Shown: piece after piece, positions 1 through 64,000 of the stretch
Layout: every line of letters starts with the position of its first letter
How positions within the stretch are numbered: the stretch's first letter is position 1
Assembly: GCF_036588685.1 (NCBI RefSeq)
Contig: NC_086382.1
Coordinates: forward strand, 56,668,001 to 56,732,000
Source of the DNA: Mytilus trossulus
Lineage: Eukaryota
Direction: 5' to 3'
Length of the DNA: 64,000 nucleotides
Made by a program: the position numbers and the translations under genes
The notes under the pieces: generated by a model
Databases searched by the model: none
The model's input: only the letters and a program-made list of their open reading frames with translations
What the model was told of the DNA's origin: nothing

Positions 1-39
1 TCAGACCCAGGTTCGTCTACATAAATGTGTTTACAGATG

Positions 40-830
40 TCAAAGGGACAGTTCAACTCAATAGTTCGAAAATAAACTGACGACGCCATGGCTGAAAAAT
101 AAAAATACAAACACACAAACAACAGCACACATGACAACATAAAAAAACTGAAGACTAATCAAGACGTACCCCACCAAAAACTGAGGGTAATCTCGGGTGA
201 TCCAAAAGATTAAGCAGATCCTACTCTACTTTTGACACCCGTTGTGTTGCTCATGTTATTACAAACCAGGTAAAAAGTTTTATCCGGTAGGTCACATTTG
301 TAGTGAAAAGGAAAGTGGATTGTAGGTACAACATAAGGAACATATCCGATACCATCTGTAAAACGGTTATTCCATAACGATCAACCAATTCATGATGGCT
401 TCCGTAAAACTTACAAAGGAATGATTTCAACTTCACCATTCGGAACTCTTGGTTTAATTGATTCCTTATGAACACAAACCATCTATCAAGGAAATCATGA
501 TAGGAAAACACAAGCCCGGGGAAATAAGTTTATTAGGATATACAAACTTCGAATGCAGGCGCTGATGAAATGGTGCTTCATAGAAATCGACAGTTCACAA
601 TTGGGAAGCGGAACTCATCTGTTTTGTCGATAAGTTTTATTTTCTAACCCAACCTCATTGTCAATTTCTAGATATAAGTCAAGATATGAGACAGACTTGA
701 CTGTATCTGTTGTATCCATTATTTCTAGTTCGATGGGATAGATGCGTTCAACATAGTCACCAAAATTTTAATTATTTAGTGAGAGAACATCATATTTATA
801 GCGGAAAGTAAAGTTAAAGAATATTGCTAA
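40..830 (-). mobile_element. Penelope-like retroelement 3' fragment (RT C-terminus plus 3' UTR), degenerate
   Basis: Minus-strand translation SYHDFLDR...NQEFRMVKLKS..CKFYG.HHELVDRYG. Same family as 41428-41781 and 57155-57718. Family call from recalled RT-thumb motifs. Confidence 0.7.
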
Positions 831-1894
831 ATTCTTTCGTTTGGATTTAAGTCTTGTGTAATTATTATACATCAAAACATGGCTTTGAGGATGGATACTT
901 CTCTAGTGTAATGTAAGCATGATTTTATTTAAACATGCCGAACCACGAAGTTTCGATGAAAGCCTGGTGTAATTCAAAACGCCAAAATTAATCTGGAAAC
1001 TATTCTATTGTAAAATAAGCAGTTCAAAAACGATCTGATGTATGGTTGTTTTTAACTAGTATTTGTTTTCAAAAACAGTAGTAGAAAAGCCAAATCATAG
1101 GACGCAGGAGACAAGGACTAGTGTATAGATCATACTTTTTAGTAATTCAAACATGAATTAACCCACACTAGCGCATGGATGCTATTCAGATTTAATTGAA
1201 CTATGGCGGTAACATGGGTTAAAATATAGATGATCCTGAGGTAAATCTAAATTGCAGACTGTATATACATTTAATAAATGCATTCTTCCAAGATACACGG
1301 GTAAAAAATATGCACGTCTGACGCAAATTTCGTATACAAAAGACGTTTTTGTTTAAATAATGCTCTAAATACAAAAGTTATTTGACAATTATAAATTGAC
1401 AATAGAAGAAGAAGAAAAAATATTTATTATTCCAATTAAGGGCCCTTGATGGGCAGCATAACATGTTTACACAAAACAATACATCATGATTTGCAACAGA
1501 AAAACATTTTTTTATAAACCAGAATGAAACATTAAAAAAGTTCAGACAGATGTTAGTATCTTCATTCTATAAAAATGATATACATTTAATTCCAGGCAGG
1601 ATCATTTCCATAAAATCATAACAATTATCATTGTTATTACATATATTAATTTGTTATGAATACATTGTCCTGTTTTACAAAACAGTTTCATATCCTGGTA
1701 TCTTTATTGAGTTTTTATATGTCCATGTTGGGATTGAATCAACTTTTAAAAAGTCTTCTGAGATAGCAAGGTTATCTTGCAATAAGAGTAATCTTATGTC
1801 GATCATTTATTATGACTACATTGTCCTGTTTTACAAAACAAAAACAACAAAAAAGTGTTCTTTGAAATTCATGCTTTTTTTAAATTTTTTTTTG

Positions 1895-2205
1895 TAATTG
1901 CGCCAGACACGCGTATCACCTACAAGAGACAAATCAGTGACGCTCGAATAAAAAAAAGTTAAAATGCCAAATAAATAACGACGATGAAGAGCAATGAGGA
2001 CAAAAAATTCCCAAAAGATTTGTCTATTATAGCTGAGGTAATATCTTCCTGAGGTAGAAAATTCTTAGTATTCCATGGTGGAAATGTAAAATATTGTAAA
2101 CAGTTAATTTATAATTATGCCCATATCAATGATAATTTATGTCGACACAGATGTGCTGACTACTGGGCTGGTAATACTCTAGGGGAATAAAAACTCCACC
2201 AGTTA
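1895..2205 (-). mobile_element. Degenerate retrozyme-like element
   Basis: gcgccagacacgcgtatc...atcagtgacgctcg...gaagagcaatgagga...gtgctgactactgggctggt, homologous to 58014-58230 and 18720-18790. Confidence 0.65.
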
Positions 2206-3325
2206 TGTTTTTTATTAAGATAGTATACGAATTTTACCTGGTACCTTAATTTCAAAATTCATCGGAATAAGTTTAAAATATATATATGCTCGGACAGTTT
2301 AACGTTGCTTTTCTTCTACAAAAGTTTCATCTGACTATCCTTTCGGGTAAAACTGTGCCGACAGCACTTGCCAAATTATTGTTCCTACCAGATAACCTTG
2401 AAAAACATACCCTGTTCTACACAAACATTGAAAAACATATTATACCCTGTTCTTGACACGCTCAGAAAATGTATACCCTGTTCTAGACCGTATAAAATAA
2501 ATGCTGTTCTAGACACGGGTTCTAGACTGTGTCTTAAATTTTAACAATTAAATAAGCGATCTAGTATTAGACAAATACTTTGTTTTAAAAAACCTGTTTT
2601 CACCAGCAGGACATGATCGAAAAAGCGACCCTGTTCTAACTGTTGAAGCAGGTCATGAAAAAGGGACCCTGTTATACCTATCATGCAGGGCATGAAAAGG
2701 AACCATGTTTTGCGGAACACTCATACCACCCTCTTTTTTTCCACCTCCCTGTGACTAGAGGGTAAAAAAAATCAGAAATTTTACTTTTGTAAAATAGTAA
2801 TTTGTTTCGCAAATCATGTTTAAAAGGCATTTGTCTTATTTCAAATTTATGTTCACAAATTTGACTTAAAACTCAGATATATCTTCTATATTTAAATTAC
2901 AAAAAGTATTCATTAGTTGCGTACCACGACTGTTAACGACTTCTCCTTATTTTTATTGAAACTTCTAAATAATTTACTTCTCAATCTATTTTAAGTAACG
3001 TGTATTTGATCTATAAATAAATATCATAACACGTAAACACGATTGATAATAACTGATCGAATACATGAAGGTGATTTTAGTTTTTTGAGTTGTTATCTAA
3101 TTTCCTTATACTTCATACTAATATTGAAGGAAAATACCCATGGCGAAAGTTAAAGCACCGATTTGTCGTCGTGTATTATACATATTGAGCAATGCCAGCG
3201 TGGATGCCGTTACATGTTTGGAATGACGGACATATCTAAAAATAGAACATGAAATTGTATAAAAAGAATACAAACATTTAACTAAATCATTTATGATATT
3301 GTATGTATGCAAAGAAATCTTCAAA

Positions 3326-6300
3326 ATGTTTTTGTTTGACTGGTTTATAACTGTATTGCAGTATTTCGGTAGGTTTATTTTAATTTCTATGTTTTCATAT
3401 CTTTATATCATAAGTTATTTATTTAATATAATATCCTATTTGGTCTTTATTGATAAAAACTTTTGAACACACATTTATAAGCTAATTTTTCAATATAGAA
3501 TAAAATAATTTATTTAGCGTACGGGTGAAATTTTTTGTATGCATTTTGAAAAATGAATATGCATATAAAGCAAAAAATCATAAGACAAATTGTTTAAAAT
3601 AGTTATACATATAAATATACGTTGAGAGATTCACTGTTTAAATAGAATGGCACACAGTTCAAAGGAACTAGTTTTTGTTGTATATTATATGGAAGCGCAT
3701 GTTAACACTTCAATCATTAATTTGGCGTTCGTAAATGGATTGCACATTGTATAGTTAACATACTGAAAAATTAAATGGAAAAGGAAAAGGGGGGGGGGGG
3801 GGGGGGGGGCAGGTACTCAATAAATATTTAGAAACTGTTGAGTAAACGTTCAAATAGTTATTGTGTATAGAAAAGCATCGGTTAGTTTTGTTTTACATTA
3901 AAATTATTGTGTGGATTTTGAATGGGATTAATAATTAACTAACGAAAATACCAGATTCATACAGGCTATTTCAAAATGTGATCAATATAATACCTAAGAA
4001 CGTCAAAAACATGTCTGAATTGACAGTGTTTTCAACGAATTATATAACTTTGATTGATAGAATATATACATCGACACATGTGTTAACGCAAAGAATGAAA
4101 ACAAAATATTTGAATGTAGCTCTCGTAAAAAAGCGCTATTTATTAGGAACGCGACTTAATAACAAAAGCGAGGATGTTTAAATACTTGAGGAGTAATAAG
4201 ATAGAAAAGAACTTAAAAAGATTAGCCAACACCAATTATAGGTCAACATTGTCGCAAAATATTAGAATTAAATTTACCAAGTAGAGAGTACACATTGACA
4301 TAGACATTCTAAAGCGCTTCTTCGTCAACTGACATGCTTATTATCTGCTCTGTTTTTCAAGTTTTAAAAACTTTATAGCATAGTTGATGCAGAATGAAGT
4401 TGCAAGAGAAAATGATAGAAATATTATACAACCATGTAACAGTAAACGAAAAAAAGCCTTTTACTTGAGTTCAGAAAGTACAATAATAATTAAATTTCCG
4501 ATTGTAGGTTTCATGAACAAGAAATGCAAATTGCTCATCATAGGACTAGATAATGCAGGAAAATCAACCCTTCTATCGAAGATAAAAGATGGGCGTCTTG
4601 TGCAACATCCACCGACAAATCAACCATGTAAGTTTTTATATATACACAGTATTGCATAGGATGATACCGTCATTTTGTTATGTTTTCCTTTTTATCACGC
4701 CAGATATAAAATTTTATATACAACAAGGGTTCAATGTAAAACGATTATACATCATAATTTTGTATTCATTTACTTTTAGTTTGATTCTTAAGTACTCATG
4801 TATTACTTGTTGAGTCTAAGGACGATTCAGGGCGGATACTTTTGTAACTTGGGTTACTTCTATGTTTGGGATTTTTTTTTTTTTACAAAAACTGGTTTAA
4901 TTGACGTCTTTTGTTGTACTGTTATACCACTGTCCCAGGTTAGGGGAGGGTTGGGATCCCGCTAACATGTTTAACCCCGCCACATTATTTATGTATGTGC
5001 CTGTCCCAAGTCAGGAGCCTATAATTCAGTGGTTGTCGTTTGTTTATGTGTTACATATTTGTTTTTCGTTCATTTTTTTTTACATAAATAAGGCTGTTAG
5101 TTTTCTCGCTTGAATTGTTTTACTTTGTCTTATCGGGGCCTTTTACAGCTGACTATATGCGGTATGGGCTTTGCTCATTGTTGAAGGCCGTACGGTGACC
5201 TATAATTGTTAATGTTTGTGTCATTTTGGTCTTTTGTGGATAGTTGTCTCATTGGCAATCATACCACATCTTCTTTTTTGTATACTTTATATTTCCTTTT
5301 TTACACACAAACAAACGGTTGTGAAGATATACAAAGTCCAGTGAGCAACACCAATACCACAAAGGACGCGATAAAACATTCAGATTTTAATTTGAATGTT
5401 CAAAACATATAAGATTGATATATACCAACAATCAAAAACTAATTACAGGCTTTTGACTTAGAACATTCAAAAACAGAATGAAGCACTGCTTTGTTCAGAC
5501 CATCTATATCTCCTTGCATTGACAACATAAGTAAACTAATATGTTATTCAATTTATTTATAAACCAGGGTCAGAGGAGCTTACGGTGGGTAAAGTGACTT
5601 TCCAAGCATACGATCTAGGAGGACATGCATCAGGTAATTATAACACAGTAAAACCAAAAGCATTATCAAATTAAACCATTGCAAAACAGACCTTTATCCA
5701 CAGGCATCAGGAACACGAATTGGTGTTATGTATTTAAGGGTTGAAGGTTTAAGGAAGAAGAAAAAACGATAGAGCGAAACCAGCAGAGTTGCTAAAATGA
5801 ATGTTCAAATTTTAGATACATAAATGAATCAGATGTCAAATAAAACAGCATGTTTAATAAAAAGCGTTTTCTGTTCCTATCGCTATACTGGGCGATTATA
5901 CTTATTTGTGAATGTTCAACATTGAGTTGTTGCTAATACTATTCTTATATAGTTGTGGTATTTATTCAAACAGCACGACGAGTTTGGAGGACATATTTCC
6001 CAGCAGTTGATGGTATAGTGTTTATCGTTGACGGTTGTGACATTGAAAGACTTCCTGAGGCTAGAGCAGAAATAACTGTAAGTCATTTAATGCTGAAACA
6101 CACACACAACAAAAAAAAAACACCAAACAAATCAGTGAAATTAATAACATTAGCACATACAATCCTGTGTTAACATAGATCTAAAATGATTACAATAATA
6201 AGCAATCTAACATTTTAAACCTGATCTGACCTTTTTCTGAAATCTATCAAAAATAATATGTATCTTTTCCCATAGCACAAAGGGTCCTACGAAACTGTTG

Positions 6301-7614
6301 TTACAGAAGAGGCAAGTAGACATAACGCAGGGAGTCGGGAACCTGTTGTTCAGTGGTTGTCGTTTGCTGATGTAAATGATAAGTGTTTCACGTTTCTCGT
6401 TTTTCATATAGATAAGATTGATGGTTTTTCTGTTTAAATTGTTTTACACTGGTCTTTTTTGGACCCCTTATAGCTTGCTGTTCGATGTGAGCAGAGGCTC
6501 CGTGTTGGAGGTCGTACTTTTAAATATAATCGTTTACTTTATACACGTTATGACTTGAATGGAGACCTGTCTCTTGGCTCTTATACTAAATCTTCTTATT
6601 ATTTTATAAAACTCTGTTTGCCGATGCGCCAAAAACTCGTACATTAAAAGAAGAGAGAAAAAACCGGAGGAAATTGCATGATTTCCAGTCGATGCAAGAC
6701 CGAACCAACAGATAGATTTAGTTAGTAGTTATGGATATTCATTATAAATAATGAGTGTATGAACATCGGAAATACATTTAAATGTCTAATGATATTTTAT
6801 CAGCGTTTGAATCCGCATAAACAGGAATGATTAAACGAGAACATTTACAAATAATGTAGAAAAATAGTTTTAAATTATTATAATCAGATTAACTTTTTAT
6901 TCAGGGTATTCTAACAGATGAAATGGTATCCGATGTACCGATTCTTATACTTGGTAACAAAATAGACAAACGTGGTTGCTATGGTAAAGAACAACTTATC
7001 CAAGAGCTTGGAATAAATATGTACTTATCGGAACACGTAAGTTTGAGTTTGATGTTACAGTAAGGATGATAAAACAGACAGAAAACAATAGGTGTCTTTA
7101 CGTTTTGTGTGCACTCTCATTGACCTACCTTTGATTTCTTATTAATGTTCGTGGGGTGCCAATTTTCGTGGATTTGGTGGATGGGCAGGAAAAGCAATGC
7201 ATTAAAAAGACTCATCATAGAAATTAGGATTAAAACTTTATATTTGCGCCAGACATGCGTTTCGTCTACAAATGACTCATCAGTGACGCTCGATTAAAAA
7301 CAAGTTTAAAAGGTCAAATAAAGTACAAAGTTGAAGAGCAATGAGGACCAAAAATTAAGTTAAGCCAAATATAGTTTACTTAAATACTCAACTACAGCAT
7401 ACATTTTCTTAAACTTTTCTTTGTCTCATTTAAGTTCTGTCTAGTAAAACAAATAAATTCACAAATTCTCCATTCATAGGTAAATACAGAAGATAAATCC
7501 AGCACCACCAGACCATGTACCTTAATAATGAGTAGTGTTGTACAACACATTGGATATGGTGACGGCTTTAGATGGATGGCCAAACATATACAAGAAAATG
7601 ATCGAACTAACTGA
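3326..7614 (+). CDS. SAR1: SAR1-family small GTPase (divergent paralog), 6 coding exons, 199 aa
   Basis: Exons 3326-3368, 4508-4627, 5568-5633, 5974-6077, 6905-7036, 7480-7614 (600 nt), all GT-AG and phase-compatible. Product [37 protein letters not shown]...SEEL...[28 protein letters not shown]...ILILGNKID...[13 protein letters not shown]. It has the G1, DLGGH (G3) and NKID (G4) motifs and the SAR1-type N-terminal amphipathic helix. Confidence 0.93.
4890..5280 (+). repeat. Abundant interspersed repeat (SINE-like or non-autonomous retroelement) in SAR1 intron 2
   Basis: Related copies at about 6320-6600, 15740-15970, 28170-28545, 36440-36858, 60430-60505 and inverted at 56580-56870. They share the end gttgtctcattggc..tcataccacatctt. 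Confidence 0.7.
7245..7291 (-). ncRNA. Minimal hammerhead ribozyme copy in SAR1 intron 5, antisense to SAR1 (element about 7210-7375)
   Basis: gagcguca CUGAUGA gucauuuguagac GAAA cgcaug UC uggcgca. Confidence 0.7.
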
Positions 7615-7615
7615 A

Positions 7616-7694
7616 CAGACCATGTACCTTAGTAATGAGTAGTGTTGTTCAACATATTGAATAAGGTGATGGCTTAATGGCCAAAGATATACAA
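7616..7694 (+). pseudogene. Degenerate tandem copy of SAR1 last exon directly after the stop codon
   Basis: cagaccatgtaccttagtaatgagtagtgttgttcaacatattgaaTAAggtgatggc matches 7509-7594, with an in-frame TAA at 7662-7664 and a deletion. Confidence 0.85.
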
Positions 7695-9176
7695 CCATCT
7701 TACTAAATTACAGAACACAGATATTACATACTGTTTCAGAAAACTATTTGTTCAGAATCCATGATCATAAAAATGTATATTTTATCACTATTTATCATCC
7801 TCATTTTGTATATATATTTATTGTTGATTCATGAAATCGTATTATTTATTTTTTAAATTTTTACATAATTGTATTCATTTTTATCTGTTTTGTTGGTTAT
7901 GAAAAAATAAATATGGTAAATATATTTTGTCTTAATATTATTTCAATCTAGTTGTTACGTGTAACGTTTAGAGAAGTTACACACAAATGTTAAGAACGGA
8001 ATATGAATCAATTTAATGTTGGTATTCTAAATATTCCCAAGATGTCTCCATTAATGACCTGATGCCATTTATGCAGATGAAACAACTCTCCACAAGAGAC
8101 CAAATGACACAGAAATTAACAACTATGTGTCACCGTATGGCCTTATGTCGCAATTTTACCTGACCATATCGGGAAATAGGTATTTAGTCGGATCTTAACA
8201 CGTACTTGTGATTTGTTTAAAACCGGTTTTCGATAAAAATATACGAAGATATGTCAAAATGTTTAGGACTTAATTAAATCCGTATTACGGTAAGATTGTG
8301 CAAGCATACGATTTTTATTGCGTCTTACACTTTAAGAAGCGAATAATCTGTAACTACTTTATTCAAATATTCTGTAAAAACGTTAATTTTGAGCTATGAA
8401 AGTCAAGTGGCTCGATAATTTTTCTGAAGAAGTTTTAAAAAAGTGCAAAGAAATATTTTTACAGTGGGTTAGCTTTCATTAGTCTTCACTATCTATAGAT
8501 TAACAACTTTTGGTTATATTTATAATTCAGAATCATCAATGAAGGTGGAGCACGATTGCACAGTTAATTAATTATTTGGATGTGCCATTTGTATGAAAGA
8601 GTGACATTCCGTGGTATTATGTGCCAATGCGAAAAAGTTATATGAGTGTTGTCTCTCCTTAACAGGTTCATTTTTTTATAATTATGTTTAGGTTTCTGAT
8701 ATAATTTTGAATAATTACAAAATGAATCAATGCACTATATTTCAGATTTGTTATTGATGTATCAAAACAATTGATGTACGAATATAATTTCATAAATTTG
8801 AAACGTTTAAAATTTTTACATACCAATATAAAGAATATCATTTTTGAAATAGACTATGAATGAACAATGCATTAATTATCTTCCCTTCATGATAGATTGA
8901 TTGGGAAATGAGCCAGAGTTATCTATTTGTGATCACAGCGAGGGTCTGGCAAGCAAATTTTAATTGTAGCTAATTCATTGTTTAAAATTTTTTTCCACTA
9001 AAAATGAATGTTACTATATACAAATATAAGGACTTTGTTGAATATGAATTTTTATTGCAATAGACTAATATGCTACCTTATGTCGTTACTTCAATCCCGT
9101 TCCCTTGTCACGAATGTGACCTACTGAGTTAAAGTACTCGACACGCAATCGGACATTCATAGTTATAATTCTAGTA

Positions 9177-9475
9177 TTTTTATGCCCCACCTACGATAGT
9201 AGAGGGGCATTATGTTTTCTGGTCTGTGCGTCCGTTCGTCCGTTCGTTCGTCCGTTCGTCCGTCTGTCCCGCCTCAGATTAAAGTTTTTGGTCAAGGTAG
9301 TTTTTGATGAAGTTGAAGTCCAACCGACTTCAAACTTAGTAAACATGTTGGCTATGATATGATCTTTCTAATTTTAATGCCAAACTAGAGATTTGACCCC
9401 AATTTCACGGTCCACTGAACATAGAAAATGATAATGCGAGTTGGGCATTCGTGTACTGAGGACACATTCTTGTTT
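9177..9475 (+). mobile_element. Helentron-associated interspersed element (HINE/DINE-like)
   Basis: T-rich ends, 5' hairpin (atgcccc...ggggcat), (GTCC/GTTC)n microsatellite, subterminal inverted repeat tgggcat and a 3' hairpin. Confidence 0.6.
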
Positions 9476-10182
9476 CATAATTTGTTTTTCACTGTTGGCA
9501 TCTGTTGTCTTACTCCTGTTAATAAGCATTGAGATATAATATTAGTAAAAGGAATCATGTTATAGTGCGTAGATGTGAGTTTTAGAATGCACGATGGAAG
9601 AATAAAAGAGATATTCAATACGACAAGCATATAAATGTTAACAAATGTAAATATAATTAAAAAAGAATTGACAAGTTAGGATATCTATTTACTGTTTTTA
9701 ACTCACCTGATCAGAAAGTTCATGTGACCGTTTCTCATGACTTGTCGTTCGTCGTCTGTAGTCGTCCGTCAAATTTAACAAAGATGGTCTCCTCCGAAAC
9801 TACTGAGCCGAATTTAACAAAATTAAGTCACAATTGTCAGTGGTGTATAGAGTTGAAATACTGTGTCCGATGACCCCGCTTGCCAACAAACATGGCCATT
9901 ATGGCAAAAATAGAGAATATGGGTGAAATATATCGTCTGTCCATTTTCTTGAAAACCGCTACAGATAGAGGAAATCTGACAAATGTTGAAATGTTTTAAA
10001 TGATGAGACCCAATGACTGTTGATATATCATCTGTCAAACGAATTGTTACAAGAGTTACTGCCATTAAACGACAAATTTTACCATTTTAAAAATGTTTGC
10101 CTATTATATCTATAATTATAATAGATAGGCAGTTTTAAAATGCATAAAGAATCAATAAAAGCAAGATGATTTAAAAAGATCT

Positions 10183-11081
10183 GACGTTACGCGCGATGTT
10201 CGTACCTCATTGGAAAATCGGTGTAGTTGACATAATGCAAGTCCAAAATATTTTATTTTGTGATATCATATTCATTGCTATTGTACGCATTTTGATCAAA
10301 AATGTGTTTTTTTAAATAAAAAAGAAAAATATTTGTTCAAACTACGTTTTATGCTGCATGCGACAAGCTTCAGTTTCGAAAAACGGCTATTTTTAGGTTG
10401 TCCCGTGTAACATATTTCATTTATTGTAACCACTAAACTGTGATTTTCTTCTAAACTATTCAATATTTTGAAAAACGTTTTTTTCATTATTTAACAAAGA
10501 GGTTCCTTCATATTTTATGCATTTTTTATGACGTTTTGATGACGTCATAGAAAAAATAAGTGTTCCATACTACAAGGGCAAATCTGTTCCACGGGAGAAA
10601 AAAATTGGTATTCCAGATTTGAGAATCAAATACATTTATCTAAAAGGAAAAAGGTTAGTATTTGTATTTACTACATCAATGTTATTTTGCTTAATTTTAT
10701 GAATTTAAAAACAAATATCCTGAAAAATGTTATATGGTAATTTTTGAGCGATTTTTCAAAGGCTTACAAGGTTGTCGCACCGCCATTTTTTGACGTAAAA
10801 ACGAACTCAACTCAAATTTACACCAATTGTTTGCTTATCACAGCTCTTATAATGGTAGAATTTTATTATTTTTCAAAATGTTGTTTTTCTTAATTTTTCA
10901 AAAATCTAAAGTACACTCAATTTTCGATAAGTAGTTCAAACGCGTTGTCGATTTTGCGGAGTCTTACAAGAATGTCGCACATACTTAAAACTAACGTTTC
11001 AGTCGAAGTTTTGGTTTGAACGTTACGAAATATTCGCGACGTTATGTTACGCTTACATGTACGAACATCGCGCGTAACGTC
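10183..11081. mobile_element. Non-autonomous DNA transposon with perfect 23-bp TIRs and a 3-bp TSD (TCT)
   Basis: gacgttacgcgcgatgttcgtac at 10183-10205 and its reverse complement at 11059-11081, with tct on both flanks. Absent from paralogous block B. Confidence 0.85.
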
Positions 11082-12659
11082 TCTGTAATTCAAATGTTCT
11101 TAATCGTCAGTCGACACCTTTCTAAAGTAATTATCCTTTAATGGCGATTTTCCCCATTTTTTATGTTTTTTTTATCTATAAGTTTGAAAGTTATTATTGT
11201 AAGATCACAACATTAAAAAGCAAACCTAATAAGCAAGACAGCAACAAATAAGTCACAGGCCCGAATTCGTTAGTTATTTTATTATTGAAGTTATTGCTGT
11301 TGATGTATAACTTATCCCCCCTTTTTTAATGTATTTTTGACTTTTATTTTGGAAAATGTAACAGAAAAATAAAACTTGTTAATCGCAAAAATGATCAGCA
11401 AGACTTACTATTAAGCCATGGTTGAAATATTCAGTCGACTCTGAAGGAAGTATTGCTCCTTAATGATAAGTTTTACCACTTGTTGCGTGTTTTCCCTATT
11501 CCCTTGAAAACTATTGTACATAAGTAAAAGCTTTAAAAAGAAAATGACCAGTAGTATAATATCTTTAAATGCGTCAGATGACTGACATTGTCAGTTACCT
11601 TTTATCAGAGTTATGCCGGTATCCCTATGAAGATGGTTTATTTCTAAAAAGTTACCATTCTTTCAGATGTAGTTGAGCGACACTGGCTCTAAAAGCCTCT
11701 GCTTATTCGTTGTGACAACAAAATTGGACAATCTTTATAGATATGGCCTAAATGTAGGTTTGATATTCATGAGTAGGTATAAGTTAAATAATCTTTGTGA
11801 AAAAAAACCCGAATGGATAAATTAAATATTGATACATCAAAAACAAATATAAATTTTCCTGACAATTATGTGAATTTATGTTGCCCAGAGACATACTTTA
11901 CATTGCTACACAGAATGTATCAAAGGTTAGAATCGAACCAGTTATTACATAAAGGTTAGAAATATGCTAGAATGAAAATAAAATGTATATGATTGAAACT
12001 ATCGATGTTTAATTTAGAACATATTTCTTTCTTTGCTTAAATCTAATAAACTTTTTGTCAGTATTATTTTAATTTCTGTTATTTGTAAACAAGTTACAAC
12101 CCCATACAGCTGCCTCTGTGATCCCGTGATAGCTTGCTTGACTCGGGACATCATATCACATCTTCTTTTTGAATATATACATGAGATCACAAACAATATC
12201 CTGCAGCCTTTGATTGAACAACACCACCAAAAACCGATGCAAGACTGATGTGCTGCATACTGGAAAGCAGCTCGTCTTCATGTAGTTGTATTATCACAAT
12301 GTATTTAAGAACAATACATTTATTCTTTATTTTAACAGTATCTGATTCATAAACTGTCTAGTCTAATACGACATCTTTCCCATTAGCTAAATCAGAAATC
12401 GAACTTCAAACCGATATCAAAACCAATGTCAGTACATGAAGAAATAAAAGTAAAATAACTTCTCGACGTATTGTGCATATGTTAAAATTCCCTCCCTATC
12501 ACATTTTTATACTTTGATTTGAGACTGATGCTATCAAATTACATTACAGTTTCAATATTTGTAAAGCAACCATTTTAAGACAAATATCCTAAGACATGAG
12601 GTCTAACACTACCCATTGCTTAGCAAAGGACAATAATGATTCTATATTTTATTAATATT

Positions 12660-15199
12660 CTAATGTTTGCAATCACAATGACCATCAATGCAATGTGGCA
12701 TACCATGACCATGTGGACAATGATGACCATGACAGTCAGCTTGGTCGGTGCAACCTATAATACAAAATAATAGAGAAAAAAATATATGCAGTATTTATTA
12801 TATTTGTTTTACTGTGATAAGCTTCATTGATATATATTCACTCCATACCAACTAGATCACAACCGATCTAGTTCTAAAGCTATTAATTTGATGTTTTGCA
12901 AAAGATAGAATGATTTTACAAATAACACATCTTTTTAGTTTTAAGAATCGACTTTTCGTAGCCATTGGATGGAAGACAAAACTTCTAGTAAAATTTCAAT
13001 ACTGGACTGAAAGTAAATTTTTCCCTTTTTTTTTACTTGTATAAAGAAAACAAGATCGATGACACCATTTGTTCTATTCATTTTCTTAAGGACTATTATA
13101 AAACATATCTTCTCATATTTTATTTCAAACTTTTATTTAATAGATTTTTTTTTCTCACAAAAATTAGTTTTTGCATGAAAAATCTATGTAAATTCAAGCA
13201 ATTGTGTACACATTTTGTTTTCAAAACTTACGCGAAAGACATAAACTTTAATATGTCATTTAAATCAATATATTAGAATTTTCCATCTTGAAATAAAGCA
13301 GTTCAAATAAACTCATCATAGATACCAAGAATGCAATTTAATGTTTATACCAGACGCTCGTTTCGTCTACAAAAGACTCATCAGTGACGCTCGAATCAAA
13401 AATGTTATAAAAGGCCAAATAAAGTACGAAGTTGTAGAGCATTGAAGACCAAAAAATCCAAAAAAAAGGATAATTCAATTTACCTCCGTGTCCGCCTCCA
13501 CCGCCTCCACATGTACAAACTCCATGTTGACACTCTACCATGCTTCCAGAGCTGCAAGTTTCCATTGTGCAGTCACTGGCCATTTGGCAGTTCTCTGCAT
13601 ATACTGCAGCTAAAAAAGAAAAAGAAAATGTCACATTTTATGTTCTTATAACACATTCTAAAACCAGACTCTCATTTCAACGATTCATTGTGGTACATCA
13701 ATATGTCGTAAAATTATACTCAATTTCAATATTTCGAAAGTCACTGAAGATCAAACAGGACAGTTTTGTAGGCACACCTTGCTAATTTGTATACTGTTAA
13801 TCATGAAACGGGGTTCACGCAAGTCTTATCGGTTATGTTCTAAATATTTGTTTAATTTATCTATTGGTCAAAGTCTCATTATTTTACGACATTTTTATGT
13901 GTTTTACTGCATTTCATAGTACTATACTGTATTTCAAAGTATTATACTGCATTTCAAGGTATTTTATTGCGTTTTAAAGTAGCTTAATTTTTTATATTTT
14001 TTTCTAATTCTCTAATCTAGTGACTCCTTTGAATTGATGAATTCCCCAGTAGTATATCGCTGTTCAAAAGTCATAAATCGATTGAGAGAAAAAAAAACTC
14101 TGGTTACAAACTAAAACCGAGTGAAACATTATGAGAGTGAAACAACTGCAGAACAGAAACACTGAAGTCCAACAAAAACCAAACGTCAATGCAACACAGA
14201 TAGACGAACTATTTGATACCAACTGCCATATTCCGTACGTGATACAGAAAAATTTAAAGAAACAAAATGGTGGGTTTAACCTGCTTTTGTAGCTAGATTT
14301 ACTTCTCACATGTATGACAGTTTCATGAAATTCCATTATATTTAAACCGATATGTGACATAATATGTAAACAGGTCAAATAAAGGGGTTGAATCTAAGAT
14401 AATTCTAAAGTGATTATATATATAGAAGAGGGACGAACGATACCAAAGGGACAGTCAAACTCATAAATCTAAAACAAACTGACATCGCCATGGCTAAAAA
14501 TGAACAAAGACAAAAAGACAAACATCAGTACACATGACACAACATAGAAAACTAACAAACAAACAACAACTGATGGAAATGTGTTGAATTTAGAACTTAA
14601 AAAAGTTTATTTGAAATAATAATCATCATTTTATTTGATATTAGAAAGGAATGTACCGACGACAAATATGTACTACATATCAATTTATTTATAAGATGTT
14701 CTTATTGTATATTTGTAGAATAAAATATCTTATTTCAACACATTTGACGAATACACATTTATTAAAAAACCTGATAATTTGTCAAAAGTATCAAATCCTG
14801 TTGCTTGATTACAAATGCAGTTTTTAAGTACAAATAATATGAAAGAAAAACAAGTTATTAAAACATGTTCCATTATTACCCACTGTTTTTCGTAGATCAG
14901 ATTTAGGAATAATGAAAAGAAATTCCATAACGATTGATGAACTACGTTATACGACACATACGTAACAGAATAATGCTTGTAATTATGTCTTGTACGAACA
15001 AATATCATGAATTATTGCATATCCCTGCAAAACAAAGCAAGTGAGATGGGCATATTGATGAAGACATTGACAAAGTTATAATTCTTTTAAAATTTAAATT
15101 AAATTCCAGAGAAAATTGTGTATGTTAATGTGTTTTAAATCTTAACACAGAATTCAACTCACCAATTAGAACAACGAAACACAGAATTGTAACTTTCAT
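12660..15199 (-). CDS. Secreted cysteine-rich peptide A, cvSI-2-like serine protease inhibitor (family I84-like), 85 aa
   Basis: Exons 15199-15163, 13609-13484, 12754-12660 (258 nt, phase-1 introns). MKVTILCFVVLIAAVYA|ENCQMASDCTMETCSSGSMVECQHGVCTCGGGGGGHGGCTDQADCHGHHCPHGHGMPHCIDGHCDCKH. Signal peptide plus 12 Cys in two 6-Cys modules; AATAAA 6 nt after the stop. Family assignment is from recalled Cys spacing, not from a search. Confidence 0.88.
13347..13392 (-). ncRNA. Minimal hammerhead ribozyme copy in intron 2 of gene A (element about 13308-13470)
   Basis: gagcguca CUGAUGA gucuuuuguagac GAAA cgagcg UC uggua. Core intact; stems I and III weakened. Confidence 0.72.
14426..14570 (-). mobile_element. 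Solo 3' terminus of the Penelope-like element in intron 1 of gene A
   Basis: Near-identical to 57157-57293. Confidence 0.7.
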
Positions 15200-15234
15200 G
15201 TTGATGGTTTGATAACAGAATAAGTTGTGATCAG

Positions 15235-15300
15235 TTTATATAAGGAATATTTTGATAAGAAGTTGAATAAAAGTTCCTGTAAATGACTTGATATCATTCT
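15235..15300 (-). promoter_or_regulatory. Core promoter of peptide gene A
   Basis: TATATAAA at 15242-15235, TGATAAG (GATA-type) at 15253-15259, TTCCTGTAA (STAT/Ets-like) at 15274-15282. All are conserved in the gene B promoter. Confidence 0.55.
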
Positions 15301-15477
15301 CACCAAAGACAAACACGAATTACGGTCAGCTGTTCGTTAATTAGGCCTATTCCATCGTGTTCAGGTTATCAAGGTGTAAGGTGTTGATTTTGTGGTCAGT
15401 AAGGAGGACAATGAACGATGACCAACAATTAAAAGCCAATAGTACCGCGAGTGGCATTATACACTAAATAAATTTCG

Positions 15478-15590
15478 CACCAAACCATGTACCTCCGTAA
15501 TCAGCAATGTTGTACAATGCATTGGATAAGGTGATGGCTTTAGGTGGATGGCAACACAAAATGAAGTACAATGATCGAAATTACTGACAG
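15478..15590 (+). pseudogene. Second degenerate copy of SAR1 last exon
   Basis: Translates [26 protein letters not shown], with TAA at 15527-15529. No upstream SAR1 exons seen nearby. Confidence 0.88.
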
Positions 15591-16429
15591 AACACAGATA
15601 TTGTTCAGAATGCATAGTTATAATTTTTTTTTAAATTTATAATGATTTATCATCCTGGTTTGTATATCTTTTTACAAAAATGTATTTATTTTATCTGTTT
15701 TTTTGTCGGTAATGAAAAATTCAAAATCCAGCTGCAAATTTTTGCACATGTCTAAGTCAGTAATCTGATTTTTAGTAGTTGTCGTATGTTTATGTAGTTA
15801 AAATGTTTTTCTAGTTTCTCGTTTTTATATAGATCAGACCGTTGGTTTTCCGTTTGAATGGTTTAACAAAGGCTCCATGTTGAAGACCGTACCTTGACTT
15901 ATAATTGTTTACTTTTATAAATTGTTACTTGGATGGAGAGTTGTCTCATTGGCACTCATACCACATCTTCCCATATCTATATCTATATATATATATATTT
16001 AAATTATTATTTCAATCTAGTAAAAAATAAAATCCCCAAAACACTGAACTTCGAGGAAAATTCAAAACGGAAAATCCCTAACTAAATGGCAAAATCAAAT
16101 GAAAAAAACACATTAACGAATGGACAGCAACTGTCATATTCCTGACTTGGTACAGGTAATATCGTGTAACGTTTGGACACAAATCTTACCAATGGAATAT
16201 ATGAAACAACCTATTGTTGGCATAAGCATTCTATCTAGTTATTCTCATGATGTCTCTTTTAATGACCTGATGCCATTGATGCAAAAGCCGTTTGGTATTC
16301 ATCCCATTTGCACGAGGCTTTATTCATTAACCTTTTCAAAACTTCATTCTCTGTTCAACTGATGTTTTGAATCCACTGTTAAAAAGACTCAAACACATAC
16401 AAACTTACAGCTATCATTTCGGATATTTC

Positions 16430-16790
16430 TAGTCACAGACTTTTCGTACCAGTTTGCATTTGAAAAGATGAAAAAGAGAAAAGATCATTCTTATACTTTC
16501 CTTTGCCAACACATGTGTCGATCTAGTCAACTTAAGCAAAATACTTTATAATAAATAAGTTCAATCGAAAACACCTCCCTATTTTAAAGATCAGTCTGTA
16601 CACTAGTAAACCAAACATATTGAAACTAAAATGTTCAATTACAAAGACGTGTTGCAGGATATCAATATTGACGACTTCAAGTCTAAACCTTCTTATTGCA
16701 CCTATGATAGTTCCCGATTCATATATAATCCGGCTAGCATGTTATGTCCAGTGACATCAACATTATCAACACAACTTCAATATACTGATG
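16430..16790 (+). mobile_element. Degenerate internal fragment of a Penelope-like retroelement ORF
   Basis: MFNYKDVLQDINIDDFKSKPSYCT.DSSRFIYNPA resembles the region N-terminal to the RT in the same bivalve element family (recalled). Confidence 0.5.
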
Positions 16791-18658
16791 GATTAAGCCG
16801 AGGATTGTGCCATCTAATGGGACAACACGAGAAATTAGACGTACTTACTACTGTATAGCGGGTCATCGCGTTGTAAAATATCGCGATTTACATTGAATAA
16901 GGTATACAAAATATTTTGGCGGTTGTTATTTTCTTAACTTTTACTAAAACCTTTGTACGTGCCCTTTAACCTATGTAATAATGCGTAGGTGTCAGTTTTA
17001 AAAATGTACAGACCAAGATTGAAGAATAAAACAGATATTCAATACAACAAGCATAATATAAACAAATAGGAATAATAAAAAAAAATTGACAAGCAAAAGT
17101 TTCCTGACCAACAAAATGATGTCCTATGAACTGTATTATTCTCACCTGACTGGAAGGGCCATCTGAGCGTTTGTCATTACTTGGCGTTCTCCTATCTATT
17201 TTTACAAGATCATCTCCCCTAAAACTGCTGCGCCGAATTCGACCACACTAAGCCAAAATTATCATTGGGGTTTATACTTAAAAACCTGTGTCCGAGCCAC
17301 CGCTTGCCAACAAACATTCGCAGACATTGCCAAAAAAAATCATATTTTGTCCATTATCTTGAAAACGACTACAGATAAAAGAAACCTGACAAGTGCTTAA
17401 AAAATTCAAACGAAGAGACCTACCCAATGACTATTAATATATCATCAGTCAAACGACTTTTTACAAGTGTTTTCCATTGTTATTACCATTAAACGACAAA
17501 ATTTTCCATTTTGTAAAATCTTTGCCTATTATCTCTGAAATTATAAAAAATAGGCAGAAACTTTAAAATGACAAAATTATCAACAAATACCTATTAGCCA
17601 AATGATCTTAATCGTCAGTCGAACCCTTCTTTAATAAATATCCTTTAATGACGATTTTCGCCATATTTTTTAAGCATTTTTGTCTATCAATTTGAAAATT
17701 ATTATACAAAGATCAAAACCTTTTAAAAAGAAATCTTTATAAAAAAGACATCTACAAATAAGTTACATTCCCGAATTGGCTAGTTTTTCATACTGAAATT
17801 ATTACCCTTTAAATTGTAAAAATGACCAGCAAGACTTACTATTTAGACATTGTAAGAAAAATGGTGAGTTGAAACTAATTTTGTGGCTAGCCAAACCTCC
17901 CACTTTGATGGCAATGATAAATATATCATAAAATGACAACATTGCATTACAGGACTACAATACAAATACACATATTATTTTGCGTGAACGTTTTTCTTCC
18001 AAGTTGCCCACATAAACACTTTACATTGCTACACAGAATGTATCTAAGGTTCGAATCCAGTCATTTATAAAATAAAGGTAAGACATATTCTGGAATGAAA
18101 AAAAATATATATATAATTGAAAATATCGATGTCAAATTAAGAAGATGAAATCTGTTTGTTGGTGTACATATATATTTTCCTTTGCTTTAAATCTGAAATA
18201 CTTTTTGTAAGTATTTTCAAATTATCTTATTTATAAACAAGTTACCACTCCATACAGCTGCCTCTTTGATCTCGTGGTAGCTTTTTCGACTCGAGTGAGA
18301 TGTTGCTGGAGCTGGGTTTAATTCAACAGAAAGATAAAAAGACCTATCATAAAATAAATGATAACCGAAAAGACATTATCTTCGCTAGCCAAGGGTTACA
18401 ATCCACTCCCCTCATCTCCACCCATGGCGGATGAAGAGAAAATTGCGTATGAGGTAATGATGTTCATTGGTTGCAGTCGTTCAATCAAAATGCGCCTATA
18501 ACTTGACTCCGTGTAAATGTAGAAAATGTAGGTAAATAATTGCCAAGTGCTGATTGTGCAACAAGTCTTAACGACCAAAAACATACGACGATATTTAGTG
18601 ACAATTTGAAAGTTCTTAATCAACTAATAGAAGTTCCTATGCATTTTTCTTGCACTCA

Positions 18659-18994
18659 CGTATTAAATTATAAGCCTGGTACCTTTGATAACTATTTACA
18701 CCACTGGATCGATGACACTGCTGATGGACGTTTCGTTCCCGAGGGTTTCGCCAGTTCAGTAGTCATCACTTCGGTGTTGACATGCATATTAATTATATAG
18801 TCATTTGCTTTTTTATAAATTTACTGTTTGCAAAAGAATAAATTATTCGAAATACTAAGGATTTTCTTATCCCAGACAAAGATAACCTTAGCCGTATTTG
18901 ACACTATTTTGATCTGAGCGTCTCTGATGAGTCTTATGTAGACGAAACGCACACCTGGCGTATTCAATTATAAGCCTGGTACCTTTGATAACTA
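18659..18994 (+). mobile_element. Retrozyme-like monomer with terminal direct repeat (300-nt period) and a mutated hammerhead at 18916-18962
   Basis: cgtatt(a/c)aattataagcctggtacctttgataacta at 18659-18694 and 18959-18994. Internal CTGATGAgtcttatgtagacGAAAcgcacACC, with the GTC cleavage triplet lost. Confidence 0.75.
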
Positions 18995-20693
18995 CTTGAA
19001 TATCAATGAATATTTTCGTTTCCATCTCCACCGAGTTTGTAAACTCTATACGCTTCTAATGTTTTCACCTCCACACTAAAGAGAGTTCAAGTGCTATCAT
19101 TGGTCAAGAATAATGTATTTGGAATGGGCGTGACTTAAATCGACCGAAAGATGGCGCAACATTGTTATCACAAATGTTGGCTTAATCTGCCACGACCGGT
19201 GGAGAGGAGGGGAATGAATCGTAACATTTGGCTAGCGAAAAGAAAACATACAAGACACCACAAAAAATATCCAGAAGCCTCTGATTGGATTACACCACAA
19301 GAAAACCTCGATGTGGAGCTCAGGTGCTACATACTGGAAAGCAGTTTGTGTTCAATCACAATATCTTGAAATACAATACAGTCTTTATTACTAAATGAAT
19401 AGAGTTGAAATCGGGTTGACATGCATATTAATTATATGGTCATTTGCTTCTTTATAAATTTACTGTTTGCAAAAGAATAAATTATTCGAAATACTAAGGA
19501 TTTTCTTATCCCAGACAAAGATAACCTTAGCCGTATTTGACACTATTTTGATCTGAGCGTCTCTGATGAGTCTTATGTAGACGAAACGCACACCTGGCGT
19601 ATTCAATTATAAGCCTGGTACCTTTGATAACTACTGGAATATCAATGAATATTTTCGTTTCCATCTCCACCGAGTTTGTAAACTCTATACGCTTCTAATG
19701 TTTTCACCTCCACACTAAAGAGAGTTCAAGTGCTATCATTGGTCAAGAATAATGTATTTGGAATGGGCGTGACTTAAATCGACCGAAAGATGGCGCAACA
19801 TTGTTATCACAAATGTTGGCTTAATCTGCCACGACCGGTGGAGAGGAGGGGAATGAATCGTAACATTTGGCTAGCGAAAAGAAAACATACAAGACACCAC
19901 AAAAAATATCCAGAAGCCTCTGATTGGATTACACCACAAGAAAACCTCGATGTGGAGCTCAGGTGCTACATACTGGAAAGCAGTTTGTGTTCAATCACAA
20001 TATCTTGAAAAACAATACAGTCTTTATTACTAAATGAATAGAGTTGAAATCGGGTTGACATGCATATTAATTATATGGTCATTTGCTTTTTTATAAATTT
20101 ACTGTTTGCAAAAGAATAAATTATTCGAAATACTAAGGATTTTCTTATCCCAGACAAAGATAACCTTAGCCGTATTTGACACTATTTTGATCTGAGCGTC
20201 TCTGATGAGTCTTATGTAGACGAAACGCACACCTGGCGTATTCAATATAAGCCTGGTACCTTTGATAACTACTGGAATATCAATGAATATTTTCGTTTCC
20301 ATCTCCACCGAGTTTGTAAACTCTATACGCTTCTAATGTTTTCACCTCCACACTAAAGAGAGTTCAAGTGCTATCATTGGTCAAGAATAATGTATTTGGA
20401 ATGGGCGTGACTTAAATCGACCGAAAGATGGCGCAACATTGTTATCACAAATGTTGGCTTAATCTGCCACGACCGGTGGAGAGGAGGGGAATGAATCGTA
20501 ACATTTGGCTAGCGAAAAGAAAACATACAAGACACCACAAAAAATATCCAGAAGCCTCTGATTGGATTACACCACAAGAAAACCTCGATGAGGAGCTCAG
20601 GTGCTACATACTGGAAAGCAGTTTGTGTTCAATCACAATATCTTGAAAAACAATACAGTCTTTATTACTAAATGAATAGAGTTGAAATCGGGT
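18776..20693. repeat. Three near-identical head-to-tail copies of a 639-bp unit
   Basis: Units start at 18776, 19415 and 20054 and differ at only a few positions; the third has a 1-nt deletion. Confidence 0.95.
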
Positions 20694-20809
20694 ATCGCGT
20701 TTTCTTCTTTCACATAAAATCCACGAATATTGTTTCATACCACTAATGACCAGCGTAGTTTATGTTGTGTTCATTTCAAGATCTTTTATTTTTTAAGTGG
20801 AAAGTGCTA

Positions 20810-21320
20810 CTTTACACTGAAACACTTTGTGATACACATTCCCTTGACGCTCTCAGCAATTTAAAAACAAATCTTCACACGTCAAGCAAGAGTTTTTCCT
20901 TCCAGGGAACCGCATCAACTCAACATGTAAAAGGTGGGAGGGATTACTTCAGTTTTCGGCTACAAATGGGAACCGAAGTGCGGATGGAATGTACCCAACC
21001 CAATTCATATATCAATGCATAAAAAAAGCCCACTCATATATGAAGTTGGTTCTGAGCACGAAAACACTCGAAATCAGATGCAGATTGTCCTTACACTGAA
21101 ACACTTTGTGATAACATTCTCTTGACGTTTTTGACAACATAATTTTACACTTCAAGAGAATCGCATACATTCAACATGTAAAAGGTGGGGTATTACTTCA
21201 GTTTTCGATTAAAAATGATTACCGAAGTGCGCTGGAAAGTGACCCAACACATTTATATATTAATGCATAAAATTTTCAGCCCACTCATATATAGGGGTCG
21301 TTCTGAGCACTAAACACTAA
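20810..21320. repeat. Diverged tandem duplication, period about 250-280 bp
   Basis: ttacactgaaacactttgtgata...caacatgtaaaaggtggg...ttctgagcac occurs twice. Confidence 0.75.
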
Positions 21321-23997
21321 CAATCATGTGCGGATCCAGGATTTGAAGGGGCCTAAAAAATATTGTTTCACCGAGAGGAGCGAGATGCGAAATGCTTTTG
21401 GGTAAAAATGCCAAAATCAAACCAGGGTTCTAACAGAATGGTGTAAACAAAATATTTCATAAATAAAACACATTTGATCTACAATGGTTAATAAGCAACA
21501 GACGATTTAAGATATCAGTTTGAAAAGGTGTAAACGAGATAATTTGCCGATCTTAGGGAGGTGGATTATTTCATTTCCATCTGTATTTAATCCAAACTGA
21601 AAATTATAGTTTCTTTTTACTATTTTATAAAACTTACAGATTTGACAGCAATAAACCAAATTCCAAATAACTTTGGAATTTGCAAGAACACTATATAATA
21701 TAGATAAAGGCAAGTTTTATGACAATCAAAGTTGGATGACACCACGTTCACATCCTGTATTAGGCACGGACCTTTTGACTTTCAGCGGGATGGGGCTGGG
21801 ATTATCATGTGCACCTGGATTTTTTTATCACTCAATGTTTTCCCTATGTGTTCAGTACACAAAATTTATTTCCAAGATTATTTTTGGGATTGGCAAACCT
21901 GTTAGAAGTGCTAGACAAACTATTTTTTTTACCAAATCAGGGTCAGCATATTTTTTGTAAAAAATACAAGTCAGTTTTCACTATATATATATGTCACCAA
22001 TTAAAGGTATTTATAAACACATATTATTTTGATCAGTGCAATGTATCCAGGGTATAACAATGCATATACTATGCTTAGATCACACACGCCAATAGTTTCT
22101 GTCGGGAAGACTATTCATTTGCTTGTCTTATTGAGTGTTGGTGTTTTGTCTGTGACACGATTCAAAAAGATTTTAAAAGATCTTTATATCGCCTAACTAA
22201 AACTATGAATCTTAAAATTATGAACTAATGTTTATTTCGCGGTTATTTTCTAGTTATTCATTATTTTAACAGTATCTGATGCATAACCTGTCTAGTCTAA
22301 TTAGAAATCTTCCCTAGAAGCCAAATCAGAAATCGAAATTAAAACCGATATCAAAATCAATGTTGTATATGAAGTAATGAAAGTAAACTAGCTTCCCGCA
22401 GCTTGGTGCATATATTAAAATTCCCTCCCTATCACATGTGTATACTTTGCTTTGAGACTGATGCTATCAAATTACATTATAGTTTCAATGTTTGCGTAAA
22501 ATTTGGATTCAAACCTTAAGTACTTTGCCATTTGACTATTAACAGATTGCACCAAGGGCTTAAATGAAACCTGTGAGTTTTGACTGCACGTTAAAATGAC
22601 AATTGTGTATTTTAGGGTTGATCTTTCTGGTTAAATAAAGCAATGAAGCTATCATCGTTTAAAAAAATCAGATACAATTTAGTAGAAAAAATTTTAGAAT
22701 TGTGAAAATCTCGAATTTTGAAAATATTGTGTTTGGTTTCTATAAACCGCAAAAATCGGTCACTTATGGTTTTCTTTCTTTCAGTTTTGTGTTGAGATTT
22801 ATAAAATGAAGGTTCATTAAGTTATTCTTTTATTAATTTCTACGAAAAACGAATACAAACAGTGAACATTGTCAACATGTCAGTAATTTTCGGCAACTAT
22901 TTCTTAGAATTTCTGCACATACCAGTAAAAACGTGCATGTTGTGGTTCCAGAGGCCAAATAGTATACATAAAATGCATTTCTTACTACTTGTGTTACTTG
23001 TTTTTGAATAAAAAATCATAATTACCCCCCCCCCCCTCTTTTCGCCTGGTTAACACAACATCCCACATTTCTTTTAAAGATGTAAAAAAAAATGCAGTTT
23101 TTACGTCTTTCTGAATATCTTATTATAATCTAATATTTGTACGTGAAAGGTCAACTTAAAAATAAATAAATAACATTGAAAATAAGTATGCATTTAATCA
23201 ATTTTCACCGTCTGGTTCCGTAGTTGAGGGGATGCATATCAGGTTAGTAATCAAGCGATCCGGGTTCGTATTCTGCAATGGTGAATTTGTGGTTTAAAAA
23301 AACAATACCAATTTTAAATAACTTGACTTCTAATTCTAACTTCAAATTTAAAATGGTTTTTTTCCTTGTGACAATGTTAATTTTCTGTCTTTTGTCTATG
23401 GCCGTTTATAAAATTAGAGACATACATGTTAAGATAATTTATTACAAATCGGTAACTTAGGGATGCTGAAGCTGCAAGACTTGTTTTTCTGTCTTTTAAA
23501 TGATTGTAGCGATTAAAGTGTGGATGCACTTCGGTTGCACAGTTTAGCCACGGTTTTTACATAGAAAGCTCGAAAATAGCAATTTTTACCTAAATCACCC
23601 ATATAGCATGTTTGGCTATAAAAAAAATGCTTTTTCTTACATAAATAGACCATGCAAAATTCTTTTTCGTTGAGATGTTATTCCTAACATTGTATTTGAA
23701 TGCTCTGTTGATACTATTTCCAAAAATAAACTTAAAAAAAGGACATTTTTTTTGTTGTTGTCACGTGACATTGGACTGATATCACGTGATCAAATATGAT
23801 ATACTTTTTTTACAAACCTGTCATTAATATATCTGAAAAACTATTTTCTGTAAAAAATCTTTATTGATAAGTCTACTAACAGTAATAAGAAAGTTATGAT
23901 TGATTGAAATTTGATCGTTACTGTGCGGCAAAAAGTGCAGTTTTTGTCGAATGGTAAAGAGCATAAGACAATTACGATTGTATATTTTTTTAATATT

Positions 23998-26900
23998 CTA
24001 ATGTTTGCAATCACAATGACCATCAATGCAGTGTGGCATACCATGACCATGTGGACAATGATGACCATGGCAATCAGCTTGGTCCATGCAACCTATAAAA
24101 ACAAATAATAGTAAAAATTTACTCTATACAACCATCTTGGATTATAAAATAGCAATATACGGTGTAACAGTATAACAATTAGGGACTTCCAATACTATAT
24201 ATGTAAGTATAGACTGTCCCTGTTGTAACCCCTTATCCTATCTGGAAGTAATAGTATTTACATATCCTGACGTTAATTCTAAAAAAAAACTTTTGTTTTG
24301 CATTCTTTCTTCGAAAATTTCAAAAAAAGTCACTATTCAGTAATGCGTGTCTGTTGTCAAAACTTACTCAACAGACGTTAGTTTAATATGTTATTTCAAT
24401 AATATGCTAGTATTATTTTCATTCTTTAAATAAGGCGATCCAAATAGGAATACAAAGTAATTCAATTTACCTCCTGGTCCGCCTCCACCGCCTCCACATG
24501 TACAAACTCCATGTTGGCACTCTACCATGCCTCCAGAGCTGCAAGTTTCCATTGTGCAGTCACTAGCCATTTGGCAGTTCTCTGCATATACTGCAGCTAA
24601 ATAAGAACAAGAAATCGTCATATTTGAGGTTCTCATAGCACGTTCAATAACACTTCTCATTACATGAATTATATTTTGGTACATCAGTAGGCATTACCTG
24701 CTACGAAATTCGATACAATCTTTAAGTAAGTCTACACGTATTTTTACTCTTGTTAATCATGAAACGGAGTTCATGCAACTCTCATCGGTAAGGTTTCAAA
24801 TATTTTTTATTTATCTATTGGTCATTATTTTTCGCATGACTCATTATTTTGCTGCAAAGTATTTGAGTTCGCCAGGAAAGAGGCCACAACTTTCACTAAA
24901 CTTAACATGGACACGTCTAGTTTTATTTGGTATAGCACAGTTATCTCTAACTAAATGCTATAGTAGTATACTGCTGTTTAAAGTAGCTTAATTTTTATCA
25001 TTTGTTTCTAATTCTCTATATTGTGAATCCTTTCAATTATTTTAAGACAATTAAAAGCCATAAAACATATGGTTGATAGAAATTAGTTGCTTTGAGAAAC
25101 TTAAACTAGAGGCTCTAAAGAGCCTGTGTCGCTCACCTTGGTCTATGTGAATGTTAAACAAAGGACGCAGATGGATTCATGACAAAATTGTGTTTTGTAC
25201 TTTACTGAACATTCTTGCTGCTTACAAGTATCTCCATCTATAATGAACTTGGCCAAGTAGTTTCGGTGGAAAATGTTAGTAAAAATTTACAAATTTTATG
25301 AAAATTGTTAAAAATTGACTATAAAGGACAATAACTCCTTAGGGGGTCAATTGACCATTTTGGTCATGTTGACTTATTTTAAGGTCTTACTTTGCTGTAC
25401 ATTATTGCTGTTTACAGTTTATCTCTATCAATAATAATATTTAAAATAATAACAAAAAACGGCAAAATTTCCTTAAATCTACTAATTCAGGGGCATCAAC
25501 CTAACAATTGGTTGTCTGATCAATCTGAAACTTTCAGGGTAGATAGATTTTGACCTGATAAACAATTTAATCCCAGTCAGATTTGCTCTAAACGCTTTGG
25601 TTTTTGAGTTATAAGCCAAAAACTGCATTTTACTCCTATGTTCTATTTTTAGCCGTGGCGGCCATCTTGGTTGGTTGGCCGGATCACGCCACACATTTTT
25701 AAAACTAGATACCCCAATGATGATTGTGGCCAAGTTTGGATTAATTTGGCCCAGTAGTTTCAGAGGAGAAGATTTTTGTAAAAGATTACTAAATTTACGA
25801 AAAACGGTTAAAAATTGACTATAAAGGGCCATTACTCCTAAAGGGGTCAACTGACCATTTCGGTTTCATGACTTATTTGTAAATTCTACTTTGCTGAACA
25901 TTATTGCTGTTTACAGTTTATCTCTATCTATAATAATATTCAAGATAATAACCAAAAACAGCAAACTTTCCTTAAAATTACCAATTCAGGGGCAGCAACT
26001 CAACAACGGGTTGTCTGATTCATCTGAAAATTTTAGGGCAGATAGATCTTGACCTGATAAACATTTTACTACGTGTTAGATTTGCTCTAAATGCTTTGGT
26101 TTTTGAGTTTTTAGCCAAAAACTGCATTTTACCCCTATGCTCTATTTTTAGCCGTGGCGGCCATCTTGGTTGGTTGGCCGGGTCACGTCACACAATTTAT
26201 AAACTAGATACCCCAATGATGATTGTGGCCAAGTTTGGTTTAATTTGGCCCAGTAGTTTCAGAGGAGAAGATTTTTGTAAAAGTTAACGGACGACGACGA
26301 CGACGGACGACGGACGCCAAGTGATGAGAAAAGCTCACTTGGCCCCTTGGGCCAGGTGAGCTAAAAAGGTTATATGAAATAATAAACAACTTATTATGAT
26401 ATTACAAACAATAGTAAAATCACAAAAAAATACTGAACTCCGAGGAAAATTCAAAAAGGAAAGTCCCTTATCAAATGGCAAAATCAAATCCTCTAACACA
26501 TCAAACGAAAGGATAACAACTGCCATATTCCTGACTTTGTACAGCCATTTTCTTATTTAGAAAATGGAGAATTAAACCTGGCTTTAAAGGTAGCTAAACC
26601 ATTTACTTGTATGACAAGCGCATCAAATTCCATCATATTGACAACAATGTGTGAACAAATGATAGAAATAATAGGTAAACATGTCAAACTTTGTGGTACA
26701 GACAACATTGTGTTATGATCTTAATCACTATAAAAGCAAAACAATATGTAACAAAGAAGCACAAAATGTCATATTGAACAAGCATATAAGCAAAAATTAA
26801 AGACAATTATAACACATTTTACCATAGTACAATAGCATAATGACGTGATGTTTAAGTACAGAGCCACGTCGTATATATAATGTACGGACGACAAATAAGT

Positions 26901-27410
26901 AATGATTTCTAGTATTAATTCATTGTTAAGAATGTTTTTATTTTTTAAATTAGCAGGAAAAGTCTTATTTTCACATGTTTGTATCGTAAAAAAGCCCTAA
27001 TAATTATCATAGGTATCAGACTTTGTTGCTTGGTTACGAATAAAGTTTTTTTAAGTATGGAAAATATGGAAGAAAAACGTGTTCCTTTATTTTCAACTGT
27101 TTTCGTAGATCATATTCGGGAATAATGAAAGAAATCCGATACAATACGATATACCACACTTGTTTAACAGAATAGTTCTTGTAATTATGTCTATAAGTAC
27201 CAATAAATATCATGAAAGTTTTTTTCATTTTCCTGCCCCAGAGTAAAAGTGAAATGGGCATAATGATGACGACATTGACAAACTAAATTGTAACTTTTTA
27301 CATATTAAATTAAATTACAGAAATAATTGTGTACATTAATGTGTTTTAAATCTTTTCATAAAATACAACTTACCAATTAGAACAACGAAACACAGAATTG
27401 TAACTTTCAT
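23998..27410 (-). CDS. Secreted cysteine-rich peptide B, cvSI-2-like (I84-like), 85 aa; recent paralog of A
   Basis: Exons 27410-27374, 24596-24471, 24092-23998 (258 nt). MKVTILCFVVLIAAVYAENCQMASDCTMETCSSGGMVECQHGVCTCGGGGGGPGGCMDQADCHGHHCPHGHGMPHCIDGHCDCKH; 3 aa differences from A. Confidence 0.88.
25103..26367 (-). mobile_element. Helentron-associated element with about 500-bp internal tandem repeats in intron 1 of gene B
   Basis: Terminal hairpins (aggctc..gagcct; agctcac..gtgagct), a (GAC/GGAC)n microsatellite and an internal period of about 498-500. Degenerate relatives at about 9700-11700, 17140-17850, 30320-30535 and 38820-39570. Confidence 0.7.
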
Positions 27411-27445
27411 GTTGATGGTTTGATAACAGAACAAGTTGTGATCAG

Positions 27446-27510
27446 TTTATATAAGGACTATTTTGATAAGAAGTTAAATAAAAGTTCCTGTAAATGACTT
27501 GACATCATTC
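27446..27510 (-). promoter_or_regulatory. Core promoter of peptide gene B
   Basis: TATATAAA at 27453-27446, a TGATAAG motif and TTCCTGTAA at 27485-27493, in the same arrangement as gene A. Confidence 0.55.
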
Positions 27511-30500
27511 TCACCAAAATCGAAACACGTGAAACAAGTCCCGACGTAACGACAGCTGTTCATTATTATGCTTATTTTATCATGCTCAGGTTATCAGACG
27601 TATGGTGTTGATTTTGTCGTCAGTAAATAGGCCACTACTTTCACTAAACTTAACATAGACACGTCTAGATTTAATCTGTATAGCACAAATATCTCGAAAT
27701 AAAGGCAACAGTAGTATACCGCTGTTCAATTGTCATAAATCGATTAAGCGAAAACAAATCCAGATCACAAACCATGACTGAGGGAAACACATCAACTATA
27801 AGAGGATAACAATGGATAAATAGAAACACTGAACTGCTACAAATTAAACACCAACATACATAGAAACGCACTAATTTATAAAACAAATTTAAAAAGAGAA
27901 CGGTGATTTTCCTTAGGCACCGTCCTAGTGTTTATATATATCTCAACTCGTTTGATACGCTCGTGTCTGTTCTGTAGTAACGTTCTATGTTTTAATGAGT
28001 GTAATGTATGTAGAACTAGTAAAATGGTAGTAATTGCGACCCCTCTCAGATCTGTATTGAGTGTTGTTGTTTTTTTGGGGTGTTTTTTTTTGGGGGGGGG
28101 GAGTATTAATACCCGTCTATGTCCACACTGTGTTTTATTATACGTATTTCTATTTGAATTCTTCTGATGAGTTAAGATTTTTACAACTGATTTTTGTCGT
28201 TTCTTCTTTTGTTGTACTTTTACACCCCTGTTCCAGGTTTTGGTAGGGGTGAGCGGTCATAAGTATGTTTAAGCTGCCACATTCTTTCAGTGCCTGTCGC
28301 AAAGCAGAAGCATGTAGTTCAGTGGTTGCCATTGATTCATGTTTGTCATATTGTTTTTCGTAAACTGTTTTGTTATAAATTAGAATGTTAGTTTTCTCGT
28401 TTGAATTGTTTCAAACTAATCATGCATTTTTATAGCCGACCAGACGGCAGACGTTTTTCTCATTGTTTAAGTCGTAGTGTTTCCTATGAAAGCTTGCATG
28501 CATTTCATTTGAACTTTGGTGGATCTCATTGTCAATCATACCACATCTCAGTGTTGTAAATGCCAATGTATTTTTATTTAAAGAAAGCGATGTAAAGCTT
28601 TTTGTAATTGAACATTTTGAATTAGTAATTTATAAACTATATCCCATTGATGAATCACAGCTGTCATTGGTGAAACAGTTGTGTAAACAGTCATGTATTG
28701 CCATCGGTTTTCCGAATGGTGAGGTGCCCATTCGTGAAAGTCAGTTTGTTATGTCGTTTCCTTTTCCTTCCTATTGTAATCTATTATATATATGGATAAG
28801 AACATCTTAAATATTTCGAAAAGTTTTGTAAACCGTTAGTTTATAATTATGACCATATCAATCATAATTCATGTCAAGCTGACTACTCGGTTGTTGATAC
28901 CCTCGGGGAGATAACCTCCACTAGCCGTGGAATCGACAAAGTGGTTGTGTCTGTATCTGTATGTGTTCGTCGTAGTTACCAATTCTGGCTTTAATACAAC
29001 AGTAGTGAAGACGACGTCGATTTACTGACGTTTCGCGAGAGCAGATTTAAAGCTCTCTATACTTGTTGAGCGCACAATAGTGTCTTCTAGATGGTTCCAG
29101 TTAATAATAGTGGACATAAAGAATGAGTTTGAATGTTACGGTGTTTAACTGGTAGGAATGTGAAAACTCCTAGTATTGTTTATCACTTGTTTTTCAATTA
29201 TGTTAGTTGCTTTATAATTGTCAAACTTTTTAGCTGTGATGGTTCGTCTTGGTCTTGCTGATTGGAGGAAGTCGTCTGGATCAAAAGCAGGAACCAGCCC
29301 TGCATCATAGATACCATCATTAAAACTGTGTACGACATCTTAGTCAATTTATTCCTGTTGATACCGTAACTCCAAATAAAATCTTCTATTTAGTGCTGAG
29401 GAAGATTTACAACATCAATGTCTACAGTCACTCTTAATGCTATTAAAAAGAGGAAAATAAAACAAACCAAAATTTCAACATTTTGCCAAAATCAGCAATT
29501 TACTCATACTTATGAAATTGAATTCAATATCTGTCAGTAAACTTCTACAGCAGTAAGGCACATACTAATTCACTTTTGTGTGTGTGTAAAGGGGGGGATA
29601 TGCTAACTAAAGATAGATTGTCTGATTCAAAATCGATTGTACTTTTTTCCATTCAAAATTAGGAGGAAATACATTCAAGAGATTGAAGTTCCAAAAATAC
29701 CTGTCATTTAAAACAAAAAGTGTTCGTTCCAATAAAACAAACATGCAACCCATATCCCCCCCCCCCTTTCCTTCGCCGCATTTAATGTCAATTTGTATTA
29801 CAGTTTGGGTAAATAAGACTACATAAACTGTTTTTATAACTCAGTAATGTTGACTTTTTAAAAATAATAAATTACCAAAAAAATTGGCATGTAATTCATT
29901 TATAACATAATGATTTAGTTATATTCTGATGTTTCTTCCTTATACATGTAATTAAATTTACAGTTTTGATGTATAGTTTTGTACACTTAACCCGAACAAG
30001 GCCTACATTGAATATCGATTGAATGTTATCAAAATCTGATTCAAACTACTGTTATATCTAAACATTGATTTTGAATAAATTGGGACGTCAGTAGAGTTAA
30101 GTTGATGTTTCGAGGACACACTATCAATGTGAAGACGACAAAGCTTAGGTCTTGCCTTGCTAATAATTTTTTCCATCAAAATTTTCTCCGAATCAATTGT
30201 CATGGTTTTCAAGATCATAAGCAAAAAACAGTAGGTACATCTCATAATTCATAACATTTCCGTCCCTTTCAGCTCTTCTCTTTTTACAGAATTTTCCAAA
30301 TTAATAGATACAACTAGCCTTTTAACCCTATGTTCTATTTTCAGCCATGTCAGCCATGTTGGTTGACAAGTTGAAAACTACATTACCTGATGATGATTGC
30401 GGCGAATTTTGGTTAAATTTTACCCAGTGCCTTCAGAGTAGAAACGTTTTGTAAAAGATAACGGACGTTGACTGATTACGGACACCAAGTTATTAAAAAG

Positions 30501-31563
30501 CTCACATGTTCTTTTGAACATGGGAGCTTAAAAATGAGAAAACTTAAAAATTCATATTAAAATCGTTCGATCATCGGAGCAAAGAACCATCTTCACTTAT
30601 TCATTGCGTCTATAACGTTTTGAGCCTTTGTTGTAACTTGTTGGAAACGTTGAGAAATATTCCGAGTTTAAATATATAATTCTACATCAATTTATTTGAT
30701 TTTAACATAGGTAAACCATCTTTGCCTTAGTTCAAATACCCCATACTCTTTCAAAACATGATCATTTACCATTGATTGACCAACTGACCATTCAGATCAA
30801 CTGTTATCCATTAACATTACCGTTACCGTTGGCTGAAACATAAGAAATATATGACTGTACTAATGTCGGCACTCACATGTACCATCAAATCTGGTCTTGC
30901 TTCTTTTGAATTTCTTGGGATTGAGTCATTTTTCTCTCATTTTTGTTTGTTACCTTGATTTGTTTTCCCAATCGATTTATAAGACGTGAACATCAATTCA
31001 CTACCAGTGACTACTGTTGTCTAAATAGAGCAAAAAATAGCAGGATACAGTTGTGTTGTTTTATGAACACTTTATACCACAGCATACAAAAGACGTTTAT
31101 AAATAAACTTATTCATTGAAGAGTTTGTTTATAGTTTGGACAACATTTCATTCTGTTAAACAGACTCAGATTTCACACTGCAAATATCGTTTGTTTCAGT
31201 TGTAAAAGGAAATTATGTACGAAAACAAATGCTTATTTAATTATAAAGCAAATATACTGTCGCAATATCAAGCTAAGTAATGACAAGGGAATGACCAACC
31301 AATTCGAAAACATTATTAACTGAAGGGTTACTGTGATCAAGCAATGTTATCAATTAACTAGACCTTTTTCTTTCTTCTGGCAAATTATCCTAAGATGCTA
31401 TGATTGGATATAATGGACTCATAAATCCTAAGTTACGTCCAGTCTTTATAAAGACGATAAATCCGATGTCTTGTGTAAAGGCAGCGCAACAACTATTTGA
31501 CGGTCTGTATTTTAGTTTATTTGACTATATGACTAGAAAAGTGTAAAGTGTATTCAATCTAGG

Positions 31564-33826
31564 CTAATGGAACTCGCATTTGCAGTGTCCGTTCACACAA
31601 TAAGCCACGTGTAATGGTCCACATATACCACGTGTATGGCACTCTTCTCTTGTAATACATCCTGTTAATAAGAAGAGATGATATTTCAACTTGCATTTAG
31701 TAAATTATAATCAATGTATTTAAAGCAATAATAACTTTAAAGTATAATGAAGTGACAAATAAAAGATTTATTACAGGCATCACATGATTGCATTATTAGC
31801 CAATTTATTTCTAGTCTTTCTGGTTTCTGAACGTTTCTCAAATATGTGGTCTGTATGATATTCAAAAAATGCGAATCATGTGAACTTGATTCGGTATCAT
31901 TCGGATTTACGACTCAAAGTAATGCTTAATTTACATACATTGTACACGCGCACATTCGATATAAGCTATCCAATGATGGCTGAATTCTCTCAGTATCTCA
32001 AATAACCTGCAGCATCAAGTGATGTATACCTAGACTATATAATGTGCTACATATGATTTATGTTATTCATCCCGTTTGATTGCTGTCTCATTTGGCATAT
32101 ACCCAACCTGTTCTTTTGTTCATTTTCAGCATAATAGTCATGATTAAGAGTGATGCATTATATGACAATTTTGAATACATTTAATACAGAAGGCATTTAC
32201 TCTTAAGATGCACTTCCTCCTATACCGTTTACACATCATTCTGCTAGATGCCAATTTTTCATGTGGCGTGCATAGCGTTGTTTTGTTCTTAAACAATCAA
32301 GTTTAGAAATCGTTTAATAAAAAAATGAGAATGGAAACGGGAAATGTTTCAATGAGACAACAACCCGACCAAAGTGCAAAAAACAACCGAAGGCCATCAA
32401 TGGTTTTTCAACACAGCGAGAAAATATCGCACCTGGAGGCGGTCGTCAGCTAGCCCCCTAAACAAATATGTGTTTTAGCTAAGTAAAGATGGTCGATATG
32501 AAAACGAGGATGGTCAAATACAAATACAAATGTCATGCTGGTCAAACATTTTGTTGAAGGACGACTCTTCTCTTTCTTGAATTATTCATGATATATTCCT
32601 CTATTTAAGGTGGTACCCAACACTTTCACTTAAATTAATTTGGCTCGTTTAATTTTCATAAAATTTTGACAAGGTATTCACTTTGACCCTTTAACAGAAA
32701 TATAAAAATTTCAAAAAGTTTGAACCAACCTTTTTTTCAGAAAAAATACACTGGTTATATAGCAGTTGACAAACACCAATTTTGATCATTGAGAAGCTTA
32801 TTATTCCCTTTACAACACAACGTAATTAAAACGTTTAGCTGACTTTATAGAGTTATCTCCCTGTAGTGTTAGGTACCACCTTAAGATATCAACTATAAAG
32901 TTATTAATGTTTTACTGTAGAAAACACTGTAATATAAGATGAAACTTACCATGTCCCGTATTTGGAGCACATGTGCATATCTTATTTATACATGCCAATG
33001 AACCTTGTTTACAACAAACAGTTGAACACTCTGAATTTGACCCACCGGGACAGTCCTCTGCATATGCTGCAGCTGTTAAAAAGAAAGAAGTTACAACTAA
33101 CACATAATATATAAAGCGTATTACAACAAATAATAGACAGAATAGCAAGCCACCATTATTAAAAACGAAAATGCACACACTAAAGCAGAGCATGAACAAC
33201 ACATTGTTCGGAGAGCCTTAATTAGTTCTTGAAAGAAATGTAGTACCATAAACACAGGCAAATTAACATCCGACCCCCACCCCCACCCCCCTTTCCCCTT
33301 TGTTTGACCTATCTAAAGCAGAAATCTGTTTGTAAAGCACACAATAAAACAAAATTTCACAGTCCAAATATACTACTTATTTGAGAAAAAAGACTGATTT
33401 CTATTCACAAAATTAAGAACCTCTGAATATGAACATATTCTATAATGTTAAAGATTTTTATGAAATAATATGCACGATGATTATGTGATATTTTTAATGG
33501 TAACTGAAAAAGAAAAATAATTGATTTTAACAACCTAAACATTTCTAATAGCTATATTAAAATAAGCTTTTTTTTTTTATTATTTGTTAGAAAAAGGAGA
33601 AGAAGAGAATACGTTAATGTTCTATAGATTAACAAGAGTCTAAATAATATGAAACATGTACTATATATTTAGACTCGTTTCTGTATTCTACATAACGTTC
33701 GGAGTAAATCCGTGTTTGCAAAGGTAAATAAATTAAACGTTATAACTTATAGTAAATTAGCATATTAAAAAACGCATAGTCCTACTTACATATTAGAACG
33801 ACTATACTGAGTATAACAACCTTCAT
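31564..33826 (-). CDS. Secreted cysteine-rich peptide C, cvSI-like (I84-like), 85 aa, 13 Cys
   Basis: Exons 33826-33790, 33072-32950, 31661-31564 (258 nt, phase 1). MKVVILSIVVLISAAYA|EDCPGGSNSECSTVCCKQGSLACINKICTCAPNTGHGCITREECHTRGICGPLHVAYCVNGHCKCEFH. Confidence 0.87.
32609..32880. mobile_element. MITE with TTAA target duplication (Kolobok-like) in intron 2 of gene C
   Basis: ttaa|ggtggtacccaacact ... agtgttaggtaccacc|ttaa. Confidence 0.82.
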
Positions 33827-34282
33827 TTTGTATTAGATATTCAACTTTCTGCTTATTATTATCTCTTGAAAGGTCACCAAACGTTCAAATCAGATATTTC
33901 TTGTTTGATGCACATTTGATTTCAGGAATTTCGTTAATAAAATTAATAAATTTAAACCTTTATCAACTTTTACCATGCATAAAACAGATTGATTATGATG
34001 TTAAATTAGCTGTGCCTGTCATGTTCTCTTTGATATGTTAAAAGTCGAAATAAGACATGTTAAGAAAGTCGGTAAGATCAATAAATTTCACAAATAATTG
34101 CGATGTGAAACCGTAGTGCAGAAACACTATTGATAAATGCGCATGAATAATTGAATACTGGACAAAACAAGTTCAAAATATAGTATCACAAAGAGCGTGT
34201 TTTAACATTCTCAGTACACCTATTAATAGTCTTAATTCTTATCAGTAATGTATTGACCCTAGTCCGACAATAATTATTATGA

Positions 34283-34317
34283 TATAAAAATGAAAACCTC
34301 AAGATGATGCTCATTAC
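34283..34317 (+). promoter_or_regulatory. TATA box and initiator-like motif of peptide gene D
   Basis: TATAAA at 34283-34288 and TCATT at 34311-34315 (about 30 nt downstream); ATG at 34336. Confidence 0.6.
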
Positions 34318-34335
34318 TAACCAAACAGCAAGAAA

Positions 34336-37300
34336 ATGAAGGTCGTTCTGTGTTTCGCATTAGTTTTCCTTGGTACGTAATTATTTAATTGTAACTAAAG
34401 GCAGACATTAACTTCACATAAGCTTTGATAAATCTTATGAAATAAGCCATGTGTAGTGGTATACCACCGTCCCGAACAAGGGGTCTATAATAATACACAT
34501 CTCCGTCCGTCTATATGAATAATAAAAAAAAAATTATCCAAATATTTTGAAATTTACATAGTGTCAATAACTATAACAAATACAGGGCAAATTTTATTTT
34601 GACTGTGTTTGACTATTCAAGATAGTTATCTTACAGTGGTTTTGTTTCAGAATGATAATAATGTTTCCACTGTAAACATACATTACGGATTTTAGATTAA
34701 TTTGATACTTGCCAACTTCATTTGTGACAGTGTTTGAATTCACCGTACAAGAGTACACTCCCTTACTATCTTTAAACATTTGTGTTATTTCTGTATTCCA
34801 CCTAAGATACTTCTTGTAAGAACCGTTTTAATTTAAACACAATGTTGTGAGCACAATTACGTTCGATTTTGACAGTTTTAGCCTTTAATATTTAGGACGA
34901 TACCGCTTATAAATTCTGAAAATAATTTTGTTTTGGGTTCCCAGATAATGGAAAAAGTACCGCTGCATGGAAACAATCTTTTTAAAATTCTATATAAATG
35001 TCACGGTTTTGTTTTACCTTGTCTGTTCAAGGTTGAATATGATAGAACTTTGTTCTACGAAAACGTTAAATATATTATAGTTTAAGAATAAATGTTTTTA
35101 ACAAGTTTGAACTCTTTACATGGTTTGTTGAACAGGTACCATTCGGTCAGTTTCCGATGTCGGAAATGATTACGTTCACCAATAAATAGTAAAATCATTA
35201 TTTGGAATCAGTATCTAATAATTCACTTGTCAGGAAACCGTAGAATGTAAAGAAAATAAACAGAATTTGACTTTACCTGACTTCATATTTGCTTATACAA
35301 CGCTTTATCCGAAGATGACACAATGGTGATAACATTAAATATAATATTACTTAGGTTGAACTATTTGATTTATCTACTAAACTGTAGGATATGTAAAACT
35401 AAATTAATTAGTTTTTTATCCAACAATATCTTTTGGGAAATCAAATTTGTATTTAAGACAAAACATTTTTTTTAGAATTTAGCAATAAATTATTTCCTCT
35501 TCATTTTATAGTTACAGTTTACGCAGAGAATTGTAAACAAGCCACAGACTGCTCTCTGACACAATGTTCTCAAGGATCATTGGCATGTATTGATCACAGA
35601 TGTACATGTGCAACCAACACCGGCAACGGTAAGATCTAAGAATATGTTTTATTCATTTGTAATGCTATTCTTTATTCTTCATTTACAAATGAAGATAGTC
35701 TCGCATTTCTAAGGAATAAATAAAAGAATATCAATTTAAAGTGGCACAATACAAAGATTTAATACCTCAAATTCCTCTGTTTTCAAATGCTTTAACTTTC
35801 TTTATAATGCTTGAAAATTTATGAAAGTTGTATTTATGTATCGCTTACAGATTACTCTTTCAAAATAATGCAATGTTAGTATTTTTAAACAATTATGTAA
35901 TCAATTATAATGTTAACTGTGTCTACGAAATTTTACAAGAAATTTCCGCTTTCAATTGAAATTAGATTCTTCGTGGATTGTATTGTATGTTGTTCCTAGA
36001 GCCATTATCTACAACAGGGTGTCTCAGATTTTGGATAGAAAGTAAAGATCACATTTTACACCTTATCAAACATTATCTACTTGTATGTGATAAGGATGTT
36101 TACCCTTATTACAAATACTAGTATGTGAAAGAATGGAACACGAAAGAGATAATTTGAGACACCCTTGTGTAGCTCCTGTTGTGTTGATTGAGATTTCGTT
36201 AAAATTTCCTGTATAGTTATAGAGATAAGTGAACTAAATTCATTCAAGTTAACTGACCGCGATTTTGTCATTAAATGCATAATAATTGATTACATAATGA
36301 TTGCAAAACAAAAATACTGCATTGAATTCATTTTACAGATTAAACTTTTATCTATTTGTATATATCTCTTTCATTAATTGTTTTTAACTGTGCATTTGTA
36401 TTCAGATATCGCAGATCAAATTTATTCGTTCATTGTGTAATCATACGTTTTTTGATTGAGTTAAGTCTGCCAATTGATATTTTATCGTATGTTTTTATAT
36501 GTTGTGATGTTATGCTATTGTTTCAGAAAAGGGAGAAGGTTTGGGCCCATTAAAACGTTTAATCCCGCTGCAAATGTTTGCACCTGTCCTAAGTCAGGAA
36601 TCTGATGTACAGTAGTTGTCGTTTGTTTATGTAATATATTTGTGTTTCTCGTTTCTCGTTTTGTTTATATAGATTAGACCGTTGGTTTTCCCGTTTGAAT
36701 GGTTTTACACTAGTAATTTTGGGGCCCTTTATAGCTTGTTGTTCGGTGTGAGCCAAGGCTCCGTGTTGAAGGCCGTACTTTAACCTATAATGGTTTAATT
36801 TTTAAATTGTTATTTGGATGGAGAGTTGTCTCATTGGCACTCACACCACATCTTCCTAAACCAATAAATAGAAAGTAAGAGCATTTTAAAGGTTGAAGAT
36901 TGGAAGTAAAATAATCTGTGTATTGTGCTACGGTACCTTAATATGTATGCGGCAGTTACTCTATAATAGATTCTTCTATAATTAAAGAATATAAAAATAC
37001 TTATAAAAAAATCTGTAATAAAAAAACAACTATATTGGTTTATTAGAAAATTAATAACATATCAAAATAGATTGTTGTAATGTAGAACAATTAAGTGAAA
37101 TATTGTAAACCAATACAGGACTTTGTCTATGATTCTTCACTCTAATGACTATATTATTAATTTGAATATTTGATATTTAATTCATATTCTCAATTATAGA
37201 TATCTCAGTTACAGATGAAATTTCACTTATTATATACTCTAGGTTTTTTTTAACAGTTAGAAGACCTATTTGCTTATAAAAATGGTATTAGTTACATGAA

Positions 37301-37409
37301 ATATCTTCTTCTTCTAGCTTGTACAACACGTGATGACTGTCACCAACATTGTCAAAAGCATGGAGGACAAGCACATTGTGTCGATGGCAGTTGTAGGTGC
37401 CAACACTGA
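34336..37409 (+). CDS. Secreted cysteine-rich peptide D, cvSI-2-like (I84-like), 81 aa
   Basis: Exons 34336-34372, 35512-35628, 37318-37409 (246 nt). MKVVLCFALVFLVTVYA|ENCKQATDCSLTQCSQGSLACIDHRCTCATNTGNACTTRDDCHQHCQKHGGQAHCVDGSCRCQH; AATAAA at 37418-37423. Confidence 0.88.
35740..36937. mobile_element. Older TTAA-flanked TIR element with a nested interspersed repeat in intron 2 of gene D
   Basis: gtggcacaatacaaagatt ... aatctgtgtattgtgctac; nested repeat at about 36350-36858. Confidence 0.6.
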
Positions 37410-37664
37410 AGAGTTTAAATAAACATTCGATCTTTTTTTTATAGTTGTTTTATGCAATGCTAATATATATGTATGTTATGTTCCATTTGTTACAGTAATA
37501 TCTCTTGGAATTTGAAAAACACGTTTGCATTACCTTCTAATGCACTCGTTATTATGTTGACTACTATGGAATATACCTGACACAGATAACCACCACTATG
37601 TTCCACTCGCCCAATAATCGAGTTCTAATCTTACCCACCATTCCTCGTTTTTTGAAATTTGGTG

Positions 37665-37992
37665 ATATGACTTTTACTGATGCCTCTGCTGGTAAAATAT
37701 TAGTCCCCGAGGGTATCACCAGCCCATTAGCCAGCATGAAAATACGGATTTTTTGTGTTATTAAAATTTGCTGTTACAAATAGAAATTATTATAAATTAA
37801 GGAATGTATCTCCCTCATGCAAAGCTCTGATCCCTTTCACGGATTTGGCTATACTATTTGGACCTTTTGGATTATAGCTCTTCATCTTTTATATAAGCTT
37901 TGGATTTCAAATATTTTGGCCACGAGCATCACTGAAGAGACATGTATTGTCGAATTGCGTATCTGGTGCAAGAAGATTGGTACCTTTAATTT
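37665..37992 (+). mobile_element. Second retrozyme-like family with a hammerhead variant at 37924-37970
   Basis: gagcatca CTGAAGA gaca tgtat tgtc GAAT tgcgta TC tggtgc. It shares ccccgagggtatcaccagccc and ggtaccttt with family 1. Confidence 0.65.
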
Positions 37993-39809
37993 TATTACTG
38001 ACGTTCAAATATCGTAAATCGTTAAAAATGTGTAAACAAAAGCAAAACATGAAAGCTGAGGAAATCTCAGGAATCCCAAAAGAAGCGACAAGATGAGCGT
38101 TTCCTGCTATATATTCATCGCCCACCATGTGAATTTTCACCCCATCAAAACGTCAAAGTCGTACAAACAACAAAATTAGTCGAATAACAGTTCTATAGAT
38201 TTTCGACCGCAAATAAGATGCAACAAGTGAGTGAGAAACCGATACAGCGATTGGTCAATCAATTAATATTTGTGACCGTAAATTTAGCCAAATGTAGTTT
38301 TACCGATGTTTAAGTTTCGTAAACCGATCAGGAAGAGACGTAGCAAGGTAATAAACAAAAACAAAAAAAGTTATCGCATGAACTCCAAAAGCAGCTGCGA
38401 CATCAAAAGCATCGTCTGTTTTGCATGCATCAACCACAATGTGAATCCAAACTCATGTATGTCGTATAATTTCCAATGCGACAACTCTCCTCAAAGTTTT
38501 GCATTTAAATAATATCATCTAAGGCGTACTAGTATTTGTTTTTAATCAATATTATATCTTACAAAGTCTATCTTAAAGTGAAATCTTAAAAAATACTGAA
38601 CTCCGAGGAAAATTCTAAACGTAAAGTCCCTCATCAAATGCTAAAACAAAAACTCTAACTTATCAAACGAATGGAGAAGAACTTTCATATTCCTGACTTG
38701 TTACAGGCATATTCTTATGTAGAAAATTGTGGATTAAACCTGGTTTATACCTTGCAAATGATTTATGCTAGGAGATCCGCTCATACTGGTATTAGGGTCG
38801 GCTTACACTTGAGCAACGAGTTGAGGGTTTCTTTCGATCCTAGCTCATGTCATCGCTTGGCGTCTGTCGTCGTCCGTCATCTGCCGTCTTTAACTATTTC
38901 AAAAATCTTCTCATCAGAAACTGCTTGGCCAATTACCTTCATACGTTTTGATCCATCGAATAACATTTCAGCCATGACTAAAATATAAAATAGGGGTCAA
39001 ATGCAGTTTTTGGCTTATATTTCAGAAACGAATGCATTTAGAGTTAATCTGACATGGTACAAGATCTATCAGCCCTGAAATCTTTATACAAACCGAACAA
39101 TCAATTGTTGGGTTGCTGCCACTACATTGGTTATTGTTAGGAAATTTTCCAGTTGTTGGTTATTATCTTGAATGTTAATGAAGATAAAGAAAAACTGTAA
39201 ACAGCAAAAATGTGCAGCAAAGTAAGATCTACCAAAATGTTGTAGAACCAAAAGTGTCAATTGATCCCTTAAGAAGTTATTGCTTTTTACGGACAATTTT
39301 ACACACATTGTTTATGTTTTTTAACTTCACAAAATCTTCTTAAACGAAACTAGTAAACAGTTTTTATTTCATTTCCTTGTACGTTTAGAAACAGAGACAC
39401 TAAGGCTGAAATTGAACATATGGATAAAATGCATTTATTTGCTCTTGGAGAAAATATGGCAGATACAATGAACATTTAAATGTCATTTTTAAGAGCAAAA
39501 ACAATCATTGATGAAAGATTTGAATAAAAACCAAACTGGTGAGCGATTTAGGCTCTTGAGAACTACTTGTTCCTTTTTAAACCCTAATGTAGAAAGCATC
39601 ATTGTGAACTTAATATAAATCCTTTGCTTTTTAGGTGTTATTGTTATGTATTTGCTGATTTTGTGTCATAAATGGATACCATATAACCCCCTTGTTTAAT
39701 GTAATACAGTATTTAAAAAGCATTAAGGGTTTAAAATTCAATTACTAAGGTGTACACGAGTAACGTAGTTGAGATATGTAAACGAATCGAAAATAATGTT
39801 ACATTTGAG

Positions 39810-39955
39810 AATTGTAAATTTGAGATTATCGCGTCTTTCAATAATATCTAAAAGTTTGAAGTCCATATTTGTGTCAGAATGGAAAAAAAAGTTCAGATAT
39901 GAAATAGACATGGTAGTATCCTTCATCTCAAGTTCACTTACGTGAGATGTACGTT
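39810..39955 (-). mobile_element. Highly degenerate Penelope-like RT fragment
   Basis: ELEMKDTT..ISYLN...RRDNLKFTI resembles the RT motif ELEIKDTT...SYLDL...KRDDF.F.I. Confidence 0.45.
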
Positions 39956-41422
39956 TAAATGACAAAATATCTGAAAGTGAAATTAAAAATTCGCAACATG
40001 CATTTTGTTAAGTCTTTGACATCGTAGAATGAGACTTATTTCCAAATAACAAAACGAGATATTTTACACCTTGAACATGGTACATGACCTCCATTCCCAT
40101 GTCTAGAATTTTATCTAGCATTTAAGTTGGGTAACTTTGTTCACTTTTAAGTTGCATATTCTAAATTCTTTCGACGACTTTTGTTTGTCATTCCGATGTT
40201 TTTTGTGTCTTTCTTTGACTAAATAATTTGGATATCTCCTACATATACTTTTGTTTCCATCTAATAAAGGAAAATCGTATGGCTCTAGAATATTCATATT
40301 GCGCTTTATTTACAGTTACTGATTGTGCCTTTATTTGACATGTATTGTATGTTTTCTGAGTTTCATTATTTGTTTAGCAAATATTCGCCTCATATATCAA
40401 AGTTACAAAAATTGTTTTTCCAAATTCTTTATATCACATAGTTGTTTGACAGTGAACAATATCGATCCTTATAACAACTACTTTTTAATTTTAATTTGTG
40501 TAAGTTCTAAATTGTAGAAATACGTATATGTAATTCTTGTTAATTATATTGGACACTGTGAGAAAACTGTCAATCTATAATAAAAGGGTTTTTTTCACAC
40601 AAGGTGACGTTAAATGTGTCTAATCTGAAAACATGGTGAAACATTGAAGTTTTTCTGTCACAGGCATAGAAGCTCTCATCAAGTATTTGGAACCATTTTT
40701 TTAGAATTTTTTTTTTGGTTCGGTCTTTGGATTATAAACATATGACATAAGTATTTTTGAAACGTTATATAACCACTAGGTTGATACCACAGTTAGTAAT
40801 TGTATCGTTGCATCAATAATATCACAGCGTTCACTCTGTTTATCGAGAAAAATAATCGTGAAGAATAAGTAACAGTCGACAAACATTGCGATCGAATCGT
40901 GAAAGAACTGGTATCGGATTGTGAAAGCAAATATTTATCCTGCAATTAGCCAACTATTGTACAAATAACAGGTATACAAATAAATGTTTGCTTTGTTTGT
41001 ACTTGTACAAATAAAGTCTCCTGTTACCCAACGTCCTTGTTGAGCAATTGAGAATATGAGTATTTTTGTTTCCTTACTGGTTCATTTTGAAGTTCTCTTC
41101 GCGGTCCGCGTTTCAACTATGTCGATTTCTTTGAGAAATTAATGACAATAATTTATATTTTGATAACTAAATTTTCAAGTTTTGGGAGTAGTTTTTCCGG
41201 ATAAACATAATATATGTACATTGTCGGAAAATATAAATTTTATTTGTACACGCTACGAAACAGGAGAAAAGCTCGACAGAGCCTCGCTTTCCGTCCTGTT
41301 TTTAAAGCTCGTACAAATAAATTTTATATTTTCCGACAACATACATATATTGTATATTTCAACTGCAAAATCTGTGAAAATATCCAGTGTATTATCTACA
41401 GGTGTAAACATTCGTGAATATT

Positions 41423-41781
41423 CTAATTCGGTAGGTCACATTCATGAAAGGAAAGGGGGATTGTAGTTACTACGTAAGGAACATATCCGATATCATTTGT
41501 GAAACAGTTATTCCATAACGGTCAACCAACTGGTGATGGCGTCCGTAAAGTTTACAAAGGGATGATTTCAACTTCACCATTTTGAACTCTTGGTTTAATA
41601 GCTTCCTTGTAAGCAGCAACCCTCTATCAAGAAAATCATGAGAGGCAATGCAAGCACGGGAATATCGTATCAATTGGGAGATATATACCCCGAATGCAGG
41701 ACGGGTGCTGCTGGAATGTTGCTACCTAGAAATTGAAAGTTCACAATTGGAAAGCTGAAATCATCTCTTTTGTCGTAAAGT
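41423..41781 (-). mobile_element. Penelope-like retroelement 3' fragment
   Basis: LIRYSRACIASHDFLDRGLLLTRKLLNQEFKMVKLKSSLCKLYGRHHQLVDRYG; clear nucleotide similarity to 57410-57718. Confidence 0.75.
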
Positions 41782-42373
41782 TAGACAGATAAACTATTGG
41801 TGTAAAACAGAAGACAATAATTCAACAGCAGAATTTGTTTGAAAAGATAAAGGATTTGGTTTTAGAAGAAAGTCCACGAATGTGTATTTTATAGTAAAAT
41901 ATAGACATTTCAGTATACAGTATAAAACACTTTTAATTAACAAAAATATTATAAGACTTTATTATCAAAAAGATTCTCTACGGCTTAAATAATAAAAGAT
42001 TGCTGCTTACAAGGTTGCTATCATATTCCCCTTTAAAGTATTTTTCTAACGGTTAAGCATATCTTTAACTCATTTATTCCTTTACCATAGGGCTACTGGT
42101 AATACTTTATTTTTGTTTCTGAATTTTCAAAGAGTAATATTTAAATGCTTAAATATACTGACTGTATTTTACCTTTTATTAATTAATAATTGCTATAACA
42201 ACACCTATTGTATTTTATTTGTAGGCATAGATTGAATATATTTTTATCAAATGTTGGCATAGGTTGAAGACATCCATTTATTTCATATACTTGTTGGGTC
42301 AAATTAAATAACTTGCATAGAATGAAATTATATTTTGTGTCACACTGAAACACAAGATTTCTGGTTCATTTTA

Positions 42374-45300
42374 TCAATTTCTAAATTGTATTCCTCCAGG
42401 ATAACCATAACCGTCATACTGTTTACTACCGTATACCCATAATCCAAATTTTGTTCCATTCAAATGCTTTATATGGTGGGCCCCATGTTCAATACTTACA
42501 CTTCCGGTGCTGAAATCATCCGATCCATGAGAAATACTATATATGTTAAGTGTTATACGCTTATCATCAAGAATGAATCCACCTATCTCGCTACTCTGCA
42601 CTACAATGCTTATAAAACTGGAAAAGCCCTTTGATGGTACAGCAAAATGATATTCCGGTAAGTATTGATTAACGCCATGAATAGTCATCATGAAAGTATC
42701 AAAAAATCCTGGTAATGTATATTGAGGATAGACAGTTACGATAACGTTATCTGATGACTGTATGTATGAAATTTTCTCGTGTTGAAAGTCTAAATATTCT
42801 CTTGGTCTCAGCAATATGGAAATTGCACTTGACGTATTTTTGAAAGTAATTGAGGTTGCATTAATAGACAACACCCTTACAGTGCTCCATTTATATTTTG
42901 CTATTTCTGGAATGACATATAACGAGTCAAGTTGATCTGTCGGTAGGATCATTTCCATGATTGGGTTACAGTCATAAACCGATGGGGTATTATATGTGTT
43001 AATGCAGTTGCTTCCACTAATAACAAACACAGGTGCAGAAGATGTCACCAAAGTTCCAGTTAAATCGTGTGTATGTGAAAGCTGAAAGGTTTCGTAGGGA
43101 TTTAGTACCATGGTTATGGAAGAATTTAGAGAATATTTTACATTATTTACTGTTATTGGACCCTGATCACTTTGTAACAGAATATGCACTGTTGTATTTG
43201 TGTTTAAAGGAGATACAGCCATAATGCTTCTTGATTTAAAACGACGACCAATATTAATTATATTAAAAGACGGAATAACGTATATAGTAGATTGGTATTT
43301 AGCCGGTATAGCCAAGTATCCTTCACCACCGTACCGAGCGTCATAAAATCCATAAATAGATGCAGTATCATTTGTACATATTAGCGCTCCATGCTGACCA
43401 GCTCCATCAGCTGTTATCCTCACGGTATCACCAAGGGGAAATGCAAAGTTTTTTGGTGTAATCAATACAGTCTTATAATAATTTTGAGAAAATTCCTGGA
43501 CTGTTATTTTGACTGTACTGTTCCCAGCCACAAATAGGTCTGATTCTCGGTTTACAGTATACTCTTGTTGTAAGAAGAACACTTTGAAACAGGAAATGTC
43601 TGTGCCTGAAAAAGTCGACTACTAAAAAAGTTTTTTTTTAATTAAAGAACACTATCATATTGTGTCATTGTTTGAAAGTCAAATATGTGTTTTTACTATA
43701 AAATTGTAAAAACAATACCAAAAGGCGTTTTTGATCTCATATGGGCACAAGCTATCCTTCAAATGAGATAACGTTTTTTCTCAAATGTAATAACAGTAAC
43801 TAAAATGCTATGCAAACTTCATAAAAAGGCAATGTCTTGTTAAAGCACTTCTTGTTAAACGTACACACGGTAGGTATAGTGTCCGGTTGGGATCCTGTTT
43901 TTTTTCAGTGATATGATCGGGTGTTTTCCAGTAATTTAATCGAATATTTTCGAGTGTGATCTCGTTTATTCGACTGAATATGATCAAATGTTAAGCAAAC
44001 AGCACGGATAGTAAGGTCGTCTTACCGAGGAGCGTTTTGTACAGTGATTTCGTTATAGTTTGGTTAAGTTTGTCATGGATAAGTTATGTTACTTCCCAAA
44101 ACTCCCAAAACGATTGCCCCAGTTCTTTTAAAATGGGCAAGTAAAAAGCATATAACATGTCTTTATCTATATTGTAAGTCGAACAATCTTAATTGAAATT
44201 GTTGTTTTAAGAAATTAACGCAGAATAACCAAAATATCATAATTGGTATGGGTTGGTTAAGCGATTGACATGGTTCAGTTAAAAGTCTAGAAATTCGTCA
44301 TGGTTTTGATTACATTTGTCATGGTTTAGATCCAAATAAATACATATTTGTGCCAACTTAATATTGTTAGTTTGTTTGAAGTCCATTGTGAAATATTAAA
44401 GTAACACAATTATCTAATTGACTAAGGAGTATAACACAAACAGTAAGGTTAACGAAAAGCCAGGAATGGAAGATGATAAAACATTTTGTGATTCAATTTT
44501 ATTTTTTTAATCATTTTATGTTGAGTACTACTAGTGCTACCTTTGACATTTGTGCGGCAGGAAAAATTTTCCGGTTCTTCAAATGTACGGAACCAACAGA
44601 ATAATGCTGTTAAGAACTAGAAAGGAAGTTCATAAAAGTGGTTGTCGCCAAAAGTAGGTAGCAACAGTTAGGAAATCTATTTACATCCCATATGCATAGC
44701 TTTCTTGCAATATCAAGCTTACTGGTTGTGTCATATATGTAGAATCAAAATCGTCCATAGATTTTATATCCAGTATATAAAATAGCAAAATATAAATCTT
44801 TTGGGTGTATCCATGGCAACAATCTGCATTTATTTGTTATAAATATTTAAATATTGCAAAAAGGGTGTAAAGATGACACATATTTCCCATAATTTTCCTA
44901 ATACTAGTAGTAGAATTTCAATACCTTTTCTGATTATAGTTATCAAATGTACCAGGATTATAATTTTATACGCCAGACGCGCGTTTCGTCTACATAAGAC
45001 TCATCAATGACGCTCAGATCAAAATAGTTAAAAAGCCAAACAAATACAAAGTTGAAGAGCATTGAGGACCCAAAATTCCAAAAAGTTGTGCCAAATACGG
45101 CTAAGGTAATCTACTCCTGGGGTAAGCTGAATTTGTTTACATCTATCTTTCAATACATCTCATTTTTTTGGTAAAATTGCGTCAATAACTTCGTGTAGAA
45201 AAAAAGTGTTTGTAAACATTACATTATTTTTTTAACCATTGGCTGGTCTAGCTATGAAATTCGGAGAGTCAAACAGAAAATAGCCCATACAACATGTAAA

Positions 45301-48300
45301 ATATAATCTTTATGTTCTTATAAACCATCTGTGAAGGCTAAACTAGTACTCATTTGTCTAAAAAAAAGAATTTCATTACACAATAACTTTCATATTTGAA
45401 AAATCCACCGGGTCGAAAAGGCAAAACAACTCCTAACTGTGTATTGCTAACTCAAACGTTATGCTTAACAGTTACGTGAATAATGACGTTGCAACATTAT
45501 ACTTATGTGTTCCGAACAATGACGTACATAGTCTTGAAAAGTCCTCAGATGAATGAAAGGGCTAGACCATGCTGCTTTTAAAACTCAGTTTGTGTATTTG
45601 ATTTTTAATATGTATTTATATAGATAGAAAGATAGATACAAGTCTAAATTGAAAACAATGTTCAAACCTATGATTGCGTTGGATTAAAATTACAATTTTT
45701 ATATGTGTGCATGTGAAACGAATTCATTGGTAGAGAGGCCTAATACAGCACAAACAACATTTTCCCAAAGACCACAAAAGTGACAAAAACGTTTAACAAA
45801 ACGCATTTGACTAACAGGTCGTACAACTAAAGTTCTTAAATCTTGCTGACTGCCATTGACGACTGCCAAATAAATTGATCAGAAGATGAAACATGGACCT
45901 TATTTTTTTTATTAAATACCAAACATACTTGAATAAACTTGCGGAGAAGATGGAAAACCACAAACATGGGGTGCAAAAATTTGTACAACATATTAGGATT
46001 TCGACAATTTTTATACGTGTGCATGAAAAAAAACGACATTTTGGTAAAGTAGTCTAAAACAGCACAAACGACATTTTCCAAAATCAGGCATGAAGATGGA
46101 GTTGTTACAGATCACCTGGATTATCTATTGTAAAGGATCCTACAAATCAATGTAAGATGCAGTCAAAGAAATAATTTTATTATAAGTACGTCTAAACCAG
46201 TGACGACTCTATAACATATTTCAAGCCATCGAAATCTCCAGCAGTGTTGATGATACATGCATAAGGCTAAAAATACATTCTGTGTTTTTTTATTCATATC
46301 AACATCAACCTACCAATGTTCATTCTGTTAATTTGTTATTATTGACCTTCGCTTAATTACAGTTACAAACTGGAAGAGGTCAGTTATTAAGCCACACGAT
46401 GTCTTCTTTCTTATTTAATTCTACTTTAAAACTAAATACGGATCATTTCGTGAAAAAACACAGATGTTTTAGATGTTGATTAAAACAGATAATACAAAAC
46501 ACTGACTTTAAGTGAACTACAAAGAAATTGTGCGTATTTTTCGATCAGAACATGTAAAGCATATAAATACGATGGGAACTCATATACTCTCGAAAAAGCA
46601 GTGAAATAATCTGCTCGCTTGTAATTTCACTCGAAAAAAACTTGATCTAAACTCGAAAAAAGTGGGCCATTCACTCAAAAAAATTAACATGATCAAAGCT
46701 GGACACTATACATACGTACCCTAGTTCGCCATTTGCAATCCTTGACATCTACGTTGAAAGGTTGCTTAAAATACTGGAAAAGTTCGAGGCAATTGACCGC
46801 AATTATTATAATCATGCTATTATCAGACCAGACATGGATCCTCTGTCACAATTTTACTCCAAATACTGTCTTAACGCAGTTTTTTTTACAATAGGTATCA
46901 TATCAGGTTTACAAAGTAATTTCTTATTACAATAGGATTATACTTAGCAGTCCGACTTACTGTCTTCAGTAGGCCATGTAGGAAATTAAATTTCCCTAGA
47001 ATTTCGTCATTTTGCATAAAATAAAAATATCGCATGGCGTTTCTCTTTCGTTATATTCTATTTGCGTCATAGAACAAGAGCAGCAAGAATATATTAAAAA
47101 TAAGAAATAAGAGGAATCTATTACGTAATATAAATGGGAGTCAAAAGCGCTAAACGCATTTAAAGGCGTGTATTACTAAATAAACATTTGGGATTTAGTA
47201 TCAATCTATGGTTATCTCCTTTTTCCGATAACTTCAACAAACCGGGTATTCAATATCGGACTTGTTGAACACGTAAGTTTTTTGAGTAAACTGAAATATA
47301 TTTTTCAATCGTCTTTTTAGAATTGAAAATTGATTTTTTTCATTTTTTATTTCCTCTTTTTCTGCGACGTTTAAATTTTAATTTTATATCCTTGCATACA
47401 TGATTTTATTTTCTTTATATATACTGTAAACCAACTAATTTTCGCGGATACTTTATTTCGCGTTTTACCCTTGCTTGACCACTTCGCGGCTATTTAATTT
47501 CGCGATTATCTGATATACTTGATGAAGTTTGTTGAGGAAAGATCAAATATTGACATATTCGCGACGATTTATATTCGCGTTATTTTTCTACTCGCGAAAG
47601 TCGCGAAAATAAATCGCTCGCGAAAATAAGTTGGTTTACATTATATATATATATAAACACCTCCCGAAACGAAAGCTTATTTTTTATAAGCTAGAGTTAG
47701 AGGAGGGAATAAGGTCTTTATAAATGATAGGCGGTGTTGTCGTAGAAGTTAGAAAAAAAGGACAGGTTCCAGCCCCGGAGCACGAGGGGAAGTTACGAAT
47801 CAAATCTACTCTAACATCGTTAGGTTGACTGTATATACAAAATTATACAGTGATTGTATGCTTTTAAAAATAGATAAGCATCCTGCAATTATACTAAAGA
47901 TGAGTAGATGATAATTTCTGTACACTAAAAATAAATACTTCGTGTATTGTATCAGAGATCCTTGTTTAATTCCTACACGCAGGTAATACTATTTTTAATA
48001 AGCTAGAGATAGAGGAGGGGATAAGGTCTCTGCACAATGCTAGGCGGTGTTGTCGTAGAAGTTAGAAAAAAAAGTACAGGTTCCAGCCCCGGCGCCAGGA
48101 AGGAAGTTACGAATCAAATCTAGTCTAATATCGTTAGATTGATTTTCTAGGGACTTTATATATTTATAAACCGAATAAACCGAATTCACCAAAAAAATTA
48201 TGAAAATCATTGTATAAAAGTGTGATATGTATTTAAATAAAAAATAAGATTGTTTTTATGGGATTATTGATTACGCGCGGTTTCGGTACTCTTTCATACC

Positions 48301-51300
48301 CAATTAATGATGCTTTACATTCGATTAAAAGATGATATACCTTTATTTTCACAGCGAGTCCCATGATATCCATGCACACATATACATCTGTAACCACTTT
48401 GTACATTTTGACATGTTCCTCCATTCAAACAATAACACTTAACTGGAATTACTGTAAGTTCGTCATTATAATATAATTATGCATTTAATTCGTATGATCG
48501 ATTTTGATAAAATGCTAGTTTTTTAGTTATGGATAAAATAAGTGGTTAATTCTAAATAAATCTCATAGGATTGTGTGTCACCTTTTGTGTGTTCTTTCAC
48601 GTTGTTTACAGTAATATTAAGGAAGTTGAATCAATTTGAAAGACTTATTTCTTTTTTCTGTACCACCGTTGGAAAAAACAGCAGCTTTTTCATAGATTTT
48701 GAAGTAAAAATTACACTAAATTGTACTCACGAACCAACACGATATATAACGATCCATCCGCAGTGTCTGACCACCGTTAGATTTTCTTGCATGATCGTTT
48801 TCCCCATGATTTGGACATTTATTCGAAAATAATATTGTAGGTATTATAGGATTTTTTGTATGTCCCATATCAAAAAGGTTACCTAGTCGGATTATTCACA
48901 GATTTTACCAATTACCTACCATTAGGCTGTGTTTGTAAAGGATAGCTCCTTGTTGTAAGTGACGGTATTGGTGTTCCTATCATCTGATAATCATTGTTAC
49001 ACAAATTTGCATCACAACATAATAAATGGCTCATTGATCTCTTTTCACTTTCTTCTCGTCGTCCAATTATAGGCAATGAAATATATTGCGAATCACATAC
49101 CTATAAATTCAAAATAGCATCTTTACTTGCCAGTTGCTATGCTGACATTAAAGGTACAATTTTACTGCACCGGATGCGCATTTTGGATAAATTATTTTCT
49201 TTTCAGTATTGCTGGATAACAAAATATCAAAACATCCAAAACAAAAAACAAAAAGGGACACAAACATTTAGAGATGACTGGATAAGAAATCAGAACTTTG
49301 CAAGAGGTAGATCATTATTCCCTCATGCCTATTGTATATTTTCTGACTGTATGCTGTAATACGAGGTTTCGGGTGGGTTTTTTGTAGTCTTGCTCAGTCT
49401 ATAGATTTTTTGTTGTGTTTTGTGTACTAGTGTTTGTCTTTTGGTACGTTTTCGGTTTTTGTCATGGCATTGTCAGTATGTTTTTTACTTTTTAAGTTTT
49501 TGTATTATTAGTATGTTTAGCAAACGAGTGGCTGATTTGTCCATATTTTTTTGGCTGCAGTGGTTGTTTGTTACGAATCAGAAACTTTTACAAAAAAAAT
49601 GAAAAATAACGAATACCGAAGTCCATAATCAAGGACAAAATCAAAAGCTGAAAGACATCAAACAAATTGACAAAAATGGTCAATTCCTTACATGGAACAA
49701 ACATTTTCTTGTTTATAAACTGGGGGATTAAACATGATCTTATAGCTAGCTTAACCTCTCACATAAATTTATGACATTCGCATACAATTCGATTATATTG
49801 TTTGATTATAAAACAAACAGACATAATAGGTAAAAATGTCAAAAAAAGGGGTCCAATTGTCAACATTGTTTTATAATATTAATCACTATACAAACAAACA
49901 AGTGAGAGAAAATTCAAACCGATATTCCCGATAGCTTGCCACTTTGAAAACATTACCCAGTAGCATGTAAACAAACTTATTATCAAATTATTGCAATGTA
50001 AAATAGGACACAGTATGTCCCGTTTTGGTCATATAGCTCTTTGTTTTCTTCCATGGGTTTTAAAAGTTATGGTTTCAGCGTTTCTTATGAAGAATATTCA
50101 AGAAAAGGCTTTTAGGTTTCTTCAGACAGATTTGTAGACAAAGTTTAGAATACTTTATGTTACCGAAACGTTATCTCGTGTTTCCTAAACTACGAGAAAT
50201 TATAACTGATGGTACGGATTGGCATACGGTCGTCGCAATGTATTGAAGTTTGCACTTTGTCATCCCTTGTTTTCAATTTGGTACATGTAGATACCGCATT
50301 GTAAACTCCACAACATCTGTTTACAATTGATTTTTTTTTAATTCTAATGGACTTTGATAATATACTTACATGCTTTTCTTTACAGCCACTGTGATAAAAG
50401 TGCTCTCCAAAATGAATCTTTTCTTCTGTATAGCAAATCTATTCGAAGAATACAAGTTTAATTCTGCTTTTGAAACTCCTCTGATTAAGTTAATATGGCA
50501 ACATTTGTCTGTCATATTGCAAAAGTAATTGTATTGTCTATCAAAAATCGATCAACTTTGCCATCCCTTACTGACCTTGCTAGTTGTCTTATCCTGATTT
50601 AACTCTCCTTTTATACGTTTTTTGTAACTAAGAGCAATTTAATGTAATTTATCTTTTTAAACAATCCACAATTTATCAGTACTATTTTAACCTTTTTAAT
50701 AACCATTATTATTCAATGAATTGCTGCTATATTCAAGGTTTGGAATATAAATCCTGCTTTTAATAGAATACAATCTCAGATTACAGATTGCGGCCGCATT
50801 TCTTTCTAACCAAAATATTGTAAACGTTGTGTTGCGTTTGTTTTTGTTTTCTAACGCTAAAAACGTAGAAACAAATACATTGTTTAATAAGTCTTTACTG
50901 ACACTGTTTGAACTTTCAAAAATGCATGCACATGTTGTTGGTAAACAGATATTTTACAAACGTAGAAACAAAAACTTCGCTTTATCAGGTTGAAGTTAGA
51001 AACAAATGTAGCATTTGAACTAACAAACGACAAACGACAAACTGCAGAAGCATTTCGTGCGTGTGCATAGTTTGTCATAGTTTATGTTAACTTTGCAAAG
51101 GTATGTTTGAAAGAAATGTACAAACCATGTGCGCGCTACGTCGTTTGCATCGTTCGGGTTAAAAAGAAATGCAATTTGCATCATTAAAACTGTCGTGAAC
51201 GTTGTTATCGTCGGCCTCGCTTGCCTTGAAACTCTTATAAACCATACACTATTATACATTTTGTATTACCATTTTACATTTTGTATTACCATAATACATT

Positions 51301-54300
51301 TTGTATTACCATTATACATTTTGTTTTACAATAATACATTTTGTATTACCATAATACATTTTGTATTACCATTATACATTTTGTTTTACCATTATACATT
51401 TTGTATTACCATTATACATTTTGTATTACCATTATACAGCATTACTTCTTTAACGGCTGATGTAGGTTTTGTCTATTCATAGTACAATTATACAAATTGT
51501 TTAAATTTTATGGAAAGCATATATTAAAAACTTGTATATACTAGGCACCTCGAAAGGATCACAGAACGACACTGTATGACACTCGTCTGCTGTTAAGACG
51601 CCTTGACAGCTATAACATATACGTCCGTCATATTGCGTTGTATCTATAGAAAAACAAGGAAAAAGGGAAGAAAATTGAAACGCCAGTATAAAGAATACAA
51701 GATTGTTGAACAAATAAAAATATGAACATACTTGAGAACTATTAGTATAGCTTTATCTCCAAGTATATAAAGTGTTAAAACTTATTTTATTGCGACGCAA
51801 TTTTGAAACAATAAAACTTATCATATATCTATAAACACACATCGTTATATTTTTAAAAAACGCGGTGTATAACATATTAGCAAATTGATCAGTTTTGGGA
51901 AACATCTTTTCGATATTTTGAAATTTGTCAACATGATTGAATACGTCTTCTGTGTTCTAGCTTGTAGTATAAAGGTATAAAATTCAGATTGAATCGTGTA
52001 ATTACACAAACTGATAAATTGAAAAGATCCCGAAAAAAACAATTAATTCTAACCCAAAATAAAGGTAAAAACAATTCAAATCCAGTAGGTACTATTTAGT
52101 GACAGATATGGAAACGCTATATTTGTTTAATTATGAAGATTTCATTCTAAAGTCTTTAATTAAACAAGTTTCTAATTTTTTTCAGGACTCATTTTGCTGC
52201 TTTCAGATTCATGTACATTGTATTTCTTCCTTTTTCTTTCAGTCCTTTAAGTGACTAACTCTGTTTTATCCGAGACGGTATTCATAAAGGGAACATTTTG
52301 ATATCACAAGGAGTCCATGCAAAAATATGAAATAAACATAAAAAAGAGTCTTCTGTAAAAAGACCCTAGTTTTTGGTGGGGTTCGTGTTGTTTATTCTTT
52401 AGTTTTCTATGTTGTGTCATGTGTACTATTGTTTTTCTGTTTGTCTTTTTCATTTTTAGCCATGGCGTTGTCAGTTTGTTTTAGATTTACGAGTTTGACT
52501 GTCCCTTTGGTATCTTTCGTCCCTCTTTTATCACCAATTGTTGCTTTATAAAACAAAATGAGTTCACATATGGAAATAGAACAGACGGAACGATACAGAC
52601 TATTATAGTTAACAAATGGTGAATATCATTATTCCGTTGTTCTTGTTAAAAGGGAAACAGTGTTTTACTTTGATTGTTAGTAAATTAATACATAAATGAT
52701 AATCAAGTCTTTTCCTCTGCCTTGTCTATGAAGTATTTGATAGACTTAGGATTTTCTTGTCAAAGAATGTATTAATTATATGTATTTTGCAAAATCTTTC
52801 GGTATCTTTTTTCTTAAAAGCTCTTAAACTTCGTTCAATATTTTGCCTATTAACATTTTTGGTTCGAGCGTTTCTGTTGATTTATTTGTAGACGAAACAT
52901 AGTGTCTTATTGGAGTTTTGCCACATCAGTAAAAACTTAAGTAGTATGGATATGTCTTTTGTCAAGAGGTAAGGTATTTATTGAATGCTTTTATTTTATC
53001 ATGAACAATAATCTCAAAAAGTTATTGCTCTGAATTAATTTTGCAATAACCATTCGTAGCATATATCAATGATGTGCACCGATGAATTACTATACTATTC
53101 TGATTGTGTGTTATGAACATTGTGGCAGCTATTGTCAAATGATTGAATTACCTTACGCAATAATCGTGCAAAGACGGTAGAACATTTTTATCTTTATATA
53201 ATATTATATCCATCTGATTATATACATGTATGATAACCTATTTTTTTTAAATTGTTGCCTTTAATCTTGGATTTATCAACATAAAGCTTGGAACTTCCAA
53301 ATTTAATCTTGGAATTATCAAGTTTAATCTTGGAATTATCAATTTTAATCTTGGAATCAGCAATTTTATCTTGTGATTATCAATTTTAATTTTGTAATTA
53401 TCAATTTTAATCTTGGAATCATTAATTTTATCTTGTGATTATCAATTTTTATCTCGTAATTATCAATTTTAGTCTTGTAATTATCAATTTTATCTTGTAA
53501 TTATGAACATCAATCTTGGAATTATCAACATTTGTCTTTGAATAATCAAATTTAACCTTGGCATTTCTAATTTTAATCATGGAATTATCGAACATTAATT
53601 TTGGAATTGTCAACTTTAATCTTGGATTTATCAACATTAATCTTGGAATTATCACCATTAGTTTTGGAATTATCAACATCAATCTTGGTATTATGAATTT
53701 TAATCTTGGAATTATCAAAATAATCTAAGAATTATCAACATTAAACTTGGAAATTCCAAATTCCATGTTTTGACCCTCGTTTGTCCGACACTGATTTTCC
53801 GACTTTCATTAACCAAGTAAATTTCTAACTTTTTACCTCTGCTAAACAGTGCACTTCAAGTGTGCTTTACTTTACTTTTTGTCATTCATTAGTATTCCCA
53901 CTATACCAATATTACTTTGGAAAAAAAATAAATAACCAATTTAAACAAAGTCATTTAACTTATTAAAGCAAGAAATGTTATTGGTAGTATGGTGGAAACA
54001 TCAAATATTCAAGCATATTGAAAAAGACCTTTCTTTTAAATCAAGTGTCCTTTGCTATTTCTATTCAATCCCTGATATCAATTTAAGTTATTGTGCAAAT
54101 ATACCATGGATTGTTTTAACTTAACGGGACATTTTCTTCGAGACATAAAAAAAAAATATGATTTTGTTTTGATTAATCATTTTTAGAATCCAATTTGGTT
54201 CACTTTATCAAACTAAAATAAGGAACGACACCGTTGATAAAATTGTTCACTTGCAAGTACAAAATTCGACCTCTTTGAATCCATATTCATGCAACCAACA

Positions 54301-57300
54301 ATTTGACTCCATAGATATAGATGGTCACGCATGAATTAGGAGTGTTCCTTCATTAAAAGAAAAATAGTGTCAAAATTGACAGTGAAACAAAGGTAAACCA
54401 TTTGATGACTGTTTCAATCCACAAAAGCATGTTGTAAGGAATATATCTATATATTTGTGGTAAAATTATTCCTTTGAACACCTAAACCATTCTCCTAACA
54501 TTTTGACTGATGATACTGGCGGCCGGATTTGTCATAAAATTAGAAAAAAAATCTCAAAATCTACTTATTATATATAAGTTAACAATTATTTTACAAGGTT
54601 TAGTTTGATGCTAGTATATAAGATTTTAAATTCATTGATTTTTTCCAATTGTATCACATATTTTGAGTATAAATCCCGAACGCAATTTTAACGAGACTCA
54701 ATCATCAGAAGAATACATGCTAAAGTATGATTTTCTATTGAAACGAGATCAAGAAGGGAAGACTTACTTACAGCATCATTTTATAATGATTTTATAGATT
54801 TTATTCCATTTTTGGTTTGGAAGATCACAACAGTTATTTAACGGATCGTGTAAAAAAAAACTATGTTGGTATTTTACATCAATGTTTTGTTTATGCATAT
54901 ACGTTGGTTATTTTTATTTATGAGACTTTGAACTAATGTGTTTTCTTCTAAAGTCTTGATAAGCGAGGCGGAAGATACCAAAGTGATATTATAATCCTAT
55001 AAAAAAAAATATACAGAAAATGAATAAAAGACAAACAAAAGTTTCAAAGCACTAAATGAAAACTTAAGACTACGAACCCCACAAACTTCGGAGACTTCTC
55101 AAGTGCTTCACAAGGCTCAAAAGATACAGCTCCACATGTGGCACCAGATTAGCTTAACAAATAACCATGTGTTAATTCAGTCGGCATAATGTTTTCGTAA
55201 TGTAATCCGTTGATGTTTACGATGGACGTTATATGAACCGCGACAATGAAATCAAACTAATTCATGTTATTGAAGTTGGTCCTCCCATTTTCGGATTTTT
55301 AGCTAATGATATAAGATAACTTACCTTCTCCACATCCATATGTATTACAAAGATTGGAGGAGCAACATTGGAAACAGGCAAGAGAGCTATTAAATTCATC
55401 TGTATTGGTGTGACATGTCTGTTTATGGAAACAAAAGAACTGTCATGTTAGTATTATTTAGTATTGATAATTTAAAGGGTCGCTAGCTTCGAGTATATAC
55501 AAAATATAAAATATATTTGTTTTTGTTCAATTATTTATGCAAGTGGAATAGTGAAATTATATATCGCTTTTAGGAAACAGTATGGTTCAATGTTGTCATA
55601 TTAATCTAAGGAACATTGAGGATGAATTATTCACTTGCAAGTGAATCATTCGACTTCATTGAATTCCTGCTCATGTGAACATTAATTTAACACCTTAGCT
55701 AGATAAAGATATCGCATGCAGTGTGGGTGTTCAATTATTCAAAGGAAAAGAATCAACATCGAAAATGAAACAAAGGTAAATCATTTGATTGATTGATTCG
55801 ATCCACCAAAAAAATCACTTATACATGTCAAAACATATATTTAATCTATAATATGAAATTAAAAAGACATGGAAAAACTCGAAATGCACGAGTCTGATAC
55901 TGTCTATATCTATATTTATGTTTATATCGCTGATATAACAATCGAAGGTCCTAGAGGGTCAACTCGACAGTTCAACAGAACGCGTCTAGATTACAATACA
56001 CACAAAACGAAGCTATATTTTATCGAGCCCAGGCGTGGTATAATGTATATTTTAGTTTTTTTTTTTTATAATTTGATAAATGCTTTGCATTGTTATACAT
56101 CAAATATGAGAATTTGAGAAAAATCGATGAAAATATGATGTGTATATTGCGGAACGAATATCTGCTAATGAAGTATTATTTCACGTTCTTTCAATTAATG
56201 TTGTAAACTTGCTGTTGAGAATAAATATACGTGATATATAACATAAGATCGAATGTGTATGTTGTTCTTTTTATAATGCATTAACATAATATGATGGTTT
56301 TGTACATTTATACAAGCGAGAGAATAGCCTTGCTTTAAAACTAAGTTTAATCAACGATTTTTAAATAAGAAAATGCCCGAACCAATAGATATAATATTGG
56401 CATGAGTGGAAATGATCGAGACAACTTTCAATCCTAGTCACAATGTGTTAAATTATATCCTCATATTCCATAGATCGGTCTCAAACACAGAGCCTTGTCT
56501 CACAGAACAGCAAACTATAACAGACTTCAATCATGACTTGTGTAAAACCATTTAAACTGGAAACTTAAGGGTCTATAAATATAGGAAGATGTGGTATGAG
56601 TGTCAATTAGACAACTCTCCATCCAAGTAACAATTTATAAAAAAAAACAATAAAGGTCAAGGTACGGCCTTAAAAATGGTGCCTTTGCTCACATCGAACA
56701 GCAAGCTATAACGGGACCTAAAAAATACTAGTGTAAAACCATTCAAGCTGGAAAATCAACGGTTAAATCTATAAAAAAAAAAACGAGAAATGAGAAACAC
56801 TTATGAACCCCATCAACAAACGAATGCAGCGGGTTTTAACTTCTCAATATGTACCAACCTTCACCCTAACCTGAGATTACTAGTATAGTGTAAATTCACT
56901 ACATCGAAGGACTCACTATAAAATATCAATTGGAATGGCCTAACGCAATCAATAGACATGTTTACAATAACAAGAGAACATTCATAAAAGGAATAGATTT
57001 GTTTTATGACACAATGTAAAACAACATAAATAAAACAAAAATAGAAAGGGGACTGAGATGCACAACAAAAATAAGAAAGACATCTATGGACTTCGACAAA
57101 ATGCCGTTGAATAATATAACGTACACAGGTAATTAAAAAAGAAGTTTTGTAAAATAGGGACGAAAGATACCAAAAGGACAGTCAAACTCATAAATCTAAA
57201 ACAAACTGACAACGCCATGGCTAAAAATGAAAAAGACAAACAGACAAACAATAGTACACATGACACAACATAGAAAACTAAAGAATAAACAACACGAACC

Positions 57301-60300
57301 CCACCAAAAACTAGGGGTTATCTCAGGTGCTCCGGAAGGGTAAACAGATCCTGCTCCACATGTAGCATCCGTCGTGTTGCTTATGTGATAACAAATCCGG
57401 TAAATAGTCTAATTCGGTAGGTCACATTCATGAAAGGGAAGGGGATGGATTGTAGTTACGACGTAAGAACATATCCGATTTCATTTGTGAAACGGCGTCC
57501 GTAAAATTTACGAAGGGATGATATCAATTTCCCTATTTGGAACTCTTGGTTTAATAGCTTCCTTGTGAGCAGCAGCCCTCTATCAAGAAAATCATGATAG
57601 CAAATGCAAGCACGGGAATATCGTTTCAATTGGGAGATATATACGCCGTATGCAGGTGCTGCTGGGATGTTGCTACTCAGAAATGGAAAGTTCACATTTG
57701 GAAAGCTGAAATCATCTCTGGAAATTGTAAGGAGTGCATAGAGTTCAAAAATATATTTAAAAAAATAGATAAATTTATAGTTCAGAGTACGAGAACAGAA
57801 GTCATAATCTATCGTTATGCTAAATACCTATCAAAAAGATGGTATATATATTTATTTAAAAAAAATAATGAGGCGAGATATAACACAAAATAAGTAAACA
57901 TTGAATATAAAAAATACCATGGCAACACAAAGACGCAAATAAGAAACGAAAGACAAACAGCAATATACATACAGCTGAATATAATTATCAAAAATACCAG
58001 GATTATAACTTAGTACGCCAGACGCGCGTTTCGTCCACATAAGACTCATCAGTGACGCTCATATCAAAATATTAATAAAGCCACACAAGTAAAAAGTTGA
58101 AGAGCATTGAGGATCCAAAATTATAAAAAATTGTGCCAAATACGTCTAAGGTAATCTATGCCTGGAATAAGAAAATCCTTAGTTTTTCGAAAAATTCAAA
58201 GTTTAGTAAACAGGAAATTTATAGAAATGACTGTCCCTATGGTATCTTTCGTCCCTCTTTTATATACCATAAAATGAATCAAATATCTCATATACTTTAT
58301 AAGAAATGTTGATTTTTTTTTAAATATATGAGATATCTCATTTCCGTTTTAAGATATCTTATGTATGTAGTTTATACGATGTCTTATATAATTGATTAGA
58401 AATCTTATAAAAAAAATCATATAAGATATCTTGTAATTTATAGTATAACTATGTAAGACATTATATTAAACTATATGAGATAACTTATAATATACATAAG
58501 ATATCTGATGAACTATGTAAGAGATCTATAAGATATCTCATATTATATATGAGATATCTTATTTAATATTATCTATAAAATATCTTATATACTCTTTCTT
58601 TTATAAGATATCTTATTTAATCTTTCTTTTATCTCATATGATATCGTATATAATCTGTTGAATAGATATATCTGATATTATCTTTCTTTTATAAGATATT
58701 TTCTATAATTTATCATATTTATAAGATATCTTCTGAATTATATTAGCTATATTACAAACTATATAAGATATCTTATAAACTATATAAGATATCTTATAAA
58801 CTATATAAGATATCTCATGAATTGTACAAGATATCTTATTAACTATATGTAAGATATCTCATGAATTATATAATATATCTTATAAACTATATAAGATATC
58901 TTAGAAAGTTGATAGTTATCTTGAGGTTAGAGTAAAAAGTAAAACGGCTTGCCATAAGCAATACTCAATCAAGGAAATTATGGTCGGGAATGCAGGCTCT
59001 GGAATATATATACTTAATTTGCAAAAGTTTTGTTTTCAACATTTACATATTCTACATGCTTCTTTTTGTAACTTCATGGGGTGTAAAAGAGTTGACCGAA
59101 GTTCATTCTACAATTGTACGCATGGTCAACGCTTTTACAACCCTATGTAAAATTCTCAGCATAATAAACCTTATTGCTATGAGTAAATATTGTCTACTCA
59201 ATTACTGGTAGTATTGGCTCTCTTACTGGGATCGTCACTTTTTTCCTAAATCATGTACACCAAAAAAAATATTCTACAGGATCAACATTCTCGTTATGTA
59301 CTCACGTTTGGAGTCATACATCCGCTTTTGTAGATTATCTCCCCTGTTTTGTCTGTAATTCGCTCAACACCACATATCTGAAGGAAACAATGTATTTATA
59401 ATATATTGCGGTTCAGTTCCAGACGAGGAATATAAAGTTATTCTAAAGATAATATCATAACAATTTTGTTCTGATATATAAAAAATGTCATATCAAATAA
59501 ATCATTACTCACAAAATGAAATGAGGTCGCAAAGTAACTCGCTAGAAAGAAGCAAACATCGATAACCATAATATTATAGTCTATTTTTCAACGTCCGACT
59601 GTAACGCCTAATCAAACATGTTAAAAAAATCAATCGAAAAGTAACGCAGTTCACGTAAGGAATGAAAAATACCTCGATCGAATATTTATAAGAATGACTC
59701 ATACACCAAAGCTGTTATAGTAAATATAAGTAAAACAATACCTGATTATCAGAGCATTCTTGGACGTGTTCACAAAATCGTGGATGTCGAATCCCAGGAC
59801 AGTTGAAGCATGTCAGAGCTAGCGTTAAAATTAAAAACCAGTTTGATATATTATATACGTATCCTAGCTGAATTCATCACTTTCTAATATAATTAGGAAT
59901 ACAATTTTGCACGTCAGACTCGCGTTTTGTCTACAAATGATAATATAATAGAACTATTCAGCTTTTTTTTAACCTATCATGTTGCCAGAACTTTTCATTT
60001 TAGCTATTTACTATTTACTTCAAATGTTTTAAATAGCTTGATACTAAACAGTAGCTTGCAATATTTGTATTCGTGTTGGATGATAAAGGAAAGGAGTGAA
60101 CATTAGAGATGTTTAACCACGAAGATAGACATTTACAAAAATAAATTCATTTTACATAGTTTTAAAGACATCAACAATGTTTTTATGGTTTGAGATATAA
60201 AGTAAAATACCAAAAATACCAAAACGATAAGTTTTTTTTATCAATTTGCAAAATTAAAAGCTTGAACAAATGAATAAGAAACAACTGTCATATTCCTGAC

Positions 60301-62156
60301 TTGCTGCAGGAATTTCCGTATGTAGAAAATGATGAATTCAATCTAGTTTTATAGCTAGCTAAACCTCTCACATGTATGCCAGTCGCATAGAATTTCATTT
60401 TATTTACAACAATAGGTTAGCAAAACAAACAGATGTTAATGTTTGTGTCATTTTGGTCTTTTGTGGATAGTTGTCTCATTGGCAATCATACCACATCTTC
60501 TTTTTTATATAGACATAATAGTTAAAATTGTCAAACATTGACGTTCTGGATACAATTGAACTTTGTAAACATGTATACCTGAACAGCTAACTGCCTGTAA
60601 AAACAGCAACACAAGGTTACCTGAAAAAATGTGTAGAATAATTGTGAATTTCAAATTGAAGTCGCTAAAAATGAAACTACGGTTCAAATATGAATTAAGA
60701 TGATTAAGTATATTTCTATAAGTAATTTTTTGTCTCAAAGATAGTATTTTTTTTTATATTTTTTCAAATAAATTCATGAATTTAACTTCATCATTTGGAA
60801 CTCTTGGTTTAATAGTTTCCTTTTGATTAGCAACCCTGTAACAAGAAAATCATAATTAGAAATACAATCCTGTACTGATCCCGATGTTGCATGAATGCCT
60901 GACATTATCATGTGACGTGTTTTTGCAAAATGAAACTGGACACGGTAAAAACGGATGTATTCTTATATTAATTGCTTCAAAAGACCATAGTCTGTCACAT
61001 GGTATGTGTTGTCATTTAAGCGATATGTGTTTAACATTTACATAAACGGGAGGTTTGGCTTGCAATAAACCAGGTTCAACCAAAATTTGTTCTTTAAAGG
61101 TCCTGTACCAAGTCAGGAATATGACAGTTGATATCAAACAGTTAGTTTCTATGCTACTTATTTAATGTGTTAAACTGAAAACTCGGCGATTCATCAATCT
61201 AGTCTCTTGTACATACCATTGTGCCGTCATATAGCTAAGCTTTTACCGGCTTCAAATATCAACATCTGAAGTCAAGTGCTCGGAGCACAAAAAGCATGCT
61301 CGAAATATGAAATCCAGCATTTTGATTGGTTTATTTTGGAGTATGAGTATAAAAACTGAGTCGCAATTTTTATGACATCATGGCCAGGTATTTTAAATCT
61401 TTTGTACGCTTCGGAATGTAACACCATTTGAAGGAAAAGAAGATCCTCGGGAGAAAGTTGAGAAGTTTCGTATATTATTTGAGAAATTATATACATGTTT
61501 GTTCGTTGCAATGGTTGAACACACATTGCTATATCTTTGGCCGTCATCAATGACCTTACTAATTTATAATGGATATGTCGTAATATTGTCTTATGATGAT
61601 GGATACGCCATTGAAATAAATACAAATTTAGAATCACTTTTTTGTTTTAATTGTATCACACTCTGTGAAATATGATACGTGAATTAGCTCTGCATGCAAA
61701 AACAAAGCAACAGACCGCAACCATAAGTGATATAACTTTTTCGACATCAAAATGCAGTTCAACGAGTTCTATAAATGCACATAAACTTTAGTAACGCATA
61801 CTCCGTCTTTCTATATGTATTGCAATTACCAACTTAACGGTTAAATAAAACAAAATGTTTCTCGGTAAACGTGGTCAATAACAATACTTAAAAAATAAAA
61901 GCATCAATTGTGTAGGCTATATGACTTACCTCTTTATAAATATGATATATTAGTAAGGCATACAATTTAACGATCATTAGCAAATCAATGGTGTGTAGTA
62001 GAGAAATTAAATAAGGGACATTCAGTACTTATCAAAGCAACTCCCTTACAAGAAAGGAACTTTTTTTTCGAATAATGAATTCTCTTCGAGTGCCTTTCAA
62101 AAATGGTTGTTCCACTCAGGTTTGGTCTTTAATAAACAAAACTTACCGACTTGCAT
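42374..62156 (-). CDS. Secreted multidomain protein: signal peptide, 2 three-finger/LU(Ly6-uPAR)-like domains, P/T/S linker, EGF-like domain, IgGFc-binding protein N-terminal-type domain; about 660 aa
   Basis: Exons 62156-62147, 60620-60579, 59818-59742, 59377-59306, 55418-55325, 51643-51549, 50438-50370, 49100-48920, 48451-48341, 43605-42374 (1983 nt, all GT-AG, phases consistent). Starts MQVGNLVLLFLQAVSCSA|LTCFNCPGIRHPRFC; LU-like ends CCSSNLCN and CCDANLCN; EGF CYCLNGGTC...YRCICVHGYHGTRCE; last exon DLTGTLVTSSAPVFVISGSNC...FGLWVYG...GYGYPGG. The first exon is the least certain. Confidence 0.82.
44969..45015 (-). ncRNA. Minimal hammerhead ribozyme copy with C3->U core change (element about 44938-45126)
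   Basis: gagcguca UUGAUGA gucuuauguagac GAAA cgcgcg UC uggcgua. Confidence 0.75.
47424..47641. mobile_element. MITE with TA flanks (Tc1/mariner-like)
   Basis: ta|ctgtaaaccaactaattttcgcg ... cgcgaaaataagttggtttaca. Confidence 0.75.
47682..48142. repeat. Local direct duplication of about 150 bp
   Basis: ataagctagag..agaggaggg...ggcggtgttgtcgtagaagttag...gaatcaaatcta at about 47686 and 47997. Confidence 0.8.
51251..51438. repeat. 20-bp minisatellite, about 9 copies
   Basis: (attatacattttgtattacc)n. Confidence 0.95.
52364..52529 (+). mobile_element. Solo 3' terminus of the Penelope-like element
   Basis: Reverse complement of about 57155-57317. Confidence 0.72.
53261..53762. repeat. 21-bp minisatellite, about 24 degenerate copies
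   Basis: (aatcttggaattatcaatttt)n. Confidence 0.92.
57155..57718 (-). mobile_element. Penelope-like retroelement 3' fragment with full 3' terminus
   Basis: NFPFLSSNIPAAPAYGVYISQL.RYSRAC..YHDFLDRGLLLTRKLLNQEF. The terminal sequence also occurs alone at about 14426-14570 and 52365-52529. Confidence 0.78.
58014..58060 (-). ncRNA. Minimal type I hammerhead ribozyme, intact core, within a retrozyme-like element at about 57984-58231
   Basis: gagcgtca CUGAUGA gucu uaugu ggac GAAA cgcgcg UC/ uggcgua. Canonical core, 4-bp stem II, palindromic stem III, and stem I formed by gcguca/uggcgu. Confidence 0.85.
58280..58905. repeat. AT-rich degenerate tandem repeat with palindromic core taagatatctta
   Basis: (tataagatatcttataaacta)-like units. 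Confidence 0.8.
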
Positions 62157-62766
62157 TATTCTTTAACAAGTGTTTTCTAGATATGTTTCAATTCATATGA
62201 CGCAAAAGTTTAATCTCTGATAAACAAAACTAACCGACTAGCATAATATGGCATTGAAGGTTAAGATAGTTTTGGTCTAATCTTTTTGTGTCACGATTTA
62301 CTATAATCAGGTGATACACAGCTACATTTTGCATGTTTATTTTTGCAGTACCTTGAAGTACCGAAACGTACTTATTAAATAATGTACTTGGAAGCTATGT
62401 TGCTTTATGTTAGAACCATACTTTCATAGCTATTGTAGAAATGGAATTGAAAGTTGAATGTAACAGATTTATCTTTTAATGTGTAGTATATTGTTGGTGC
62501 AACAACTGTTCTGAAGCATTCAAGTACTTTTGAAGGTACCAGGATTATCATTTGATACGCCAGACGCGCGTTTCGTCTGCATCTTTCTATAATGGGGTAT
62601 GAAGTTTTGGAGGTACATCAATTTTTCATTTCATATTTGCTAAAGGGTGACAATTTAAAGGAATATGTATGTTGATATTAAATGTGTGAAGTCTATTTAC
62701 CAGGTCTGTGTAGGTCTCTATATTGTTCGTAAAATTTTGACTTCGAATACCTCCATATTTTACTAA

Positions 62767-63521
62767 TACCGGCGTCACACATCAGCGTAAAGTTCCGACG
62801 TACGCCAGACGTGGTTAAAAATCATGTTCTGTATCGTTTTTATCTGGCGTACAAGTAGCGTACCTAAACGTTTATCTGGCGTACAAGTAGCGTACCTAAA
62901 CGTGTATCGGGCGTTCAAGTAACGCATGTTGAATTATGCCTGGCGTTTGTCTAACGTAGATGGAATGCACGCTAAGAAGGAAAAACAAGTCTCTTGAGAC
63001 GCATTACGGTCGTTTCTGGGATGATAATACGTGCTTTTGGCGTGTCTAGGACGTTTTATTATGGGTGGTTGTTATACCGGCGTCACACATCAGCGTACGC
63101 CGGGCGTGTTGAAAAATTATGTACGCTGCCCATACGCTAATAATTTTGGATGCATTCAACCTGTCAATTATAACGTGTGCATAACGAGCTTTAAGCGTGT
63201 ATTAAACGTACGAGAAGCGTACCTAAGCGTTTATCGGCGTTCAAAAAAATTTATGTTGACGTATGCCATGGCGTAGATGGAATGTACGTTACGAAGGAAA
63301 AAGTTTCTTGAACGTATTTGAGACGCGTCCCGGTCGTATCTTTGATGTTCTATTATGTTTTTTTTTGTTACAAACACAACTGCATACGTTTTAGTTAAAG
63401 TCGGACGATCTTGAAAGCGTATACAACGTGCCTTAAATGTGTCGCAAGCTTATCTGTAGCGGCCGGCGTTCAACGCGCTTGTAGCGTATGTGATACGTGT
63501 GATACGTGCGTGTAGCAGGTA
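62767..63521. repeat. Relatively GC-rich repeat with about 307-bp internal duplication, probably transposon-derived
   Basis: taccggcgtcacacatcagcgta at about 62767 and 63074, plus a short 33-bp tandem at 62838-62903. Confidence 0.55.
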
Positions 63522-63934
63522 TACGATCATCTTCGCAAGACAAGGGTTACTATTAACACCCGTTCTCCTTATCCCTGGCGGATTGAGATAAATTTTCGGA
63601 GACATAATGTGAGACTGTTTATAATGGTTGCACTAGAAACTTGCTGCATCCAATCAAAAAGCGCCTTTAACATGATCACGTGTAAATGTAGAAAGTGTTT
63701 GTAAACAATTGCCACGTGTTACGTCTTTACATGTGACTATATTTAGTGATAACTTGAATGTTTTTAATCAACTTATAGTAGCTCCTGTGTATGTTTCATG
63801 CACAAAAGCATGAATGTTTTTTTTTCGTTTTTTTCTCGTTTCCGGCTTTACCAAGATTGTAGCATCTAGACTCCACAGTGTTTTTACCTCCAAATTGAAG
63901 AGTTCAATTGCTACAATTTTGGGGTCCTACTAAA

Positions 63935-64000
63935 ATGCGCCCGGGTAAATAAAAAGCGCCAGGGGAAAAGAAAAAGCGCCCGGGGAAAAGAAAAAGCGCC
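63935..64000. repeat. 20-bp tandem repeat running off the window end
   Basis: (aaaaagcgccnggggaaaag)n. Confidence 0.8.

Follow-up and report, generated by a model that had tools for sequence, protein, structure and literature searches.

The window analyzed here is a 64,000-nucleotide stretch of the Mytilus trossulus genome (contig NC_086382.1, positions 56,668,001 to 56,732,000), in which an earlier note had described a dense population of minimal hammerhead ribozymes next to fragments of a candidate helper retroelement. The question raised by this locus is what these elements are and which enzyme copies them. We conclude that the dispersed copies are the known mussel retrozyme and that a Naiad reverse transcriptase (RT) likely copies them, starting at a stem-loop that both elements share, a reading that draws on sequence comparison and to which we assign a probability of roughly 70%. 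The retrozyme itself is already known, and the copies in the window are ordinary relics; what appears to be new, judged by the literature searched, is the fixed insertion ends and the stem-loop that links them to Naiad.

Hammerhead motifs and retrozyme copies in the window

A hammerhead motif or its remnant is present at each of the 15 sites previously listed without strand, and all align to the type I hammerhead, although the alignment of one is weak. The motifs at 18916, 19555, 20194, 52866, and 37924 are on the plus strand; the minus strand carries the majority. The Rfam model Hammerhead_1 matches 58015–58058, 44970–45013, and 13347–13390 with E values of 1e-4 to 9e-3, all slightly below the gathering score. 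Allowing up to 14 mismatches over 46 nt, a pattern scan gave 9 matches in the window versus none in 640 kb of shuffled window, and six remnants that we checked had alignment scores of 43–86 against a background 99th percentile of 38. The catalytic core is intact in only three of the nine recognizable motifs.

The retrozyme hammerhead has a helix I of 6 bp, a helix II of 4 bp, and a helix III formed by an 8-nt palindrome, in agreement with the proposed type I fold with a loop-less palindromic stem III. The label “minimal,” however, does not apply. Minimal hammerheads (min-HHR) are those without helix III, with a long helix II and a short helix I, whereas 6 bp, 4 bp, and a short palindromic helix III describe the canonical metazoan form (PMC4209133), which is the form of the window motif. 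Covariation of stems I–III, on which the earlier note had staked its reading, is present between families: 95% of 238 cells are paired, compared with 14–48% in slid controls, and 6 of 14 pairs show double changes, counts that come from few families and related sequences. The statement that these elements cleave as dimers was too strong as worded, since dimer cleavage was demonstrated for axolotl and a cloned mussel repeat self-cleaved in vitro (published kobs of ~0.1/min); the palindromic stem III, still kept, favors the dimer.

By sequence, the window motifs belong to the published Mytilus non-LTR retrozyme with units of 350–362 bp, and such elements were, as the earlier note stated, known from mussels. 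The M. galloprovincialis retrozyme (Cervera & de la Pena 2020, PMC7229834; 375-nt sequence in PMC4918200 Additional file 11) agrees in hammerhead and body with the subfamily A2 copies at 7204–7389 and 13305–13464 when compared by eye. Both mussels have ~350-bp AT-rich, non-coding tandem units, two hammerhead families, and abundant RNA; here the GC content is low, at 0.365–0.389, and the longest ATG open reading frame is 34–75 amino acids, marking the unit as non-coding. Exact 35-nt cores number 11,014 (A1) and 3,628 (B) in the genome, 14,642 in total, with none in reversed-pattern controls, and extrapolation from 800 kb gives ~80,000 motifs, far above the ~5,000 copies published (PMC7229834). 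Head-to-tail arrays of 350–362-bp units occur elsewhere in the genome, in keeping with the units of 150–450 bp with one hammerhead each that define metazoan non-LTR retrozymes, and one array comprises at least 73 units. In the window itself, retrozyme units are single or partial, and the sole tandem is a local 639-bp triplication.

By one criterion, the window contains 9 motifs, 7 insertion events, and 3 intact cores, while 80 scattered 10-kb stretches give a genome reference of 4.0, 3.0, and 2.3 per 64 kb. A frequency of one copy per ~5 kb is reached only if remnants are counted. The “dense population” amounts to a borderline enrichment of ~2-fold (bootstrap P of 0.059 for motifs and 0.048 for events) with the 200 kb flanking the window at the genome average, and we rejected local enrichment on these grounds. 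The copies in the window are mostly broken, dead relics rather than active units.

At the left edge, the 3′ half of a family-A hammerhead (1–24, minus strand) belongs to an element that runs on outside the window as a decayed ~1.2-mer. Further minus-strand copies are a weak remnant of a hammerhead 3′ half at 1313–1345, which has the lowest score of those checked (43), a near-full A2 monomer with a destroyed catalytic core at 1890–2202 (78% to the intact unit), and two 5′-truncated A2 copies. That at 7204–7389 stops at the fixed 3′ point described below, with intact core letters and a stem II of 3 bp; that at 13305–13464 has an intact core, and a paralogous stretch at ~24440–24460 without this copy provides an empty site. 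Both have lost the stem III palindrome. On the plus strand, an A1 monomer with tail (18659–18997) has a ~54-nt internal deletion, the stem-loop shared with Naiad (18700–18762), and a hammerhead in which C replaces U16.1. It is partly included in the triplication (18771–20693, plus strand), whose ~99% identical units copy part of the retrozyme (19411–19633 and 20050–20271) and also carry an unrelated ~240-bp dispersed repeat. The motifs at 18916, 19555, and 20194 are one insertion, tripled by a local duplication unique to this place, and do not form a retrozyme array. We considered the 639-bp repeat as a longer retrozyme and rejected this, as it is confined to this locus, carries a mutated hammerhead, and has borders that agree with neither cleavage site nor fixed end.

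A family-B monomer at 37679–37997 (plus strand, 89% to the intact unit) stops at the fixed point and has its core GAAA changed to GAAT, and an old family-B remnant with a destroyed core is found at 49147–49316 (minus strand, 64%). A young, 5′-truncated A1 copy at 44936–45126 (minus strand, 98.4%) stops 40 nt beyond the cleavage site and has core C3 changed to U. An old family-A remnant at 52726–52898 (plus strand) stops within the hammerhead. Two minus-strand remnants retain the hammerhead 3′ half, with part of the tail at 59892–59940 and with the tail at 62533–62582 (92%). Two minus-strand elements had been overlooked, namely a retrozyme body fragment with a decayed stem-loop and without a hammerhead (28794–28948) and a remnant (45632–46083) of family C, a third family of hammerhead repeats that gave no match to the shared stem-loop. 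The only copy in the window with a fully intact hammerhead (58014–58060) is a 5′-truncated A1 copy at 57981–58231 (minus strand, 89%), with predicted cleavage between 58021 and 58020.

Insertion ends and the stem-loop in common with Naiad

Retrozyme insertions terminate 32–49 nt past the cleavage site, directly before the stem-loop. None of 107 3′ ends (31 unselected and 76 from selected loci) lies at the cleavage site, and 24/31 unselected and 62/76 selected-locus ends fall within a 14-position span, which begins 12 nt ahead of the motif reference point and reaches 1 nt beyond it. Free 3′ ends coincide with the unit end in 75 of 119 cases and 5′ ends with the unit start in 8 of 115, a polarity of fixed 3′ and variable 5′ ends with P about 1e-69 versus uniform ends. 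The motif start shows no significant excess of 5′ ends (8/115, P 0.11), and we also rejected the cleavage site as their position (7/115, P 0.13). The insertion ends are not set by the ribozyme. They are T-rich and track the motif in three retrozyme subfamilies and in Naiad N1, although the upstream sequence differs. A shared flank word of at least 8 nt, which would indicate a target-site duplication, was seen in 3 of 36 young retrozymes and 1 of 37 N1 copies against a null of 3–4% (3.3% for retrozymes). No duplication is present at the single empty paralogous site either, where 5 nt (TATTT) match at the 3′ junction. In the published Mytilus retrozyme description, a duplication of >4 bp is optional (“when present”).

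N1 is the Naiad family whose RT remnants occur in the window, and these are the fragments in which the earlier note plausibly saw a candidate helper. By domain order and motifs, N1 and its relative N2 are Naiad Penelope-like elements (PLEs). The RT family of the window shares with published Naiads (Craig et al. 2021, PMC8557442) an N-terminal GIY-YIG domain, CxC and DKA motifs, and a C-terminal RT, and it forms 3.37-kb tandem units without a canonical hammerhead. Pfam places GIY-YIG at residues 183–273 of the 1056 amino acids of N2, with the RT C-terminal in the same open reading frame; N1 is 53% identical to N2 across this domain, and a 782-residue piece of N1 had no Pfam match. The CxC and DKA motifs are present in N1/N2, and their unit lengths are 3370 bp and 4277 bp, respectively, in partial tandems, in keeping with a Naiad body of 3.4–4.4 kb. 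N1 has open reading frames of ~1000 amino acids in 5 of 20 loci, and young Naiad copies with open frames of this size exist. The hammerhead core pattern was not found in N1 and gave two loose minus-strand matches in N2, and Rfam gave no hammerhead in loci L205 or L183. N1 inserts in the same pattern as the retrozyme, with a fixed 3′ end, 5′ truncation, and no clear target-site duplication. In the window, N1 remnants lie on the minus strand at 41–836 (RT C-terminus and 3′ UTR, 82.5% to the intact unit, adjoining the retrozyme piece at 1–24), 41414–41782 (RT C-terminus, 94%), and 57151–57719 (RT C-terminus to the fixed 3′ end, 90%), and a young N1 3′ end lies on the plus strand at 52364–52529 (99.4%).

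The stem-loop that follows the fixed 3′ end of N1 matches that of the retrozyme at 87% over 63 nt (E 8e-18), in an identical position relative to the fixed end. A retrozyme-only profile matches N1 at E 3e-18 to 3e-17, with 13/13 such matches preceded by N1’s own 3′ end, and N2 at E 7e-6, where the stem-loop opens the element and carries compensatory changes. Among 15 loci of the canonical-PLE or non-Naiad GIY-YIG groups, 118 kb in total, the best match had an E value of 0.05. The shared fold is seen in A1, A2, N1, and N2 (z of −2.6 to −3.4) and is weak in B (z of −1.5). In these few families and related sequences, 4 of 12 pairs changed on both sides, and compensation of this kind speaks for a structured RNA and against a promoter in duplex DNA. 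Rfam gave no credible match to a known RNA family. The homology is limited to ~63 nt, an extent that common ancestry or a common promoter would explain just as well as present-day use; BLAST detected no tail similarity upstream of the fixed end, where a TGGTRYC word is a weak lead. Chimeras are not enriched either, as 4/115 retrozyme 5′ ends touch a Naiad end versus 1.3 expected, with two of the four being nested insertions. An inverted 34-nt N1 3′ terminus at 58228–58261 (plus strand) abuts the truncated 5′ end of the 57981–58231 copy, and this junction occurs once in the genome; it is suggestive but unique, and we rejected chimeras as proof of co-insertion.

RNA and the candidate copying enzyme

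Retrozyme RNA made up 292–879 reads per million in three raw runs from other animals, biased ~3:1 toward one strand in two runs and without strand bias in run X24. Unit-length wrap joints numbered 391 versus 74 and 373 versus 69, in which short reads cannot separate circles from tandem transcripts, and these reads showed no end pile-up at the cleavage site. RNA reads break off at the insertion-end points of the retrozyme (1892–1895) and of Naiad (1322–1325). N1 body RNA is scarce, with a depth mostly below 17 and no clear strand bias.

Because insertions stop just before the stem-loop shared with Naiad, the Naiad RT likely starts there. Tandem arrays elsewhere in the genome would be the source of the RNA seen in related animals, transcribed on the hammerhead strand. 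The hammerheads would cut multimers into monomers, with two palindromic stems III probably pairing during cleavage, and a host RtcB-type ligase would close the circles, as published for M. galloprovincialis. By analogy with Poseidon_Ac, whose RT starts internally at an AC-rich stem-loop downstream of the hammerhead, whose genomic ends mark the start sites, and which does not need hammerhead cleavage in vitro (Frangieh et al. 2024, PMC11167929), the Naiad protein may dock on the stem-loop, nick AT-rich DNA, and initiate cDNA synthesis a few bases 5′ of the stem. From there, copying would run back across the tail, hammerhead, and body, and further rounds may follow if the template is a circle or multimer. 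This route would account for the observed polarity of fixed 3′ and variable 5′ ends and for the head-to-tail arrays, with single copies decaying afterwards as in the window. Poseidon_Ac is an autonomous canonical PLE acting on its own RNA, whereas use in trans by a non-coding circle and a Naiad is our proposal.

The main competitor, which we consider unlikely, is that a canonical hammerhead-bearing PLE of the Neptune or Poseidon type mobilizes the retrozyme, with the Naiad-like motif a relic of ancestry or a common internal promoter. Such PLEs are favored as helpers by PMC7229834 and by Li et al. (2026, bioRxiv 10.64898/2026.07.22.740005); the genome contains intact canonical PLE open reading frames, as well as canonical PLEs with hammerhead-like motifs of their own, and PLE promoters overlap the pLTR/body boundary. 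However, none of the canonical PLE loci examined has the stem-loop motif or the retrozyme tail at its own end, the ends follow the motif in both the retrozyme subfamilies and N1 despite differing upstream sequence, and the compensatory changes speak against the promoter version. A helper closer than Naiad may exist, as our survey comprised two Naiad families and a few canonical PLE families, several without a full 5′ end. A SINE-like route, in which linear RNA running from the motif to the T-rich fixed point is primed at its 3′ end and circles are a by-product, would explain the T-rich ends and the TATTT match at the empty site. We regard it as improbable, as hammerhead-strand RNA largely continues through the fixed point (depth 1315 to 970 in run X21; 572 to 256 for the opposite strand), 5′ ends do not cluster where the motif begins, and N1’s own 3′ end precedes all 13 of its starts. 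Least probable of all is satellite DNA spreading at the DNA level by unequal crossover, circular DNA, or Helitron capture with the hammerhead as passenger. Long arrays exist and the 639-bp triplication is a DNA-level event, but the end polarity is what reverse transcription would leave behind and covariation has kept the ribozyme fold, which largely refutes this explanation for dispersed copies; it may still account for long-array growth.

Copying by a Naiad RT agrees with Li et al. (2026) in that retrozymes are treated as non-autonomous PLE partners. Their vertebrate retrozymes derive from PLE pseudo-LTRs, with no mollusc sampled, and have in common with Xenopus PLEs the pLTR that bears the hammerhead, whereas here the common part is the body start of a hammerhead-free clade. 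As in a non-autonomous partner, the retrozyme shares insertion-end-adjacent sequence with the autonomous N1, yet it carries a hammerhead and Naiads do not. The portion of PMC8557442 available to us describes non-autonomous Naiad partners for Chlamys only, and the words “stem-loop” and “hairpin” are absent from its main text. PMC7229834, in the portion available to us, reports neither fixed insertion ends nor the Naiad motif, and its supplement may bear on the ends. The stem-loop link was not found in the literature searched, and the supplements of PMC7229834 and the 2026 preprint may bear on its novelty.

It is somewhat better than an even bet that retrozymes are mini-Naiads that kept the start stem-loop, took a hammerhead from elsewhere, and form a stable circle on which the Naiad RT starts internally and rolls around, writing arrays. 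To the question of which RT spreads animal retrozymes and how it primes on a circle without a 3′ end, left open in the literature we drew on, the fixed ends and the common stem-loop offer a candidate enzyme and place its start to within ~10 bases. A start by the Naiad RT at this stem-loop would also give hammerhead-free Naiads a candidate initiation element and would support the suggestion of hammerheads parasitizing PLEs (PMC8557442). If the mini-Naiad reading is true, hammerhead and RT-recruiting element are separate modules, and a ~65-nt stem-loop might suffice to turn any circular RNA into a substrate for an RT related to telomerase. Family C would illustrate such modules, as it combines a B-like hammerhead with different ends and possibly another helper. 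The stem-loop motif was not matched in the 425 nt of family C scanned, and its copies end elsewhere, at TA repeats in two of three near-full copies. B-like hammerheads near loci L190, L195, and L197 had made a canonical PLE a candidate carrier of the retrozyme hammerhead; we rejected this, as they belong to family C rather than to a PLE terminus, and the terminus of the canonical PLE at these loci has its own hammerhead-like motif.

Retrozyme copies in the window and the genome

The hammerhead repeat of the window is almost certainly a member of the already known mussel retrozyme. All 15 places at which the motif had been read carry it or a remnant, most on the minus strand, and the Rfam type I hammerhead model matches three copies at E values of 1e-4 to 9e-3, slightly below the gathering score. 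Using a 46-nt scan, we detected nine motifs in the window versus none in 640 kb of shuffled sequence. The catalytic core is kept in three of these (7245-7291, 13347-13392, and 58014-58060), and only the motif at 58014-58060 combines an intact core with a perfect stem III palindrome. The youngest copy (44936-45126) is 98.4% identical to an intact unit and has lost C3. The plus-strand copies at 18916-20238 represent one insertion, tripled by a 639-bp local duplication that did not recur among 40 scored candidates. The 639-bp unit also includes a dispersed repeat of ~240 bp (18997-19240 and two duplicates), which is abundant and has no relation to the retrozyme.

The earlier note described a dense population, at about one copy per 5 kb. 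The nine motifs do exceed the 4.0 per 64 kb found in 80 scattered 10-kb stretches hand-picked blind to content, but the bootstrap P value was 0.059, and the flanks gave 2.9. We consider the window an ordinary stretch of a known element. Extrapolation from the same sample gives about 80,000 motifs genome-wide.

The hammerhead lies in a non-coding repeat unit (GC 37-39%) of 355 bp in subfamily A1, 362 bp in subfamily A2, and 350 bp in family B. Elsewhere in the 1.30-Gb genome, the units form head-to-tail arrays, one of which spans at least 73 units. The exact 35-nt core occurs 11,014 times for A1 and 3,628 times for B, and the reversed patterns 0 times. For Mytilus galloprovincialis, the consulted portion of PMC7229834 gives ~5,000 hammerheads of two families in 350-390-bp repeats, together with plentiful circular RNA and a self-cleavage rate of ~0.1/min. 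By eye, a published 375-nt mussel sequence (PMC4918200 Additional file 11) matches A2.

Ribozyme structure and RNA

Covariation is seen in all three hammerhead stems, with 95% of 238 cells paired and double changes in 6 of 14 pairs, in 17 chosen copies representing families A, B, and C (a third hammerhead repeat family), a set with few independent events. Slid controls were 14-48% paired. Of the 166 hammerheads passing the helix filter, 151 have an 8-nt palindromic stem III. Four different palindromes occur, one altering even the central pair, which is unable to form within a single hairpin. Because the palindromes vary, central pair included, we favor a stem III in which an 8-bp helix would join two ribozymes. 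The label "minimal" given previously does not hold, as the mussel motif is the canonical metazoan form under the definitions in the available text of PMC4209133.

In three raw RNA runs from other animals with the same species label, placed on the monomer rather than on particular window copies, retrozyme RNA reached 292-879 reads per million at ≥88% likeness. Assuming the usual library orientation, two runs favor the hammerhead strand by about 3:1, and the third is unbiased. Many reads contain a joint that returns by exactly one unit, and these joints favor one strand (391 vs 74; 373 vs 69); they fit circles or tandem transcripts, which short reads cannot tell apart. No pile-up was present among the read ends listed for the three runs. 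Reads from other animals stop at the same points as the genomic insertion ends.

Insertion ends and a motif shared with Naiads

None of the 107 element-ending hammerheads ends at the cleavage site. Rather, 86 of the 107 hammerhead-bearing ends (24 of 31 in the unselected set) fall within a 14-position span where a conserved motif begins; an independent BLAST count places 75 of 119 free 3' ends at this fixed point. The ends lie ~39-45 nt (A1), ~41-49 nt (A2), and ~32-38 nt (B) past the cut. Retrozyme 5' ends are scattered, the unit start accounting for 8 of 115 by BLAST. Target-site duplications show no excess (3 of 36 elements). In the single empty-site comparison, between diverged paralogues, the copy at 13305-13464 has no duplication; ~11 bases of the target are lost, and the 3' junction shows a 5-nt match.

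The fragments of a candidate helper retroelement proposed earlier are reverse transcriptase (RT) pieces of a family with features diagnostic of Naiads, a type of Penelope-like element (PLE). This family (N1) has ~30,000 first-look candidates, and its full copies form 3370-bp tandems encoding an N-terminal GIY-YIG, CxC, DKA, and C-terminal RT, the Naiad diagnostics according to the part of PMC8557442 seen. A profile built from retrozyme motifs alone matches N1 at E values of 3e-18 to 3e-17, directly after N1's own fixed 3' end in 13 of 13 matches. Retrozyme and N1 are 87% identical over 63 nt, where the likeness ends. N2, the second of the two Naiad families compared, has the motif in the same position (E 7e-6); its version includes an additional hairpin, and its closing stem differs by three double changes. 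The fold is alike in all five families (A1, A2, B, N1, and N2), weakly in B. No Rfam family matched the motif, and 15 loci grouped as canonical-PLE or non-Naiad GIY-YIG, some without a full 5' end, gave a best E value of 0.05. Because family C has a B-like hammerhead, differing ends, and no motif match within the 425 nt scanned, our data suggest that the motif, not the ribozyme, marks the insertion end.

One PLE RT begins within its RNA at an AC-rich stem-loop, and genomic ends mark its start points, with hammerhead cleavage dispensable (PMC11167929, the portion available). By analogy, we infer that Naiad RT would use the same internal start on retrozyme RNA. Naiad protein would bind the retrozyme stem-loop, and its RT would start a few bases upstream and copy around a circle or along a multimer. 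Two results count against Naiad as helper: retrozyme-Naiad chimeras are not enriched, and Naiad body RNA is sparse. The shared stretch could instead be a promoter or a relic. The retrozyme is known, and the Naiad link is a testable lead on its helper. The literature searched gave no retrozyme-Naiad link, which supplements, Repbase entries, or subscription papers may contain. Among the papers listed, PMC8557442 and bioRxiv 2026.07.22.740005 mention both terms; the part of the latter consulted ties vertebrate retrozymes to hammerhead-bearing pLTRs.

Neighboring features

At 17 of 47 motif matches in random stretches and the window, retrozyme body lies downstream with no element upstream, a raw count that would place many of the 5' truncations within the stem-loop or at its edge. 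Pieces 71-81% identical to the N2 3' end (14173-14351, 16023-16163, 26410-26772, 38575-38758, 49619-49911, and 60213-60431) are, by sequence, probably further Naiad families.

Family C is present at 45632-46083 and in five other examined stretches (L190, L195, L197, L225, and L248), with a spacing of about 490 bp in L190. Its stem III palindromes are other than those of B, and it ends ~375 nt past the cut. Some copies end at TA repeats, and three adjoin TA-targeting canonical PLE insertions. L190, L191, and L195 hold a canonical PLE with a 901-aa RT-then-GIY-YIG element, whose 3' end has a hammerhead-like motif without helix III, with a CCGAUGA core, ~75 nt before the end.

The copy at 13305-13464 lies ~15 nt past an apparent splice donor. 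Exon-like pieces for small cysteine-rich peptides occur at ~13470-13640, ~24450-24690, and ~32910-33220 (minus strand), and the stretch at 12.7-14.0 kb is a paralogue of that at 24.0-25.0 kb. The window also contains a 414-aa open frame (42374-43618, minus strand; Pfam IgGFc_binding, E 6e-39), an exon-like piece of an Arf/Sar-family GTPase (4384-4659, plus strand; Pfam Arf, E 1e-9), and AT-rich minisatellites of 20-21 bp (51251-51438, 53260-53752, and 58260-58910).
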